The notes under the pieces: model-generated
Database searches by the model: none
Told to the model about the DNA's origin: nothing
The model's input: the letters and a program-made list of their open reading frames with translations, nothing else
In this document: piece after piece, positions 1 through 32,000 of the stretch
How the letters are laid out: every line of letters starts with the position of its first letter
Position numbering within the stretch: the first letter of the stretch is position 1
Position numbers and translations under genes: made by a program
From: Candidatus Jordarchaeales archaeon
GTDB taxonomy: Archaea; Asgardarchaeota; Jordiarchaeia; Jordiarchaeales; Freyrarchaeaceae
Direction of reading: 5' to 3'
Assembly: GCA_038858525.1 (NCBI GenBank)
Contig: JAWCFL010000001.1
Location: forward strand, 169,172-201,171
DNA length: 32,000 nucleotides

Positions 1-228
1 GGAAGGAAAGAATAGTTTAATTTCTCTTAAAAACCACGTTTTTGAGAGATAAAAGGACTCTTTGCCTTTTATTATTTGGAAAAAGTAGGATAAATGATGA
101 GGCGAGAAAGAAAAGTTTAAATTTTGACGGTTTGTTGGTAAATGCCGAAACACTATCTATAAAAAGGTTAATGGTATTCCTTAAGTTAAATGATTGTTAC
201 TAACTTAGATTTAGTGGTGGGAAAAGTT

Positions 229-879
229 TTGATAGAGAAGAGACTCTTAACGCTTAGAAAAAGGCTGAAGGCACGAAAGCCAGATTTTGTCAGGTGTGAA
301 AGCTGGAGATATGCTAGAGTGAAAACAAACTGGAGGAGACCAAGAGGGATAGATAACAAGATGAGAGAGAAAAAGAAAGGATGGCCTAAGGCGCCTAATG
401 TAGGTTACCGGGCGCCTAGAGAGGTGAGGTGCCTTCACCCCTCGGGATTTAAGGAGGTTATTGTTTGGAGGACTGAAGACTTAGAACAATTAGATCCTGA
501 AGTTCATGCCGTAAGGATTGCGGGTAATGTAGGTGACAGGAAAGCGTTTAAAATAATGGAAAAGGCTGAGGAGAAAGGGCTTTGGGTCATTAATCCGAGG
601 GTGGCTAAGGAAGAAGTTGAGGAGGAGCTTGTGGAGGAGCTTGTGGAGGCTGCAGATGTCGAGAAGGCTGAGCTAGAGGAGGGAACGCGCCTCTCCGAGG
701 TCGAATGGATCGATAGTGAAAGCGCTAAAAAGTTAGAGGAAGTTGGTGTGCTTACACTTAGAGCTCTTGCGGAGGAGGAAGACCTCGGAGAGCTTTCCGA
801 GATAACAGGGATACCTTTGAGTAAGCTTGAGGATTGGGTTAAGAGAGCTAAAGAAGCTAGCAAGGAGGAGAAGAAATGA
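229..879 (+). CDS. rpl32e: 50S ribosomal protein L32e with C-terminal acidic linker and helix-hairpin-helix-like extension
   Basis: L32e motifs (KPDFVRCESWRY, WRRPRGIDNKMR, GYRAP, LHPSG, VRIAGNVG). Start taken as TTG at 229 after an SD-like GGTGG; the ORF track opens at ATG 190. Confidence 0.93.
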   Translation: MIEKRLLTLRKRLKARKPDFVRCESWRYARVKTNWRRPRGIDNKMREKKKGWPKAPNVGYRAPREVRCLHPSGFKEVIVWRTEDLEQLDPEVHAVRIAGNVGDRKAFKIMEKAEEKGLWVINPRVAKEEVEEELVEELVEAADVEKAELEEGTRLSEVEWIDSESAKKLEEVGVLTLRALAEEEDLGELSEITGIPLSKLEDWVKRAKEASKEEKK

Positions 880-1325
880 ATTTATCTGTTCAGAGAAGAC
901 TTGCCGCCGAGATACTCAATGTTGGCGTAAACAGAGTCTGGTTTGATCCAGAAAAGCTGGAGGAGATTTCAGCCGCTGTTACGCGTGAAGATGTCCGTAG
1001 CCTGATAAAGCAGGGAGCAATAAAAGCCAAGCCGAAATTGGGAATTAGTAGAGCAAGGGCGAAAGAGCGGTATGAAAAGAGGAAAAGAGGACAGCGTAGG
1101 GGTATGGGAAGCAGGAAAGGAAAAGCTACCGCGCGTATGCCTAGGAAAGAAAAATGGATGATGAGAATTAGAGCTATAAGAGCCTTTCTTAAGCATTTAA
1201 GGGCTAGACGTATAATAACACAGAACACTTACAGAAAACTTTACAAAATGGCGAAGGGTGGTGCATTCGAAAGCGTTGCATACTTAAAGAACTACATAAA
1301 AGATAAGAGGCTGGCGAGAAAGTAA
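876..1325 (+). CDS. rpl19e: 50S ribosomal protein L19e
   Basis: QRRLAAEIL, RVWFDPE, GSRKGKATAR and WMMRIRAIR motifs; 4-nt overlap with L32e. Confidence 0.97.
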   Translation: MNLSVQRRLAAEILNVGVNRVWFDPEKLEEISAAVTREDVRSLIKQGAIKAKPKLGISRARAKERYEKRKRGQRRGMGSRKGKATARMPRKEKWMMRIRAIRAFLKHLRARRIITQNTYRKLYKMAKGGAFESVAYLKNYIKDKRLARK

Positions 1326-1339
1326 CGGAGAGTGTTCTT

Positions 1340-1936
1340 ATGGCGAGAGGGGCGCGCTATAGGTTAGCTTTCAGAAGGAGGCGTGAAGGAAGAACAGATT
1401 ACAGGCTTAGAAGGAAGCTGGTTATTTCCGGAATACCAAGGCTCGTGGTTCGTGGAAGTCTAAACAACTTCTCAGTACAACTAATAGAGTCAATGTTTGG
1501 CGGGGACAAAACATTGGTTTCAGCTCATTCGAAAGAATTGATTAAAAAATATGGTTGGAAAGGGCACTGCGGGAACGTACCTACAGCTTACCTAACAGGT
1601 TTTCTGCTGGCGTTAAAGGCTAAGAGAGCAGGATTAGAGCGCGCTATACTTGATATCGGTTTGCATCCTCCGGTTAAAGGAAGCCGGGTTTTTGCAGCCC
1701 TCAAAGGGGCACTAGACGGAGGAATGGACATCCCTCACGGGGAGGAAGTTCTCCCGAACGAAGAAAGAATAAGAGGAGAACATATAGCGGAGTACGCTAA
1801 GCAGCTTCTAGAGAGAAGCCCAGAGCTTTACGCTAAACGTTTTTCGTCTCAGATTAAGCGGGGAGTGCGACCGGAAGAGCTGCCCAAACATTTTGACAAG
1901 GTTAGAGAGGCCATGCTTAAGGAGTTTGGAGGTTAG
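1340..1936 (+). CDS. rpl18: 50S ribosomal protein L18 (uL18)
   Basis: RRRREGRTDY, PRLVVR, NVPTAYLTG, ILDIGL and ALKGALDGG motifs. Confidence 0.97.
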   Translation: MARGARYRLAFRRRREGRTDYRLRRKLVISGIPRLVVRGSLNNFSVQLIESMFGGDKTLVSAHSKELIKKYGWKGHCGNVPTAYLTGFLLALKAKRAGLERAILDIGLHPPVKGSRVFAALKGALDGGMDIPHGEEVLPNEERIRGEHIAEYAKQLLERSPELYAKRFSSQIKRGVRPEELPKHFDKVREAMLKEFGG

Positions 1937-1939
1937 ACT

Positions 1940-2566
1940 TTGGAGCCGAATGAACTGGACGTTTGGAAGCCTAGAACAGAACTGGGAAGACTCGTTAAAG
2001 AGGGGCGCATCACGAGCATAGATGAAATATTTGCGCAAGGATTAAAAATAAAGGAGCCACAAATTATTGATTTACTCTTACCAGGCCTAGAAGACGAAAT
2101 AGTAGGAGTAAGTGTCGTTCAGAAGCAAACAGATGCGGGGGAAAGAACAAGGTTTAAGGCACTAGTGGCTATCGGAAACAAGGGTGGTTACGTTGGACTG
2201 GGAACCGCTAAAGCTGCAGAAATAGGGCCAGCAATAAGAAAGGCTGTGATAAACGCAAAGATGTCAATAACACCTGTAAAGCTTGCTTGTGGGAGTTGGG
2301 AGTGCGGCTGTGGCGCTCCCCACACTCTTCCATTTAAAGTGTATGGAAAATCGGGGAGCGTTAGGATGACGCTGGTACCTGCTCCACGCGGCCTTGGGCT
2401 GGTGACTGCTGATGTTGCAAAGATAATTTTAAGACTTGCAGGCGTGAAGGACGCGTGGTCGTTTTCTAGGGGTCACACTAAAAACACGTTGAACTTAGCA
2501 TATGCTACCTTTAACGCACTTAAGCAGACCACTAAAATGCTTACTCCAAATGACTGGGGGCGTTAG
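1940..2566 (+). CDS. rps5: 30S ribosomal protein S5 (uS5)
   Basis: WKPRTELGRLV, QKQTDAGERTRF, GSWECGC and PAPRGLGLV motifs. Confidence 0.97.
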   Translation: MEPNELDVWKPRTELGRLVKEGRITSIDEIFAQGLKIKEPQIIDLLLPGLEDEIVGVSVVQKQTDAGERTRFKALVAIGNKGGYVGLGTAKAAEIGPAIRKAVINAKMSITPVKLACGSWECGCGAPHTLPFKVYGKSGSVRMTLVPAPRGLGLVTADVAKIILRLAGVKDAWSFSRGHTKNTLNLAYATFNALKQTTKMLTPNDWGR

Positions 2567-2567
2567 G

Positions 2568-3047
2568 TTGAGCGACGTTAAATTACTTGCAGTAGTAAGA
2601 ATAAGAGGAGACGTGGGTGTTAGAAGAGAAATACGTGAAACATTAAAAATGTTAAGGTTAAATAAAGTTCATCACGCGGTAATAGTGCCAGAAACGCCGA
2701 GCTATAAAGGCATGCTTCAGAAAGTCAAGGATTACGTAACCTGGGGAGAAATAAGCAAGGAAACACTGGTTCTCCTCCTCGAAAGAAGAGGATTGCTTGA
2801 GGGTAATAAACGCCTAACAAACGACTTCCTCGCAGAAAATCTGAAGATAAAATCAATAGAGAGTTTAGCTGAAAAAATATACAATGGAGAAATAAGGCTA
2901 AGCGACGTGCCAAAACTTAAGCCAATTTTTAGGTTGCATCCTCCCAGAGGAGGCTTCACGAGGAAAAAGAAGAGGCCTTATAGAGATGGAGGGGAACTCG
3001 GCTATAGGGGAGCAGACATAAATAGGCTAATCGAGAGAATGGCCTAG
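2568..3047 (+). CDS. rpl30: 50S ribosomal protein L30 (uL30, long archaeal form)
   Basis: AVVRIRG, TLKMLRL, GMLQKVKDYVTWGE, FRLHPPRGGF and GELGYRG motifs. TTG start at 2568 directly after the S5 stop. Confidence 0.95.
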   Translation: MSDVKLLAVVRIRGDVGVRREIRETLKMLRLNKVHHAVIVPETPSYKGMLQKVKDYVTWGEISKETLVLLLERRGLLEGNKRLTNDFLAENLKIKSIESLAEKIYNGEIRLSDVPKLKPIFRLHPPRGGFTRKKKRPYRDGGELGYRGADINRLIERMA

Positions 3048-3069
3048 CCTGAAGAGGGGTGTTATAGTC

Positions 3070-3492
3070 ATGATTAGGAGAAGAAAGCGGACACGGAAAA
3101 TGAGGGGAAGCAGGACTCATGGATATGGTAGAGTGGGACAACACAGAGGAAGCGGACAGCGTGGCGGCAAGGGTAATGCAGGCGGACATAAACATTTTTG
3201 GGTTTGGGTTTTGAAGTATGCTAGAGACTATTTCGGAAAGCACGGCTTTAAGAGGCATGGAGTGTCTAGGGAATGGATAACTTTGAATGTAAGCGATATC
3301 GATGAGGGACTGGAAAACTTTAAGTCGGGAGAAGAAGGCGGCATCCCGCTAGTGGACTTAACAGAAATAGGATACGTTAAAGTTCTCGGCTCCGGAAAAG
3401 TAACTAAACCAGTAATAGTTAAGGCGCACGCTTTCAGCGAGTCAGCAATAAAAAAGATTGAAGAAGTGGGAGGAAAAATAATAAAGGCTTAA
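3070..3492 (+). CDS. rpl15: 50S ribosomal protein L15 (uL15)
   Basis: RGSRTHGYG, GGKGNAG, FGKHGF and KVLGSG motifs. Confidence 0.97.
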   Translation: MIRRRKRTRKMRGSRTHGYGRVGQHRGSGQRGGKGNAGGHKHFWVWVLKYARDYFGKHGFKRHGVSREWITLNVSDIDEGLENFKSGEEGGIPLVDLTEIGYVKVLGSGKVTKPVIVKAHAFSESAIKKIEEVGGKIIKA

Positions 3493-3551
3493 TTTTCTCC
3501 CAAAAGAGAACAATAGAAGGTAACTAAAACTTAAATTACGCAGGAAAACTG

Positions 3552-5216
3552 GTGAACATTATGGCTGGCACTTTTTTGAAGTTTTTCAAACCACTGATCC
3601 GTTTTATGCCGGAGGTTAAGCCTCCTGAGCGGAAGGTTAGCTTCAGAGAGAAATTATTATGGACTGGCGTCATTTTAGTTCTCTACTTAATAATGGCGAA
3701 CCTTCCACTTTACGGCGTCCCTCAAGGGCAGGGATATGACTACTTGTATTTTCTCAGAGTTATCCTTGCCTCGTCTAGAGGAACGCTAATGGAGCTGGGC
3801 ATAGGACCCATAGTTACCGCAGGCCTCGTTATGCAACTGCTTGCCGGCTCAAAACTGATCGATGTTGACTTCTCAAATCCTGAGGATAGAGCGCTTTTCA
3901 CCGGAGCACAAAAAGCACTCGCAGTTCTGATGACGATGATAGAAGCAGGAGTATTCATTTTCGCCAGGGCATATGGCGACTTGACAGTTTACCAGGCTGC
4001 ACTGGTTTTCCTTCAGTTAACTGTTGCAGGAGTAGTTCTTATACTAATGGATGAAACGCTGCAAAAAGGCTGGGGATTAGGAAGTGGGATAAGCCTGTTC
4101 ATAGCAGCTAACGTAGCTGGACAGATCCTCTGGCTTTCTCTGAACCCCAATCCGAGCCCATACGACTACCTCGGAGTGGGCGTACTCGTAGCGTTAGTTC
4201 AGGTGATCACGTTCCCCTACTGGCCTGCAGCATCAATGTTCATGCAAGTTCTAGGTTCCTATCCTACGTTTCAGCGTCTTAGTGAGGAGGCGATTTCAGC
4301 TGCTACTCAGGCAGCAACCTACATGTTCTACTACATCGCGTTTAACCCGAGAGCCGCACTATACTACGTTTTCTTCAGGCCTCAAGGTCAGCCAAACGTG
4401 ATTGGGCTTATAGGCACATTAATCGTCTTTCTGATAGTAATATTTATTCAGAGCGTGAGAGTTGAAATACCTCTCCAGTATGCGCGCTTTAGAGGCTTTA
4501 GGGGGAGGTATCCGATAAAGTTTCTTTACGTGTCAGTTATACCGGTTATTCTGGTTCAAGCTATAATTGCGAACATACTACTGGTTTCGCAGGTTTTATG
4601 GTCTAATGTGGGGTTCATTTCACTGGCACAGCTTATACCATTCCTGGAAAGTGCTTGGCCGGACATTGATCTAAGCTCGTTAGCACCGTTTGCCAGCGTC
4701 GGGTGGAACTTTAACCCGTTGGTTAATATTTTGGGGCAATTTATTCCTTCCACAACTAATTTAAACCAGTTAACTCCAGCTGGAGGAATAGCCTATTACT
4801 TCTCAACACCCTACGGGTTAGATAACGTTTTCAGGGATCCGGGACGGGCACTAGTTTATCTCGCCATTTTCTCCTCACTTTGCGCTGCACTTTCATATAT
4901 ATGGATAGATGTGTCCGGAATGAGCGCGAGGGACGTAGCTAATCAGTTAATAATGGCGGGAATGCAGGTTCCAGGATTTAGGAGGTCTCCTAAGATAGTA
5001 GAGAAGCTCCTTGAGAGGTATATTCCACCTGTTACGGTGCTTGGCGGATTTGCGGTAGGGTTGCTGGCGGCGTTCGCCGACTTCCTTGGGGCTCTGGGAA
5101 CCGGAACAGGAGTTTTGCTGACTGTGGGAATACTTTATAATTACTACGAGCTAATTGCAAAGGAGCAGTTGGCCTCGATGAGTCCTGCATTAAGAGGGTT
5201 GCTGGGATTAGAGTAA
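3552..5216 (+). CDS. secY: Preprotein translocase SecY/Sec61alpha, with enlarged loops
   Basis: KLLWTG, GTLMELGIGPIVTAG, GWGLGSGISLFI, YPIKFLYVSVIP, VPGFR and LGTGTGVLLTVG motifs. Start is GTG 3552 or ATG 3561. Confidence 0.97.
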   Translation: MNIMAGTFLKFFKPLIRFMPEVKPPERKVSFREKLLWTGVILVLYLIMANLPLYGVPQGQGYDYLYFLRVILASSRGTLMELGIGPIVTAGLVMQLLAGSKLIDVDFSNPEDRALFTGAQKALAVLMTMIEAGVFIFARAYGDLTVYQAALVFLQLTVAGVVLILMDETLQKGWGLGSGISLFIAANVAGQILWLSLNPNPSPYDYLGVGVLVALVQVITFPYWPAASMFMQVLGSYPTFQRLSEEAISAATQAATYMFYYIAFNPRAALYYVFFRPQGQPNVIGLIGTLIVFLIVIFIQSVRVEIPLQYARFRGFRGRYPIKFLYVSVIPVILVQAIIANILLVSQVLWSNVGFISLAQLIPFLESAWPDIDLSSLAPFASVGWNFNPLVNILGQFIPSTTNLNQLTPAGGIAYYFSTPYGLDNVFRDPGRALVYLAIFSSLCAALSYIWIDVSGMSARDVANQLIMAGMQVPGFRRSPKIVEKLLERYIPPVTVLGGFAVGLLAAFADFLGALGTGTGVLLTVGILYNYYELIAKEQLASMSPALRGLLGLE

Positions 5217-5242
5217 GAGAAATAAAAAAGGGAGGAGTTTGA

Positions 5243-5857
5243 TTGATTGAAGATGGAGTTGTTGTGGTGGTTACCGGAGTTCCCGGAGTAGGTAAAACCA
5301 CGGTGATCGATGCTGCCGTGAAGGCGGCGAAAAGTGAAGGGATAAACGTTACATTGATGAATTATGGGACAGTGATGTTTGAAATAGCAAAGGCTAGGGG
5401 GCTCGTTGAAAACAGGGACCAGATGAGGAAGCTGCCTTCAAGTGTTCAGAGGGAGGTGCAAAGGCTTGCAGCAAAGAGAATCGCAGAGGCGGCAAGGGAA
5501 GGCATAGTTCTCGTCGATACGCATATGCTAATTAATACTCCTGAAGGCTTCCTTCCGGGAATACCGGTGTGGGTTGCAGAAAACCTTAGACCGAGCGTAT
5601 TAGTGCTGGTTGAAGCAGACCCGGAAGAAATAAGAAACAGGAGAAGGAAGGACGAAACGAGGGAGAGAGACTTGCAGCCCGTGGAGGAAATTCGTTTACA
5701 TCAAGAAATGTGTAGGGCAGTGGCCGCCGCGTGTGCGACCCTTACGGGCGCCACCATAGCTGTAATACCTAATCATGATGGAAAAGCGCATGAAGCAGCC
5801 GAGATGGTCTTTAATCTTTTCAAAGCGATAGCGGCAAAGCTCAAAGAGGTGTCATAG
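5243..5857 (+). CDS. adkA: Archaeal adenylate kinase
   Basis: P-loop GVPGVGKTT plus NYGTVM, RDQMRKL and VDTH motifs; position after secY. Confidence 0.95.
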   Translation: MIEDGVVVVVTGVPGVGKTTVIDAAVKAAKSEGINVTLMNYGTVMFEIAKARGLVENRDQMRKLPSSVQREVQRLAAKRIAEAAREGIVLVDTHMLINTPEGFLPGIPVWVAENLRPSVLVLVEADPEEIRNRRRKDETRERDLQPVEEIRLHQEMCRAVAAACATLTGATIAVIPNHDGKAHEAAEMVFNLFKAIAAKLKEVS

Positions 5858-6571
5858 TTGTGGAGTCCTTCTCTTCCGCCGTGCTCAACATTAATAGTGC
5901 TTGGAGTGGCGATTTTAGTCACGCTAACTTCAAGTATAGTCAACCGTTTACTTCTACCCGTGGCTAAAATAAGACGGTATACGCGCGAAATAAGAAAATG
6001 GAGAGAAGCAATGCAGAAGGCGCGAGAAACAGGAGATGAAAAACTTATGCTGAAGGTTAAAAGGAGGCAAAGGCTTATCGAGAGAATGCAGAGAGAGCAA
6101 GCAAGCCTTCAGTTCAGGCCGATGCTCGTCTACCTTATACCATTTTTAGTCTTATTCTATTATCTGAACAGCTTTTACAGTTTCCCGTTTGGCCCGGTCG
6201 TCTCGCCAACCATCGTAGCTATACTGCCCATCTCAGCCATGGAGGTCCCAGGCTTCCCCGCAGGAACATTTGGAGGGTACGTCAGCCCCCTGCTCACCGA
6301 CGTTGCATTGGCTTACCCGGCATTCTTCGCTCTGTGGCCTAGGATATATCTCATGCAGGTGATCCCGGGACTTTCAGAGCTCCAAGTGCTTTTGAACGTT
6401 ATTAATCTGGTGTCAGGTTTAAGCTTGGAGTTGCCGATCTCTCCCGTCGTTGACGGCTGGGCGCCAATACCGGGATTTGGTTTATGGTTTATTTGGTGGT
6501 ATTTCATGTCAAGCATTGCTTTTGGAGGCCTTTTCCAGCGCCTCTTTGGAGTTTATATTCAACAGACGTGA
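5858..6571 (+). CDS. DUF106 / EMC3-TMCO1-like Oxa1-superfamily membrane protein
   Basis: TM1, then a basic coiled coil (KIRRYTREIRKWREAMQKA...), then FRPML and C-terminal WYF TMs. Conserved position between adk and L34e; SD GAGGTG before the TTG. Confidence 0.88.
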   Translation: MWSPSLPPCSTLIVLGVAILVTLTSSIVNRLLLPVAKIRRYTREIRKWREAMQKARETGDEKLMLKVKRRQRLIERMQREQASLQFRPMLVYLIPFLVLFYYLNSFYSFPFGPVVSPTIVAILPISAMEVPGFPAGTFGGYVSPLLTDVALAYPAFFALWPRIYLMQVIPGLSELQVLLNVINLVSGLSLELPISPVVDGWAPIPGFGLWFIWWYFMSSIAFGGLFQRLFGVYIQQT

Positions 6572-6580
6572 GGTGAGAGT

Positions 6581-6850
6581 GTGCCGGAGCCAAAGTTAAG
6601 GTCCAGGAGTTTTAAAAGAAAAAAGGTTCGAACCCCTGGAGGACGGATAGCAGATCATTACTGGAGAAGTACTTCAAGAAGGTACAAGTGCGCGCTGTGC
6701 GGCGGTGTGCTTCACGGGTGCCCCACGAACAAGTACGAGGAAAAAGAGGCAAAAACCAAAAAAAGACCCGAGAGACCGTATGGAGGCTATCTCTGTCATC
6801 GCTGCCTCAGAATGGCTTTGAAAAATAAATTAATGCAGGAGGCTGTCTAA
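6581..6850 (+). CDS. rpl34e: 50S ribosomal protein L34e
   Basis: RTPGG, CALCG..LHG and KRPERPYGGYLC motifs. Confidence 0.96.
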   Translation: MPEPKLRSRSFKRKKVRTPGGRIADHYWRSTSRRYKCALCGGVLHGCPTNKYEEKEAKTKKRPERPYGGYLCHRCLRMALKNKLMQEAV

Positions 6851-6855
6851 AGGCT

Positions 6856-7455
6856 TTGGTGGTAATTACGATTAGCGGTCTCCATGGGACGGGAAAAACC
6901 ACGCAAGCCAAGTTCCTAGCCAAGCGTTTCGGGCTAAGATATGTTTCAGCAGGAGAGATAATGAGGAAAATGGCTGAGGAAAGAGGCATAAGCCTCGAGG
7001 AATTCTCAAGAATAGCTGAAAATGACCCTCTGATCGATAGACAGATCGATGAAAGAATGATTTCAGAGGCTGAGAAGGGAAACGTGGTTTTGGATGGACG
7101 GCTGACAGCCTGGATGGCGGGAGATAAAGCAGACATTAAGATTCTGTTGACGGCGCCACTTGATATCCGAGTTGAAAGAATAGCTAAAAGAGAAGGCAAG
7201 AGCATTGAAGAAGCTTTAAAAGAGACGGTGATAAGAGAGGAAAGCGAGAAAAAAAGGTTTATGGACATATATGGCATAGACGTAGACGACTGCAGTGTGT
7301 TCGACATTGTGGTAAACACAGCCTTGTGGGACGAGAAATCCGTGGGGAAGCTGCTTGAGCTCTTGGTTGAAGCCTATTCAGCCTCGTCCTCTAAAAGAAA
7401 TGAAGCTTCCGAGGCAACTCGGATGATGGATCGAGGAGAGATGGAGGTGAAATAA
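6856..7455 (+). CDS. cmk: Cytidylate kinase
   Basis: ISGLHGTGKTT, SAGEIMR, IDRQID and LDGRL motifs. Confidence 0.95.
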   Translation: MVVITISGLHGTGKTTQAKFLAKRFGLRYVSAGEIMRKMAEERGISLEEFSRIAENDPLIDRQIDERMISEAEKGNVVLDGRLTAWMAGDKADIKILLTAPLDIRVERIAKREGKSIEEALKETVIREESEKKRFMDIYGIDVDDCSVFDIVVNTALWDEKSVGKLLELLVEAYSASSSKRNEASEATRMMDRGEMEVK

Positions 7456-7728
7456 ATGGCGTTAAGACCTGGAAGCATATGTGTTAAAACAGCTGGAAGA
7501 GAAGCGGGAAAGAAGTGTGTTGTGGTTGACATGCTGGATAAAAACTTTGTCTTAATAACCGGTCCGCCCAGCTTGAACGGTGTTAAGAGAAGAAGAGCGA
7601 ACATTAAACACTTAGAGGCAACAGGAGAGCATGTAGATATTCCGAAGGGGGCAGACGACGAACTCGTCTTAAAGAAGCTGGAAGAGGCGGGTTTAGCTGA
7701 GAAGCTGAAGGAGAAGATTAAAGTCTAA
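7456..7728 (+). CDS. rpl14e: 50S ribosomal protein L14e
   Basis: GSICVKTAGREAGKKCVVVD, FVLITGP and VKRRRANIKHLE motifs. Confidence 0.96.
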   Translation: MALRPGSICVKTAGREAGKKCVVVDMLDKNFVLITGPPSLNGVKRRRANIKHLEATGEHVDIPKGADDELVLKKLEEAGLAEKLKEKIKV

Positions 7729-7766
7729 TCTTCCCTTTAGCTTATTTTTTACTTTAAATTTAATTA

Positions 7767-8828
7767 ATGACGGTGATTTATGTGCCCAAGATCATTCCGC
7801 CGGAGGGTTTGAAAAGAAAGGTTATCGTTAAGAGTGAAGAGGAAACCAGTGAGGAGTACGGTAAACGTCCTAGCGAGAGGAGTGTGGAGGAGCTTTTAGA
7901 GGGGTGCTTCGTGAACATAGATAAGCCGGCAGGCCCGACCAGCCACGAAGTTTCTTCCTGGGTAAGGAGAATTTTGGGTTGCTCAAAAACTGGACATGCA
8001 GGGACACTAGAACCCCTTCAGACTTTGAAGGGGTGGTGAAATCCTAAGGTTACTGGGGTCTTGCCGGTTGCGGTAGGGTCTGCTACAAAGGTTATACAGG
8101 CCCTTCACCTTATAGGGAAAGAATACGTTTGCGTTATGAGGCTCCACGAGGATGTTGAGGGCGAAAGGATCAAGAAGATCTGTAAGGAGTTTACTGGGCC
8201 AATCTATCAGAGGCCGCCGATACGTTCCTCGGTGAAGCGAAGGCTTAGAGTAAGACGGATATATTACCTCGACGTGCTTGAGGTGGAAGGAAGAAATGTC
8301 CTGCTGAGAATAGGATGCGAGTCTGGGACGTACATAAGGAAGCTTTGCCACGACATAGGGGAGGCGTTAGGGTGCGGCGCTCACATGCGCGAGCTTAGAA
8401 GAACTCGAAGTGGACCTTTTACCGAGAGAAACATGGTAACGCTACACGACTTAAAGGACGCCTATGTTTTTTGGAAGGAGGAGGGTGATGAAGCTCCCAT
8501 CAGAAAAGTGTTATTACCAGTAGAGGAGGGAGTGCAGCACTTGCCCAAGTTTTTCGTGAGGGACTCAGCTGTTGACGCCATATGTCATGGAGCGGACTTA
8601 GCTGTTCCCGGCGTAGTCAAGCTTGAAGATGGAGTGGAGAAGGGTGATGTGGTCGCGATCTTGACTCTTAAGGGTGAACTAGTCGCTCTGGGCGTTGCCC
8701 TGATGACCGTAGAGGAAGTTGTAAGAGAAAAGCGGGGAATAGCGGTTAAAACGACAAGAGTAATAATGAGCAAAGGAACTTACCCAAAACTCTGGAAAAG
8801 CAAGAAGAATAGCGGTTCAATCACGTAG
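7767..8828 (+). CDS. cbf5: H/ACA pseudouridine synthase Cbf5, two exons (7767-8010, 8041-8828), 343 aa spliced
   Basis: [12 protein letters not shown] and GHAGTL upstream; [20 protein letters not shown] and the PUA domain downstream. Both ORF-track pieces share a frame and are separated by a 30-nt hairpin insertion containing TGA. Removing it gives GHAGTLDPKVTG. Confidence 0.96.
8011..8040 (+). other. 30-nt BHB intron in cbf5 mRNA
   Basis: Exon helix GGGA/UCCU; central helix CACU/GGUG; bulges AG|A and AA|A; intron stem ACCCCUUCA/UGAAGGGGU with loop GACUU. It splits the catalytic Asp codon (G|AT). Confidence 0.95.
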
Positions 8829-8900
8829 TTTTACATTCCCGAAAAATATAAAATACCACTAAACTTCTTCATTCCTAAAAAGGCGGGAGGTTAACAGAGG

Positions 8901-9206
8901 TTGAAGTACCCTAAAGTTAGGCGAACTTATTGTCCACGATGTAAAACACACACAGAACACTCAGTTAGCGTCTATAAGAAAGGTAAGGATAGGGCACTGG
9001 CCGCAGGAGCTAGGCGCTATGCAAGGAAGAAGAGGGGTTATGGAAGCCAGCCTAAGCTCTTCTATGTCTTATAGAAGAGGGGTAAGCCCGTTCAGAGGGA
9101 GTTCGCGAAGACCACTAAGAAGGTTAGCTTTAAGCTTAAATGCAAGGAGTGCGGTCATACGCTCCACACTAAAGGTATCCGCCTCAAAAAGGCTGAAGCA
9201 ATTTAA
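8901..9206 (+). CDS. rpl44e: 50S ribosomal protein L44e (eL42), two exons (8901-9055, 9086-9206), 91 aa spliced; absent from the ORF track
   Basis: Hand translation from TTG 8901: [20 protein letters not shown]...GYGSQPK[insertion with TAG][24 protein letters not shown]...AI*. Canonical position before S27e and aIF2alpha. Confidence 0.95.
9056..9085 (+). other. 30-nt BHB-type intron in rpl44e mRNA
   Basis: Central helix GCCU/GGGU (two G-U pairs); bulges AA|G and AA|G; stem CUCUUCUAU/AUAGAAGAG with loop GUCUU; outer exon helix imperfect. Contains an in-frame TAG. Excision gives CCT AAG CCC GTT (PKPV). Confidence 0.88.
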
Positions 9207-9222
9207 AGGGGGGATTTAAAAA

Positions 9223-9429
9223 TTGAGGAAAAAACGCGAGGTCATTCCGCAACCAAGAAGCCGCTTTTTGAAGGTTCAGTGTACTGACTGCGGCGCAGAA
9301 AACATAGTTTTTGATAGAGCAAGCACTACAGTTAAGTGCTATATTTGCGGGAAAGTTTTAGCTGAGCCGAGAGGAGGAAAGGCGCTCCTTCTAGTAAAAA
9401 AGGAGAACGTGATTCAAATTTTAAGTTGA
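9223..9429 (+). CDS. rps27e: 30S ribosomal protein S27e
   Basis: PRSRFLKVQCTDC and VKCYICG..LAEPRGGKA motifs. Confidence 0.96.
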   Translation: MRKKREVIPQPRSRFLKVQCTDCGAENIVFDRASTTVKCYICGKVLAEPRGGKALLLVKKENVIQILS

Positions 9430-9448
9430 AATAAGGGGTTGTAAAGAA

Positions 9449-10240
9449 TTGGTTAAGACGAGAAGGGAGTTTCCGGCAGAGGGAGACCTCGTGATAGCGA
9501 CTGTAACCAAAATAGCGAACCATGGAGCTTACGTAACATTAGACGAGTATGAAGGAAAAGAGGGGCTTGTCCACATTTCTGAGGTCTCCCAAAGCTGGGT
9601 TAGGAACATAAGGAACTTCCTTAAAGAGGGGCAAAAGGTCGTGGCGAAGGTCTTAAGGACGGAGCCGCGCAAAGGCTTCATAGATCTTTCTATTCGAAGG
9701 GTTACAGAGCAACAGAAAAGAGAGAAGGTACAAGAATGGAAGCGGGCGCAAAAAGCGGAGAACTTGCTTGATCTTGCCGCTAAAAAGCTCGGGAAAACCC
9801 TTGACGAAGCTTACGAGAAGGTAGGATGGCCACTCGAAGACAAATATGGAGAGATATACGCGGGTTTTGAGGAGGCCGCGGAAAAAGGCGAGCAGCCCCT
9901 CCTTGATGCTGGCGTCAGCGAAGAGTGGAGTAAAGTGATTACAGAGCTCGCTAAAGCGTACGTTGAGACGCCGAAGGTCAAAATAAAAGGCATCTTTGAG
10001 CTTACTTGTTTGAAGCGCGACGGAGTGGAAGCCATCAAAAAAGCACTGATTGCTGCGGAGAAAGTTGCAAATGGAGACGTAAATGTTGAGATCTATACTG
10101 TGGGGGCACCGCGCTACAGAATAGAGGTGACAGCGAAGGAGTATAAACAAGCTGAGAGCATAATGAAGGAAGCGGTTAATGCCGCATTAACTGTAATCAA
10201 GGAAGAGGGAGGAAGTGGAACGTTCACACGTGAAAAGTAG
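9449..10240 (+). CDS. eif2a: Translation initiation factor aIF-2 alpha
   Basis: S1 domain (GAYVTLDEY, GLVHISEV, IDLS) plus YTVGAPRYRI. Confidence 0.96.
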   Translation: MVKTRREFPAEGDLVIATVTKIANHGAYVTLDEYEGKEGLVHISEVSQSWVRNIRNFLKEGQKVVAKVLRTEPRKGFIDLSIRRVTEQQKREKVQEWKRAQKAENLLDLAAKKLGKTLDEAYEKVGWPLEDKYGEIYAGFEEAAEKGEQPLLDAGVSEEWSKVITELAKAYVETPKVKIKGIFELTCLKRDGVEAIKKALIAAEKVANGDVNVEIYTVGAPRYRIEVTAKEYKQAESIMKEAVNAALTVIKEEGGSGTFTREK

Positions 10241-10268
10241 CTATTTTCACACGTGAAAAGTAGCTATT
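10223..10268. repeat. Perfect 23-bp tandem duplication TTCACACGTGAAAAGTAGCTATT x2
   Basis: Copies at 10223-10245 and 10246-10268. Copy 1 carries the aIF2alpha stop and copy 2 carries the nop10 stop on the minus strand. Confidence 0.9.
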
Positions 10269-10437
10269 CTTTCCCTGCAAGCTCCTTCTTCAACCTTCGC
10301 CTTAAATCTCCAAAGCGGTCTTCTATTGAAAACTTTGGAGGATGCGGAACCTTTACCTCGCCCCCACAACGGGGACACGAGTCCTGCCTTAACGTATAAC
10401 TTCCACAAGAAACACATTTTCTAAGCAAGAAACCCAT
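10264..10437 (-). CDS. nop10: H/ACA RNP protein Nop10 (57 aa); absent from the ORF track
   Basis: Hand translation MGFLLRKCVSCGSYTLRQDSCPRCGGEVKVPHPPKFSIEDRFGDLRRRLKKELAGKE contains the YTL, CPxCG and PHPPKFS..D..G..R motifs. Confidence 0.93.
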   Translation of the reverse strand: MGFLLRKCVSCGSYTLRQDSCPRCGGEVKVPHPPKFSIEDRFGDLRRRLKKELAGKE

Positions 10438-10472
10438 TCCATAACCGCTCCCTTTTTACCGATCTTCCTCCT

Positions 10473-12944
10473 TTACGGGGGCGCGCTTACTTCAACATTT
10501 ATCTCTCTAGTGAATTCAGGTATAGATGTCTCTATTTTTAAAGGAACGCTTTTTCCACTTTCAAGACTCAAACCGCTATTGAAGGGTATACTAGCAGTCT
10601 CTCCAGGCCCGATGGAAACAGCAGAAATACTGCAGGATGTGCCGTTAACATATAGCTTCGTCACGTTGAAGGGGACTAATCCAGTATTACGGATTTCCAC
10701 TGTTCCACTTCCGTTAGTATAGATGCTCGCATTTACGATGTCCATGTTTGCGTCTAGTATCGAGTAATCAATCTTGTAGATTTTTACTAAGTGATTACTG
10801 GATATGAAGACGGGTTTAAAGTGATTCAGGACGCTAAATCCGTGCTTCCACCATGAGTACCATCCAGGCGGGCTCCTCGCTTCATCATAAGAGATTACGA
10901 GCGGATACTTATTCTGGTCCATGTAATTGTGGAGGGCATAATCCAGTATTAATTTACTATAAGAAGGATACACGTCTGGTGATGGGTCATGGTAGTAGAG
11001 GAGCTTGTAGAGGGTCATGTTAAAGAACTTGGGTGTGTAAATTGTGCCTGTTAGCGTTGGAGTGTAGTACTCGTATTCCCAAGGCGTGTAGAAGACGTCG
11101 AAGGAGATCTTAGCCATCCATATCCATTTTCCTTCGTCTCCGTGGAGGTTGGCATCGTTGTGTCCAAAGTAGACTAGAACATGTGTGGCGTTGAAATAAC
11201 GGAGGATCTCTAGGCTTTCTGTTTCGTTCGTGGTGGTTAGTGCTCGTCCGACGAGAGCTATTTGTGTGGTGTTGAGCGTGGCGTTGTCGACTACCGTTGT
11301 CTTGTTTCCTCTGACCATGATCCAGTACCCGTAATCCCACCAAGAAACCACTATAGCATCGGAGGGCAACTTGTTCTGCATGAAAATAAACGCTTCCTCC
11401 CAGTCGAAGTAGAAGTTCCCGTATCGGTCTCTAGGGACGAATTGCGGAGCGCCAGAGTAGACGGCTACAGTCATGCCGTGAGAGAATGAGAAAAACAGAA
11501 TGAGCCCTGTAATGGCTAAGACTACAGCGGCAGATTCTCTTCCCAAGATGCGCTTTACGATGACACGCCGCCTCTTAATGGGTATCCTTCGTTCTCCTAA
11601 CACTAGTTTTGAGAGAGGATCATAAATTGATGAAAGAGCGAACCCGGAGAGTAAGCACGCTACTGGAGCGAACATGACGATAAGACGAACCATGGAGGCA
11701 GCCATGTAAACAGTAGTTGCGCCTAAAATTATGAGGAGAAGGTCTTCGTTTCGCCTTCTTTGAAAGAGAAGATACATTCCTGCAGGAAACAGTATGACAG
11801 TTGCATGTAGGTCGTAGAAGAACATGCTCCATGATGTTGTAGCGTGCTCAGCGACACTTGACACTATGATCTCTTCTTCCCTGTAAAATGGGTTAATCAC
11901 TGAGAAGTAACGTCCACTAATTTGAATAAATGAGCGGATGCCAGATGATAAAGACAACGAAAAAATCGGGTTTATAGAATACGCGACAGCTACTCCTGTC
12001 ATGATCACGATCACTATGATAAATATCGTCACGGCGAGATTACGTTTGTTCTTGACGAAGACATGAAGTTTAGGTGCCTTGACAGCGAGTGTTTCAGAAA
12101 TGGAGGCGAGTGTAGGTTTAATGCGGGGATACGCTTCCCATGATATCAGGGCGAGTAAGACTAGCATTGCGAGGATGCAATTGCTTGAAATTATGTATTC
12201 ACTACCGTGGAATGGAACCCTCGTTCCTATAAATGCCCCTATCAAGATCGTGATGCTGTAGGTCATTAGCAGGTTTGTCGAGTACCTTTTCATTAGTATT
12301 AGGAGAATGACTGTGAGAGGATAAACGTATAGTAGGTAAATGGCGGCACCCCAGCTTGCTATGAAGCCGCCGAGGGCTAAACCAGCTATAACGGCTGAGG
12401 GGATAGATGACCTCTTCATGGATCTTATGAAGAAAAAGAGGGAGAGCAGAAAGAAGAACAAGCCAACACACTCGTTATCAACTAGACCTGCGATCGTTCG
12501 TTCTATTGCTCCCGGCAAGAACGACAGCAAAAATGAGGAGATTAGGCCAGCCTTGTCATCCAGCACCTCGCGTCCGAGAAAGAAGAGCACGACGCATGAT
12601 GCTGCTCCCATTATGGCGGGGAGAAAGTAGCACACCATGTGTATGTTGACGTTAAACCCTATAGATCTTAGCAAGAAAAAGAGGGTTGCAGCTGTGAACG
12701 GCACGCCGGGAAGGTAACTTCTGGACATGTCTAAGCCATAGGGGTACCACATCATCGGGTTATACCATCCAAACCACACGGAGTAACCGTAAATACTTAT
12801 GAAGGCGGCGTTATAGTACTGTATCGTTGAGTCATAATCCGATATATATGGAGGATACATGAAAAAGGGGTAAAGCCTTAACAAAAAGGCTAGCAGAGTG
12901 ATTAGTGATACGCTCAGAACGAGAAGGAGGTTCCGCCTGTCCAC
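10473..12944 (-). CDS. aglB: Oligosaccharyltransferase AglB/STT3 with C-terminal Ig-like domain
   Basis: Multi-TM N-terminus, DNE, SVAEH, WWDYG, DNATLN and a DxxKxxxM (DK) motif. The start may lie upstream at CTG 13004. Confidence 0.95.
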   Translation of the reverse strand: MDRRNLLLVLSVSLITLLAFLLRLYPFFMYPPYISDYDSTIQYYNAAFISIYGYSVWFGWYNPMMWYPYGLDMSRSYLPGVPFTAATLFFLLRSIGFNVNIHMVCYFLPAIMGAASCVVLFFLGREVLDDKAGLISSFLLSFLPGAIERTIAGLVDNECVGLFFFLLSLFFFIRSMKRSSIPSAVIAGLALGGFIASWGAAIYLLYVYPLTVILLILMKRYSTNLLMTYSITILIGAFIGTRVPFHGSEYIISSNCILAMLVLLALISWEAYPRIKPTLASISETLAVKAPKLHVFVKNKRNLAVTIFIIVIVIMTGVAVAYSINPIFSLSLSSGIRSFIQISGRYFSVINPFYREEEIIVSSVAEHATTSWSMFFYDLHATVILFPAGMYLLFQRRRNEDLLLIILGATTVYMAASMVRLIVMFAPVACLLSGFALSSIYDPLSKLVLGERRIPIKRRRVIVKRILGRESAAVVLAITGLILFFSFSHGMTVAVYSGAPQFVPRDRYGNFYFDWEEAFIFMQNKLPSDAIVVSWWDYGYWIMVRGNKTTVVDNATLNTTQIALVGRALTTTNETESLEILRYFNATHVLVYFGHNDANLHGDEGKWIWMAKISFDVFYTPWEYEYYTPTLTGTIYTPKFFNMTLYKLLYYHDPSPDVYPSYSKLILDYALHNYMDQNKYPLVISYDEARSPPGWYSWWKHGFSVLNHFKPVFISSNHLVKIYKIDYSILDANMDIVNASIYTNGSGTVEIRNTGLVPFNVTKLYVNGTSCSISAVSIGPGETASIPFNSGLSLESGKSVPLKIETSIPEFTREINVEVSAPP

Positions 12945-13139
12945 TCTAACTTTAGCAGCGTAGAAAAGCTCGCTTATAAGGGATGATAATCTTTTTCTCG
13001 CCAGTTGCGCCGCCTCCCCTATATGTCCCTTTACAACCTCCTTTATCTCACACTGCTCTTTTAAAAATTATCTCTCTTTCTATTAGACGAAAGACTATGT
13101 AGCCTGAAATCTAAGGCATGCAATACTAAATAGATGATA

Positions 13140-13153
13140 AGGTTTATAAAAGG
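13140..13153 (+). promoter_or_regulatory. Probable TATA box for rps3ae
   Basis: AGGTTTATAAAAGG about 55 nt upstream of the ATG, in the divergent aglB/rps3ae spacer. Confidence 0.5.
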
Positions 13154-13206
13154 ATGGGGTGTAGTCCCCTTATCGTGACTCACACCAAGAACCTGAAGGG
13201 GATTGG

Positions 13207-13827
13207 ATGAGTAGAGAGCGCGTGAAGGATTCTTGGAGCGCGAAAAAGTGGTTTACGGTTCTCGCACCGACATACTTTGGAAATGTCGAGATAGGTTTAA
13301 CGCCTGCTGACAGCCCGGAGAAGGTGATAGGCAGGGTAATGGAGGCCACTCTTTATGACATTACTGGCGACTTCTCTCTGATCCACGTTAAGCTCTACTT
13401 TAGGATAATAGACGTTTCAGGAGAAGTGGCTCAGACGGAGTTCTATGGCCACGAGTTCACTAGGGACTACTTGAAGAGCCTTGTGAGGAGAGGCACTAGT
13501 AAGGTTGACGGAATATTTGACGTTGTAACTAAGGACGGGCGAGCTTTACGCGTGTACCCTGTAGCTTTCACGATTAACAGGATTAAAACCAGTCAGGAAA
13601 AGATTATCAGAAACGTGATGGGAGAGGTTGTGGAGAAAAAAGCGGAACAGTTAAACTACGGCGAATATGCTCAGGAAGTTGTGCTTGGAAAAATTGCTTC
13701 CGAGATATACAACTTAGCTAGGAAAATAGTTCCTTTAAGGAAGTGCGAGGTTTGGAAGACGAAGCCCATTAAAGTACGGGCAAAAACGGTGGAGACGCTT
13801 AGAGCGGAGACACAAGCTACTGCTTGA
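13207..13827 (+). CDS. rps3ae: 30S ribosomal protein S3Ae (eS1)
   Basis: KDSWSAKKWFTVLAP, GRVMEATLYDITGD, RDYLKSLVRRGTSKVD and VPLRKCEVWK motifs. Confidence 0.96.
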   Translation: MSRERVKDSWSAKKWFTVLAPTYFGNVEIGLTPADSPEKVIGRVMEATLYDITGDFSLIHVKLYFRIIDVSGEVAQTEFYGHEFTRDYLKSLVRRGTSKVDGIFDVVTKDGRALRVYPVAFTINRIKTSQEKIIRNVMGEVVEKKAEQLNYGEYAQEVVLGKIASEIYNLARKIVPLRKCEVWKTKPIKVRAKTVETLRAETQATA

Positions 13828-13864
13828 ACATTTATTTTTGATGCTTATAGTGGAGGGGACCTAT

Positions 13865-14005
13865 GTGAGCACGGGAAAAAAATGTGTTAAATGTGGTGCT
13901 GCTCAAGTTGAAGTTTTGGTTAAACAGCCTATGTCTTCAGGTGTTGAATACACGTACAAGTGCTTGGTCTGCCATCATACGTGGAAGGAAAAGAAGCGCT
14001 TTTAG
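13865..14005 (+). CDS. 46-aa stand-alone zinc-ribbon protein resembling the TFS/TFIIS C-terminal ribbon; absent from the ORF track
   Basis: SD GGAGGGG then GTG: MSTGKKCVKCGAAQVEVLVKQPMSSGVEYTYKCLVCHHTWKEKKRF, with CxxC...CxxC spacing and a YxCxxCxHTW end. Confidence 0.75.
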   Translation: MSTGKKCVKCGAAQVEVLVKQPMSSGVEYTYKCLVCHHTWKEKKRF

Positions 14006-14253
14006 GTTTTTCCGGATAGCGTTACGACGTCCCCTACAATCTTCATACTTGCAAGTATATCATCCAGCGTCGACAGTAAAGTGCTGATCTTGCCGTTGTA
14101 CTCGAGAAGCATGATTAACCTATTTTCGTCTGATTTCATTTCAAACTTCATGTTTTTAGGCAGAGGCGTGTTATCGGGCGACAACGCTCTCAATGTTATG
14201 GCGGCCTCGGAGGGGGAGGAAAATTCCACTTCAATAATTATTTTAGCCATCAT
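14002..14253 (-). CDS. pcc1: KEOPS subunit Pcc1
   Basis: ALSPDN and LLSTLDDIL pattern, 83 aa; downstream of S15-DHH as in the conserved archaeal cluster. Confidence 0.82.
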   Translation of the reverse strand: MMAKIIIEVEFSSPSEAAITLRALSPDNTPLPKNMKFEMKSDENRLIMLLEYNGKISTLLSTLDDILASMKIVGDVVTLSGKT

Positions 14254-14271
14254 TCGCCCACTTCTCCATCA

Positions 14272-15699
14272 CTACTTACTGCTAAGTTCCGCGTTTAGGT
14301 GCTCAATGAACTCTTCCTCCCTACCAGCGGGAATGTATGCTCCAGCAGCCAAGTCATGCCCACCAGCGACGAAGTTTAACCCCATTTCATTTATGACGTA
14401 CCTCATTAGTTCACCCAAGTTTACCTCTTTCTTAACTTCTGATCCTAAGCGAGCAGAGACTTTAACTGCTGCTTCTTCTTCCGAGTATGCGAACCCGACA
14501 ATCACTTTGTCTCGATACGATTTTGATGAAGAAAGAATTGAAGTTACAGTTCCAATCATCTTGTCGTCAATATAGCGTTCTCCGTTGAACCAGCAGATGT
14601 CGCCTTTAACGTTCACCTTGCCTTTCCCAAGCCATTCCATGTAATCTGCTAGCTTCGCTCGATACTCACTAGCAACTTTTGCAACTTCTCCATAGACATT
14701 TCGGTCCCCCATGCAGATAGCTAACCCCAAGCTTGTTTTCCCTGTTCGCCCGCAAGCATTAAGGAGGAAGGCGAACTCCCTAGCGTCCCTTGTTGGTGTT
14801 CCAAGTGGCTCCCTAGTTAGAACGTAAACTGTCCCAATAATGCTCTGCGCCTCATCAGCGCTCATTCCACCTGGCCCAAGCATGTACTTGACAAGCTCCG
14901 ATACGAGCTTCGACTTTTCCTGTTGTGAAAGTTCAGACAGAGTTCTCCACCGGTCACCAGACTTCAACGGAATCTTAACTCTCTCTACAAGGAACTTCAC
15001 ACAGGCAGCATGATTACCGGACAGCCCGGGTATGAAGGGCTCCATAGTGTACTCGAGAGCGACAGGTATGGGTCTCGTCTCCCGCCCGAAGAACATTAGG
15101 TCCTTAACTTCTTCTAGAACACCCAACTCTATTGCTTCTCTAACTATCTCAGCGTTTAAGCCTGTCAGGCTTCGCCCTTCACCTTTATCCTGGCGGTCAC
15201 CAAGCGCACCGATAACGGCGAGGGTAGATAGGTCCCGATTCGCGTCATTGACCTCCTTGGATACCAAGTAAGCCATTCCAGCACCACTAATTTCGGCTCC
15301 CCCGTCTAAGCCGAAGAGGTGAGGATTAATTTGCATGAAGCTTTCTTTATCATTCTCTGGGGGATGATGATCTATGATCACCACGTTCTCCCTTAATACC
15401 TCGTTTATGAGGCTCAACTGGCCGCTACCTAGATCTGTGAACACGAATACTCTCTGAGTTTTTGGAAGAGATTTTAAGACGCGCTCGCTAAGCTGGTGAA
15501 CTATTCTAGCGTGAAACTTGGCGTCAATCCTTCTAAGCGTCTTTAACATTATGCTGGCCGCCGCTAATCCGTCGGCATCTAGATGGGAAACCACCTGGAA
15601 AACGTGTGAACGTGCTCTTTCGAGTATGAATTCGGCAATGCTTCGAGCATGACTAATAAGTTGAGAGGAAGGCAACGCTTCGAGGTCACCTTTTCTCAT
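14272..15699 (-). CDS. DHH/DHHA1 family RecJ-like nuclease
   Basis: SHLDADG, FTDLGSG, IIDHH, ISGAG, GALGD and GGHDLAAGA motifs. Confidence 0.92.
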
Positions 15700-16154
15700 T
15701 GCCTTACGAGTAAAGCTACCTTTTCGGGGTCATACTTCCAGTCTGGCGGCAGAACATGGCATTTCTTATAGTACTTCACCAACCTATGAATTTTTGACTC
15801 TGTGAGCTGGAGTCCTCTTCTCGAGTGAAGGTCTTTCCTGTGCTCTTCGAGATGTCTCCTGATTCTTAAAGCTCGCCGAATTAAGTTTGTGAGGTCCTCC
15901 GGGAGGGGGGACGTTAATCCATGCTCTTTCATGATCTGCGTAATCTTTTTACCCACTATTGGCTTAACAAGCGGGACGCCATGTTGGTCTCTTAGTATTA
16001 TTCCGATCATTGATGGAGGGTAGCCGCTCCTAGCTAGCTCAACCACTTTATCGACTACCCATTCTGGGGTTTTGTCGAACCATTCTGGCGGTTTCTTTAC
16101 CGGAGGACGCTTAGATGAAGATTTCCTCTTTTTCCTCGCGTGCATTCTCGCCAT
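15696..16154 (-). CDS. rps15: 30S ribosomal protein S15 (uS15/S13e)
   Basis: [34 protein letters not shown] and [11 protein letters not shown] motifs. Confidence 0.97.
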
Positions 16155-16207
16155 AATAGAACCCTTCTCTCAGGATAATGCTAGGGGGCTGATAAGAAAC
16201 TTGATGT

Positions 16208-16816
16208 TTAAATAATTTTCGAGGATGTTAGCCATTCAGCAAGCTTCCTGAGGGCTCTCGCCCTATGTGACAGCTTATTCTTTTCCCTAACGTCGAGCTC
16301 GGCAAAGCTCCTTCCATCACCCTCCTCAGGTATAAATATAGGGTCGAAACCAAATCCACGTTCTCCCTTGACGGCGTGAGATATGAAGCCTGAAGCCTGA
16401 CCTTTAAACACCAGCATCTCCTTGCCATCTGTGAACGCCACAACCGAAACAAAAACAGCTCTCCTGTTATCGACGCCATCCATAAGTTTTAGCACGCCTT
16501 CATTGCCTATTTTGCTGAAGACATAGGAGGAATAAGGTCCTGGGAACCCGTTGAGCGCCTCTATGAAGAGGCCGGCGTCCTCAACGAAAAAAGGGCATCT
16601 TGGATTCGCCTCCCGCATCAGCCAAGCCAGACTAATCCTAGCGATCTCTTCCAAGCTTTCCGACTGGACCTCGAGGCGCTTCACGTCCCACTGTTCAACA
16701 TTTAACCCGTACTCTGAAAAAACGATCTCAGCTTCTTGAAGCTTGTGCCTGTTACTTGTGGCGAAGAGGACATGTTTCACCTTTCCCAGTAGCGCCCCCT
16801 CCTTTCGATCTCCCAC
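16208..16816 (-). CDS. rdgB: XTP/dITP diphosphatase (RdgB/HAM1)
   Basis: FATSNRHK, VEDAGL, GFPGPYS, GFGFDPIF and SHRARAL motifs. Confidence 0.95.
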   Translation of the reverse strand: MGDRKEGALLGKVKHVLFATSNRHKLQEAEIVFSEYGLNVEQWDVKRLEVQSESLEEIARISLAWLMREANPRCPFFVEDAGLFIEALNGFPGPYSSYVFSKIGNEGVLKLMDGVDNRRAVFVSVVAFTDGKEMLVFKGQASGFISHAVKGERGFGFDPIFIPEEGDGRSFAELDVREKNKLSHRARALRKLAEWLTSSKII

Positions 16817-17403
16817 ATTTTATCTATAACTTCATTTGCCCCCTCAAAGGCGTCCCTATAACCTTGAAGAACAGCGTTGAATCCTTCTTCGAAAACGTCG
16901 TAATGACTGCTTTCCATTGCCCGCTTCATCAAGTGCAGGTCAACTCCCAAGTCCTCAACGTTCCTCGAAAAGTCTCCAAGCCCAAAATCGATGAAAAAAA
17001 TCTTCCCGTTACTAACAATCATGTTTGAAGTTGTCAGGTCTCCGTGTACTATGCCCTCCCTGTGAAGCCGCCCTATTAATTCGCCCACCTCACGCAACAA
17101 CCTGACAAGTTCTTCGCGCGGCAAACCTCCTTCCTTTATGAGGTCACTTAAAGTTCTTCCATCAATGTAATCCATAATTATAGAGGCGGATTCTAAGTCG
17201 ACGAGGTAAACTGTGGGCGCCGGGACGCCGGCTCTCTTTGCGCTATGAAGCAAGCGCGCCTCACGAATAACTCTCTGTCTTCTTAAGCTGTCATCCAGTT
17301 CCTTGATCCTGTAAAGCTTAGGCTTACGCTCCTTAACGACAACTCTTCGCCCAAAAACATGGCTAAGGAGAAGATGAGCTTCAGCCCCCTTCTTGATCAT
17401 CAC
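16777..17403 (-). CDS. bud32: KEOPS kinase/ATPase Bud32
   Basis: GAEA, VVVKER, HGDLTTSN and IDFGL motifs. Confidence 0.95.
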   Translation of the reverse strand: MMIKKGAEAHLLLSHVFGRRVVVKERKPKLYRIKELDDSLRRQRVIREARLLHSAKRAGVPAPTVYLVDLESASIIMDYIDGRTLSDLIKEGGLPREELVRLLREVGELIGRLHREGIVHGDLTTSNMIVSNGKIFFIDFGLGDFSRNVEDLGVDLHLMKRAMESSHYDVFEEGFNAVLQGYRDAFEGANEVIDKMWEIERRGRYWER

Positions 17404-17409
17404 CGTATC

Positions 17410-18440
17410 TCACCTCTCACTCTCAACCCATGATACTTGAACCTCGTCAAGCCTCCACCTCGGCTTCACGTAGCTTTCCTCCACCCTTAGGATCCTTCCA
17501 CTAACATACTCTAATATTCCTGTCCAGGCGATCATTGCTCCATTATCTCCTGCCAACTGCTGGGGGACCACGTGGAAGGAGGCGCCATGCTCCTCAGCTA
17601 TCACTCTGATCATTTCTTGCAACCTCCTGTTTCTGCCGACACCTCCCGTCAGTAGAACGTCACCTTTACGCGTGTGCGCCAGAGCCCTCTCAGTCACTTC
17701 AGCCAGCATGGAGAAGCAGACTTCCTGAACGCTGTAGCACAGATCTTCAACTTTGCAACTACCAATCTTGCCAACCGCAGCGGTGTAAACCCCAGAATAG
17801 GAGAGGTCCATTCCCTTGACGACATATGGCAGCGGAATAAAAGTGCTTCCTTTACTCGCCAGCTCTTCGACCTTTGGCCCGCCAGGATGCTTTAAACCCA
17901 GCGCCCTAGCGAGCATGTCAAGCATGTTTCCGATGGCCAAGTCAAGCGTCTCCCCAAAGACACGGTACCTGCCTTTCTCGTAAGCTGCAACCAGAGTGTT
18001 TCCTCCAGAAACATACAACGTTAAGGGGTCTTCAACGTTCTCGGTGAGACGCCCAATTTCTATGTGGGCTAAACAGTGATTAACGCCCACTAAGGGAACG
18101 TTTAACGCCAGTGCAAGCGCTCTGGCAGCCGTCGCCACCGTTCTCAGGCAAGGGCCTTTGGGGGCTTCGCCAACCCCGGCCCTTGAGAGAACGCGACCAA
18201 GTTAACCTCACTTATTTTGATTCCGGCTTCGCTTATAGCTGAGGTGATCGCCTGCTTAACCGCGTTCGAGTGGTGCTGCGCGGCTTCCCTAGGGTGGATC
18301 CCGCCCTCAGCGGGCACATACTCGTCTCTGATGTTCGCTAGAATTTCTCCTTCACTACTTGCCACTCCTACACCTAAAGTGTGAGCTGTTCCTTCGAGCC
18401 CCATGCATAGCAGGCGGCGGCCGCCCAGTGCCTTCCTCAC
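17410..18440 (-). CDS. kae1: t6A synthase Kae1/TsaD, two exons (18440-18172, 18157-17410), 338 aa spliced
   Basis: GLEGTAHT, GGIHP and VAFSQGPGL in one frame; GPCLRTVATAAR, VNHCLAH, VSGGNT, GETLD and DNGAMIA in another. Removing 14 nt joins them. The GTG 18440 start is tentative. Confidence 0.94.
18158..18171 (-). other. 14-nt canonical BHB intron in kae1 mRNA
   Basis: Exon helix CAAGGGCC/GGCCCUUG (8 bp); central helix GGGG/CCCC; bulges UU|G and AA|A; mini stem GC-GAA-GC. Excision gives GGG TTA GGC CCT TGC (GLGPC) and removes the frameshift. Confidence 0.93.
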
Positions 18441-18459
18441 AAGTCTCAGTGTAGCGCCA

Positions 18460-18660
18460 TCAGCCGCCTTCATCCTCCTTATCCTCATCCTCTCTTTTCT
18501 TTTCCTTAGCTTCCCTAACATACTCCGTGTATCCACACTTGCCGCAGGTGTAACGGCGCCAGTGCTCCGCCATGAAGACGCCTGGCCCACACCTGGGACA
18601 GAACTTTTTGGCGCGAACCAGTTGGCCATTGACGATCTTGTAGTATTTGCCAACGCTCAC
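18460..18660 (-). CDS. rps27ae: 30S ribosomal protein S27ae (eS31), no ubiquitin fusion
   Basis: [15 protein letters not shown] and [12 protein letters not shown] motifs. Confidence 0.96.
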
Positions 18661-18682
18661 TTAACATCCCTCCCTTTCGCTC

Positions 18683-18985
18683 TTAAGCTGCACCTTTACT
18701 TTCATCGCCGAGATTACGATTAATGAGGTAATCTGGCTCTATTTGGAGGGCAACATCCTTAGAGCTGTAAACTCGAGCCACCCCCTTAGACTGGCCCACA
18801 CCGTACTCGGTCTCTATTTTTCTTATGAACACTTGGTCTAGGGAGACATTGAGGAGGGCGGCGAGCTTGCGCCTGACTTCCACTCTGTTCGGCGTGCCCT
18901 CGCCTTCATGCTCAACCACGAACTCTACTTCTTCCCTGTTAAAGAAAGGGTTTTTACTTCGAGAAACAAGTTTCACTTCCATCAC
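18683..18985 (-). CDS. rps24e: 30S ribosomal protein S24e
   Basis: NPFFNREEV, GTPNR, IETEYG and GVARVY motifs. Confidence 0.95.
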   Translation of the reverse strand: MMEVKLVSRSKNPFFNREEVEFVVEHEGEGTPNRVEVRRKLAALLNVSLDQVFIRKIETEYGVGQSKGVARVYSSKDVALQIEPDYLINRNLGDESKGAA

Positions 18986-19514
18986 GTGAAGCCTCCCGCA
19001 TTTCTTTAATAATGCTCATAACGCGTTTTTTCGCATCCTCATCAGCCTCTAGAACTACTAATCCTTGACCAGGCTGACCATAAATTATTATCGTTTCCTC
19101 TGGGGCGAGTAGCGCGGCAGGTATTGTAAGCAGGTCTTCTTCTCCATCAACCTCCACGCACACTCTGCCAGCCCTCGAGTATGCATCCTCGAAAACTCTC
19201 CACGCCTCCTTTTTTATCGTCCCTGGAGGGTTTCTCAGATTAAGCTTCTCCCACCCATCCAAATTTAATTTAAGCCCGATGGTCCTAAGCGTTTTCCCAT
19301 CAACCACAATAATATCCGGCTCGACGCCCACCTCAAGAAGCGTCTTCGCCACCACGTCGCCGACCGCGACCACCCTCACGCTTCCCCCCCTCTCCTCGAG
19401 CATGCGCTTAACCCTCAAGCTGCTTTCAGGGTGCCGCCCCTCGACCAGCACACCAAAAGGCGCCTTAAGCCGTTCCCGTAACTTCAAAGGCAACTCTAAG
19501 TCGTAGTCCAGCAA
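18954..19514 (-). CDS. DUF359 GTP-dependent dephospho-CoA kinase
   Basis: VGDVV, VVDGKTLR, NPPGTI, VDGEEDLL and IYGQPGQG motifs; conserved spt4-DUF359-S24e order. Confidence 0.92.
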   Translation of the reverse strand: MLDYDLELPLKLRERLKAPFGVLVEGRHPESSLRVKRMLEERGGSVRVVAVGDVVAKTLLEVGVEPDIIVVDGKTLRTIGLKLNLDGWEKLNLRNPPGTIKKEAWRVFEDAYSRAGRVCVEVDGEEDLLTIPAALLAPEETIIIYGQPGQGLVVLEADEDAKKRVMSIIKEMREASRDGSETCFSK

Positions 19515-19520
19515 CCAGCG

Positions 19521-19706
19521 TCACCTAACTTTCAACGCGTACCTACCCTTCTTCTTGATGTTCAGCTTCTTAGCTATCTGTGACCCTTCAGGGTCAAAAA
19601 CGACTAGTAGTCCCCCATAATCATCAGATAGGGAGGACGTTTTGCACTCAGGGCACATCTGGTCTCTAACTAGAAGTTTACAGGTACGGCAGGCCCGCTC
19701 CCTCAA
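19521..19706 (-). CDS. spt4: Transcription elongation factor Spt4 (RpoE'')
   Basis: ACRTC, CPEC, DPEGSQIA and GRYALKVR motifs. Confidence 0.95.
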   Translation of the reverse strand: MRERACRTCKLLVRDQMCPECKTSSLSDDYGGLLVVFDPEGSQIAKKLNIKKKGRYALKVR

Positions 19707-20287
19707 GTTCCCTTAACCTCCTCATCACTTCTCTTTCCACCACTTTTTTCAGCTTCCTCTTTTATCCACTCTAGCTTTCCCAAGAATGGTTGACGCATAG
19801 TTAACCCTATCCGTCCCCCTCTAGCCCCCCCGGTCATAGAGACAGAGACAACTCTCGCCCTCACAACATCGTTCTGCATTAGGCGCTTCCCTGTCTCCTT
19901 CCCCGTCAATATCCCAGCTTTGCCGTCGTAATCGATGAAGTCATCCATGAGCTGAGAAATGTGGATGAGCCCCTCAATAGGCCCGAGACGCACGAAGACG
20001 CCGAAGTCAACGATCGCCGTCACAACACCCTCAACAACCTCGTTCTGCTCAGGCTTAAAGGTGAGAACATGGAAGGTCGCCTCATGGAATGCTCCTCCAT
20101 CACCCGGAATAAGCCTCCCGACACCAACATCCTCCACGCCGACAACGCAAAGCACAATCCCCAGCTCAGGATCCATAACTTTCTCATACTCCTGCCTAAG
20201 CATTTCGAGAGCAACCTTCTCGACAGGCTCCCCAAACCTGTCAGGAGGAATCCTGAGCACATCCTTAAGTGTGACAAGTTTATACAC
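19703..20287 (-). CDS. rpoE1: RNA polymerase subunit E' (Rpo7)
   Basis: LRIPPDRFG, GDGGAFH, FGVFVRLGPIEGLIHISQLMDD and IGLTMRQPFLGK motifs. Confidence 0.96.
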   Translation of the reverse strand: MYKLVTLKDVLRIPPDRFGEPVEKVALEMLRQEYEKVMDPELGIVLCVVGVEDVGVGRLIPGDGGAFHEATFHVLTFKPEQNEVVEGVVTAIVDFGVFVRLGPIEGLIHISQLMDDFIDYDGKAGILTGKETGKRLMQNDVVRARVVSVSMTGGARGGRIGLTMRQPFLGKLEWIKEEAEKSGGKRSDEEVKGT

Positions 20288-20387
20288 GCAACGACACCTC
20301 CAAGGAAACCAGCAGACTCAACAAGCGCAGCACCAAACCAAAACGCAAGAAAACACTTGGTCAGCCTCACGACTAACATTCATCACC

Positions 20388-20801
20388 TTATAAAATTTCC
20401 CCATCAAGAAACAAACGTCTTCCCTGCCTTAGAAAGACCACAGGCACACCAACCCGCCTGAGACGCCTACGAAGCTTGGCGTCATTAGTCGCCACAACAC
20501 AACCCTCCCTCTTAGCATAATCGAAGACCGCGTCATCTACGCCCCCACCCTCCACCCCCGATGGGCAAACCCTAAACCCTCTTACCTCAACGAGAGACAA
20601 GGCAGCCCTTGCCAGTTTCCCTCTCCTCCCACCCTTCTCAGCCAGCTTCATCAACTCATCAATAACCCGATCCAAAACAATAACCTCATAGCGCCCACCA
20701 ATAACCCGACCAAGCTCTGAGAAGACATCCCATCCCAACAGAAACGGAGCAATCAAAAAGTTACTGTCAACTAAAACCCTAACATATGATCCCCCACCCA
20801 A
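20388..20801 (-). CDS. PIN-domain ribonuclease (Fcf1/Utp24-like)
   Basis: VLVDSNFL, VIDEL, VDD and VATND.KLRRRL motifs; conserved position after aIF2gamma. Confidence 0.9.
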   Translation of the reverse strand: MGGGSYVRVLVDSNFLIAPFLLGWDVFSELGRVIGGRYEVIVLDRVIDELMKLAEKGGRRGKLARAALSLVEVRGFRVCPSGVEGGGVDDAVFDYAKREGCVVATNDAKLRRRLRRVGVPVVFLRQGRRLFLDGEIL

Positions 20802-22093
20802 TAAGCCTCCACCTTCCCGAAACCATCCTGCTCACAGCCACCCTCTGACCATCCTCAGCACACACAGGACGCCGCAGCGCCACTTCAACCTCCCCACTCC
20901 TAATCGACGATACAACGCCCACTGTCACCGCCGACCCAACATTCAGCATTAAAGCCTCATTAACACGCACATTCTCCACCCTGGAAAGCTCCTCGCTTCC
21001 CACAACCCTATCCATCAGGTGAAGCTCAATACACAAATCCTCACGCACGGGAGGAAGGGTCCCGGGAGAACCTACAACGTTCCCAATCAAACCATCAGCC
21101 TTCGTCAAAGAGGGGTCCAGCCGCGTACCAACACCAATCAACCCACCTGGCAAAGCTTCCTCAAGCCACACGTCACCAGCATGCAAACTTACAACGTCAG
21201 CATAAATAGGCTCAAACTTACCTTTAACAGCAACTCCCGGACGAATTTCAACCTCATCCCCAACCCTAACTCTACCTTGAATAATGGTTCCACCAATAAC
21301 GCCCCCAACAAGATCCTCAGGCCTAGTTCCCGGCTTATTCACATCAAATGACCTCGCCACATACATCCTCAAAGGCTTACCCGGGTCTCTAACCGGATTA
21401 GGAATATGCTCTTCCATGAACTGCAACAAAGCATCCAAATTAACACCAAAAACAGCCGAAACAGGAACAATAGGAGCATCCTCAGCAAAACTACCACCAA
21501 TAAACCTCTTAATCTGTCTAAAGTTTTCTAATGCCTTCTCCCTAGAAACAAGCTCAACCTTATTCTGAACAATAACAACATTCCTCACACCAATAATCTC
21601 CAAAGCCGCAAAGTGCTCTCTAGTCTGCGGCTGAGGGCAAAACTCATTAGCAGCAACAACAAAAACACAACCATCCATCAAAGACGCACCACTAATCATG
21701 GTCGCCATTAACCGCTCATGACCAGGACTATCCACAAAGCTGACCTTCCTCACAAACTCAGCTTCACTCCCACACTTAGGGCACTTCCACCCCCCAGCCA
21801 TAGCCAAAGTAAAGTAGCAGTCAGGAGGCGGGCAAGATGGACACTTCAAAATAATAGCATCAGCATAACCCAACTTAATCGTAATACCACGACGCTTCTC
21901 CTCACTATGACGATCAGTCCACACACCAGCCAAAGCCTGCACAAGCGTGGTTCTTGGCCCGCGAGAGAGACACTCCCAACGGATTGCCATGATCCACGTC
22001 TCTAGCACCAGCTGATCAACAGCTGGCGAGTCCAGCTGTTCCCACAGAAACTAAAGCCTGCGTACTCATGGCCTTCTTATAAGCTTCGTCCAA
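20779..22093 (-). CDS. eif2g: Translation initiation factor aIF-2 gamma, three exons (22093-22030, 21999-21984, 21952-20779), 417 aa spliced
   Basis: TDRHSEEKRRGITIKLGY, FVDSPGHE, CPQPQTREH and NKVE motifs. The P-loop missing from the ORF track is rebuilt as GTAGHVDHGKTTLVQAL after removing two insertions. TTG 22093 follows an SD GGGGG. Confidence 0.95.
21953..21983 (-). other. 31-nt BHB intron 2 of aIF2gamma mRNA
   Basis: Central helix UGGC/GCCA; bulges AA|U and AG|A; stem CCGU-U-GGGAG/CUCUC-GCGG with loop UGUCU; outer helix CGUGG/CCACG. It splits the P-loop Lys codon (AA|A). Confidence 0.92.
22000..22029 (-). other. 30-nt BHB-type intron 1 of aIF2gamma mRNA
   Basis: Central helix CUGG/CUAG; bulges AC|U and AG|A; stem CGCCAGCUG/CAGCUGGUG with loop UUGAU; in-frame TGA; outer exon helix weak. 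It splits the His codon (C|AC) of GHVDHGK. Confidence 0.9.
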
Positions 22094-22136
22094 ACAAGAA
22101 CCCCCAAGAGCTTTTAGGAAAGTCTTCACGAAAGCG

Positions 22137-22152
22137 TTATTTAAAAGTTTCC
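22137..22152 (-). promoter_or_regulatory. Probable BRE-TATA promoter of the aIF2gamma operon
   Basis: The minus strand reads GGAAAC-TTTTAAATAA about 44 nt upstream of the TTG start. Confidence 0.6.
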
Positions 22153-22500
22153 AGCGAAAGGATGAGGAAGGGTAGATGGTGGCGATACGAACAGTCAGAG
22201 CGGCGGGTGTTTGTTTATGTGTTTTGGCGGAGGCGGGATGTCGGGGGTTCTAAAAAATATGTCTATTTGTGTGATGAGAAACTTGGGGATGAGGAGCTTG
22301 CTGATTAGGGGTTTCGTTACCGGGAGGAGAGAGTTATTGTGATGAGCTAGGTCTTTACGACGGGGCCACCCAGCGTTTACCCGTAAACCTTCTGGGAGCT
22401 GGGAAGCTTGGTTGGAGCTTCTCAGTTTGCGTTCCGCTTCTTGGATGCAAGGGAGCGTCGATGAATGTGGTGTTAATTCTATAAGCTTGCCCCCCCTCTT

Positions 22501-22762
22501 ATGAGAGTTTACGTGTTAATTAACGTTGAGCTGGTGGAGAATCGATGAGGGGGGGCTGTGAGTTAGGAGCCTGAGATGAAAGAGATTGGCGGGGAGCCAG
22601 GTTTCAGAGGTAGGCACATCTCGAGTACGGAAAGGTGGAAAACAAAGCCTGGCGAAATGGTTGATGGCCCATAAAGACGAGGTGAGATTCAAGGGGCTGC
22701 CTGGAGCTGTGAGGAGCAAGGTGAAAAACACGGCAAAATTTGACCGACAAGCTCACGCATAA
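22501..22762 (+). pseudogene. Possible decayed small-gene remnant (Lrp/AsnC-like fragments)
   Basis: MRVYVLINVELVENR* followed by a fragment containing LPGAVRSKV loosely resembles Lrp/AsnC ligand-binding domains. There is no intact ORF. Confidence 0.25.
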
Positions 22763-23219
22763 GTAACTCATAAATGCCATAGCCCAACTTATTATTACTC
22801 AACAAGAAAAATAAGCTGACGCTTAAGACAAACAACAGCTCACACACCAAAACTAGCCAGGCTTCAATCAATAACAATAATACGCCAAACCCAGCCAGTA
22901 ACAAGAGAGCTACCATCCATCACGCAACAAAACCACAAGGATGCCCACACCAGGACCAGTAAGCCTATACACCAAAACAATCCACGAACCCACACAACCA
23001 GAAAACTAACCAAAACCACACAAAAATACCGAAAATACCGAAAAAAGCTCCAAACACCACCACCCACCCATAAACAACCTGACCATCTAATAATAATTAC
23101 TCAACCACAACACCGAAAAACACAAAAACAAAAAACGACAAGTTCACAGAAGAGTCGAAAAAAATAAAAAACCAGACAAGTAGACAATCCTAGTAAACAT
23201 CTAATAGGAGGGTTTTAAG

Positions 23220-24521
23220 TTGAGCGAAAAGAAGCCACACCTAAATATTGTAGTTATTGGGCATGTTGACCATGGGAAGTCGACTATGATGGGGCATTTG
23301 TTGTATTTGACTAAGGCGATTGATGAACGTACGATTAAGCAGTATGAGGAAGAGGCGGAGAAAATTGGTAAGGGTAGTTTTAAGTTTGCGTGGGTTATGG
23401 ATAAGTTGAAGGAGGAGAGGGAGCGTGGTTTAACTATTGATCTTTCGTTTTGGAAGTTTGAGACGGAGAAGTATTACTTTACAATTATTGATGCTCCGGG
23501 GCATAAAGACTTTATTAAGAACATGATTACGGGTACTAGTCAGGCGGATGCGGCGGTGCTGGTGGTTTCTGCTAGGAAGGGGGAGTTTGAGGCAGGTATT
23601 GGTCCGGGTGGTCAGACGAGGGAGCATGCATACTTGGCGTTTACGTTGGGTGTTAATCAGTTGGTTGTCGCTATTAATAAGATGGATGATGCTAGTGTTG
23701 GCTGGAGTAAGAATAGGTATGATGAGGTGAGGAAGGAAGTCGAGGGGTTGTTGAGGCAGGTTGGTTATAAAGTTGAGGAGATTCCGTTTGTTCCTGTATC
23801 TGCTTGGTTTGGTGATAATCTTATTGAGCGGAGCGGAAAGATGCCGTGGTATAGTGGGCCGACGCTTGTTGAAGCGTTGAATAGTTTGAAGGTGCCACCT
23901 AAGCCTGTGGATAAGCCGTTAAGGATTCCGGTGCAGGATGTTTACAGTATTACTGGTGTTGGGACAGTGCCGGTTGGCAGGGTTGAGACTGGGGTGTTAA
24001 AGGTTGGGGATACTGTGGTTTTCCAGCCTGCTAACGTGAAGGGTGAGGTGAAGTCGATCGAGATGCATCATGAGCCGCTTAGCGAGGCGGTTCCAGGGGA
24101 TAATATCGGGTTTAACGTGCGTGGGATTTCGAAGAAGGATATTAAGCGTGGGGATGTTGCTGGTCATCCAGATAAGCCGCCTACTGTGGCTGAGCGGTTT
24201 GTGGGACAGATAATCGTTATTCAGCATCCTACGGCGATTGCTGCGGGTTACACGCCAGTGATTCATGCTCACACGGCTCAGGTGGCGTGTAGGTTTGCTA
24301 GGCTTGTTGCTAAGCTGGATAGGCGGACTGGTCAGGTGGTGGAGGAGAACCCGAGCTACATTAAGCGTGGTGACGTTGCGCTGGTGGAGTTTGAGCCTGT
24401 GAGGCCTATGGTGGTGGAGCCCTTCAAGGAGATTCCGCAGTTAGGGCGTTTTGCTGTGCGTGACAGTGATTACACTGTTGCGGTTGGTGTTGTTAGGGAG
24501 GTTAAGCCGCGCGCCGGCTAA
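23220..24521 (+). CDS. tuf: Translation elongation factor EF-1 alpha
   Basis: [47 protein letters not shown] and LGRFAVRD motifs. Confidence 0.98.
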
Positions 24522-24584
24522 ACCTTCTTTGCTTTTTCTTTTTTGGTTGTGGTGTTTATCGTTGTGCGGGGTGTGTTCTGTTTT

Positions 24585-24758
24585 ATGAAGTCGGTGTCTT
24601 TTAGGGTTCCTGAGGAGTATTTGAAGGGGCTTGGTGTTCTTGTTGAGCTTGGGGTCTTTAGGAGTCGGAGTGAGGCTGTTCGTGCTGCTGTGAGGGAGTT
24701 GCTACGGAGGGAGGGTGTTTTCGAGGATGAGGTGGCGGTGGTTGTTGATGTTGATTGA
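24585..24758 (+). CDS. Ribbon-helix-helix (CopG/CdrS-like) protein
   Basis: MKSVSFRVP...LVELGVFRSRSEAVRAAVRELL is a typical RHH pattern. ATG at 24585. Confidence 0.85.
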   Translation: MKSVSFRVPEEYLKGLGVLVELGVFRSRSEAVRAAVRELLRREGVFEDEVAVVVDVD

Positions 24759-24803
24759 TGAAGGTGTGGTTTTCTCTTGGGTGGGGTTTAGGGAGGGGTT
24801 GGC

Positions 24804-25505
24804 TTGGGTAGGATTTGTGTTTCGTTGATGGCTGATACTGTGGAAGGACTGATGGGCAAGGTTGAGAGGGCGTGTGAGGCGGGGGCGGACTTAGTTGAGT
24901 TGCGGTTGGATTACTTAAGGGAGAGGGATGTGGATGTTGCGGGGCTGGTTTCTGGTTTGGGTGTGCCTGTGATTTTGACTGTGAGGCGTAGGGAGGAGGG
25001 AGGGGTTTTCCCGCTGGGGGAAGAGGAGAGGGTGGGGCTGATTGAGAGGTGCATTGAGGCTGAGCCGGACATGGTGGACCTTGAGTTGTCGATGGGGGTT
25101 AGTGTTCTTCAGAAACTCATCTCCCTTTGTAGGGAGAGAGGGGTTTCGGTTATTCTTTCATATCACGACTTTAGTGGGACGCCTTCCTGGCAGGATCTTA
25201 GGGGGAGGGTGGCGGCCATGTTTAGGTTGGGTTGTAGTGTGGCTAAAGTTGTGACTGCGGCAGGGGCTATCAGTGATAATCTGCAACTTTTGGGGCTGGC
25301 GTCCCTGTACCCTCAGCGCGTGGTAGCTTTCTGTATGGGTAAGATAGGGGTTCTGTCTAGGGTTCTGTGCACGTTTTTTGGGTCGCCGTTCACGTATGCC
25401 TCGTTGGATGCGCCGCTTGCCCCGGGGCAAATAGACATTGCAACTATGAGGAAGGTGCATGAAAGCTTGGCTCGCATACTCGATGCGGTGGGGAACCATG
25501 TTTGA
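24804..25505 (+). CDS. aroD: Type I 3-dehydroquinate dehydratase
   Basis: DLVELRLDYL, ILTVRRREEGG, VDLEL, ILSYHDF, AKVV and APGQI motifs. Confidence 0.93.
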   Translation: MGRICVSLMADTVEGLMGKVERACEAGADLVELRLDYLRERDVDVAGLVSGLGVPVILTVRRREEGGVFPLGEEERVGLIERCIEAEPDMVDLELSMGVSVLQKLISLCRERGVSVILSYHDFSGTPSWQDLRGRVAAMFRLGCSVAKVVTAAGAISDNLQLLGLASLYPQRVVAFCMGKIGVLSRVLCTFFGSPFTYASLDAPLAPGQIDIATMRKVHESLARILDAVGNHV

Positions 25506-25736
25506 GGCGGGCTTCGCCGGCGGCTTCTGGCGTTCAGCGTTTATCCGGATCAGTTTGAGGTTGGGTGTTTTTGAGGCGTGATAGTGGGGGGGGAAGCGGG
25601 GGTCCACGGGCTTCGTGATTGTGGTTGGAGCTTGGTCTTCTTTTCGTGTTTTTGTGTTTGATGGGTTGCTCAGCTGTGGAGCGATAAAAATATAAATTAT
25701 TGTGGTTTGGGTTGTTGTGAATTGGGGGTTTGTGGC

Positions 25737-26264
25737 TTGCCGAGGCGACCATCTAGGTGCTATACGAGGATTGATGGGCCACCTTATACGCGGGTTGAGT
25801 ATATTCATGGGAGCCCGCCTTCCAAGATTAGGATTTACGAAATGGGAAATGCTAGTCGCAACTATACTTTGAGGGCTGACTTGGTTATCGATGAGGCTTG
25901 TCAAGTCACGGACGGCGCTCTCGAGGCTTTGAGGGTTGCGGCTAGCAGGCATCTCACGAATAGCTTTGGGCGTGACGGATTCTACCTCAAGATTAGGCCT
26001 AAGCCCTTCCACATTATTCGTGAGAGGAGGATGTTGGCGTTCGCCGGGGCAGACCGTTTACAGGACGGCATGAGGAAGGCTTTCGGCAAGCCTTCAGCGA
26101 GGGCGGCGCGCGTTAAGGAAGGAGAAGTTATTTGCAGCGTTTGGGTCGACGATTCGCCAAAGGCTGTTGAAGCTGTTAAGAAGGCGCTTTACGTTGGGGC
26201 TAGGAAGCTTCCCCGTCCATCCCACATAGAGTTTACTAGAGGGGAGAGCCTAACCTTAAAGTGA
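25737..26264 (+). CDS. rpl10e: 50S ribosomal protein L10e (uL16)
   Basis: RPSRCY, PPYTRVEYIHGSP, ALEALRV, PFHIIRE and AGADRLQDGMRKAFGKP motifs. TTG start at 25737. Confidence 0.96.
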   Translation: MPRRPSRCYTRIDGPPYTRVEYIHGSPPSKIRIYEMGNASRNYTLRADLVIDEACQVTDGALEALRVAASRHLTNSFGRDGFYLKIRPKPFHIIRERRMLAFAGADRLQDGMRKAFGKPSARAARVKEGEVICSVWVDDSPKAVEAVKKALYVGARKLPRPSHIEFTRGESLTLK

Positions 26265-26876
26265 TTGCGGATCTCCGGATAGGATCCGCCATTCCTCGTC
26301 TTTGTGAAGCTTGCTGAACTCTGGACCAGTGGCGCCCGCATACTTTGGTAGTGGCTTTTTAAGGTAGCTGCTTTCCCCTCCAGTTACCCTGTGAAGGACT
26401 AGCTGTGCTATTCTGGCGGCGGGGTAAAGGGCTATGTCTGCCTCTCCTAGGTTCACGAGTTCAAGTGTTAAAACGCCGGCGTAGCCCGGGCTGACAAGTG
26501 TTGCTGTGGCGATGATTAGGCCTAGGCGACCCCACGAGGAGCGCCCTATCACGTACCCCATGAGGTCTTCGGGGAGCTTTATGTACTCTAGAGTGCTTCC
26601 AAGTATGAGCTGGTTTGGGCGCAGTATGAGCTTCTCGCGGAAGGGGACATGGATCTTTTCTTGGTACTGCGCTATTTCTGCTTCTATGTTTTGCTGCGCG
26701 GGGTCTAGAAGGGAATACTTTGTACGCTTCGTTATGATGAACTCTGTTCCAAGCCTAAGGTCGACTGACCCTGCGGAAACCTGGCTCTTCGAGATTAGAG
26801 GTGTTATTACTAGTTTCTCTTGAGTGTTGGACGTGAATAGTCTTCGCAGGATCTCCTCTTTTGAAAGGACGGTCAT
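26256..26876 (-). CDS. dcd: dCTP deaminase-family (trimeric dUTPase fold) protein
   Basis: SVDLRLG, LGSTLEYIKLP, GRSSWGRLGL, PGYAGVLTLELVN and IAQL motifs. Confidence 0.85.
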   Translation of the reverse strand: MTVLSKEEILRRLFTSNTQEKLVITPLISKSQVSAGSVDLRLGTEFIITKRTKYSLLDPAQQNIEAEIAQYQEKIHVPFREKLILRPNQLILGSTLEYIKLPEDLMGYVIGRSSWGRLGLIIATATLVSPGYAGVLTLELVNLGEADIALYPAARIAQLVLHRVTGGESSYLKKPLPKYAGATGPEFSKLHKDEEWRILSGDPQSL

Positions 26877-28018
26877 ATTTCCGCCTCTAGCAAGCTTTTG
26901 TGTATTATGCTCAGTTCTATTGCTTTTTCTATTAGGGCGGCAAGCTTTTTCTTTGCTTGGTATTTCCCTTCAGGATCCTGAACTTTCAGGATGTTGCAGA
27001 AGGTAGGCATATAGCGCTGCTTAACTATCCAGCCGGCGTTTATTATTGAGGGTATCTCGGCGGGGCGCGTAGCCTTGTCTGGTAAAGTGACCTCGTTTGG
27101 GGGAAGTAGCTCTAGAAGTCTTGAGACAAGCTGAGGAACCTCGCACTCAAAAACTTCGGGAGGGTAGTAGGCGGCTGTTTTCCTAAAGGATTCTTCTATC
27201 TCGTGGAGGCGCTCTATGCCGGTAGATGAGCGCAGCTCTTCTAGAGGAGGCAAAGAGCCGCTCAGGAGCTCCTCTTCATAGTAACCTTCATCTGCGAGCA
27301 GGGCGGCTATGTTTCGTATGCGCTCTTTTACATCGGAAGCAAGTGACGCATCGAAATTTGTGAGTGTGAAGAGGTAGGCTGGGCCGACCATTAAAGAAGC
27401 TAAACGGTCTGCGGCGATTATTAGAAGCTTGTTCGAGGATCCCTCCCCGGTAAGGGTTTCTTCGAGAAGACGTTTTGATTCTATCATGTGGAGAGCTAAC
27501 TCACGCGCTACGAGGCAGTGTGAAAGAGGGTCGTTCCTCAGGAAGTAAGGAAGGGTGAAGAAGAGAACTTCTTCTTTAAGCTCTCGGCTTTCCGGGGGGA
27601 GAAGGGGGGCGGCGAGTTTGAGGATGTCTGAGAGGCGAGAGTGAGAGGACGTGTAAGATTGAAAGCAGATGATGGGGACCGCTTCTTCACCTGCTTTCCC
27701 GGTTAGGTATTCTGCCAGGTACACTGCTCCTAAAGAGGTGTAATGAACGTTCGAACGCTCTATTTTTTCGATGAGGCCACAAATCGCTTGTAAAAGTTCA
27801 TATCCCTTCTCGACTAAAGCTTTCGTGGAGGAAGAGGGCGGAAGAGATTCTAGAGAAGAGCGCAGGTTCCAGACAAGTGAGAAGAGAGATTTAACAGCTC
27901 TCCTTTGAGTTGGCCTAGGAAAGACTCCCAGCTCGATCCGCCTCAAAAGTTCTTCCAAGTCGAGGAATTTCTCTACGAGAATCTCCGAGCTTTTTGTCTC
28001 CAACAAGGAACACCTCAC
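26873..28018 (-). CDS. Uncharacterised 381-aa helical protein, translationally coupled to the dcd-like gene
   Basis: Long ORF with SD GGTGAGGTG and a 4-nt overlap with dcd; no family recognised with confidence. Confidence 0.75.
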   Translation of the reverse strand: MRCSLLETKSSEILVEKFLDLEELLRRIELGVFPRPTQRRAVKSLFSLVWNLRSSLESLPPSSSTKALVEKGYELLQAICGLIEKIERSNVHYTSLGAVYLAEYLTGKAGEEAVPIICFQSYTSSHSRLSDILKLAAPLLPPESRELKEEVLFFTLPYFLRNDPLSHCLVARELALHMIESKRLLEETLTGEGSSNKLLIIAADRLASLMVGPAYLFTLTNFDASLASDVKERIRNIAALLADEGYYEEELLSGSLPPLEELRSSTGIERLHEIEESFRKTAAYYPPEVFECEVPQLVSRLLELLPPNEVTLPDKATRPAEIPSIINAGWIVKQRYMPTFCNILKVQDPEGKYQAKKKLAALIEKAIELSIIHKSLLEAEI

Positions 28019-28454
28019 CAGTCATTTTGGTTGATCAGCCAAGTTCTAAAGGATTTCTCCCCTATAAACGGCAAATAAGGTGGGAGAGCGACAAACTACT
28101 CATAGATAGGTCATCACTCATAAGGAGAAACAAGTGAACCTGTGTCAGAGTTACTTTTAATGCTGCCATAGCCGGGGTTAAGTGTTAAAGACGTGGCTGA
28201 GGTTGGCCTTTAAGTTGAGTTTTTGATGTTGCTCTTGATGAGGCCTGCTCCCTTAAAGTTCAAGAGGGAGCGTGACAAATTTGATGAGGTGTAAATGTCG
28301 TTTTCTATACTTAGGAAAAATAGACAAAGTTTAAATAGGAATGTGTTAGAATAGGGAAGATAAAGACTTAAATAAGTCTTGGTGAAAATACCCTGTTTGA
28401 AAAATGCGAGCTTTCTTTTTTTTAAAAAGAAAGGATGGGGAGAAATGGATAACG

Positions 28455-30536
28455 ATGAGTGGTGATTCCGAAGATAATAATGAGAAACATAAAAAGCGCC
28501 ATGTCAACGGTTCTAGAGGGAAAAAAAGTAACGGCGCGGGCGGTAATCACAGTAATGGCAGCAATCACAGGCAAAGCGTAAAAGTCCTTGGTCCCGTAAG
28601 CAACTTAGAGGAGTACGTTCCACACGACTGGTGGAGTCGAATCTTCAACTCGCTTTACCTAAAGACTGACGGGGACGTTGTAGACGACCAAGAGATTACG
28701 CGTTACGAAGTGGACTTGTTCTCCTCGATCCTAAAGCTTAAGCCTGAAGACAGGATCCTCGATTTGTGCTGCGGTCAGGGACGCCACTCCTTGGAGCTAG
28801 CGAGGAGAGGATATAAGTTCGTTGAGGGACTTGATAAGTCGCATTACCTGATACATAAAGCTAAGGAAAGAGCGAAAAAAGAAGGGTTAAATGTCAGGTT
28901 CAGGGTTGGCGATGCGAGAAAGTTACCCTACCCACCGGACACTTTTGACGTCGTGATGATCTTGGGGAACAGCTTCGGCTACTTTGAAACGGTATACGAC
29001 GACCTTAGAGTGCTAAAGGAGGTTTTCAGGGTTCTGAAGCCGTGGGGCCGGGTTCTAATAGATGTAGCTGACGGAGAATACCTCAAGGAGCACTTCCAGC
29101 CTCGCTCGTGGGAATGGGTGGACAAGAAGCACTTCGTTGTCCGAGAGCGCTCATTATCAGCTGACCGGCAACGCCTCATATCCCGAGAGATAATCACGCA
29201 TGTTGAGAAGGGAGTTATTGCAGACCACTTCTATGCGGAAAGGCTCTACACGAAAGAAGGACTCAGAGACCTCTTGCAGCAAGCCGGCTTAAGCGACGTC
29301 ACTATTCACGGGGACTTAACGACGTTTTCTAAGCGCAACCAAGATTTAGGAATGATGGAGAAACGCATAGTAATCACCGCCATAGCCAAGAAAGAGTGGA
29401 CGCCGATAAAGAGAAGAGAAAAAGAGTCACTCTTAACGGTCGCAGTAATCCTAGGCGACCCAACTAAACGCGACCCACTAAAACCCGGCGGGGTATTCGA
29501 CGAAGACGACATTTACACGATCGACGCGCTCAAGGACGCGTTAAGACAACTTAATGGCTACAACTTCATATACCTAAACAACCACGATAACTTACTCCAA
29601 GACTTGATTAAACTCAAGCCGAAAATAGATTACGTCTTCAACTTGTGTGATGAAGGATTTAACAACGATCCAAGAAAAGAGTTACACGTCCCAGCGATAC
29701 TTGAAATGCTCAATATACCTTATACCGGCTCAGGGCCACAACCTCTAGCCCACTGCTATGATAAATCCCTGATAAGGGGATTGGCGAGAGAAATGGGGAT
29801 TCCTGTTCCCAAGGCAGTCCTGATTAAGCCAGAAGACGAATCCGTCGAGATACCCTTCGGCTTTCCGGCCATAGTAAAGCCAAACTTCGGCGACTCAAGC
29901 TTTGGAATCACATGTAGGTCAGTGGTTAACAACTCCGAGGAGCTCCTAAACGCCATAGCCGAAATACGCGAAAGGTTTGGCTACAACAGACCAATACTTA
30001 TCGAGGAGTTCTTGACCGGAAAGGATCTAACAGTAGGAATAATAGGAAACGTACCTGATTCCTACATGGTTCTACCCATAACGGAAGAAGACTACTCGAG
30101 TCTACCAGAAGGAATGCCTCCGATTTGTGGCTACGAAGCAAAATGGCTTCCCGACTCGCCATACTGGAATATTAAAACGAAGCCAGCGGAGCTACCGCCT
30201 GAAACAGAAACGATCATTGTAAAGTCGTGCATCAGCCTCTTTGAACGACTCGAAATCAGAGACTACTGCAGGTTCGACTGGAGGCTTGACGCAAACGGAA
30301 GGCCAAAGCTTCTCGAGGTCAACCCCAACCCCGGATTGGGTGCACCTAACGGTGCGCCGCACGGAAGGTGTTGGGACGGGCACCTCGCAAAGATGGCGAA
30401 GTTCGCAGGGATGTCTTACGCTGAGATGCTAGGAGCCATCCTAAGGGCGGCAGAGCAGAGACTGGGCATCCGACCGAAATACGAGAAATATGAGAAGGTA
30501 GGGGAGGAAGCCCGGGTAGAGGCGAGGGCAACATAA
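28455..30536 (+). CDS. Class I SAM methyltransferase fused to a D-Ala-D-Ala-ligase-like ATP-grasp domain
   Basis: N-terminal ILDLCCGQGRH, GDARKLPY and GNSFGYF; C-terminal VFNLCDEG, PYTGS, IVKPNFGDSS, LIEEFL, RFDWR and EVNPNPG. ATG at 28455; the ORF track opens at 28404. Confidence 0.9.
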   Translation: MSGDSEDNNEKHKKRHVNGSRGKKSNGAGGNHSNGSNHRQSVKVLGPVSNLEEYVPHDWWSRIFNSLYLKTDGDVVDDQEITRYEVDLFSSILKLKPEDRILDLCCGQGRHSLELARRGYKFVEGLDKSHYLIHKAKERAKKEGLNVRFRVGDARKLPYPPDTFDVVMILGNSFGYFETVYDDLRVLKEVFRVLKPWGRVLIDVADGEYLKEHFQPRSWEWVDKKHFVVRERSLSADRQRLISREIITHVEKGVIADHFYAERLYTKEGLRDLLQQAGLSDVTIHGDLTTFSKRNQDLGMMEKRIVITAIAKKEWTPIKRREKESLLTVAVILGDPTKRDPLKPGGVFDEDDIYTIDALKDALRQLNGYNFIYLNNHDNLLQDLIKLKPKIDYVFNLCDEGFNNDPRKELHVPAILEMLNIPYTGSGPQPLAHCYDKSLIRGLAREMGIPVPKAVLIKPEDESVEIPFGFPAIVKPNFGDSSFGITCRSVVNNSEELLNAIAEIRERFGYNRPILIEEFLTGKDLTVGIIGNVPDSYMVLPITEEDYSSLPEGMPPICGYEAKWLPDSPYWNIKTKPAELPPETETIIVKSCISLFERLEIRDYCRFDWRLDANGRPKLLEVNPNPGLGAPNGAPHGRCWDGHLAKMAKFAGMSYAEMLGAILRAAEQRLGIRPKYEKYEKVGEEARVEARAT
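30337..30366 (+). other. Candidate 30-nt degenerate BHB intron, in frame and stop-free
   Basis: Stem GGUGCACC/GGUGCGCC with loop UAAC; central helix CCGG/ACGG (one G.A mismatch); bulges AU|U and AA|G; outer helix CCCAAC/GUUGGG. Excision gives NPNPG-W-CWDGH. Confidence 0.68.
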
Positions 30537-30574
30537 AAGGCGCCGCATTCACCCATTAATTTTTCTATTTTTTG

Positions 30575-31744
30575 TTATTTTTCGCATATGAAAACTTTGA
30601 CGTTCAAATTGCCATATTTGACCTGTCTTTCGTGAGTTATGGGTAAGTTCTCTTTTTCAGACAGTGATTTAACGAGTTTGACGTGTGGAGTGATTATGCA
30701 TAGTTTTCCGTTGCTCGTTAACAGGTGACGAGCGACCCTGAAAAGCGCACGGTAGACTACTTCCACTCTTTGAGGGTGGCCAACCCTTAACCCGAAAGGG
30801 GGATTTGACACTATAAGCTCGAAGGATCCTTGTTGGTCTTCCACGTAATCCTCAAGCCTTCTCGCTTTGAAATTTATAGCATCACCCACCATGATAATCT
30901 TTGCATGCCTCTTTGCGCTTTCAACATACTTTTCTTTGATGTCACTTCCAGTTATGAGCGGCTTCTCGTAATGCTTTATTTTGCTGTCTAATTCGTTAAA
31001 AATGCTTTCAGGGTCAAGTTCGGGAAAAGGGGGGCGCCTAACAACTTGGAGGGTTTTTTTCCTCAAGTATGCTGCTGGAATATTTCTGGCCATACAGGCA
31101 GCTTCAATGCATATGGTTCCTAATCCACACATGGGATCTAAAAGGTTTTTCGTCCCGTCCCAACCGACGACCCTTAACATGGATGCAGCTAAAATGGGGC
31201 TTAAAGGAGCAGGATGAATTACCTCTGTCCTGTAACCCCTCCTCTCCAAAGAAGTGTCTCCCGTTAGGTCAAGGGCAAAGTAGAAGCGGTCATGTAAAAC
31301 GTAACTCCTAAATATCACGTCTGGCTCGTCTAAGTTAACTCTTTGCTTGTAGTTCTTTTCCTTAAGAATACGGTCTATTACTGCTTGTCCAACGACGTGG
31401 GCTACGTCTATTGAGGTGTAATCATGCGCCCCGACCCTTTTACTTCTAACAGCGAAGGAGTCACTGCTGGTTAGAAATGAGGTGAAGTCTGACGAGTATA
31501 CTGCGTTATATATCTTTTTTAGGTCTTTTTGCGTGCCGTCAAGGTCTGCTTCAGTTAATTTAAGCATGACTCGTTTAACTAAGCGTGCAAGGTAAAGTAA
31601 CCTTACCGCGTCTTCTATTCTATTAATGTTGAGAGCGATTCTTCCCGGGCCATCTATGCGCGCTTTTCTGTCAAGTATTTCCTGCGCTTCTTCGGCGGCA
31701 AGGTCTTCTACTCCCGCCGCTGTGGTTGCGAAAACTGTGAACAA
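30575..31744 (-). CDS. THUMP-domain RNA m2G methyltransferase (Trm14-like)
   Basis: ATTAAGVEDLA, THUMP region, LDLTG..LERRGYR, LDPMCGLGTICIEA and NPPFG motifs. Confidence 0.9.
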   Translation of the reverse strand: MFTVFATTAAGVEDLAAEEAQEILDRKARIDGPGRIALNINRIEDAVRLLYLARLVKRVMLKLTEADLDGTQKDLKKIYNAVYSSDFTSFLTSSDSFAVRSKRVGAHDYTSIDVAHVVGQAVIDRILKEKNYKQRVNLDEPDVIFRSYVLHDRFYFALDLTGDTSLERRGYRTEVIHPAPLSPILAASMLRVVGWDGTKNLLDPMCGLGTICIEAACMARNIPAAYLRKKTLQVVRRPPFPELDPESIFNELDSKIKHYEKPLITGSDIKEKYVESAKRHAKIIMVGDAINFKARRLEDYVEDQQGSFELIVSNPPFGLRVGHPQRVEVVYRALFRVARHLLTSNGKLCIITPHVKLVKSLSEKENLPITHERQVKYGNLNVKVFICEK

Positions 31745-31750
31745 GCCGGG

Positions 31751-32000
31751 TCACTCTTCTACTTTTAGTTGAGCGGAAAGACAGTCTCTGATTTTCCTCA
31801 GAACCCCTAAAAGCGTGTAAATTTCTCTTCCACTAATCCAAGCTCTTGAAATTATGTTTTTAAATGCTTTTTCTACTAATGGAATTTTCTCCTGCCGGTA
31901 TCCTAGCATCTGGATGATTTCTCTGAAAAACTTGATGGCTTGCTCTCGTTCCACTCTGCCTGCTGCCTTGGCCTTAAACCTTCTACTACCAGTTGACAAG
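31751..32000 (-). CDS. C-terminal part of a probable TrmJ-like SPOUT methyltransferase, truncated by the window edge
   Basis: FKNIISRAWISGREIYTLLGVLRKI resembles the TrmJ C-terminal helical domain; the catalytic domain is not visible. Confidence 0.55.
   Translation of the reverse strand, partial: LSTGSRRFKAKAAGRVEREQAIKFFREIIQMLGYRQEKIPLVEKAFKNIISRAWISGREIYTLLGVLRKIRDCLSAQLKVEE

Follow-up and report, generated by a model that had tools for sequence, protein, structure and literature searches.

The window, that is, the whole stretch of 32,000 nt analysed here (GCA_038858525.1, contig JAWCFL010000001.1, 169,172–201,171 of the forward strand; all coordinates are positions within it), comes from an Asgard archaeon of the Jordarchaeia/Freyarchaeia order, whose genome is a 63-contig draft, 92.7% complete and with an estimated contamination of 2.8%. 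Five of its protein genes carry between them six short inserts of 14–31 nt (Table 1). Four of these genes are core (cbf5, rpl44e, kae1 and aIF2-gamma, the last with two inserts), while the fifth, which encodes a methyltransferase/ATP-grasp fusion, is not. The inserts had first been proposed by a sequence-only reading, and all six were found where that reading had placed them.

Table 1. Exons, inserts and a neighbouring gene in the window (H, central helix)
Feature	Position	Strand	Details
cbf5 exon 1	7767..8010	+	DKCLD domain (Pfam DKCLD, 1.8e-15); ends GHAGTL + G of the catalytic Asp codon; from ORF list
cbf5 BHB intron	8011..8040	+	30 nt, in-frame TGA; H CACU/GGUG, bulges AGA and AAA
cbf5 exon 2	8041..8828	+	Pfam: remainder of TruB_N, TruB_C_2, PUA
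rpl44e (eL42) exon 1	8901..9055	+	Pfam Ribosomal_L44, profile positions 1-36
rpl44e BHB intron	9056..9085	+	30 nt, in-frame TAG; H GCCU/GGGU, bulges AAG and AAG
rpl44e exon 2	9086..9206	+	Pfam Ribosomal_L44, profile positions 38-74
kae1 exon 1	18172..18404	-	Pfam TsaD, profile positions 2-62; tblastn
kae1 BHB intron	18158..18171	-	14 nt, frameshift; H GGGG/CCCC, bulges UUG and AAA
kae1 exon 2	17410..18157	-	Pfam TsaD, profile positions 70-264
bud32, downstream of kae1	17403-16777	-	Pfam kinase/RIO families
aIF2-gamma exon 1	22030..22069	-	MSTQALVSVGTAG + C of His codon
aIF2-gamma intron 1	22000..22029	-	30 nt, in-frame TGA; H CUGG/CUAG, bulges ACU and AGA, 9 bp inner helix
aIF2-gamma micro-exon	21984..21999	-	16 nt, ACGUGGAUCAUGGCAA, part of HVDHGK; between introns 1 and 2
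aIF2-gamma intron 2	21953..21983	-	31 nt, frameshift; H UGGC/GCCA, bulges AAU and AGA; 3' side relaxed
aIF2-gamma exon 3	20779..21952	-	Pfam GTP_EFTU, GTP_EFTU_D2, eIF2_C
SAM-methyltransferase/ATP-grasp fusion exon 1	28404..30336	+	Pfam Methyltransf_25, Dala_Dala_lig_C
ATP-grasp candidate intron	30337..30366	+	30 nt, in frame, stop-free; H CCGG/ACGG (one G.A mismatch), bulges AUU and AAG
Methyltransferase/ATP-grasp exon 2	30367..30536	+	open frame and orthologue alignment

The motif called bulge-helix-bulge (BHB) was taken to be two 3-nt bulges on opposite strands with a 4-bp helix between them, of which (alpha-beta)2 EndA also accepts relaxed forms. As had been proposed, five of the six inserts (cbf5, rpl44e, kae1 and both of aIF2-gamma) fit this in its strict form, with a mismatch-free central helix, and the sixth departs from it by a single central mismatch, which proved to be G.A. 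Cutting after the second nucleotide of each bulge restores the frame and a conserved motif at all six junctions, yielding the open frames GTLDPK, SQPKPV, PGLGPC, GHVDHGKTT and NPGWCW, just as predicted. These junctions coincide with the alignment gaps against intron-less orthologues, and the Pfam profile coordinates of L44 and TsaD are continuous across them. If left unspliced, the first five inserts in the order of the table bring in TGA, TAG, a frameshift, TGA and a frameshift, whereas the sixth keeps the frame, again in line with the original claim of five disruptive inserts out of six.

Motifs of this kind are easily found when loosely defined (8830 matches per 64 kb), and the probability of meeting one by chance at a single given position and length is 0.003 for the strict form and 0.055 for the relaxed one. 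The insert boundaries, however, were set independently of the motif, by the alignment gaps, so that five strict matches lie far beyond chance (about 3e-12, with equivalent registers allowed for). The folding energies are unremarkable by themselves, being modestly better than those of shuffled sequences (z-scores of -1.2 to -2.6), and, folded in a short context, the kae1 intron and aIF2-gamma intron 1 reach their lowest energy in a competing hairpin. In cbf5 the minimum-energy fold is the BHB itself, with an inner helix of 9–10 bp and an outer helix of 4 bp. The kae1 intron has a 2-bp inner helix closed by a GAA loop, and its 8-bp outer helix is formed between the two exons. The rpl44e intron has an inner helix of 10 bp and no strict outer helix; since a proper outer helix is missing from it and from both aIF2-gamma introns, these three are best described as relaxed, HBh'-like motifs.

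Sister genomes provide the means to follow these structures through evolution. Alignment of their orthologues, which had been suggested as a check, revealed the five strict inserts at the same sites with differing lengths, along with compensatory changes in cbf5, kae1 and aIF2-gamma intron 2. The cbf5 insert interrupts the catalytic Asp codon after its first letter (exonic sequence stops at CACUAG and picks up again at AUCCUAAG) and recurs at this site in 12 genomes at 27–41 nt, where RNAalifold recovers the hBHBh' structure de novo and 7 of 14 pairs show compensatory double changes. The kae1 insert occupies one site across three families (13–30 nt); its outer helix covaries at synonymous Gly positions and pairs in 10 of 10 intron-bearing loci versus about 4 of 18 intron-less ones. 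Both aIF2-gamma introns fall inside P-loop codons. The second also occurs in genomes G002, G003, G004 and the distant G027 (29–30 nt), its central helix covarying with synonymous His-Gly codons (UGGC/GCCA, CGGU/GCCG, CGGC/GCCG, AUGG/CCAU), while the first is common only to the congener G002 (33 nt, H CCGG/CCGG) and was not found in G003, G004 or any other family searched. For rpl44e the compensatory signal is weaker (2 of 11 pairs). Its insert is present at one site in 10 genomes of two families (29–33 nt) and missing from G006 and 11 others, and in eight further genomes L44e is divergent and differs by 18 nt of coding sequence. In most other families, cbf5, kae1, rpl44e and aIF2-gamma are uninterrupted.

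One might suppose that the inserts stay in the mRNA and are accommodated during translation, with TGA and TAG decoded as Sec or Pyl or read through, the 14- and 31-nt inserts passed by programmed frameshifting, or the hairpins bypassed by the ribosome. In favour of such a scheme, claims of stop-codon recoding exist for this lineage, all of the inserts contain hairpins, and three have a length that is a multiple of three with a single in-frame stop. Against it, orthologues of other families lack precisely the inserts, and among relatives their lengths vary freely (27–41, 13–30 and 29–33 nt) and their interiors diverge except at paired bases, which is unlike the evolution of coding sequence. In addition, the 14-nt and 31-nt inserts would each demand a different frameshift, no matching take-off and landing codons were seen on reading the sequence by eye, and what is conserved is the BHB geometry with its cut register at the junction. 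Retention is thus very unlikely.

It could also be asked whether the genes are simply dead, or the inserts products of assembly or binning; standard ORF calling does break these genes, and the assembly is a draft with some estimated contamination. Yet identical sites carry the same inserts in assemblies made independently by different studies, single-contig genomes included, the exons are strongly conserved at the protein level, and the RNA structure has been kept by compensatory changes. Moreover, each gene occurs once, and four of the five are core; intact paralogues, whose presence elsewhere would have spoken for decay, were sought in the 92.7%-complete genome and none was found. Pseudogenes or artefacts are scarcely credible as an explanation of the set.

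The genome encodes the enzymes that BHB splicing would use. EndA (PF01974) has two matches, one paralogue with Tyr, His and Lys at the catalytic positions and the other without the His, which agrees with the (alpha-beta)2 type with L1 loop published for Asgard archaea (PMC5829648), and RtcB (PF01139) has one match at 601 bits. A different route of excision would be self-splicing or the action of another nuclease and ligase. Self-splicing group I and II introns were considered and rejected, as they need a core of hundreds of nucleotides, far above the 14–31 nt of the inserts, and a comparison of the window with Rfam gives nothing at gathering score. The conserved feature is, furthermore, exactly the recognition geometry and register of EndA, and EndA alpha, EndA beta and RtcB are all encoded, so that excision by some other route appears extremely unlikely.

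Taken as a whole, the six inserts are very probably BHB introns in Asgard protein genes, and the mRNAs of the five genes almost certainly need splicing, as judged from their sequences and those of their relatives; we infer that cleavage and ligation do happen, by EndA and RtcB. On the opposing side, a search of JGI metagenome contigs for spliced-junction words returned none. Within the precursor mRNA, each insert together with the exon bases beside it would fold into a 4-bp helix between two 3-nt bulges, a heterotetrameric (alpha-beta)2 EndA would cut after the second base of each bulge, and RtcB would ligate the exons and probably circularise the intron, whereby frame and conserved motif would be regained. 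Without splicing, the single-copy core genes cbf5, rpl44e, kae1 and aIF2-gamma would give truncated products. The original proposal, that EndA and RtcB remove the inserts as BHB introns, is accordingly upheld for five of them by comparative, structural and gene-content evidence, and for the sixth is plausible.

The insert of the methyltransferase/ATP-grasp gene stands apart. It is missing from 16 of 16 orthologues compared, three congeners included, all of which read PNPGWCWD gap-free, and it probably represents a very recent intron gain. It forms a strong hairpin of 8–9 bp, albeit one whose inner helix is bulged, and shares with the five other introns of the window a purine-rich 3' bulge (here AAG). 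Unspliced, it would break the Trp codon of PNPGWCWD, invariant in 16 of 16 orthologues and lying directly after the EVNPNPG loop of the ATP-grasp domain; excision in the BHB register would rejoin U and GG exactly, and the genome holds many such introns. A BHB intron is therefore the likelier reading for this candidate, if by no means a firm one. There is nonetheless an appreciable, though smaller, chance of an ordinary translated insertion of 10 residues or a strain-level indel, as the insert is in frame and free of stops, its helix is mismatched, relaxed motifs of this kind arise by chance with p of about 0.05, and its occurrence in one genome alone provides no orthologous copy for covariation.

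Beyond the window, a scan of the genome for BHB motifs in other protein genes, another check that had been proposed, uncovered at least seven more introns, in aEF-2 (DTPGHV|DF), ppsA, pcm, gatE, a radical-SAM gene and two unnamed genes, and their junctions align gap-free to an intron-less reference genome. These lend support to the view that the organism would splice mRNAs routinely. The expectation that annotation breaks such genes was likewise borne out, as the cbf5 of the lineage appears in public protein sets only in N-truncated forms of 234–255 aa. It is quite likely that obligatory mRNA splicing by the tRNA-splicing machinery pervades the lineage, with at least a dozen protein genes affected in each genome, a reading that takes in translation factors, a ribosomal protein and kae1, multi-intron genes with micro-exons, and gain and loss within one genus.

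The closest precedent is the pre-mRNA intron of crenarchaeal cbf5, known from Aeropyrum, Sulfolobales and Desulfurococcales (Watanabe 2002; Yoshinari 2006; Yokobori 2009, PMC2738675). It lies between letters 1 and 2 of the same Asp codon (PMC2738675) and is of similar size (22–31 nt), which would mean that the intron is very old or that insertion at this site has recurred. The present host, however, belongs to another phylum and has at least 12 interrupted protein genes, including those for a ribosomal protein, two translation GTPases and kae1, and one gene has two introns with a 16-nt exon between them; the Asgard case is also known from genome sequence alone. In the papers searched, up to 2025, archaeal mRNA splicing at BHB motifs is cited only for crenarchaeal cbf5, in keeping with the view that this was the sole well-documented archaeal mRNA intron, and a 2026 Asgard review nowhere mentions introns.

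A second parallel is found in the tRNA introns, non-canonical and multiple, of Freyarchaeia/Jordarchaeia and Atabeyarchaeia (PMC11291895; preprint 10.64898/2026.10.13.758758), which are alike in lineage, presumed machinery, small size, hairpin build and rapid gain and loss among close relatives. In the Freyarchaeia/Jordarchaeia group, 92–95% of tRNA genes bear introns (PMC11291895), and the host shares this near-absence of uninterrupted tRNA genes, since ARAGORN finds only 5 in its genome. Those reports deal with tRNA genes only (neither "mRNA" nor "cbf5" occurs in the text of 10.64898/2026.10.13.758758), whereas here mRNAs are concerned, with reading frame and translation at stake. A third, by analogy, is the splicing of HAC1/XBP1 in eukaryotes, which needs no spliceosome, with cutting by IRE1 and joining by RtcB or Trl1, where a protein-only endonuclease and a ligase likewise act on mRNA at paired stem-loops (PMC13149111) to remove a short frame-changing intron, the ligase being of RtcB type. 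It differs in its nuclease and recognition motif, and it is regulatory with a single target. What is new, then, is that one known mechanism appears to be needed by many genes of one Asgard archaeon, aIF2-gamma, aEF-2, L44e and kae1 among them.

Gene callers truncate or split such genes, which distorts completeness estimates and phylogenomic marker sets and possibly also claims of stop-codon recoding in these lineages. Gain and loss at the species level, as with the ATP-grasp insert, aIF2-gamma intron 1 and rpl44e in G006, would provide natural material on the origin of introns. Finally, with many essential genes split in a prokaryote, splicing must be coordinated with coupled transcription and translation, which bears on how intron-bearing genes could be tolerated before there was a nucleus. 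If splicing is indeed pervasive, relatives of the eukaryotic ancestor would already have restrained translation from outrunning splicing on many essential mRNAs.

The window opens with the end of a ribosomal-protein/SecY cluster, followed by cbf5, rpl44e and the genes for S27e, aIF2-alpha and Nop10, while its minus strand carries bud32, kae1 and the genes for S27ae, S24e, RpoE and aIF2-gamma; beyond these lie EF-1alpha and a fusion gene of the methyltransferase/ATP-grasp type. The L32e gene (190-879) has a long acidic C-terminal extension, for a total of 229 aa. SecY (3552-5216) contains an 87-nt in-frame insertion at about 4647-4738 relative to its counterpart in the reference genome G011; its BHB is weak and does not match in length, which leaves a real loop insertion as the probable explanation. 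Between the divergent aIF2-gamma and EF-1alpha genes lies 1.15 kb (22070-23219) with neither a long ORF nor an Rfam match.

Five of the genes are interrupted by six inserts at the positions proposed by the sequence-only reading (see table). Pfam searches confirmed the gene identities, with the exon pieces of interrupted genes running on in profile coordinates, and deletion of each insert at the proposed register produced an open frame and a complete protein with its conserved motif (GTLDPK, SQPKPV, PGLGPC, GHVDHGKT or NPGWCW). The comparison took in 30 relatives from 17 families, and alignment gaps to their insert-free orthologues fall at the predicted junctions. Searches of the window with Rfam and ARAGORN returned no match, and each intron sequence is unique within the genome (G000), giving no sign of a mobile repeat.

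The bulge-helix-bulge (BHB) motif by itself proves nothing, since loose forms (a perfect 4-bp helix plus a 2-bp inner helix) occur 8830 times per 64 kb. Insert boundaries were set independently of folding, from the gaps that appear on alignment with insert-free orthologues. A strict BHB at one given position and length has a chance probability of 0.003, and a relaxed form 0.055. Five inserts show a strict BHB at the homology-defined register (joint chance about 3e-12, with equivalent registers allowed for), and the sixth, in the ATP-grasp gene, fits only the relaxed definition. Folding energies lie 1.2-2.6 SD below those of shuffled sequences, z-scores with no discriminating power of their own; for cbf5, rpl44e and aIF2-gamma intron 2, folding without constraints gives the BHB as the minimum-energy structure, and competing hairpins appear in short context for kae1 and aIF2-gamma intron 1. 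The claim that all six are BHB introns stands strongly, as a reading of sequence and comparison, for five of them and provisionally for the sixth.

The reading frame of cbf5 meets a stop within the insert and resumes in frame 30 nt on. An insert of 27-41 nt occupies the identical site throughout the rest of the order (all ten genomes) and also in one family beyond it (G021, locus L026), and GTLDPK is ungapped in 18 other genomes. The inner helix shows paired substitutions, such as ACCCCUUCA/UGAAGGGGU, GCCCUUAC/GUAAGGGC and GCCUCCU/AGGAGGC. RNAalifold, run unguided on these introns, returned the outer helix, a 4-bp helix, a 3-nt bulge, the inner helix and a second 3-nt bulge, with double changes in 7 of the 14 pairs.

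Public gene calls bear out the expectation that annotation breaks such genes, at least for cbf5. A search of a 5.8-billion-protein set for full-length cbf5 from close relatives returned only N-truncated proteins: all relatives at 75% identity or more measure 234-255 aa and lack the DKCLD domain. The sole full-length candidate, P0012, was set aside as belonging to another lineage (61% identity, on a contig of hydrothermal-vent DNA). About two-fifths of the best 120 cbf5 protein matches are truncated likewise. N-truncated calls of about 250 aa (P0001-P0007 and many others) thus come from this and many other lineages, which suggests that annotation widely misses the cbf5 intron.

In kae1, the frame shifts across the 14-nt insert. 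Inserts at the identical site measure 13-14 nt in family f1, 28-29 nt in f2 and 28-30 nt in f3 (loci L073 and L074; genomes G022 and G011), the f3 genome being a single contig of 1.42 Mb, and PGLGPC is ungapped in 18 other genomes. Two Gly-Pro codon pairs of the exons make up the outer helix. Their third positions match as base pairs in all 10 of the intron-bearing loci (GC in four, UA in four, CG and UG in one each) and in only roughly 4 of 18 intron-less loci judged by eye, a comparison that is indicative only, as the relatives are not independent.

The aIF2-gamma gene carries inserts of 30 and 31 nt flanking a 16-nt exon, all within the codons for GHVDHGKTT. Four f1 genomes have intron 2, as does G027 (locus L136) of a distant family, where it is apparently independent of f1, and the intron strand of its central helix tracks synonymous changes in the His-Gly codons (UGGC/GCCA, CGGU/GCCG, CGGC/GCCG and AUGG/CCAU). 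The bulge on the 5′ side of intron 2 is canonical, as are the central and inner helices; the 3′ side takes a relaxed form, with the cut placed inside a 4x4 internal loop that a 5-bp helix between micro-exon and exon 3 closes off. Intron 1 is shared with only one congener (33 nt, CCGG/CCGG) and is missing from G003 and G004; among assessable congeners, it is present in two of three (L112 and L114, not L113 of G003). Read by eye, the BHB core of intron 1 combines exon 1 with the 3′ part of that intron, and the core of intron 2 combines micro-exon bases 11-14 with the 3′ part of intron 2; the two do not overlap, so both can form together.

The rpl44e frame meets a TAG within its insert, and inserts of 29-33 nt are found across f1 and f2. 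The copy in the complete genome G006 (L039) is intron-free, and its five congeners (L046-L049 and L052) have a 33-nt intron. The insert is missing from 11 other genomes, and divergent L44e genes in eight more differ by 18 nt of coding sequence with no BHB. Exact spliced-junction words for both family forms were not found in JGI metagenome contigs, a result uninformative for or against splicing.

The ATP-grasp insert lies in frame and stop-free inside NPGWCW, so it could instead be translated as a protein insertion, a tentative possibility to which the kept frame, a G.A mismatch in the central helix and the lack of orthologous copies all point. It occurs in G000 only, and PNPGWCWD stands in every one of the 16 orthologues examined, three congeners of 86-92% identity among them. 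Against translation, excision at the BHB register would join U to GG and restore the invariant Trp just after the EVNPNPG loop; moreover, the insert forms a strong hairpin in a genome full of such introns. An intron is, on balance, a reasonably probable reading.

A motif-only scan of the genome was useless, as loose BHBs lie everywhere, and even with filters for ORF joining and for hexamer coding signal, 3821 hits remained, most of them at ordinary gene boundaries. Both were replaced by a homology test of G000 against the whole 1.42-Mb genome G011, which required a stop- or frameshift-bearing insert, a BHB, and a gapless alignment over the junction upon removal. The test recovered cbf5 and rpl44e plus at least seven further BHB inserts in protein genes, extending the sequence-only reading beyond the window; this is a lower bound, the test being blind to short exons, introns common with G011 and stop-free in-frame inserts.

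Inserts in protein-coding genes of G000 (the last seven from the homology test, each with a BHB and a gapless junction versus G011; C numbers are contigs)
Gene	Location	Length (nt)	Naming
cbf5	window 8011-8040	30	Pfam
rpl44e	window 9056-9085	30	Pfam
kae1	window 18171-18158 (-)	14	Pfam
aIF2-gamma, intron 1	window 22029-22000 (-)	30	Pfam
aIF2-gamma, intron 2	window 21983-21953 (-)	31	Pfam
methyltransferase/ATP-grasp	window 30337-30366	30	Pfam
ppsA	C1:42657-42676	20	Pfam
pcm	C1:145146-145116	31	Pfam
gatE	C2:68773-68802	30	Pfam
aEF-2, between DTPGHV and DF	C4:81118-81146	29	Pfam
radical-SAM gene	C21:5929-5956	28	Pfam
unnamed gene	C25:8184-8156	29	
unnamed gene with EGKYHYDGH motif	C5:70254-70277	24	

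Intact paralogues would speak against splicing, and tblastn with the spliced products found no second copy of cbf5, rpl44e, kae1 or aIF2-gamma in G000. The genome encodes one RtcB and two EndA homologues (C3:81835-82089 and C43:5978-6235); of the two EndA proteins, with residues assigned by eye, the first has Tyr, His and Lys where a catalytic subunit is expected to, and the second lacks the His, like a structural beta subunit. This pair fits the (alpha-beta)2 EndA with an L1 loop described for Asgard archaea, a type that accepts relaxed motifs (PMC5829648). On the favoured reading, EndA would cut at both bulges and RtcB would then ligate the exons, the same route as for pre-tRNA and crenarchaeal cbf5. 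ARAGORN found 5 uninterrupted tRNA genes in the 92.7%-complete genome, or 11 with anticodon-loop introns allowed, so few that most must be interrupted at other positions. This is in line with the published load for the Asgard group to which the host belongs, Jordarchaeia/Freyarchaeia, where 92-95% of tRNA genes have introns, in many cases more than one to a gene and in non-canonical places (PMC11291895; preprint 10.64898/2026.10.13.758758).

Published confirmation of archaeal mRNA splicing at BHBs is confined to crenarchaeal cbf5, other cases being predictions only (PMC2738675), and papers from 2018-2025 still cite the same three cbf5 papers. The 2024 and 2026 studies of Asgard tRNA introns do not treat mRNAs (PMC11291895; preprint 10.64898/2026.10.13.758758), and the word "intron" is absent from a 2026 Asgard review. 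The view that cbf5 is the sole well-documented archaeal mRNA intron held across open-access papers and bioRxiv; subscription journals may hold more.

The presence and absence of the rpl44e intron, together with the pattern of aIF2-gamma intron 1, indicate that introns turn over at the species level. Other sites are common to distant Asgard families, namely those of kae1 (G022, G011), aIF2-gamma intron 2 (G027) and cbf5 (G021). The cbf5 intron (junction 8010/8041) splits the catalytic Asp codon after its first letter, the same position within that codon as the crenarchaeal intron (PMC2738675), and this shared position points to one of two histories: an ancient intron that has been lost many times, or a preferred site at which insertion may have recurred.

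Follow-up and report, generated by a model that had tools for sequence, protein, structure and literature searches.

We find that the short inserts interrupting cbf5, rpl44e, kae1 and, twice, aIF2gamma in a 32,000-nt window from a Candidatus Jordarchaeales archaeon (GCA_038858525.1 JAWCFL010000001.1:169172-201171; the window is the whole stretch of DNA analysed) are probably ordinary, vertically inherited archaeal BHB (tRNA-type) introns in pre-mRNAs. Together with eight further cases they make up a genome-wide set of 13 homology-verified mRNA introns, in which the layout common to three window introns is a mode and not a rule and phase is random, so that the phenomenon is more ordinary than the earlier note on this DNA had proposed. 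In the structure that we propose, four of the last six exon bases would make up one side of the 4-bp central helix and the other two would be bulge bases, and the intron would supply one bulge base, a hairpin (h′), a complementary tetramer and two more bulge bases; a two-subunit EndA would cut, RtcB would join the ends, and splicing by the BHB rule would restore the interrupted codon exactly.

On the plus strand, cbf5 exon 1 (7767-8010; delimited by the ORF, the sequence and alignment to the G011 orthologue) stops after the first base (G) of the catalytic Asp codon. The intron that follows (8011-8040) is 30 nt long with the layout 1+9+5+9+4+2, lies in phase 1 in GAU with the cut between G and AU, and on sequence reading has H CACU and H′ GGUG, the loop GACUU and a 9-10 bp stem; exon 2 occupies 8041-8828 (ORF, alignment to the orthologue). 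The rpl44e intron (9056-9085, plus strand) shares both length (30 nt) and layout (1+9+5+9+4+2) and lies in phase 2 in a Lys codon (AAG, cut between AA and G), with GCCU/GGGU, the loop GUCUU and a relaxed motif that has no outer exon helix; it separates exon 1 (8901-9055; Pfam Ribosomal_L44, alignment to the orthologue) from exon 2 (9086-9206; sequence and end-to-end alignment of the 93-aa spliced product). On the minus strand, kae1 exon 1 (18172-18404, start codon approximate; alignment and Pfam TsaD positions 2-63) and exon 2 (17410-18157; Pfam TsaD positions 70-264) flank a mini-intron of 14 nt (18158-18171; 1+7+4+2) in phase 2 in UUA (Leu, cut between UU and A), which has GGGG/CCCC and an 8-bp outer exon helix and falls within the GPGLGP motif. 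The aIF2gamma gene, also on the minus strand, begins with a 40-nt exon 1 (22030-22069; sequence and alignment), followed by intron 1 (22000-22029; 30 nt, 1+9+5+9+4+2) in phase 1 in the His codon of GHVDHGKT (CAC, cut between C and AC) with CUGG/CUAG and the loop UUGAU. A micro-exon of 16 nt (21984-21999; sequence and alignment) leads to intron 2 (21953-21983; 31 nt), in phase 2 in the P-loop Lys codon (AAA, cut between AA and A), with UGGC/GCCA, the loop UGUCU and one bulged U in the stem, and exon 3 (20779-21952) carries the Pfam domains GTP_EFTU, GTP_EFTU_D2 and eIF2_C.

Sequence reading, folding and tabulation thus bear out what the earlier note had described: three 30-nt introns (cbf5, rpl44e, aIF2gamma-1) of identical layout, and, on sequence reading, a 31-nt aIF2gamma-2 intron with a 5-nt loop; the four loops and all five exon-tetramer complementarities are as claimed. 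A sixth insertion, said to lie in a Trp codon, was not found. The sole BHB-like element at Trp codons lies in aglB (11317-11343, minus strand), and we rejected it as an intron since it encodes a WWDYGYW motif and aligns to the orthologue without a gap.

Several lines of evidence point to removal of these inserts as BHB introns. First, each of the five window introns and the eight others can be drawn as a BHB with a fully paired central helix (4/4) and two 3-nt bulges. MFE folding returned the exact hBHBh′ for cbf5 and a BHB or relaxed-BHB shape for rpl44e and aIF2gamma-2; for aIF2gamma-1 a competing exon-intron helix took the place of the BHB, and kae1 folded with a different pairing, a 6-bp GGGGUU/AGCCCC helix with one 4-nt 3′ bulge. 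The h′ helix was seen in 12/13 verified introns (2-10 bp), and h was absent or at most 2 bp in 8/13; introns with little or no h are relaxed HBh′ motifs, which require a broad-specificity EndA. Second, in-silico splicing, with each bulge cut behind its second base as the BHB rule requires, gave products that align without gaps to the intron-free G011 and G021 orthologues with the reading frame intact, and restored the motifs GTL[D]PKVTG, GSQP[K]PVQ, G[H]VDHG[K]TT and GPG[L]GPC. For dnaG and a hypD-like gene, the best splice from a structure-blind search coincided with the BHB positions. Lastly, the genome encodes one RtcB ligase and two PF01974 (EndA) paralogues of 191 and 198 aa; the catalytic positions hold Tyr/His/Lys in one, and the other has no catalytic His. 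This two-paralogue pattern is reported in 44/60 Asgard genomes (10.64898/2026.10.13.758758).

The verified set was found via one and a third reference genomes (the first 0.8 Mb only of the second), and it misses introns common to the references. Its 13 lengths are 14, 16, 20, 29, 30 (five times), 31 (three times) and 50 nt, with a median of 30 nt; nine are 29-31 nt, five are exactly 30 nt, and the short ones belong to kae1 (14 nt), the hypD-like gene (16 nt) and ppsA (20 nt). Three introns of exactly 30 nt among the five in the window would arise by chance with a probability of about 0.14, an estimate that takes about 28% of the genome's introns to be 30 nt, and are unremarkable given the genome-wide mode. 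Pairwise local comparison gave best scores of 7-8, the highest among the 13 introns being 8; in shuffled sets the maximum averaged 8.6, with 10 at the 95th percentile. Structure alone was unable to list introns, since a structure-only genome scan for BHB hairpins showed no excess over a mirror-geometry control (53 vs 41 at L=30), and thousands of gene-boundary hits remained in both geometries after open-frame and dicodon coding filters were added; homology verification did separate the geometries (4/27 real sites vs 0/19 mirror sites). Candidates rejected along the way were C9 (30 nt; the reference has residues there), C39 (24 nt; it encodes a GAVGxP motif), C3 (30 nt; wrong strand) and the split-HSP sites C10, C12, C31, C21:5917 and C1:115284 (no BHB). 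ARAGORN found 11 tRNA genes in the genome and the Rfam tRNA model seven, and a T-arm-seeded splice-and-test search resolved six, unreliably.

Comparison with 10-12 related genomes showed how these introns descend. By hand count, 56/67 orthologous intron copies at eight sites are 28-33 nt long. The cbf5 intron occurs throughout the order (all 11 genomes) and in two families beyond it, with lengths of 27-41 nt (30/31/29/35 in one genus), and an RNAalifold consensus over 13 genomes recovered hBHBh′ with compensatory double changes at 8/14 pairs. Orthologous rpl44e introns are 29-33 nt, with 3/11 pairs compensatory by RNAalifold and one precise loss, in G006. The gatE introns are 30 nt in 8/11 genomes and otherwise 29, 31 or 35 nt (30/29/35/31 in one genus), those of pcm are 25-32 nt (31/29/32/31 in one genus), and the aEF2 intron is 29 nt in three genomes; the stems of rpl44e, gatE and pcm differ between families with pairing kept. 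Orthologues of aIF2gamma-2 (29-31 nt) occur in family f1 only, and an independent intron offset by 1 nt (29 nt, hand count) interrupts the same Lys codon in a distant family (G027). The aIF2gamma-1 intron occurs only in the present genome (G000, 30 nt) and G002 (33 nt) and is absent from G003, G004 and family f2, probably through a precise loss in G003. This loss and that of rpl44e in G006 fit the intein-like idea that only precise loss is tolerated. At the kae1 site the intron measures 13-14 nt in f1, whereas f2 has 28-29 nt there and a different order 28-30 nt; comparison of relatives indicates that the kae1 intron was once about 29 nt long and has been reduced to 13-14 nt.

There is no fixed-length class of exactly 30 nt, as length is not kept at orthologous sites. 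Of the length or structure constraint suggested in the earlier note, a 28-33 nt band (and 29-31 nt in nine of 13 introns) stands, but an exact 30 nt does not, given sister species at 27-35 nt. The companion claim that this is not one recently spread element holds, with no similarity beyond shuffles and vertical descent accompanied by compensatory stem changes. We therefore favour a reading in which the introns would be independent and mostly old, with stems drifting by compensatory changes under vertical inheritance and with occasional gains and precise losses, and in which 1+9+5+9+4+2 would be the commonest layout in a loose size band of roughly 28-33 nt. An outer exon-exon helix can seldom come from coding exons, so the intron would have to supply a self-folding hairpin of 8-10 bp; this hairpin would adjoin the central helix, and small deletions would trim longer introns. 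Where the exons provide a strong outer helix the hairpin could shrink, as it may have done in kae1, the hypD-like gene and ppsA, whose outer helices of 8, 4 and 6 bp, respectively, compare with 0-4 bp for introns of 29-31 nt (Mann-Whitney p=0.008, a post hoc test of 3 vs 9). There were some exceptions to this trend: both helices occur together in cbf5 and in the 50-nt intron, and in family f2 the kae1 intron is still 29 nt long although its outer helix has 7 bp. The overall Spearman coefficient is -0.37 (p=0.21). Asgard tRNA intervening sequences are shorter, with a median of 22-23 nt (10.64898/2026.10.13.758758), which fits with the tRNA body providing helices.

The earlier note had also placed all insertions in phase 1 or 2 and in conserved motifs. 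The former is true of the five window introns but not of the genome, where phases are 4/5/4 (chi-square p=0.93, n=13) and phase 0 is seen in ppsA, gatE and one PurM-like and one NuoD-like gene; the latter survives as a lean toward better-conserved stretches, with a mean conservation percentile within genes of 0.76 over the 13 verified introns, a value that carries some ascertainment bias. It is conceivable, although we hold it to be the lesser possibility, that both preferences are purely an effect of detection, as an unaided reader spots introns that break well-known motifs. The evening out of phases once more introns were added is what such an effect would produce, as are the higher percentiles of the five window introns (0.57-0.94) relative to the eight found by other routes (mean 0.72), and homology-based detection likewise favours alignable regions, which may inflate the conservation bias. 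However, conservation around those eight, which homology or structure brought to light, also exceeds the gene median (Wilcoxon p=0.03), and introns sit at the same sites in distant lineages: Crenarchaeota and Asgard archaea share the cbf5 Asp codon as a site, the kae1 Leu codon is interrupted in two orders, and the aIF2gamma Lys codon was hit twice. Under our preferred reading of old BHB introns, conserved motifs as sites would partly reflect the detection route, and conserved codons would in addition fix the exon half of the splice signal and forbid inexact loss.

The 28-33 nt band could equally be explained by how introns are born. An improbable version of this holds that introns arrive as a standard hairpin cassette some 30 nt long, put in place by a dedicated mechanism, the size band being a birth mark rather than an equilibrium; the concentration of lengths noted above (five of 13 at exactly 30 nt, nine at 29-31 nt) would follow, as would the 29-nt length of the independent G027 intron and the 29-33 nt of genus-restricted, presumably young introns (aEF2, 29 nt in three genomes; aIF2gamma-1, 30 and 33 nt). 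One possible form, for which we see little likelihood, is hairpin insertion with a 6-7 nt target-site duplication, in which self-complementary first four bases would let the BHB fold by itself. For aIF2gamma-1, aEF2 and dnaG, self-complementarity of the exon tetramer is complete or almost so, and exon and intron end in similar stretches of 7-8 bases, but the tetramer is non-palindromic in 10/13 introns, so the duplication model is not general. The introns have no common sequence by the shuffle comparison, sister species differ in intron length by 1-5 nt, lengths from 14 to 50 nt are tolerated, and for Asgard tRNA introns no arrival route was found, with no copying, mobile elements or reverse transcription (10.64898/2026.10.13.758758). 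If such a mechanism did operate, the cassette would be excised exactly from the first day by the host tRNA-splicing enzymes, and introns could colonise catalytic codons of essential genes, which would account both for the size band and for certain codons having been hit more than once.

That the inserts are instead translated insertions, pseudogene lesions or assembly errors can be set aside with little hesitation: no RNA record in one metatranscriptome assembly and three raw-read RNA runs spans any of the five junctions (7700-22200), but each of the five 30-nt inserts, which are in frame, contains an in-frame stop, and the remaining ones cause frameshifts. The interrupted genes are essential and single-copy, and the residues split are catalytic or belong to the P-loop; inserts at the same sites, their stems altered by compensatory changes, occur in as many as 13 genomes that were assembled independently.

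Among known systems, the BHB intron of crenarchaeal cbf5 pre-mRNA (Desulfurococcales, Sulfolobales) is 16-44 bp long and cuts between G and AU of the catalytic Asp codon (Watanabe 2002; Yokobori 2009, PMC2738675). The intron here resembles it in its cut between the first and second bases of that codon (8010/8011), in its shortness (27-41 nt in the genomes compared), in a BHB or relaxed-BHB motif in which the exon gives half of the central helix around a variable internal region, in gains and losses among lineages, and in its association with a hetero-oligomeric EndA. It differs in host phylum, in that cbf5 is here one of many interrupted genes (at least 13 verified introns), and in that splicing was shown experimentally there and is deduced from sequence here. 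The non-canonical tRNA introns of Asgard Jordiarchaeia and Atabeyarchaeia (Valentin-Alvarado 2024, PMC11291895; 10.64898/2026.10.13.758758) share the lineage type, the BHB motif and presumably the enzymes, as well as the lack of sequence families and repeated gains that hit the same positions more than once; those introns lie in tRNA genes with the shorter median given above, whereas the mRNA introns here have a longer hairpin, and neither source mentions introns in mRNAs. The transposing tRNA introns of Thermoproteales, as relayed in the latter source (Sugahara 2008; Fujishima 2010), are likewise short, of BHB type and placed at non-canonical positions, and their archaeal lineage is rich in introns and has an (alpha-beta)2 EndA; in that account, however, 28% fall into families of at least 80% identity across hosts, and here there is no similarity beyond shuffles. 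The analogy with inteins is one of position only, namely conserved critical motifs of essential proteins from which exact removal is needed for a working product; inteins act at the protein level with their own activity, unlike these non-coding, host-removed RNAs of 14-50 nt.

Published spliced archaeal mRNA introns concern essentially one gene, cbf5, and we found no paper describing these mRNA introns beyond it. The present genome has at least 13 verified BHB introns in protein genes, including two in the aIF2gamma P-loop (16 nt apart), one that interrupts the G3 motif of aEF2, and those in kae1 and a ribosomal protein gene. Gene callers would mis-annotate these essential genes as broken or truncated, and expression of core translation factors would depend on tRNA-splicing enzymes. 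The set bears on how introns settle and persist in the protein genes of a lineage placed among the Asgard archaea, which are the nearest archaeal relatives of eukaryotes known, and it offers a natural series for the minimal splice signal, from 13 to 41 nt at a single site, across which hairpin length is apparently traded against the exon helix.

The window is a run of archaeal information-processing genes, four of which are interrupted (genes assigned by Pfam, inserts by direct reading). The inserts measure 30 nt in cbf5 (8011-8040, + strand), 30 nt in rpl44e (9056-9085, +), 14 nt in kae1 (18158-18171, - strand), and, both on the - strand of aIF2gamma, 30 nt (aIF2gamma-1, 22000-22029) and 31 nt (aIF2gamma-2, 21953-21983). 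All five follow one plan. It begins with an exon tetramer and a bulge made of two exon bases and one intron base; a hairpin follows, then an intron tetramer complementary to the exon one, and the intron closes with two bulge bases, to which the downstream exon adds its first base to complete the second bulge. This geometry is that of the canonical archaeal bulge-helix-bulge (BHB), a tRNA-type splice motif. The tetramers (CACU, GCCU, GGGG, CUGG, UGGC), the loops (GACUU, GUCUU, UUGAU, UGUCU), and the count of 1+9+5+9+4+2 nt read by eye in an earlier note were all correct. MFE folding returned an exact hBHBh' for cbf5 (outer exon-exon helix h, central 4-bp helix H, intron hairpin h') and relaxed BHB versions for rpl44e and aIF2gamma-2. 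For aIF2gamma-1 it predicts a competing exon-intron helix, and in kae1 it pairs GGGGUU with AGCCCC, leaving a single 4-nt 3' bulge; the BHB of these two introns is thus a putative one, read from the sequence and not given by the MFE fold. When the inserts are removed by cuts placed behind the second base of each bulge, the motifs GTL[D]PKVTG, GSQP[K]PVQ, GPG[L]GPC, and G[H]VDHG[K]TT are restored, and the resulting proteins show gap-free alignments with orthologues that lack introns. Splicing of all five introns is inferred; the RNA runs available reach none of their junctions.

The earlier observation was therefore right for these five introns, but a sixth insertion that it placed in a Trp codon was not found. 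Trp codons coincide with a BHB-like element only in aglB (11317-11343, -), where it encodes the WWDYGYW motif of oligosaccharyltransferase and is therefore ruled out as an intron. A 24-nt hairpin on the - strand of contig C39 of the same genome (G000) was likewise rejected, as it encodes GAVGxP of an isocitrate/isopropylmalate dehydrogenase-like gene. Since good-looking BHB hairpins occur within genuine coding sequence, structure alone over-calls introns in G000. In aIF2gamma, the two introns are separated by a micro-exon of 16 nt (21984-21999, -) in which the exon portions of both motifs almost touch, so that both must fold within ~80 nt of RNA encoding the P-loop. The 7-mer CAGCUGG that ends exon 1 recurs in the 3' arm of the aIF2gamma-1 hairpin (21988-22041, -), and in the MFE fold the exon pairs with the 5' hairpin arm in place of the BHB; the orthologue in the related genome G002 lacks this repeat, and its tetramer is the palindrome CCGG.

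We compared G000 by tblastn with the whole genome of one relative (G011) and 0.8 Mb of another (G021), keeping only inserts whose removal left a seamless protein alignment; introns in pcm, ppsA, and gatE were found by homology. The 13 verified introns, eight of them outside the window, measure 14, 16, 20, 29, 30 (five introns), 31 (three), and 50 nt, with a median of 30 nt and nine of the 13 at 29-31 nt. Given a genome-wide mode at 30 nt, it is unsurprising that three of the five window introns have exactly that length (estimate ~0.14). Among orthologues, for which several of the lengths are hand counts from sequence, cbf5 introns are 30, 31, 29, 35, and 27 nt in the window's own family, 31-32 nt in the other family of the order, and 35 and 41 nt elsewhere. 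In the same two families, respectively, lengths are 30, 30, 29, 29, 29 and 33 nt for rpl44e; 31, 29, 32, 31, 25 and 32 nt for pcm; and 30, 29, 35, 31, 30 and 30 nt (six genomes) for gatE. The kae1 intron is 13-14 nt in the first family, 28-29 nt in the second, and 28-30 nt in another order. Three introns are found in the window's own family and are absent from the other: aIF2gamma-1 (30 and 33 nt), aIF2gamma-2 (31, 29, 29, and 30 nt), and aEF2 (29 nt in three genomes, genus only). By hand count, 56 of 67 orthologous copies fall within 28-33 nt, a figure that is descriptive and not a test, the copies being related. The proposed rule of exactly 30 nt fails at single sites, where lengths vary among orthologues; the real phenomenon is a length band, not identity. 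All five 30-nt introns (8011-8040, 9056-9085, 22000-22029, and, on contig C2 of G000, C2:68773-68802 and C2:6357-6386) contain an in-frame stop, for which the chance is ~0.4 per intron and which was required by the route that yielded two of the five; unspliced mRNA would therefore give a truncated protein and not a 10-residue insertion.

That introns never fall between codons reflected the small sample in the window, as the phases of the 13 verified introns are distributed 4, 5, and 4 (chi-square p=0.93). Position was measured as identity in an 11-residue window at the junction, ranked within the alignment of the gene itself. The introns do lean to conserved stretches, the mean percentile being 0.76 across the full set of 13 (Wilcoxon p=0.0013) and 0.72 when only the eight introns from outside the window are counted (p=0.03), although ascertainment contributes to this claim, since the window five were noticed by their famous motifs and homology searches favour alignable regions. 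Pairwise similarity among the 13 introns did not exceed that of shuffled sets; they are not one spreading element. The lack of a sequence family is in line with Asgard tRNA introns, 1.5% of which belong to cross-host families, against 28% in Thermoproteales (preprint 10.64898/2026.10.13.758758). Overall, independent introns under a structural preference survive from the earlier interpretation; the exact length and the phase do not.

The four window loci were fetched from 30 related genomes. The cbf5 intron occurs at the same G|AU in each of the order's 11 genomes and in two further families of the same phylum, and RNAalifold on 13 copies returned hBHBh' with compensatory double changes in eight of 14 pairs. 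The gatE intron is likewise present in 11 of 11 genomes of the order. The two families of the order share the rpl44e intron, whose stem is recognisably homologous between them, with a precise absence in one genome (G006); both also have the kae1 site filled, as does another order. Narrower distributions are seen for aIF2gamma-2, restricted to the window's own family, and aIF2gamma-1, present in only two of the three gene-bearing genomes of the genus. The same codons are BHB-occupied in distant families of the phylum, namely the aIF2gamma Lys codon (G027, locus L055, where a separate 29-nt intron is offset by one base by hand count), the kae1 Leu codon (loci L100/L101, from G022 and G011), and the cbf5 Asp codon (L021/L023, from G028 and G021), the latter two being hit at the identical base. 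Two explanations fit: introns of great age that were lost many times, or favoured sites at which insertion happened repeatedly.

The length band is most likely explained by the intron hairpin standing in for the outer helix, although the relation is not strict. The helices beside the bulges would be supplied in tRNAs by the tRNA body, whereas in mRNA the outer helix would have to come from two coding stretches. Eight of the 13 introns have an outer helix of no more than 2 bp or, like rpl44e and aEF2, none at all, and they carry an 8-10 bp hairpin stacked directly on the central helix; a sum of 1 + (8-10 bp stem, 3-8 nt loop) + 4 + 2 would give ~29-31 nt. For Asgard tRNA intervening sequences, the reported median is 22-23 nt (preprint 10.64898/2026.10.13.758758). 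In the three short introns (14, 16, and 20 nt), the central helix is GC-rich and the outer helix measures 8, 4, and 6 bp (p=0.008 in a post hoc Mann-Whitney test). In kae1, which is ~29 nt in two other families, the 13-14 nt introns of the window's own family retain only a 2-bp stem beside a strong exon helix, and may illustrate a path of hairpin shrinkage where that helix is strong. Exceptions are cbf5 and the 50-nt intron, which have both helices, and the overall rank correlation is weak (-0.37, p=0.21).

G000 encodes RtcB and, in the regions C3:81835-82089 and C43:5978-6235, two EndA paralogues, one with the Tyr/His/Lys triad and the other without the His. This corresponds to the two-subunit EndA arrangement that is tied to relaxed-motif cleavage in Crenarchaeota. 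The two-paralogue pattern is reported for most Asgard genomes (preprint 10.64898/2026.10.13.758758). A is frequent in the bulges of the 13 verified introns: it opens the 5' bulge in 12, and the 3' bulge reads A(A/G) and then a purine in 11. This may reflect a sequence preference of the G000 EndA or a proto-splice-site requirement. Only 11 tRNA genes were detected in G000 (2.09 Mb, 93% complete) by ARAGORN and seven by the Rfam tRNA model, a low count that is consistent with interruption of almost every tRNA gene, frequently at more than one place. Heavy tRNA gene interruption in these Asgard classes has been published (PMC11291895; preprint 10.64898/2026.10.13.758758); neither these two papers nor other literature found by full-text search mentions mRNA introns in these classes. 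The cbf5 intron (8011-8040) shares its position with the crenarchaeal cbf5 intron of Desulfurococcales and Sulfolobales, a 16-44 bp element that splits the catalytic Asp codon after its first base (PMC2738675).

Two further features of the window concern RNA-derived contigs. Between aIF2alpha and nop10 (~10223-10270, +), a 23-nt stretch is tandemly duplicated, and a public sediment metatranscriptome contig lacks one copy at 10223; the intergenic spacer apparently varies between strains. In bud32 (17053-17378, -), one RNA-derived contig skips 324 bases in frame, joining 17053 to 17378; with only 24 letters on its shorter side, this contig may be chimeric or derive from a different organism.

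Follow-up and report, generated by a model that had tools for sequence, protein, structure and literature searches.

A probable splicing-endonuclease intron in the gene for ribosomal protein L44e of an Asgard archaeon

How does an archaeon make ribosomal protein L44e (eL42) from a gene whose reading frame runs into a stop codon just behind one of the protein's invariant lysines? Here we examined such a locus in a window of 32,000 nucleotides from the genome of a Candidatus Jordarchaeales archaeon, and all coordinates given below are those of this window. The closest public records to the neighbouring aIF2-alpha gene come from Candidatus Jordarchaeum sp. LHC_1308 (86% identity) and a Jordarchaeia archaeon (85%), which places the genome in Candidatus Jordarchaeum, within the Asgard class Jordarchaeia. 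The rpl44e frame opens with TTG at 8901 on the forward strand and runs to the conserved GYGSQPK, whose Lys codon is the AAG at 9054-9056. Next come LFYVL, a TAG stop and KRGK, after which L44e resumes in the same frame and continues to a TAA stop at 9204-9206. Once 30 nt (9056-9085) are deleted, translation of 8901-9206 gives an L44e of 91 amino acids. The initial annotation had claimed that an L44e gene is hidden here by a 30-nt, stop-containing insert at the Lys of GYGSQPK, and this held when the frame was re-read and translated. The Pfam Ribosomal_L44 profile (PF00935) matches across the interruption with a score of 78.2 bits (profile positions 1-74) despite the internal TAG, and both CxxC pairs and the GxGxQxK loop of the family are present. 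The spliced translation, with both CxxC pairs kept, aligns end to end with intron-less orthologues. The same annotation had placed the Lys of the GGQTK motif in eukaryotic eL42 close to the CCA end of tRNA, a statement that is found in the literature as a citation of Hountondji 2012 within PMC5418926.

Divided in this way, exon 1 (8901-9055, forward strand) begins at TTG and ends after the second base of the Lys52 codon, and what it encodes includes the zinc ribbon's first CxxC and the residues up to GYGSQP, while exon 2 (9086-9206, forward strand) supplies the third base of Lys52, the second CxxC and the TAA stop. Upstream of the gene, on the same strand, reading of the sequence suggests a Shine-Dalgarno-like GGAGGT (8887-8892) and, around 8846-8853, a TATA-like stretch rich in A and T. 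By inspection, exon 2 has neither a start codon nor a ribosome-binding site of its own. Gene callers report only a fragment of 57 amino acids corresponding to exon 1, and this 57-residue fragment is the only product that an unspliced mRNA could give. A second, intact rpl44e, along with transcripts that are all unspliced, had been named at the outset as what would speak against an intron. A Pfam profile search of the 2.09-Mb, 92.7%-complete genome returned no second rpl44e, its sole match being the interrupted locus.

The insert and the exon sequence just upstream of it can be arranged in the order exon tetramer, bulge, hairpin, intron tetramer, bulge, which is identical to the order in pre-tRNA. 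The exonic strand of the central helix, GCCU (9050-9053), pairs with the intronic strand, GGGU (9080-9083), giving the 4-bp central helix of bulge-helix-bulge introns. A 5' bulge AAG (9054-9056) lies between this helix and the inner hairpin (9057-9079), the arms of which (9057-9065 and 9071-9079) form a perfect stem of 9 bp around the loop GUCUU (9066-9070). The intronic strand of the helix is followed by a second AAG (9084-9086), forming a 3' bulge or loop. Applying the rule that cuts fall after the second base of each bulge, we place the predicted cuts at 9055/9056 and 9085/9086 and define the intron as 9056-9085. It consists of 1 nt of bulge, the 9-bp hairpin with its loop, GGGU and AA, and carries the in-frame TAG at 9072-9074. 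Cutting by this rule rebuilds the Lys codon as AA + G, with G9086 as the base that completes Lys52. The motif TAAGC is present at both ends of the insert, so that deletion of 30 nt from any start between 9053 and 9058 leads to an identical product.

The local fold of 9042-9095 is exactly the proposed structure, with an energy of -17.7 kcal/mol, and its stability exceeds that of shuffled sequences only mildly (z -1.98 for this 54-nt window). The anatomy had been described initially as a 9-bp hairpin with a GUCUU loop, a GCCU/GGGU helix and two AAG bulges within a relaxed outer helix. Every one of these elements was confirmed by the sequence and the local fold, and outside the 3' AAG we found only 2+2 discontinuous pairs (G9046-C9087 and C9047-G9086, then G9042/43-C9089/88). 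In the strict hBHBh' form both bulges are closed on both sides. Here the 5' bulge is closed and the 3' AAG is only weakly followed by pairing, and on this basis the motif is of the relaxed HBh'/BHL form rather than strict hBHBh'. HBh'/BHL is a recognised relaxed subclass of the splicing motif (PMC5829648). ARAGORN and Rfam searches gave no match anywhere in the window.

We consider that the insert is very probably, with a likelihood of about 0.9, a tRNA-type intron that the splicing endonuclease removes from a ribosomal-protein mRNA. The gene would be transcribed with the 30-nt intron, which would fold together with the upstream exon into a relaxed bulge-helix-bulge motif. A two-subunit alpha/beta EndA would cleave both AAG bulges behind their second base, and RtcB would join the exons, rebuilding the AAG codon of the invariant Lys (GYGSQPK-P) and yielding a normal mRNA for the 91-aa L44e/eL42. 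From the sequences we infer both that this mRNA is spliced at all and that EndA and RtcB do the work. An intron in a ribosomal-protein mRNA had been proposed from the letters of the window, and the proposal now draws support from orthologous introns, compensatory base changes, an intron-less junction, the single gene copy and the EndA and RtcB genes of the host.

To follow the insert across the class Jordarchaeia (also called Freyarchaeia) we compared 11 genomes, each with one L44e locus, and found an insert at the same rpl44e codon in 10 of them. Metagenome contigs were added via their exon-1 protein fragments, bringing the collection to 13 distinct intron-bearing sequences whose assemblies (NCBI, JGI, ENA and Logan) are independent. 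The intron is 30 nt long in the window genome and its congener G003, 29 nt in G001, G002 and G004, 33 nt in G005, G007-G010 and two metagenome contigs, and 34 nt in one metagenome contig. The layout is the same in all 13 sequences, namely an exon tetramer, a 3-nt bulge, a hairpin, an intron tetramer and AA plus one base. In every case excision by the bulge rule produces a complete 91-aa L44e with the invariant Lys, the frame restored and the stop at the same place.

The proposed structure leaves 92.8% of the cells paired in the alignment of the 13 sequences, as opposed to 46-54% in controls with the 3' partners slid along by 1-3 columns, and none of 500 shuffles reached the observed pairing. 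Four of the 9 hairpin pairs have changed on both sides among the orthologues (0-2 in the slid controls), and two hairpin pairs go from U-A to C-G between the window genome and G003 alone. The central helix is paired in 98% of cells, with changes from U-G to C-G and from G-U to G-C, and an A-C mismatch within it occurs in one of the 13 sequences. RNAalifold, run on the 13 orthologues without the structure being supplied, recovered the same hairpin and central helix. It also added a weak outer helix of 2 bp, in which a C-G of the window genome is matched by U-A in the other family.

The 29-nt forms bear on how the frame could be restored. In these the DNA reads AAU (Asn) at the position of the invariant Lys and exon 2 is out of frame, and both AAA (Lys) and the frame are recreated only if the cuts fall between AA and U at the 5' site and between AA and A at the 3' site. 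One might otherwise suppose translational bypassing as in phage T4 gene 60, with peptidyl-tRNA-Lys hopping over the hairpin from the AAG at 9054-9056 to the AAG at 9084-9086. The window genome indeed has matching take-off and landing AAG codons, a repeated TAAGC, a hairpin between them and a stop following. However, the 29-nt orthologues (G001, G002 and G004) have AAU at the 5' site, and no matching landing codon in them gives both Lys and the frame, since landing on AAC leads to the wrong frame and landing on CCC loses the invariant Lys. Bypassing also leaves the conserved and covarying 4-bp pairing between the exon and intron tetramers unexplained, and we regard it as extremely improbable. 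Readthrough of the stop codon, or insertion of pyrrolysine at TAG, was ruled out by the 29-nt and 34-nt forms and by forms with two stops.

Both exons show mostly synonymous codon differences within the genus. For exon 2, read in the spliced frame, we counted 11 synonymous and 2 non-synonymous differences from G001, and 20 and 5 respectively from G002. The exons thus appear to be under purifying selection in the spliced frame, and constraint on an exon 2 that in the DNA lies behind a stop or out of frame suggests that rpl44e is expressed in the spliced frame. These data also bear on whether the gene is simply broken, be it a pseudogene, an assembly error or a protein made in two separate pieces. 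Gene callers that give only the 57-aa piece, and public records that name such fragments hypothetical proteins, would agree with a broken gene. Set against this, no other copy of the gene for this essential ribosomal protein was found, the same interruption recurs in 13 distinct sequences assembled independently by or from NCBI, JGI, ENA and Logan, selection appears to act on both exons, and exon 2 has no start signals with which to be translated separately. A broken gene is therefore hardly credible to us.

Two sequences in the class lack the insert. One is the complete genome of Ca. Freyarchaeum deiterrae (G006, protein WXG40705.1) and the other is a JGI contig, L129. Both read GYGSQPKPIQ, which is exactly the junction predicted for the spliced form, and five more members of the 90%-identity cluster of G006 are full-length L44e proteins of 91 aa. 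The JGI contig carries flanking genes and spacers and looks like DNA rather than spliced RNA. The intron is present in five congeners of G006 and in the sister family. The simplest history would be an intron that was present in the ancestor of the class and was lost precisely in the lineage of Freyarchaeum deiterrae, which offers a natural test case for how such introns disappear. In other Asgard classes L44e is uninterrupted in the 29 sampled genomes that had an L44e match, and one further sampled Asgard genome (G027) gave no match to the L44e profile. Longer L44e matches of 243-249 nt without stops, seen in other Asgard families, were examined as possible introns and rejected as natural variants of a protein loop.

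When exon 1 was searched against 5.8 billion proteins, no form of 91 aa reached an identity of 90% within the genus, and the 91-aa matches that did come back are intron-less Freyarchaeum alleles or belong to other Asgard lineages. The spliced rpl44e junction had no exact match among JGI metagenome contigs. The spliced cbf5 junction, used as a positive control, was absent from them as well, so the missing rpl44e junction says nothing on splicing. The exon-1 fragment is deposited as a "hypothetical protein" of 54-58 aa in Jordarchaeaceae metagenome-assembled genomes (for example MEM3588080.1), and from these records L44e appears to be effectively missing from their public annotation. Among the contigs collected, the Freyarchaeum-like L130 and L133-L135 have no S27e called between rpl44e and the gene for aIF2-alpha, where it is called in L131, L132, L136 and the window. 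S27e may be interrupted as well in the four contigs without the call.

Does the host have enzymes suited to such a substrate? Two EndA-family genes are present in the genome. The catalytic subunit is 191 aa long and, among solved structures, best matches its counterpart in the Aeropyrum pernix heterotetramer (3p1z_B, E 1.6e-48). The active-site Tyr, His and Lys are all present, and the alignment with A. pernix extends through the N-terminal loop region. The second subunit (198 aa) is without the catalytic His. The architecture of EndA had been singled out initially as something to be checked, and the two genes predict an (alpha-beta)2 enzyme of the Aeropyrum type, with an alpha subunit that resembles the broad-specificity A. 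pernix enzyme including its loop region. Asgard EndA has been described as (alpha-beta)2, with an L1 loop linked to broad substrate specificity (PMC5829648). A gene for the RtcB ligase is intact (601 bits). Judged by gene content, the host would have both an EndA that accepts relaxed motifs and an RNA ligase, and because the rpl44e 3' site has no proper outer helix, its cleavage is predicted to depend on a broad-specificity enzyme of this kind. Across the genome ARAGORN identified just 11 tRNA genes, and 8 of these have an intron. Such a picture agrees with the published figures for Freyarchaeia, in which 92-95% of tRNA genes are reported to carry interruptions, frequently at non-canonical sites (PMC11291895).

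It is possible to imagine that the insert is removed by machinery other than EndA and RtcB, or that its splicing is incomplete and serves as a regulatory switch. The position of the 3' site outside a canonical bulge could be taken to favour this, as could a feature of the window genome that offers pairing in competition with the motif. This feature is an exact 11-nt direct repeat, AGAAGAGGGGU (= AGAAGAGGGGT), found on the forward strand at 9029-9039 in exon 1 and at 9073-9083 in the 3' half of the intron. When a longer stretch (9020-9120) is folded, the structure of minimum energy pairs the 5' arm of the intron with the upstream exon repeat instead. Such a repeat arose in 0 of 2000 shuffles in the Jordarchaeales genome, and it is absent from all 12 of the other orthologous sequences. 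A conserved switch is therefore unlikely, because the exon repeat is confined to one genome. As for other machinery, the geometry is that of an EndA substrate (a 4-bp helix and 3-nt bulges) and cleavage behind the second bulge base yields the correct product in all 13 sequences, whereas for self-splicing the insert is far too small. Overall we judge departures of this kind to be very unlikely, and continue to favour removal by EndA with joining by RtcB. The repeat had also suggested that the intron might be a copy of sequence in the exon upstream of it. We rejected this, as a repeat missing from all 12 other sequences is not ancestral.

We also asked whether the motif might be due to chance. 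The genome was scanned for a strict form of the motif (a 4-bp helix, 3-nt bulges and a perfect stem, G-U pairs being allowed), with composition-matched shuffles as a control. With stems of at least 10 pairs there were 12 occurrences in the genome versus a mean of 2.4 in the shuffles, and with stems of at least 8 there were 70 versus a mean of 35. The strict motif is thus only modestly enriched, and the motif alone is no proof of an intron. A motif at the exact position and in the phase that mends an essential gene is a different matter, with an expectation of roughly 6e-7 per position, and chance is no explanation for it. Its recurrence in 13 distinct orthologous sequences would likewise appear to be beyond chance. 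The top two matches of the strict scan are the rpl44e site itself and a site in cbf5, 1 kb upstream. Further elements of 29-31 nt with A-rich bulges and stems of 9-10 bp, whose removal leaves long open frames on both sides, were seen in the scan at C2:68766, C3:105828, C19:24824 (reverse strand), C1:44868 and C4:101512 (contig and position), and these are likely additional mRNA introns.

The cbf5 gene lies directly upstream of rpl44e and serves as an internal control. Its putative intron, also of 30 nt, occupies 8011-8040 on the forward strand between exons at 7767-8010 and 8041-8828. CACU at 8005-8008 pairs with GGUG at 8035-8038, the bulges are AGA and AAA, the 9-bp hairpin has a GACUU loop, and an outer helix of 4 bp is present. 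The element is thus a full hBHBh', with a layout of 1+9+5+9+4+2 that is the same as in the rpl44e intron, the difference being the relaxed, HBh'-like 3' site of the latter. Excision by the bulge rule changes GAA to GAT and restores GTLDPKVTG. The intron falls between the first and second base of the triplet that encodes the catalytic Asp, and the published position of the crenarchaeal cbf5 intron is the identical catalytic Asp site (PMC2738675). Bypassing, already improbable for rpl44e, cannot serve this neighbouring insert, where the Asp codon exists only after the RNA is joined. In every one of the 11 genomes of Jordarchaeia, cbf5 exon 2 has an open frame that closes just upstream of the intron, at a length of 258-263 aa compared with 330-360 aa in most other Asgard genomes. 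This suggests that the cbf5 interruption is conserved across the class, and it is possibly present in one other family as well (G028 and G038).

Splicing of archaeal protein-coding mRNA by the tRNA machinery has been confirmed only for cbf5 and only in Crenarchaeota, so far as the searchable literature goes (PMC2738675), and in that literature we saw no mention of comparable introns in genes for ribosomal proteins or in mRNAs of Asgard archaea. The crenarchaeal cbf5 pre-mRNA intron is known from Aeropyrum, Sulfolobales and Desulfurococcales (Watanabe 2002; Yoshinari 2006; Yokobori 2009, PMC2738675). As in that system, rpl44e has a short bulge-helix-bulge intron within a codon of a conserved motif, in an essential protein gene and in a host with a hetero-oligomeric EndA. 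In both systems the frame survives in some copies and is broken in others, and the pattern of occurrence shows gains as well as losses. The two differ in that the gene interrupted here encodes a ribosomal protein rather than an RNA-modifying enzyme and belongs to an Asgard archaeon, not a crenarchaeon. Splicing has been shown experimentally for crenarchaeal cbf5, while the rpl44e intron is known from DNA sequence.

The rpl44e element has the same motif, and presumably the same enzymes, as the non-canonical tRNA introns of Thermoproteales and of Freyarchaeia/Atabeyarchaeia, and its lineage is the same as that of the Freyarchaeia tRNA introns (PMC11291895; bioRxiv 10.64898/2026.10.13.758758). 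Unlike these, its substrate would be the coding region of an mRNA, so that splicing must precede or compete with translation. A comparison with eukaryotes can also be drawn. The likeness would lie in a short mRNA intron at structured sites, removed independently of a spliceosome, with joining by a tRNA ligase as proposed here for rpl44e. In HAC1/XBP1 splicing, protein enzymes alone remove a short mRNA intron at structured sites, the spliceosome takes no part, and a tRNA ligase (RtcB in metazoans) joins the exons. It differs in its endonuclease, which is Ire1 and not EndA/TSEN, and in its cleavage sites, a pair of 7-nt loops instead of a bulge-helix-bulge. HAC1/XBP1 splicing is also regulated by stress, whereas rpl44e gives no sign of regulation. 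RtcB ligation of HAC1 is cited in PMC5829648 (its ref. 5).

If the rpl44e intron is obligatory, standard annotation would miss or truncate the gene, with effects on completeness estimates and on phylogenies built from Asgard ribosomal proteins, and the tRNA-splicing enzymes would become essential for ribosome synthesis itself. One would then also have to ask how translation of the unspliced message is avoided in a cell that couples transcription to translation. A broader and more tentative idea is that many mini-introns lie inside codons of the most conserved motifs of essential Jordarchaeia genes, and that an Asgard archaeon without a nucleus routinely has to complete a protein-only splicing of its mRNAs before translation. 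We think this possible but somewhat doubtful. Were many essential genes interrupted in this way, synthesis of L44e and of translation factors would depend on the capacity of EndA and RtcB, and the conflict of splicing with translation that is invoked in models for the origin of the nucleus would have a prokaryotic precedent.

Within the window we counted as interrupted cbf5 (at the catalytic Asp), rpl44e (at the invariant Lys), the aIF2-gamma gene (two introns in the P-loop) and kae1. The kae1 gene (TsaD family) is split at 18169-18156 on the reverse strand, with ORFs at 18144-18653 and 17410-18138 in different frames. Removal of about 14 nt restores FSQGPGLGPCLRTVATAAR, and no clean motif with a 4-bp helix could be fitted. 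The aIF2-gamma gene, on the reverse strand, appears to be interrupted twice inside its GTP-binding loop, at 22029-21953. The first candidate intron (30 nt, 22029-22000) has a CUGG/CUAG helix and a 9-bp hairpin with the loop UUGAU, and the second (31 nt, 21983-21953) has a UGGC/GCCA helix with bulges AAU and AGA. The two flank a micro-exon of 16 nt, and cuts placed by the bulge rule give GTAGHVDHGKTTLVQALAG.

What the first reader, a model, noticed from the sequence alone, without database searches (positions are those of the whole stretch)
18150..18185. 14-nt minimal canonical BHB intron in kae1
Seen: CAAGGGCC-GGGG-UUG-GC-GAA-GC-CCCC-AAA-GGCCCUUG is a textbook BHB with an 8-bp exon helix. The intron GGCGAAGCCCCCAA is the sole cause of the apparent frameshift between the two Kae1 ORF fragments. 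Established: Kae1/TsaD makes the universal t6A37 tRNA modification, and GPG(L) is a conserved motif. Inference: splicing gates a tRNA-modification enzyme, and the intron size resembles short tRNA introns.
Basis: partly seen in the sequence, partly recalled or inferred. Interest (0 to 1): 0.85.

Follow-up and report, generated by a model that had tools for sequence, protein, structure and literature searches.

The report
14-base tRNA-type intron splitting kae1
The only copy of the essential tRNA-modification gene kae1 in this hot-spring Asgard archaeon is interrupted by a 14-base insert shaped like a tRNA intron, kept at the same codon in two Asgard classes, so its mRNA very probably has to be cut and rejoined by the tRNA-splicing enzymes, something published for the coding region of only one other archaeal gene (cbf5).

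Summary
Observation confirmed. On the minus strand, 18185-18149 reads h(CAAGGGCC)-H(GGGG)-UUG-GC-GAA-GC-H'(CCCC)-AAA-h'(GGCCCUUG). Removing 18171-18158 (14 nt, cut after the second base of each bulge) joins two fragments into a 326-aa Kae1 with the GPGLGPCLR motif restored. It is not an assembly error: independent DNA runs keep the 14 nt. All 17 kae1-bearing genomes of two Asgard classes (Jordarchaeia-type f1/f2, Odinarchaeia-type f3/f20), plus 7 metagenome contigs, carry a 13-32 nt insert at the same codon with the same architecture. The helices covary (95.6% of cells paired against 84.6% when shuffled). The two synonymous-site exon pairs can pair in 88-94% of intron-bearing genes, against 35-37% of 60 intronless genes. 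Both exons are under strong purifying selection. The genome encodes a two-subunit EndA and RtcB. Direct RNA proof is missing: no RNA contig bridges the site. In this genome the inner helix is marginal (2 bp) and a competing hairpin is 3.7 kcal/mol more stable. The "gating" idea is untested and weakened, because cbf5, rpl44e and aIF2-gamma in the same window also carry such introns. This scan had already noted kae1 introns on other genomes; I found no published report.

The parts
18172..18404 (-). kae1 exon 1: ATG at 18404, 77 full codons, then the first two bases (UU) of the split Leu codon
   Evidence: NCBIfam arch_KAE1 model positions 2-78. dN/dS between species is 0.04-0.16.
18158..18171 (-). 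14-nt BHB intron GGCGAAGCCCCCAA: third base of the 5' bulge, GC-GAA-GC mini-hairpin, CCCC, first two bases of the 3' bulge
   Evidence: Its removal restores the frame and the GPGLGP motif. Homologous 13-32 nt inserts sit at the same site in 17 genomes and 7 metagenome contigs. The 14 nt are present in DNA contigs of runs X12 and X7 with no gaps.
17410..18157 (-). kae1 exon 2: third base (A) of the Leu codon, 248 codons, stop codon at 17410-17412
   Evidence: NCBIfam arch_KAE1 model positions 80-323, 385.7 bits. PDB Kae1 5jmv_A, E = 4e-93. dN/dS is 0.02-0.10.
18149..18185 (-). Whole BHB motif: 8-bp exon-exon helix (18185-18178 with 18156-18149), 4-bp central helix (18177-18174 with 18163-18160), 3-nt bulges UUG (18173-18171) and AAA (18159-18157)
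   Evidence: Covariation counts. Intronless control.
18140..18192 (-). Possible outer extension of the exon helix: GUUCUC (18192-18187) pairing with GAGAAC (18145-18140)
   Evidence: It is part of the minimum-energy fold. Across 17 sequences 88% of its cells pair, but no pair changes on both sides, so support is weak (helix 1).
16777..17403 (-). bud32, the KEOPS kinase partner of Kae1, immediately downstream as a separate gene
   Evidence: NCBIfam arch_bud32, 233.9 bits.

Best explanation
The 14 nt at 18171-18158 (minus strand) are a bulge-helix-bulge intron in the kae1 pre-mRNA. The transcript folds so that exon codons Q-G-P pair with exon codons G-P-C (8 bp). The next four exon bases GGGG pair with intron CCCC. 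Two 3-nt bulges (UUG, AAA) are then exposed four base pairs apart. The two-subunit (alpha-beta)2-type splicing endonuclease EndA cuts after the second base of each bulge (UU|G and AA|A). RtcB joins the 2',3'-cyclic phosphate and 5'-OH ends, which creates the Leu codon UUA and an mRNA for a full 326-aa Kae1. Splicing is obligatory for making Kae1 and is probably constitutive. The intron is old: it is shared by the Jordarchaeia-type and Odinarchaeia-type classes. In this family (f1) it has shrunk from about 25-32 nt to 13-14 nt by loss of most of the inner hairpin. Shown here: the anatomy, frame restoration, presence in DNA, conservation, covariation, purifying selection on both exons, and the enzyme genes. 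Inferred: the cleavage and ligation themselves.
For: (1) Excision restores the frame, the motif and a contiguous HMM match.
(2) It is the only kae1. The other PF00814 hit is HypF at 749.9 bits. The complete relative genomes G006 and G011 also have only the interrupted copy.
(3) The insert is real DNA. Contigs of X12 (a different study) and X7 cover 18090-18800 with no gaps, and 11 runs from 5 studies hold all sampled words.
(4) The site and architecture are the same in 17 of 17 kae1-bearing genomes of families f1, f2, f3 and f20, with inserts of 13, 14, 25, 26, 28, 29, 30 and 32 nt, and in 7 metagenome contigs. The lengths fall in all three frames, and the 30-nt in-frame version carries stop codons.
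(5) Covariation: 95.6% of cells pair against 84.6% when shuffled (0 of 500 shuffles as high). The covariation score is 0.387 against 0.184 (0 of 500). Sliding the partner columns gives 33-58%. Pair 12-56 shows all six standard pair types, and the central helix changes GGGG/CCCC to CGGC/GCUG to GGGU/GCUU.
(6) Control: in 60 distinct intronless kae1 genes the two free synonymous-site pairs can pair in 35% and 37%, against 88% and 94% in intron-bearing genes. All 8 positions pair in 5% against 82%.
(7) In most relatives with longer introns the unconstrained minimum-energy fold is the canonical BHB.
(8) Cutting after bulge base 2 gives a Leu codon (YUA) in every sequence, and the third base of the 3' bulge is A in all 24. 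The cut between the second and third bulged nucleotides matches the EndA-RNA structure paper PMC12397907.
(9) dN/dS is 0.02-0.16 for both exons, with dS near saturation.
(10) The genome has two EndA paralogs (a catalytic-half-like one and a beta-like one) and RtcB. Asgard EndA is reported as (alpha-beta)2 with the broad-specificity L1 loop (PMC5829648).
(11) cbf5 in the same window has a canonical 30-nt BHB intron that splits the catalytic Asp codon G|AT, as in Crenarchaeota.
Against: No spliced junction was seen. The two metatranscriptome runs that hold parts of the gene have no contig across 18121-18171, spliced or unspliced. No full-length protein derived from a spliced transcript of these lineages is in the 5.8-billion-protein collection. 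In this genome the BHB is not the minimum-energy fold: it lies 3.7 kcal/mol higher at 37 C. Its inner helix is only 2 bp, and effectively absent in G003 and G004, so the substrate is closer to a bulge-helix-loop. No EndA from this lineage has been tested on such a small substrate.
Confidence: 0.87

Rival explanations
1. Translational recoding: the ribosome bypasses or frameshifts over the insert (T4 gene 60-type hopping), so no RNA splicing is needed.
For: The insert is short and sits in a stable hairpin, and no spliced RNA was observed.
Against: Insert lengths of 13-32 nt fall in all three frames, and the in-frame 30-nt one has stop codons. There are no matched take-off and landing codons: Leu UUG/UUA/CUA before the insert, AAA/UAA/UGA/AGA before the resume codon. 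What covaries is exactly the BHB geometry, two 3-nt bulges 4 bp apart, which hopping does not need.
Confidence: 0.03
2. The gene is truly split: a 78-residue N-terminal piece and a ~242-residue C-terminal piece are made separately and assemble.
For: A mechanical ORF with a GTG start begins 6 codons into exon 2. Gene callers in public databases annotate only the 223-248 aa piece.
Against: That GTG is not conserved: relatives read ACU ACC/ACA GCG there. The break falls inside the invariant GPGLGP motif. The N-terminal frame would carry lineage-specific junk tails. The conserved, covarying BHB has no role in this model.
Confidence: 0.03
3. Artefact or decay: an assembly or sequencing error, or a pseudogene.
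For: The genome is a 63-contig MAG, 92.7% complete. Single-base frameshifts do occur in other assemblies (G339, L089).
Against: Independent DNA runs keep the 14 nt. Seventeen genomes, including two closed ones, have an insert at the same codon. dN/dS is 0.02-0.16 in both exons. It is the only kae1.
Confidence: 0.01
4. It is a spliced intron, but a regulatory one: splicing efficiency is modulated (through the competing hairpin, temperature, or EndA/RtcB load) to tune Kae1 and t6A levels, as IRE1/RtcB splicing gates HAC1/XBP1.
For: A competing hairpin that hides the 5' site is 2.0-3.7 kcal/mol more stable than the BHB in this genome. The intron has been kept across two classes. The host gene acts on tRNA position 37, next to the canonical intron site (established knowledge).
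Against: Introns of the same build sit in cbf5, rpl44e and aIF2-gamma in this window. Notes of this scan, which I did not check, report them in many unrelated genes of this genome. In relatives the BHB is the minimum-energy fold, with no competitor. No expression data exist.
Confidence: 0.1

Closest known systems
cbf5 pre-mRNA BHB intron of Crenarchaeota (Watanabe 2002; Yoshinari 2006; Yokobori 2009, PMC2738675)
   Same: A short BHB-type intron inside the coding region of an RNA-modification enzyme gene. It interrupts a codon of an invariant motif. The organisms have a hetero-oligomeric (alpha-beta)2 EndA. Excision is required for a functional protein.
   Different: A different gene (kae1, t6A synthase) and a different phylum (Asgard). 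It splits a Leu codon after its second base, whereas the cbf5 intron splits the catalytic Asp codon after its first. At 13-14 nt in this family it is shorter than the cbf5 intron sizes the paper mentions (36 and 39 bp). cbf5 splicing was shown experimentally; this one was not.
Archaeal tRNA BHB introns (canonical hBHBh' and relaxed BHL/HBh' motifs)
   Same: Two 3-nt bulges separated by a 4-bp helix, a cut after the second bulge base, presumably the same enzymes (EndA, RtcB), and a size within the 11-175 nt range quoted in PMC2738675. tRNA genes of this lineage are reported to carry 2.0-2.4 intervening sequences each (bioRxiv 10.64898/2026.10.13.758758).
   Different: The host is an mRNA. Both outer-helix strands and half of the central helix are coding sequence, so the structure is maintained through synonymous codon positions.
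BHB intron in the 5' UTR of Haloferax volcanii HVO_1309 (PMC7714728)
   Same: A BHB in an mRNA, cut by EndA in vitro, with its excised circle detected.
   Different: It is 46 nt and lies in the untranslated leader, so it does not interrupt the reading frame. The host has a homodimeric alpha'2 EndA.
IRE1/RtcB unconventional splicing of HAC1 and XBP1 mRNA in eukaryotes
   Same: Non-spliceosomal removal of a small intron (26 nt in XBP1, from general knowledge) that changes the reading frame, with ligation by RtcB in metazoa.
   Different: The endonuclease is IRE1, which recognises twin stem-loops rather than a BHB. That splicing is stress-regulated; regulation here is unproven.

Membership tests
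Archaeal BHB intron (EndA substrate) | Two 3-nt bulges on opposite strands separated by exactly 4 bp | tested here: met
   UUG and AAA flank GGGG/CCCC. The same spacing holds in all 24 homologous inserts. The central helix is 98.5% paired, with two pairs changed on both sides.
Archaeal BHB intron (EndA substrate) | Outer helix h flanking the motif | tested here: met
   An 8-bp exon-exon helix, 97.8% paired over 17 sequences, with pair 12-56 in six pair types. The equivalent positions in intronless genes pair at chance level.
Archaeal BHB intron (EndA substrate) | Inner helix h' (canonical hBHBh') | tested here: inconclusive
   Only GC/GC around a GAA loop in this genome, predicted open at 70 C, and effectively absent in G003 and G004. 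Relatives have 5-9 bp. The substrate may act as a relaxed bulge-helix-loop.
Archaeal BHB intron (EndA substrate) | Excision at the symmetric bulge positions gives a functional product | tested here: met
   Cutting after bulge base 2 gives a Leu codon, restores the frame and yields a full Kae1 in every sequence.
Archaeal BHB intron (EndA substrate) | Splicing endonuclease and RtcB ligase encoded by the genome | tested here: met
   Two EndA paralogs of 191 and 198 aa and one RtcB.
Archaeal BHB intron (EndA substrate) | Spliced RNA, or the excised intron, observed | tested here: inconclusive
   RNA contigs of runs X13 and X14 do not bridge 18121-18171 in either form.
Archaeal BHB intron (EndA substrate) | Cleavage by EndA giving 2',3'-cyclic phosphate and 5'-OH ends | not testable with these tools
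   Needs an in vitro assay.
Kae1 (KEOPS t6A synthase, NCBIfam TIGR03722) | Full-length match to the equivalog model above its cut-off | tested here: met
   Exon 2 alone scores 385.7 bits (cut-off 375) on model positions 80-323. Exon 1 covers positions 2-78. bud32 lies directly downstream.
Programmed translational bypass (T4 gene 60 type) | Matched take-off and landing codons flanking the skipped stretch | tested here: not met
   The take-off codon would be a Leu codon, while the codon before the resume site is AAA, UAA, UGA or AGA.

The most novel reading that the evidence does not exclude
The kae1 intron is an ancient Asgard mRNA intron, predating the split of the Jordarchaeia-type and Odinarchaeia-type classes, that is kept by selection as a checkpoint. 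The t6A37 synthase would be made only when the tRNA-splicing machinery (EndA/RtcB) has spare capacity. That would couple tRNA splicing to anticodon-loop modification, as an archaeal forerunner of RtcB-dependent HAC1/XBP1-type regulatory mRNA splicing in eukaryotes.
Probability: 0.1. Interest if true: 0.9.

Novelty: new member of a known kind. Interest (0 to 1): 0.72.

Why it matters
The searchable literature describes only one archaeal gene (cbf5) with a tRNA-type intron inside its coding sequence. This work adds the universally conserved, normally essential kae1 gene. The host is an Asgard archaeon, from the prokaryotic lineage closest to eukaryotes, and the comparative evidence is unusually clean: covariation at synonymous codon positions, checked against an intronless control. 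It means that standard gene calling truncates or loses essential genes in these lineages. It shows that the tRNA-splicing enzymes act as a general mRNA-splicing system here. It also offers a very small natural substrate (13-14 nt) for testing the lower size limit of EndA, and a concrete case for asking whether protein-coding introns and RtcB-type mRNA ligation predate eukaryotes.

Tried and rejected
RNA evidence:
- Reads were laid once. In metatranscriptome X13, contig 7 ends at 18120. Contig 8 covers 18380-18172 and stops exactly at the predicted last base of exon 1. Its other 29 letters re-match 18172-18200. This could be a graph branch or a permuted junction.
- Only one study holds it and nothing bridges the intron, so I do not count it as evidence either way.

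Protein database:
- I looked for a full-length Kae1 that an assembled spliced transcript would encode.
- Every protein at least 85% identical to the intron-bearing lineages is a 223-248 aa fragment. Full-length hits belong to the intronless family f13.

Other apparent breaks in kae1 elsewhere:
- G339 has a 1-base frameshift.
- L089 has a frameshift at residue ~52.
- G297 and G153 are cut by contig ends.
- The pattern hit in G245 is a chance match inside an EndA gene.
- None of these is an intron.

Phylogeny and distribution:
- A Kae1 tree of 39 rows needs 3 changes of the intron label, but its well-supported branches allow a single origin. One or several gains cannot be told apart.
- The number of EndA paralogs does not separate intron-bearing from intronless Asgard genomes; nearly all have two.

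Other searches:
- Rfam and ARAGORN find nothing in the window.
- I looked for a second BHB around 18380 or 18200 that could explain the odd RNA contig and found none by eye.
- ARAGORN finds only 11 tRNAs in the genome, so I made no systematic comparison with tRNA introns.

Full report
WHAT IS THERE

kae1 lies on the minus strand. It sits in the conserved archaeal cluster rpoE'-spt4-DUF359-rps24e-rps27ae-kae1-bud32-HAM1. The ORF list shows two fragments in different frames. One ends ...AFSQGPGL followed by a junk tail and a stop. The other is a 242-aa ORF that begins inside ...TVATAARAL.

Read on the minus strand, 18185-18149 is CAAGGGCC GGGG UUG GC GAA GC CCCC AAA GGCCCUUG. Deleting 18171-18158 (GGCGAAGCCCCCAA) gives one 326-aa ORF starting at the ATG at 18404, with the motif FSQGPGLGPCLRTVATAARAL.

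NCBIfam arch_KAE1 (TIGR03722) matches exon 1 at model positions 2-78 and exon 2 at 80-323. Exon 2 scores 385.7 bits, above the cut-off on its own. Nothing is missing except the split Leu codon. The region folds far better than shuffles (z = -3.9).

The motif's true lower bound is 18149.

IT IS NOT AN ARTEFACT OR A DEAD GENE

- The window comes from a 2.09-Mb, 63-contig, 92.7%-complete genome.
- Its only other PF00814-like locus is HypF, at 749.9 bits.
- Sixteen public runs hold at least part of this DNA, and eleven runs from five studies hold all sampled words.
- When laid, a 904-nt contig of run X12 (a separate study) and a 98-kb contig of X7 cover the site with no gap.
- Both exons are under strong purifying selection between species. 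dN/dS is 0.02-0.16, while synonymous sites are near saturation.

WHO HAS IT

The nearest named relatives are Candidatus Jordarchaeum / Jordarchaeia. The organism is therefore an Asgard archaeon of that order, in a different family (f1).

- In 60 relatives, the Kae1 reading frame is broken at residue 78/79 in families f1, f2, f3 and f20 only.
- f3 and f20 together form one class of seven genomes, and all seven are split. From its 1.4-Mb closed genome and from earlier notes of this scan, this class is Odinarchaeia-type.
- A motif-pattern scan of 400 Asgard genomes found the site in 16 of these genomes. G003 escapes the pattern because it has CGA instead of CAR.
- The same scan gave one chance hit, inside an EndA gene.
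- Seventy-eight other kae1 loci from Bathyarchaeia, Lokiarchaeia-type, Heimdall-type, Wukongarchaeia, Methanosarcinales and others are uninterrupted at this site.
- Seven metagenome contigs add further variants.
- Every database protein at least 85% identical to these lineages is a truncated 223-248 aa fragment. The interruption is therefore fixed in all independent assemblies.

ANATOMY ACROSS RELATIVES

All 24 sequences parse as:
- an 8-nt exon strand;
- a 4-nt exon strand;
- a 3-nt bulge, which is the Leu codon;
- a variable hairpin;
- a 4-nt intron strand;
- a 3-nt bulge ending in A;
- an 8-nt exon strand.

Intron lengths are 13 and 14 nt (f1), 28-30 nt (f2), 26-32 nt (f3) and 25 nt (f20). 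These lengths fall in all three frames, and the in-frame 30-nt version carries stop codons.

Cutting after the second bulge base always yields UUA or CUA (Leu). That cut position is the one seen in the EndA-RNA structure (PMC12397907).

COVARIATION

On the 17-sequence alignment:
- 95.6% of cells form standard pairs, against 84.6% in column shuffles (0 of 500 shuffles reach the observed value).
- The covariation score is 0.387 against 0.184 (0 of 500).
- Sliding the partner columns drops pairing to 33-58%.
- The exon pair made of two Gly third-codon positions occurs as GC, UA, CG, AU, UG and GU.
- The central helix runs GGGG/CCCC, GGGG/CUCC, GGGG/CCCU, GGGU/GCUU, CGGU/GCUG and CGGC/GCUG.

The related-sequence caveat of that tool applies, so I added an independent control. 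In 60 distinct intronless kae1 genes with the same GPGLGP motif, the two free synonymous pairs are pairable in 35% and 37% of genes, which is chance level. In intron-bearing genes the figures are 88% and 94%. All eight positions pair in 5% of intronless genes against 82%. Selection on RNA structure therefore exists only where the insert exists.

For most relatives with longer introns, the unconstrained minimum-energy fold is the canonical BHB.

MACHINERY

The genome has two EndA paralogs. One is 191 aa and matches the catalytic half of fused EndA models. The other is 198 aa and matches the N-terminal half and the beta-subunit model. It also has RtcB.

Asgard EndA is described as (alpha-beta)2 with the L1 loop that confers broad specificity (PMC5829648). 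The same enzyme type was linked to cbf5 mRNA splicing (PMC2738675; PMC10485636). Two paralogs are found in nearly all Asgard genomes sampled, so they permit the intron but do not explain its distribution.

WHAT IS NOT SHOWN

No spliced RNA was seen. Two metatranscriptome runs hold parts of the gene, but no contig crosses 18121-18171 in either form. One contig stops exactly at 18172 and carries an odd 29-letter repeat of the exon end. I leave that unexplained.

In this genome the BHB conformer is 3.7 kcal/mol above a competing hairpin at 37 C, and 2.0 kcal/mol above it at 70 C. Its inner helix is 2 bp and is predicted open at 70 C. In G003 and G004 the inner helix is effectively absent. The f1 introns are therefore better described as a minimal BHB bordering on bulge-helix-loop, which a broad-specificity EndA is expected to accept. 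That expectation is untested.

CONTEXT AND THE 'GATING' IDEA

The same window holds other BHB introns:
- A canonical 30-nt intron in cbf5 (8011-8040) splits the catalytic Asp codon G|AT. This is the position described for Crenarchaeota.
- A 30-nt intron in rpl44e lies at 9056-9085.
- Two introns lie around a micro-exon in aIF2-gamma.

Notes of this scan report many more in this genome, and kae1 introns in other genomes. I treat those notes as leads, not support. A preprint reports 2.0-2.4 intervening sequences per tRNA gene in these families and does not mention mRNA introns.

The kae1 intron is therefore most simply one of many constitutively spliced mini-introns. A dedicated regulatory role is possible, given the competing hairpin and the long retention, but it is unsupported. 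The Kae1 tree cannot decide between one ancient gain and several.

NOVELTY

Full-text searches found no report of a kae1 intron or of protein-coding BHB introns in Asgard archaea. Reviews list only cbf5 (coding region) and HVO_1309 (5' UTR). This is a new member of a known kind, in a new gene and a new phylum. At 13-14 nt it lies near the lower end of the 11-175 nt range quoted for archaeal tRNA introns. The scan had already noted it on other genomes.

Noticed in passing
window 8011-8040 (+), cbf5 exons 7767-8010 and 8041-8828: cbf5 carries a canonical 30-nt in-frame BHB intron with a TGA inside: H CACU/GGUG, bulges AGA and AAA, a 9-bp inner hairpin. It splits the catalytic Asp codon as G|AU, the same position described for the crenarchaeal cbf5 intron (PMC2738675).
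   Followed up: partly
window 9056-9085 (+): rpl44e (eL42) is interrupted by a 30-nt BHB intron: a 9-bp stem CUCUUCUAU/AUAGAAGAG, bulges AAG and AAG. Its removal joins GYGSQPK to [15 protein letters not shown] callers miss the second half of the gene.
   Followed up: partly
window about 21953-22029 (-): The aIF2-gamma P-loop region reads GGA C ... AC GUG GAU CAU GGC AA ... A ACC ACG only after two inserts around a 16-nt micro-exon are removed. That gives GHVDHGKTTLVQAL. I read this by eye only.
   Followed up: partly
window 18172-18380 (-), RNA run X13: An RNA-derived 239-nt contig covers 18380-18172, stops exactly at the predicted 5' splice site, and carries 29 further letters that repeat 18200-18172 with one mismatch. 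It could be a permuted or circular junction, or an assembly-graph branch.
   Followed up: partly
genome G000, ARAGORN on all contigs: Only 11 tRNA genes are detected in a 2.09-Mb genome, and 8 of them have called introns. This fits the reported heavy interruption of tRNA genes in this lineage, which standard tools miss. Two tRNA-Val genes have 16-nt introns.
   Followed up: no
L131 (G245:C193:7221-7263): The kae1 splice-site DNA pattern matched by chance inside an EndA-like gene (...GADFVVYRQGPGLEHSLFMVHV...) of another Asgard genome. This is not an intron.
   Followed up: yes

What the first reader, a model, noticed from the sequence alone, without database searches (positions are those of the whole stretch)
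21953..22029. Two introns and a 16-nt micro-exon build the GTP-binding P-loop of aIF2gamma
Seen: the exon 21999-21984 (ACGTGGATCATGGCAA) lies between a 30-nt intron with an in-frame TGA and a 31-nt frameshifting intron. Only removal of both yields GTAGHVDHGKTTLVQAL. The outer helix of intron 2 (CGUGG/CCACG) uses micro-exon bases next to the 3' bulge of intron 1. Established: GHVDHGKT is the G1 motif of translational GTPases, and the same motif is uninterrupted in EF-1alpha in this window. Inference: this is a two-intron archaeal mRNA, possibly spliced in a fixed order, which makes initiation depend on EndA activity.
Basis: partly seen in the sequence, partly recalled or inferred. Interest (0 to 1): 0.92.

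Follow-up and report, generated by a model that had tools for sequence, protein, structure and literature searches.

The report
Two tRNA-type introns split aIF2-gamma
The only gene for the GTP-binding subunit of translation initiation factor 2 in this Asgard archaeon (Jordarchaeum) is broken inside its GTP-binding loop by two tiny tRNA-type introns around a 16-base exon. Its message almost certainly has to be cut and rejoined twice by the tRNA-splicing enzymes, a kind of mRNA splicing published for only two archaeal genes.

Summary
On the minus strand, exon 1 (22093/22069-22030), a 30-nt insert (22029-22000), a 16-nt exon (21999-21984), a 31-nt insert (21983-21953) and exon 3 (21952-20779) give an intact aIF2-gamma only if both inserts are removed.

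Both inserts fold as relaxed bulge-helix-bulge (HBh') introns. The bulge-cleavage rule predicts exactly the junctions that rebuild GHVDHGKT.

Six independent Jordarchaeaceae sequences carry intron 2 and three carry intron 1. They show compensatory changes in the helices (94% of cells paired, against 51% or less for slid controls). All changes in the micro-exon are synonymous. All 26 Asgard sequences examined from other families are uninterrupted.

The gene is single-copy and under strong purifying selection (dN/dS 0.05-0.08). The genome encodes EndA alpha and beta, RtcB and archease.

I found no spliced RNA: no RNA-derived sequence was available to me for this gene. A fixed splicing order is not indicated, because both motifs can form at once.

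The same window also holds BHB introns in cbf5, rpl44e and kae1. This scan has already noted mRNA introns elsewhere in this genome and in other Asgard genomes. This case is therefore one instance, though an extreme one, of a lineage-wide and so far unpublished phenomenon.

The parts
22137..22152 (-). Archaeal promoter (BRE-like GGAAAC plus TATA box TTTTAAATAA)
   Evidence: Read. The block GCTGGAAACTTTTAAATA is conserved in all six family sequences in the alignment. The promoter function is inferred.
22101..22105 (-). Shine-Dalgarno-like GGGGG, 8 nt upstream of the TTG start
   Evidence: GGGGG or GGAGG is conserved at this distance from the TTG in all six sequences.
22030..22093 (-). Exon 1 (64 nt from TTG 22093; 40 nt if translation starts at ATG 22069). 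It ends after the first base (C) of the His codon of GHVDHGKT. Its last bases CUGG-AC supply the 5' strand of the central helix and two bulge bases of intron 1.
   Evidence: The spliced N-termini of all relatives align (LxEAYxKAMxTQxLVSxGTAGH).
22000..22029 (-). Intron 1, 30 nt, phase 1, with an in-frame TGA. Layout 1+9+5+9+4+2: a 9-bp inner helix CGCCAGCUG/CAGCUGGUG, loop UUGAU, a 4-nt segment CUAG that pairs with exon CUGG, and bulges AC|U and AG|A.
   Evidence: It is present with homologous sequence in G002 (33 nt) and L098 (34 nt). There the central helix is CCGG/CCGG, a compensatory U-A to C-G change.
21984..21999 (-). 16-nt micro-exon encoding (H)VDHG(K). Base 1 lies in the 3' bulge of intron 1. 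Bases 2-6 (CGUGG) pair with exon 3 CCACG. Bases 11-14 (UGGC) form the central helix of intron 2. Bases 15-16 lie in the 5' bulge of intron 2.
   Evidence: All differences among the six sequences are synonymous in the spliced frame (CAC/CAT, GTG/GTT/GTA/GTC, GAT/GAC, CAT/CAC, GGC/GGT).
21953..21983 (-). Intron 2, 31 nt, phase 2 (AA|A Lys codon), frameshifting. Central helix UGGC/GCCA, bulges AA|U and AG|A, and an inner 4+5-bp stem with one bulged U and loop UGUCU.
   Evidence: Unconstrained minimum-free-energy folding recovers the central helix, bulge and inner helix in 5 of 6 species. The intron is present in all six Jordarchaeaceae sequences at 29-31 nt. Covariation was counted.
20779..21952 (-). 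Exon 3 (390 codons plus stop), the body of aIF2-gamma. Its bases 3-7 (CCACG, 21950-21946) form the outer helix with the micro-exon.
   Evidence: NCBIfam equivalogs NF003077 (E 1.1e-178) and TIGR03680 (588 bits, cut-off 514.5). dN/dS is 0.05-0.08 against four relatives.

Best explanation
The single aIF2-gamma gene of this Candidatus Jordarchaeum genome (Asgard archaea) contains two archaeal bulge-helix-bulge introns of the relaxed HBh' type. They are 30 and 31 nt long and are separated by a 16-nt exon, all inside the codons of the G1/P-loop motif. The proposed mechanism is inferred from the known archaeal pathway. The heterotetrameric (alpha-beta)2 splicing endonuclease EndA cuts after the second base of each 3-nt bulge at four sites. 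RtcB, with archease, then joins exon 1 to the micro-exon and the micro-exon to exon 3, giving a 417-aa protein (409 aa from the ATG) that carries GHVDHGKT. Unspliced or half-spliced mRNA yields only short peptides. Intron 2 arose in the Jordarchaeaceae stem. Intron 1 is younger and patchy within the genus, and in this genome it lies on a 5' gene segment that looks recombinant. No fixed splicing order is required, but cutting both introns before any ligation would release a free 16-mer. Shown here: the anatomy, the junction prediction, conservation and covariation, single-copy status, purifying selection and the presence of the enzymes. Inferred: that cleavage and ligation actually happen on this mRNA.
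For: Removing both inserts, and only both, restores the frame and the P-loop. In all nine intron copies from six independent assemblies the central helix is 4/4 paired and is followed by a 3-nt 5' bulge and an inner helix of at least 4 bp. These lie in the exact register that places the cuts at the needed junctions; L098 intron 1 needs a 4-nt 3' bulge. The background rate of this motif is 4.5e-4 per fixed site. For intron 2, 94.4% of cells are paired, against 33-51% for slid controls. Four pairs changed on both sides, and the covariation score is 0.406 against 0.204 for shuffles (0/500). In the central helix of intron 1, U-A changes to C-G at a synonymous Ala codon position. All micro-exon substitutions are synonymous in the spliced frame. 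All 26 Asgard sequences from other families have an uninterrupted GHVDHGKT at the same place, and three Jordarchaeaceae sequences lack intron 1 with exactly the predicted exon 1/exon 2 joint. There is one aIF2-gamma copy in the genome (92.7% complete) and one in the 8-contig, 95%-complete sister G002. dN/dS is 0.05-0.08. The same read-through ORF occurs on 16 contigs from NCBI, JGI, Logan and ENA. The genome encodes EndA alpha (Y-H-K present; best PDB match is the Aeropyrum pernix heterotetramer chain 3p1z_B at 1.6e-48), a beta-like paralogue without the His, RtcB and archease. The same window holds further BHB introns in cbf5, rpl44e and kae1. The lineage is published as having the most heavily interrupted tRNA genes known (PMC11291895; bioRxiv 10.64898/2026.10.13.758758).
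Against: There is no RNA-level evidence for this gene. No protein with the spliced N-terminus, full-length or fragmentary, exists in the 15-billion-protein collection. The exon-exon outer helix next to the 3' bulges is almost absent (1 bp for intron 1, 0 bp for intron 2). The 3' cut sites therefore lie in a junction or a 4x4 internal loop rather than a closed 3-nt bulge. After cleavage exon 1 has no obvious base-paired tether to the micro-exon. The thermodynamic probability of the full motifs is low (about 1-20%). A competing hairpin (exon ACAGCUGG with intron CCAGCUGU) can sequester the 5' site of intron 1. The CGUGG/CCACG helix is mismatched in 2 of 6 sequences.
Confidence: 0.88

Rival explanations
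1. The gene is a decaying pseudogene whose P-loop region has accumulated two insertions. aIF2-gamma function would then be supplied by a copy missing from the assembly.
For: The genome is only 92.7% complete. The unspliced reading has a stop and a frameshift.
Against: Only one aIF2-gamma match exists in this genome and in the 95%-complete, 8-contig sister genome, which has the same two inserts. dN/dS is 0.05-0.08 over 390 codons. Exon 1 and the micro-exon change only synonymously in the spliced frame. The inserts keep a BHB fold through compensatory changes. The promoter, Shine-Dalgarno sequence and start codon are conserved.
Confidence: 0.03
2. The inserts are bypassed during translation by ribosome hopping or programmed frameshifting, not removed from the RNA.
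For: The inserts are short hairpins, and translational bypass of a 50-nt hairpin-containing gap is known in phage T4 gene 60 (my own knowledge).
Against: This would need two separate, precise non-canonical events 16 nt apart. There are no matched take-off and landing codons. The conserved features are exactly those of EndA substrates: a 4-bp helix between exon and intron 3' end, 3-nt bulges, and cuts after bulge base 2. The same architecture interrupts cbf5, whose BHB intron is experimentally established in Crenarchaeota, in this very window (PMC2738675).
Confidence: 0.03
3. The inserts are assembly or sequencing artefacts, or strain chimeras.
For: The genome is a metagenome-assembled genome in 63 contigs.
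Against: The read-through ORF that includes intron 2 is found identically on 16 contigs from four independent sources. Orthologous inserts occur at the same positions in five other assemblies at 80-91% protein identity.
Confidence: 0.01
4. The introns are real and spliced, and in addition the tandem arrangement acts as a regulatory gate. Ordered or rate-limiting double splicing, modulated by the competing hairpin at the 5' site of intron 1, would tie aIF2-gamma supply to EndA/RtcB capacity.
For: The intron 1 motif is 6-30 times more probable in the model while intron 2 is present at 37-60 C. A competing 8-bp hairpin exists in this genome, and a 9-bp one in L098. In this lineage almost every tRNA also needs the same enzymes (PMC11291895).
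Against: The competing hairpin is absent in G002. Intron 1 is absent from half of the family. At 75 C the modelled order preference vanishes. Similar introns sit in many unrelated genes, so no gene-specific regulation is needed to explain this one.
Confidence: 0.12

Closest known systems
BHB intron in the cbf5 pre-mRNA of Crenarchaeota (Watanabe 2002; Yoshinari 2006; Yokobori 2009, PMC2738675; reviewed in PMC10485636)
   Same: Both are short, protein-spliced introns inside a protein-coding sequence. Both have a relaxed BHB motif, occur in organisms with a heterotetrameric (alpha-beta)2 EndA, and show gain and loss among close relatives. A cbf5 intron is also present in this window at 8011-8040.
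   Different: The gene and the phylum differ (Asgard, not Crenarchaeota). Here there are two introns in one mRNA only 16 nt apart, an internal micro-exon that is almost wholly built into the two splice motifs, and essentially no outer exon-exon helix.
HVO_1309 mRNA of Haloferax volcanii, cut by EndA at a BHB (Schwarz 2020, PMC7714728; PMC10485636)
   Same: It is an EndA substrate in an mRNA, with the spliced form seen in RNA-seq.
   Different: It is a single element in an organism with a homodimeric EndA, and it does not rebuild a catalytic motif. The case here is an obligatory repair of the coding sequence.
Multi-intron tRNA genes of Jordiarchaeia, Freyrarchaeaceae and Atabeyarchaeia (PMC11291895; bioRxiv 10.64898/2026.10.13.758758) and of Thermoproteales
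   Same: The lineage and the enzymes are the same. Both have several BHB introns per transcript at non-canonical positions, very short exons, and repeated gains and losses.
   Different: In those cases the substrate is a tRNA whose folded body holds the exons together. Here it is an mRNA with no such scaffold, and neither paper reports introns in protein-coding genes.
IRE1-dependent unconventional splicing of HAC1/XBP1 mRNA in eukaryotes
   Same: Both are spliceosome-independent mRNA splicing with structure-defined cut sites. Both produce 2',3'-cyclic phosphate and 5'-OH ends (my own knowledge). In metazoa the ends are joined by RtcB. In both, removing a small intron changes the reading frame.
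   Different: The endonuclease is different (IRE1 kinase/RNase, twin stem-loops). That system has a single intron and is a regulated stress response rather than constitutive gene repair.

Membership tests
Archaeal BHB (EndA/RtcB-spliced) intron | A 4-bp central helix formed by the last exon bases before the 5' bulge and the intron's 3'-proximal tetramer | tested here: met
   The helix is 4/4 paired in all nine copies, with 100% of cells paired and one compensated pair. L098 intron 1 needs a 1-nt register shift, that is, a 4-nt 3' bulge.
Archaeal BHB (EndA/RtcB-spliced) intron | Two 3-nt bulges on opposite strands, each cut after its second base, closed by an intron helix (h') and an exon helix (h) | tested here: inconclusive
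   The 5' bulges are closed on both sides by H and h'. The 3' bulges are closed by H only. The adjacent exon-exon helix is 1 bp for intron 1 and 0 bp for intron 2. For intron 2 a 5-bp helix follows after a 4x4 loop; for intron 1 the same CGUGG/CCACG helix abuts the bulge across a strand junction. This fits the relaxed HBh' class, not the strict hBHBh' class.
Archaeal BHB (EndA/RtcB-spliced) intron | Junctions predicted from the motif restore the functional product | tested here: met
   The bulge rule gives exactly the joints C|AC and AA|A that rebuild GHVDHGKT. No neighbouring junction gives the same product.
Archaeal BHB (EndA/RtcB-spliced) intron | Structure maintained by covariation in relatives, and intron-less orthologues with the predicted joint | tested here: met
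   One search gives 94.4% of cells paired, four compensated pairs, and 0/500 shuffles reaching the score. In some searches uninterrupted sequences from other families and three sequences lacking intron 1 show the predicted joints.
Archaeal BHB (EndA/RtcB-spliced) intron | A broad-specificity splicing endonuclease and an RNA ligase are encoded | tested here: met
   EndA alpha and a beta-like paralogue, RtcB and archease are all present.
Archaeal BHB (EndA/RtcB-spliced) intron | Excision and exon ligation observed in RNA | not testable with these tools
   No spliced product was found via the protein collections.
aIF2-gamma (TIGR03680 / NF003077 equivalog) | Full-length match above the curated cut-off, and an intact G1 motif GHVDHGKT | tested here: met
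   Exon 3 alone scores 588 bits (cut-off 514.5), aligned from profile position 19 onward. The missing 18-22 N-terminal profile positions, including G1, are supplied by exon 1 plus the micro-exon after in-silico splicing.

The most novel reading that the evidence does not exclude
The tandem introns would be a checkpoint, not just tolerated insertions. The mRNA of the GTPase that delivers initiator tRNA can only be completed by the same EndA/RtcB machinery that must mature nearly every tRNA in this lineage. Translation-initiation capacity would then be coupled to tRNA-splicing capacity. The competing 5' hairpin and the shared CGUGG/CCACG helix would set an order (intron 1 before intron 2) that keeps the 16-nt exon from being lost. 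A second strand of this reading is that such introns spread between Jordarchaeum species by homologous recombination of short gene segments, as the mosaic 5' end suggests.
Probability: 0.12. Interest if true: 0.9.

Novelty: new variant of a known kind. Interest (0 to 1): 0.78.

Why it matters
Published work documents protein-dependent (BHB) splicing of archaeal mRNAs for cbf5 and one Haloferax transcript only (PMC10485636). Here an essential, universally conserved translation factor of an Asgard archaeon needs two such splicing events, with a 16-nt internal exon, to encode its nucleotide-binding loop.

Together with the cbf5, rpl44e and kae1 introns in the same 32-kb window, this indicates that in Jordarchaeia interrupted protein genes are common rather than a curiosity. 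This lineage belongs to the closest prokaryotic relatives of eukaryotes.

That makes several questions testable:
- How EndA and RtcB keep mRNA exons together without a tRNA body.
- How splicing is reconciled with coupled transcription and translation.
- How introns are gained, lost and exchanged.
- Whether genome annotation of these lineages systematically truncates or misses genes. All public protein records of this gene are N-terminally truncated at 387-410 aa.

Tried and rejected
1. Search for RNA evidence. I looked for proteins with the spliced N-terminus in three ways: full-length hits and 90% clusters, and a search for 60-193-aa fragments covering the start of exon 3. Only unspliced, truncated gene calls exist for the family, and no fragment closer than 70% identity was found.

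2. Genome-wide census of mRNA introns, combining the HBh' motif with an ORF-joining test. It was uninformative. The ORF-joining fraction was 4.1-4.6% for real pairing and 4.7-5.3% for a mirror-pair control. Chance motifs that bridge neighbouring genes dominate, and the control itself is inflated by low-complexity runs. A census needs homology information.

3. Are the introns copies of a mobile or repeated element? No. blastn-short found only the self-hits in the genome.

4. Known RNA families over the locus. None were found.

5. Is intron 1 explained by a single gain on a clean tree? No. The carriers are not a clade on the exon 3 DNA tree (AU p = 0.0036), though the protein tree cannot reject it (p = 0.22). 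The mosaic 5' end explains the conflict better than two independent precise losses.

6. Fixed splicing order. It is not supported.

Full report
**What is there**

Read on the minus strand, the locus starts with a conserved archaeal promoter block (GGAAAC-TTTTAAATAA, 22152-22137). A GGGGG Shine-Dalgarno follows at 22105-22101, then a TTG at 22093 and an ATG at 22069. The reading frame runs to 22030 and ends with ...GTAG plus the first base of a His codon.

Next come 30 nt (22029-22000) containing an in-frame TGA, then 16 nt (21999-21984, ACGTGGATCATGGCAA). After these come 31 nt (21983-21953), and then an open frame of 390 codons to the stop at 20779.

Removing only the first insert, only the second, or the whole 77 nt gives a premature stop or a frameshift. 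Removing both gives a 1230-nt frame from the ATG that reads MSTQALVSVGTAGHVDHGKTTLVQAL....

Exon 3 alone matches the aIF2-gamma equivalogs NF003077 (E 1.1e-178) and TIGR03680 (588 bits, cut-off 514.5), starting at profile position 19-23. What is missing from it is exactly the N-terminus and the G1 motif. EF-1alpha at 23220-24521 has the motif uninterrupted.

**Are the inserts BHB introns?**

I applied the archaeal rule as described in bioRxiv 10.64898/2026.10.13.758758. [quoted passage not shown] From the geometry of the canonical tRNA 37/38 intron I derived that each cut falls after the second bulge base.

- **Intron 1:** exon CUGG pairs with intron CUAG (4/4). The 5' bulge is AC|U, followed by a 9-bp inner helix (CGCCAGCUG/CAGCUGGUG) with loop UUGAU. 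The 3' bulge is AG|A.
- **Intron 2:** micro-exon UGGC pairs with intron GCCA (4/4). The 5' bulge is AA|U, the inner stem is 4+5 bp with one bulged U and loop UGUCU, and the 3' bulge is AG|A.

The predicted cuts coincide exactly with the only junctions that rebuild the P-loop. A motif of this stringency at a fixed position and length occurs at about 4.5e-4 in this genome.

Unconstrained minimum-free-energy folding recovers the central helix, bulge and inner helix of intron 2 in five of six species, and of intron 1 in G002.

The weak point is the exon-exon outer helix. Next to the 3' bulges it is 1 bp for intron 1 and 0 bp for intron 2. These are therefore relaxed HBh' motifs, not strict hBHBh'. 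A 5-bp helix, CGUGG (micro-exon bases 2-6) with CCACG (exon 3 bases 3-7), encloses the intron 2 motif across a 4x4 loop. Almost every base of the micro-exon thus has a structural role as well as a coding role.

**Comparative evidence**

The organism is a Candidatus Jordarchaeum (Asgard). The 88%-identical orthologue is titled Ca. Jordarchaeum sp. LHC_1308.

I assembled six distinct family sequences from whole-genome searches and from the protein collection with contig look-ups.

| Sequences | Introns present |
|---|---|
| This genome, G002, Logan contig L098 | Both introns |
| G003, Logan contig L096, G004 (sister genus) | Intron 2 only; exon 1/exon 2 joint exactly as predicted |
| 26 Asgard sequences from other families, including six Freyrarchaeaceae | None; GHVDHGKT uninterrupted |

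On an alignment of the six intron 2 regions, 94.4% of cells in the named structure form standard pairs, against 33-51% when the partners are slid. Four pairs carry changes on both sides. The covariation score is 0.406 against 0.204 for shuffles (0 of 500 reach it).

The compensated pairs include synonymous codon positions of the exon:
- His3/intron, U-A to C-G through U-G.
- In intron 1, Ala3/intron, U-A to C-G.
- The third base of the Val codon against the third base of the first Thr codon in the outer helix (G-C, U-A, A-U). Two of the six sequences are mismatched there.

All substitutions in the micro-exon are synonymous in the spliced frame. Six related sequences are few and not independent, so these numbers are supportive rather than formal proof.

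**Not a pseudogene or an artefact**

- The genome (92.7% complete) has one aIF2-gamma locus. So does the 95%-complete, 8-contig sister genome, which carries both introns.
- dN/dS of exon 3 against four relatives is 0.05-0.08.
- The unspliced read-through ORF is found identically on 16 contigs from NCBI, JGI, Logan and ENA.
- All public gene calls for the family are truncated at 387-410 aa and start inside or after the introns. Automatic annotation therefore misses the true N-terminus.

**Machinery**

The genome encodes:
- an EndA catalytic subunit (191 aa, with Tyr, His and Lys in the conserved motifs; its best solved relative is the Aeropyrum pernix heterotetramer chain 3p1z_B, E 1.6e-48);
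- a second, beta-like paralogue (198 aa) without the His;
- one RtcB;
- one archease.

An (alpha-beta)2 enzyme is the type known to accept relaxed motifs (PMC5829648; PMC10485636).

**Order of splicing**

The two motifs are structurally compatible and can form together. In partition-function calculations, the probability of the intron 2 motif is unchanged by removing intron 1. The intron 1 motif is 6-30 times more probable while intron 2 is present at 37-60 C, and equal at 75 C.

A competing hairpin (exon ACAGCUGG with intron CCAGCUGU, with the 5' splice site in its loop) exists here and in L098 but not in G002. This is model-level evidence only, so I do not consider a fixed order supported.

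One real mechanistic puzzle remains. After cleavage exon 1 has no base-paired tether to the micro-exon, and simultaneous cutting of all four sites would free a 16-mer held only by 5 bp to exon 3.

**History**

- Exon 3 DNA and the 1.45 kb downstream both give the tree (G004,((G002,L098),(L096,(G000,G003)))). G000+G003 has 99/99 support downstream.
- The intron 1 carriers are rejected as a clade on DNA (AU p = 0.0036) but not on protein (p = 0.22).
- In the 200 columns before exon 3, this genome sides with G002/L098 at 15 sites against 3. In exon 3 it sides with G003/L096 at 64 sites against 15 (Fisher p = 2e-6).

The 5' end of the gene, including intron 1 and the G002-type version of intron 2, therefore looks recombinant. 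This accounts for the patchy distribution of intron 1 without two precise losses. That reading is an inference from one short region.

**Context and novelty**

In this same window I confirmed three more introns:
- a canonical 30-nt BHB intron in the catalytic Asp codon of cbf5 (8011-8040);
- a 30-nt intron in rpl44e (9056-9085);
- a 14-nt intron in kae1 (18171-18158).

Intron 1, the cbf5 intron and the rpl44e intron share the layout 1+9+5+9+4+2 = 30 nt without sequence similarity. None is repeated elsewhere in the genome.

Earlier notes of this scan report further mRNA introns in this genome and multi-intron mRNAs in other Asgard genomes, some with RNA support. Apart from the three introns above, which I read myself, I did not check those notes, and I treat them as leads only.

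In the literature I could search, archaeal mRNA splicing by EndA is documented only for cbf5 and HVO_1309 (PMC10485636; PMC2738675). The two papers on the intron-rich tRNA genes of this lineage do not mention protein-coding genes.

I therefore class the finding as a new variant of a known kind. The mechanism is the known one. The new features are the gene, a tandem arrangement with a 16-nt internal exon, and an Asgard host.

Confidence that both inserts are removed from the mRNA by the tRNA-splicing pathway is about 0.88. The missing piece is direct RNA evidence.

Noticed in passing
window 8011-8040 (+), within cbf5 7767-8828: cbf5 is split by a 30-nt canonical hBHBh' intron inside the catalytic Asp codon (G|AT). 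The central helix is CACU/GGUG, the inner stem is 9 bp and the exon helix is 4 bp. In-silico splicing gives a 344-aa Cbf5 with GHAGTLDPKVTG.
   Followed up: partly
window 9056-9085 (+): A 30-nt BHB intron with a 9-bp stem interrupts the Lys codon (AA|G) of GYGSQPK|PVQ in ribosomal protein eL42 (rpl44e). ORF callers miss the gene.
   Followed up: partly
window 18158-18171 (-): A 14-nt mini-intron (GGCGAAGCCCCCAA) lies in kae1. It has an all-G-C central helix GGGG/CCCC and an 8-bp exon helix. Splicing creates TT|A and restores GPGLGPCLR.
   Followed up: partly
window 22000-22029, 8011-8040, 9056-9085, 21953-21983: Three unrelated mRNA introns share one architecture (1+9+5+9+4+2 = 30 nt, with a 5-nt loop). 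aIF2-gamma intron 2 has the same architecture plus one bulged U. They have no sequence similarity and no other copies in the genome, which suggests a size and shape optimum or a common mode of origin.
   Followed up: partly
window 21953-22250 (-) compared with L003, L004, L096, L098: The 5' 200-250 nt of the gene (promoter, exon 1 and the introns) is closest to the G002/L098 lineage. Exon 3 and the downstream genes are closest to G003/L096 (Fisher p = 2e-6). This looks like a recombination breakpoint at the introns.
   Followed up: partly
window 22019-22039 (-): Exon 1 ACAGCUGG can pair with intron 1 CCAGCUGU, an 8-bp hairpin with loop ACUCG that holds the 5' splice site. This hairpin excludes the BHB fold. 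A 9-bp equivalent forms in L098 and none forms in G002.
   Followed up: partly
window 22247-22297 (+): There is a weak C/D-box sRNA-like match (Rfam SNORD38, 21 bits, gathering score 44). A GUGAUGA box and a downstream CUGA lie in the spacer between aIF2-gamma and EF-1alpha.
   Followed up: no
protein records P0001, P0003, P0004, P0005, P0121, P0124: All public gene calls of Jordarchaeaceae aIF2-gamma are N-terminally truncated or start inside an intron, and so lack the P-loop. In L098 intron 2 is 30 nt without a stop, so the call reads through it and inserts 10 residues.
   Followed up: yes

What the first reader, a model, noticed from the sequence alone, without database searches (positions are those of the whole stretch)
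30321..30380. In-frame, stop-free degenerate intron in an accessory gene: optional splicing or exonisation
Seen: a 30-nt insertion converts predicted NPNPG-W-CWDGH to NPNPG-LGAPNGAPHGR-CWDGH. It has an 8-bp hairpin, a 6-bp outer helix and correctly spaced bulges, but a G.A mismatch in the central helix. It is the same length as three clear introns here, yet invisible to ORF callers. Inference: it is either spliced weakly, giving two isoforms at the ATP-grasp active-site loop, or it is a decaying intron now translated. It also implies the introns are not confined to translation genes. The uninterrupted motif GWCWDGH is my recollection of this family and needs an alignment.
Basis: partly seen in the sequence, partly recalled or inferred. 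Interest (0 to 1): 0.75.

Follow-up and report, generated by a model that had tools for sequence, protein, structure and literature searches.

The report
Young hidden tRNA-type intron, cut in RNA
A 30-base insert found only in this Asgard archaeon splits an invariant tryptophan codon of an enzyme gene and is shaped like the tRNA-type introns common in this genome; one RNA-library contig ends exactly at its predicted cut site, joined head-to-tail to the start codon, so the message seems to be cut there and its first exon closed into a ring.

Summary
Bases 30337-30366 are a clean 30-nt insertion. It turns the motif NPNPG-W-CWDGH, which has a single W in all 120 homologues retrieved, into NPNPG-LGAPNGAPHGR-CWDGH by splitting TGG as T|GG. 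Three genomes of the same genus lack it, while DNA contigs from two other studies carry it, so it is a real and recent gain rather than an artefact or a fossil.

It has the same 1+23+4+2 layout as the conserved 30-nt introns of cbf5, rpl44e and aIF2-gamma in this window. Its bulge-helix-bulge (BHB) motif is only a relaxed one: the central helix has 3 pairs plus G.A, and each flanking helix starts with one pair followed by a 1-nt bulge. The genome encodes a two-paralogue EndA and RtcB.

New here: one metatranscriptome contig is a closed 1,882-nt cycle running from ATG 28455 to 30336, the predicted 5' splice site. No contig shows the spliced or the unspliced junction, so exon joining and "two isoforms" remain open.

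Best reading (0.62): a young tRNA-type intron cut by EndA. How the 5' end of the ring forms is unexplained. This scan has already reported many other mRNA introns in this genome; what is new is that this one is in-frame, species-specific and shows an exon ring.

The parts
28455..30336 (+). Exon 1 of the SAM-methyltransferase / Ddl-like ATP-grasp fusion gene, from the true start codon ATG 28455 to the T of the split TGG codon. It is also the exact span of the circular RNA-library contig.
   Evidence: Pfam PF13649 and PF07478. The start is set by the homologue P0003 and by a 1-nt indel at 28415 in DNA run X10. Joint 30336->28455 in the X14 contig.
30337..30366 (+). 30-nt insert, the candidate BHB intron. 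It is in-frame and stop-free and encodes (L)GAPNGAPHG(R) if translated.
   Evidence: Absent from 120 homologues and from genomes G001-G003. Unique in the genome. Present in DNA contigs of runs X10 and X12.
30367..30536 (+). Exon 2: GG of the Trp codon, then CWDGHLAKMAK... and the stop codon at 30534-30536.
   Evidence: Alignment A1; ORF list.
30324..30330 (+). 5' strand of the outer (exon-exon) helix. CCCAAC pairs with GUUGGG, and C30330 pairs with G30368 across a bulged U30369.
   Evidence: Folds. Both strands are fixed by the conserved codons NPN and CW.
30331..30334 (+). Exon tetramer CCGG, the 5' strand of the 4-bp central helix.
   Evidence: Pairs with 30361-30364, giving 3 pairs plus G.A. 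Pair probability is 0.17-0.24 at 37 C and 0.4-0.5 at 60-75 C.
30335..30337 (+). Bulge 1 (A U | U). The predicted 5' cut lies after 30336.
   Evidence: The cut position follows from homology. The RNA contig joint is at 30336.
30338..30360 (+). Inner hairpin: closing pair G30338-C30360, bulged G30359, 8-bp stem 30339-46/30351-58, loop UAAC. The two arms are also a 12-nt direct repeat (9 of 12) because GGTGCACC is a palindrome.
30361..30364 (+). Intron tetramer ACGG, the 3' strand of the central helix.
30365..30367 (+). Bulge 2 (A A | G). The predicted 3' cut lies after 30366.
   Evidence: Inferred from homology and the BHB geometry. No RNA evidence.
30368..30375 (+). 3' strand of the outer helix (G, bulged U, GUUGGG).
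28420..28427 (+). TTTTAAAA, a possible TATA box 28-35 nt before ATG 28455. This would fit a leaderless or nearly leaderless mRNA. It is conserved in G003.
   Evidence: Sequence and alignment of upstream regions. Inference only.
8011..8040 (+). cbf5 intron, a canonical hBHBh' motif, used as the internal reference.
   Evidence: Conserved in G001-G003.
9056..9085 (+). rpl44e (eL42) intron, used as a reference.
   Evidence: Conserved with compensatory stem changes.
22000..22029 (-). First aIF2-gamma intron, used as a reference.

Best explanation
Bases 30337-30366 are a recently gained tRNA-type (bulge-helix-bulge) intron inside the Trp codon of the invariant NPNPG-W-CWDGH motif of a methyltransferase/ATP-grasp fusion gene.

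In the pre-mRNA:
- The exon tetramer CCGG pairs with the intron tetramer ACGG.
- A 3-nt bulge lies on each side (AU|U and AA|G).
- An 8-9-bp hairpin closes the intron.
- The exon codons for NPN and CW pair with each other.

The heterotetramer-type splicing endonuclease, which is known to accept relaxed motifs, cuts after 30336 and probably after 30366. RtcB should then join the exons and restore UGG.

Shown: the insert, its uniqueness, its layout, the presence of the enzymes, and an RNA-library contig with a joint exactly at the 5' cut site.

Inferred: that EndA is the nuclease, that the 3' site is cut, and that the exons are joined.

The contig shows a side product or alternative fate. Exon 1 (28455-30336) is joined head to tail, that is, circular. 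How its 5' end at the start codon becomes ligatable is not explained.
For: - The insert is absent from 120 of 120 homologues and from three congeneric genomes, and it splits an otherwise invariant codon. Removing it restores the codon exactly.
- It has the same length and the same 1+23+4+2 layout as the cbf5, rpl44e and aIF2-gamma introns.
- The BHB-like fold lies 0.4-1.1 kcal/mol from the minimum-energy fold. Its central helix is 40-50% populated at 60-75 C.
- The chance of such a structure at a fixed site is about 2e-4, or about 2e-6 with the outer helix.
- There are two EndA paralogues. One has the Tyr/His/Lys pattern and one lacks the His. RtcB is present.
- The RNA-library contig of run X14 (1,912 letters, a k-1 overlap of 30, 99% like the window) has the joint 30336->28455 with no shared or extra letters. 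The two DNA runs show no such joint and read straight through the insert.
- 9 of the 11 listed differences between the X14 strain and the window in exon 1 are synonymous, so the gene is under purifying selection in the lineage that shows the cut.
- Literature: cbf5 introns often have relaxed motifs that are cut by heterotetrameric EndA (PMC2738675). tRNA introns are gained often and recently in Jordiarchaeia, only about 55% of gains sit at canonical BHB boundaries, and the (alpha-beta)2 architecture is common there (bioRxiv 10.64898/2026.10.13.758758).
Against: - Strict hBHBh' is not met. There is a G.A in the central helix next to the 5' bulge, and only one pair sits before a 1-nt bulge in both flanking helices.
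- A simple score finds equally good BHB-like pairings nearby that make no biological sense, so structure alone proves little.
- The RNA evidence is one assembled contig from one run of a 99%-identical strain. Contigs cannot show the end chemistry.
- RtcB needs a 5'-OH. No BHB or other cut signal was found at 28455, and no Rnl3-type ligase was found (the genome is 92.7% complete).
- The hairpin arms are also a tandem 12-nt repeat coding GAPN/GAPH, which is what a slippage-born, translated loop could look like.
Confidence: 0.62

Rival explanations
1. Cleavage without productive splicing. The imperfect motif is cut at the 5' site, but the exons are rarely or never joined. The insert then acts as an RNA-level break, or a regulatory switch, that yields a truncated and circularised exon-1 RNA. 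The ATP-grasp domain is lost, or the gene is on its way to being lost.
For: The only RNA form recovered is the exon-1 cycle. Across the joint the frame reads ...NPNPG-YEW-stop, so the ring has a closed ORF lacking the last 56 residues. The 5' bulge is the one next to the G.A mismatch, yet that site is the one seen cut.
Against: The 3' bulge has the better helix context (three Watson-Crick pairs beside it), so if the 5' site is cut the 3' site should be cut too. The 7-pair exon-exon helix would hold the exons together for RtcB. Exon 2 is intact and identical to the family consensus. Exon 1 is under purifying selection, including its ATP-grasp part. Contig assembly drops minor branches, so a spliced form could be present but unseen.
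Confidence: 0.17
2. An ordinary translated in-frame insertion. A slippage-born tandem repeat, GAPN-GAPH, forms a surface loop of the protein. The hairpin is a by-product of duplicating the palindrome GGTGCACC, and the RNA joint is an assembly or library chimera.
For: The insert is in-frame, stop-free and Gly/Pro/Ala-rich, with a 12-nt direct repeat matching at 9 of 12. Strict BHB rules are not met.
Against: It replaces a Trp that is invariant in 120 homologues from bacteria and archaea, one residue after the catalytic E-x-N-x-x-G block. Its length and layout coincide with those of the genome's true introns. The RNA joint falls on the one base predicted from homology, out of about 1,900 in the contig. 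The insert shows no significant similarity to its flanks that would indicate local duplication.
Confidence: 0.13
3. The cut at 30336 is made by another RNase that recognises the base of the hairpin, for example an RNase P-like or HEPN/toxin-type nuclease. The resemblance to a BHB motif is then coincidental.
For: The cut lies 1-2 nt 5' of a stable hairpin. The second end of the ring (28455) has no BHB motif either, so a non-EndA nuclease may be acting on this RNA anyway.
Against: The genome is rich in BHB introns with the same layout. The cut is at the position a BHB predicts, after the second bulge base. No other RNA family matched the window.
Confidence: 0.08

Closest known systems
cbf5 pre-mRNA BHB intron of Crenarchaeota (Watanabe 2002; Yokobori 2009, PMC2738675), and the cbf5 intron of this window (8011-8040)
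   Same: A short intron of about 30 nt inside a codon of a conserved motif of a protein gene. It has a BHB-type structure, often relaxed, in an organism with a two-subunit EndA, and is presumably processed by EndA plus RtcB.
   Different: The cbf5 intron is old and conserved, breaks the frame (in-frame TGA) and here forms a perfect hBHBh' motif. The candidate is species-specific, in-frame and stop-free, imperfect, and sits in an uncharacterised, widely exchanged enzyme gene.
Recently gained tRNA introns of Jordiarchaeia/Atabeyarchaeia (bioRxiv 10.64898/2026.10.13.758758)
   Same: The same class of organisms. Gains are frequent on terminal branches, many gains do not sit at canonical BHB boundaries, no donor sequence can be found, and EndA is of the (alpha-beta)2 type.
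   Different: Those introns are in tRNA genes. The paper does not mention mRNA (0 occurrences of the word).
BHB intron in the 5' UTR of Haloferax volcanii HVO_1309, and circular pre-rRNAs (PMC7714728)
   Same: EndA acts on an mRNA, and the products are found as circular RNAs.
   Different: There the ring is the excised segment, flanked by a BHB motif on both sides. Here the ring is the 5' exon, with a BHB site at one end only.
Ire1/RtcB unconventional splicing of HAC1/XBP1 mRNA (own knowledge)
   Same: Protein-only, tRNA-ligase-dependent removal of a short intron from a translatable mRNA, so that spliced and unspliced forms encode different proteins.
   Different: A different nuclease and different stem-loop signals. 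It is regulated by stress and is eukaryotic.

Membership tests
Archaeal bulge-helix-bulge (tRNA-type) intron | Two 3-nt bulges on opposite strands, each 3' of a 4-bp central helix | tested here: inconclusive
   The spacing is exact for cuts after 30336 and 30366. The central helix has 3 Watson-Crick pairs plus G30334.A30361.
Archaeal bulge-helix-bulge (tRNA-type) intron | At least 2 contiguous pairs in both flanking helices (strict hBHBh') | tested here: not met
   The inner and the outer helix each start with 1 pair and then a 1-nt bulge, followed by 8 and 6 pairs. This fits only the relaxed class.
Archaeal bulge-helix-bulge (tRNA-type) intron | Removal restores the conserved gene product | tested here: met
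   Removal gives GGA TGG TGT, that is G-W-C, as in 120 of 120 homologues.
Archaeal bulge-helix-bulge (tRNA-type) intron | RNA is cut at the bulges in vivo | tested here: inconclusive
   5' site: one RNA-library contig has a joint exactly after 30336. 3' site: no evidence. The identity of the nuclease cannot be tested here.
Archaeal bulge-helix-bulge (tRNA-type) intron | Exons are ligated (the spliced RNA exists) | tested here: inconclusive
   No contig in the four runs laid carries the 30336^30367 joint. Contigs drop minor forms, and raw reads were not available.
Archaeal bulge-helix-bulge (tRNA-type) intron | Splicing endonuclease and RtcB ligase are encoded | tested here: met
   PF01974 matches twice (191 aa with Y/H/K; 198 aa without the His) and PF01139 once.
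30-nt mRNA introns of this genome (layout 1 + 23-nt hairpin + 4 + 2) | Same length and same register of hairpin, tetramer and bulges | tested here: met
   U + 23 nt (30338-30360) + ACGG + AA. The loop has 4 nt rather than 5, and there is one extra bulged G.
30-nt mRNA introns of this genome (layout 1 + 23-nt hairpin + 4 + 2) | Conserved at the same site in related genomes, with compensatory stem changes | tested here: not met
   The cbf5 and rpl44e introns are conserved. The candidate is absent from G001, G002, G003 and beyond.
Host gene: SAM-methyltransferase / Ddl-like ATP-grasp fusion family | PF13649-type methyltransferase domain followed by a PF07478 ATP-grasp domain with EVNPNPGWCWDGH | tested here: met
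   Pfam. Identity to homologues from archaea and bacteria is 65-88%. The motif is interrupted only by the insert.

The most novel reading that the evidence does not exclude
A newly born, imperfect BHB site makes an archaeal exonic circular RNA. EndA cuts the mRNA at 30336 and the whole 5' exon, from the start codon on, is closed into a stable 1,882-nt ring. Its reading frame is completed by a stop codon created three codons past the joint (...NPNPG-YEW-stop). This would be a previously undescribed fate of an archaeal mRNA, either a by-product of young introns or a way to make or regulate a truncated, methyltransferase-only enzyme form. It would also imply a route that gives a ligatable 5' end at the first base of a leaderless message.
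Probability: 0.25. Interest if true: 0.88.

Novelty: new variant of a known kind. Interest (0 to 1): 0.72.

Why it matters
- It would be a dated example of intron birth in a protein-coding gene of an Asgard archaeon. The intron is present in one species, absent in its congeners, and still imperfect.
- In-frame, stop-free introns are invisible to gene callers and to frame-based intron screens. Counts of archaeal mRNA introns may therefore be too low, and some annotated 'loop insertions' may not exist in the protein.
- The head-to-tail exon-1 RNA, if confirmed, is a kind of archaeal circular RNA not covered by the known classes (excised introns, pre-rRNAs, C/D box RNAs). It also gives a direct handle on how sloppy early splice sites behave. 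That bears on how intron-rich genes could arise in the lineage closest to eukaryotes.

Tried and rejected
- **RNA cover:** in run X14 nothing lay on 30337-30560 or on 27903-28454. In run X16 only pieces inside exon 1 were found. The control intron at 22000-22029 had no RNA cover. By the tool's own rules these gaps prove nothing, and contig depth (63.7) cannot rank genes.
- **Long-range BHB:** a BHB between the leader (up to 28454) and the region after 30336 would explain the ring as an excised segment. The central tetramers AUAA and CCGG do not pair, so this was rejected.
- **5'-UTR intron ending at 28454:** no acceptable motif was found for any length from 12 to 440 nt. The local fold is no better than shuffles.
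- **13-bp complementarity 28109-28121 / 28455-28467:** it is not conserved in G003, which has the same start region. I treat it as chance.
- **Origin of the insert:** there is no other copy in the genome and no significant similarity to its flanks.
- **Metagenome scan with the 24-mer before the insert:** it found only three distant homologues, all without the insert.
- **Genome-wide BHB scans:** strict and relaxed scans were too noisy to give an intron census or to find other hidden in-frame introns.
- **Covariance model of the 30-nt introns:** MAFFT could not align the unrelated intron sequences in register, so no model was built.
- **Other searches:** Rfam and tRNA scans of the window found nothing. 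No Rnl3-type RNA ligase (TIGR01209) was found in the 92.7%-complete genome.
Full report
**What is there**

The window belongs to an Asgard archaeon. The nearest homologues are named Jordarchaeales or Freyarchaeota, and the window is G000:C1:169172-201171.

The ORF 28404..30536 (+) encodes a class I SAM-methyltransferase domain followed by a D-Ala-D-Ala-ligase-type ATP-grasp domain (Pfam). The real start is most likely ATG 28455, for three reasons:
- A close homologue starts at the equivalent Met.
- A DNA strain carries a 1-nt insertion at 28415, which a coding region would not tolerate.
- The upstream DNA is conserved as promoter-like A/T blocks rather than as codons.

**The insertion**

An alignment of 13 family members shows an invariant NPNPG, a nearly invariant W, and an invariant CWDGH. 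The window alone has ten extra residues. A regular-expression check of all 121 proteins held gave 120 with a single W and one, the window, with LGAPNGAPHGR.

At the DNA level, relatives read GGN TGG TGY TGG GAC. The only way to derive the window's sequence is a 30-nt insertion between T30336 and G30367, which splits TGG as T|GG.

Three genomes of the same genus (85-90% protein identity) have a match 30 nt shorter and no insert. The insert has no second copy in the genome and no significant similarity to its flanks.

It is not an assembly error. Contigs of two DNA runs from other studies (X10: 28311-30446; X12: 28433-30375) run through it without a gap.

Alignment to DdlA (8evv) places the insert one residue after the E-V-N-x-x-P-G block. 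In Ddl enzymes this block carries the Mg-binding Glu and Asn (own knowledge of DdlB).

**Structure**

The 80 nt around the insert fold better than shuffles (z = -2.3), with a GC-rich 8-bp hairpin and a 6-bp exon-exon helix.

The window holds three clear 30-nt introns:
- cbf5, 8011-8040
- rpl44e, 9056-9085
- aIF2-gamma, 22000-22029 on the minus strand

Removing each restores a conserved protein, and for the first two the BHB motif is the minimum-energy fold. All three have the layout 1 nt + 23-nt hairpin + 4 nt complementary to the exon tetramer + 2 nt.

The candidate has the same layout: U, then 30338-30360, then ACGG, then AA. It has three defects:
- G30334.A30361 in the central helix.
- A bulged G30359 after the first inner pair.
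- A bulged U30369 after the first outer pair.

Strict hBHBh' is therefore not met. A naive score also finds other BHB-like pairings nearby that would delete conserved residues. Structure alone is thus weak evidence.

Three results do support the structure:
- The BHB-like conformer lies only 0.4-1.1 kcal/mol above the minimum.
- Its central pairs are 40-50% populated at 60-75 C.
- In shuffled genomes a structure of this grade occurs at about 2.3e-4 of positions (central helix plus hairpin), or about 2.4e-6 with the outer helix. That is meaningful here because homology, not folding, fixed the site.

The outer helix is made of the conserved NPN and CW codons and already exists in relatives that use TGT for Cys.

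**Machinery**

The genome has two EndA-family genes. One (191 aa) has the Tyr, His and Lys pattern. The other (198 aa) lacks the His, as expected for a catalytic plus a structural subunit. This heterotetramer type is the one known to cut relaxed motifs and mRNA (PMC2738675, PMC5829648).

RtcB is present. An Rnl3-type ligase was not found (the genome is 92.7% complete).

**RNA**

Of 22 public runs that share words with the stretch, two are metatranscriptomes. I laid two RNA and two DNA runs on 10561-30560.

The RNA run X14 holds a 1,912-letter contig that is 99% like the window. Its first 53 letters lie on 30284-30336 and its remaining letters on 28455-30313. Its ends overlap by 30 letters (k-1), so it is a closed cycle of 1,882 nt whose joint links 30336 directly to 28455, with no shared or extra letters.

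One end is the exact base predicted as the 5' splice site. The other is the A of the start codon. Neither DNA run has this joint.

This is the first RNA-level support for a cut at the predicted site. The coincidence is hard to get by chance, since it is one position in about 1,900.

Caveats:
- It is a single assembled contig from a sister strain.
- Contigs show neither end chemistry nor minor forms.
- The tool warns that RNA libraries can hold DNA.

No contig carried the spliced or the unspliced junction in RNA.

Of the 11 listed differences between that strain and the window in exon 1, nine are synonymous and two conservative. The gene therefore stays under purifying selection in the lineage that shows the cut. 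Read across the joint, the frame ends as ...NPNPG-YEW-stop.

**Age**

The cbf5 and rpl44e introns are present at the same sites in the three congeners. For rpl44e this extends to another family of the order, with compensatory stem changes. The candidate is absent from all of them.

It is therefore a recent, terminal-branch gain, not a fossil. This matches what a recent preprint reports for tRNA introns of this class: many gains on terminal branches, only about 55% at canonical BHB boundaries, and no identifiable donor.

**Reading**

The most likely reading is a young tRNA-type intron that the broad-specificity endonuclease cuts, with RtcB expected to rejoin the exons. Because the insert is in-frame and stop-free, unspliced messages would still give a full-length protein with a disturbed active-site loop. 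That may be why such an imperfect intron is tolerated.

The ring of exon 1 is unexpected and only half explained. The 3' end fits an EndA cut. The 5' end at 28455 has no BHB motif, and RtcB needs a 5'-OH, which a primary transcript does not have.

The rival readings are cleavage without joining, a plain translated insertion, and another nuclease.

**Context within this scan**

Earlier notes report many BHB introns in protein genes of this same genome (queE, gatE, ppsA, leuD, EndoQ and others, some with spliced RNA contigs). So 'introns are not confined to translation genes' had already been seen. The host gene family has also been described as widespread and uncharacterised.

What is new here:
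- The intron is species-specific.
- It is hidden by being in-frame.
- There is a circular exon-1 contig.

Published work that I could find describes BHB processing of mRNA only for cbf5 and for one haloarchaeal 5' UTR (PMC2738675, PMC7714728).

Noticed in passing
window 28455 and 30336: The circular RNA contig's frame, read across the joint, gives G-Y-E-W-stop, so the ring carries a complete ORF of about 630 codons. The ring length is 3n+1 (1,882 nt).
   Followed up: partly
window 28109-28121 vs 28455-28467: There is a 13-bp complementarity (3 G.U pairs) between an upstream intergenic segment and the first 13 nt of the coding region, ending exactly at the ring's joint base. It is not conserved in G003, so it is probably chance.
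   Followed up: yes
window 17053-17378 (minus-strand Bud32-like kinase gene 16777..17403): One RNA contig of X14 skips 324 nt in frame, which would remove 108 residues of the kinase N-lobe. Support is only 24 letters on one side, and I saw no BHB motif at the ends. It is likely a foreign or chimeric contig.
   Followed up: partly
window 28404-28454: The ORF callers' N-terminal extension (MRAFFFLKRKDGEKWIT) is probably not coding: DNA run X10 has a 1-nt insertion at 28415. The stretch holds a 10-bp A/U hairpin (28411-28434) that overlaps a TATA-like TTTTAAAA and is conserved in G003.
   Followed up: partly
window 28404-30536 (host gene family): The methyltransferase / Ddl-like fusion is 65-74% identical between Asgard archaea and bacteria such as Thermotoga, Synergistetes and Phycisphaerales. 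That is unusually high conservation and points to lateral exchange. Its function is unknown.
   Followed up: no
window 8011-8040 and 9056-9085; L021-L023, L026: The cbf5 and rpl44e introns are kept at the same sites in three congeners (rpl44e also in another family of the order). The stems show compensatory changes and the loops vary in length from 29 to 35 nt.
   Followed up: yes
L016 1474..2049 (-) and L017 1189..1785 (+): There are two EndA paralogues. The 198-aa one has an acidic N-terminal tail and lacks the catalytic His, so it is probably the structural subunit.
   Followed up: partly
window 28226-28300: The divergent intergenic region holds three TGATG(A/T) motifs and a CTGA, reminiscent of C/D-box or k-turn elements. 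Rfam gave no match.
   Followed up: no
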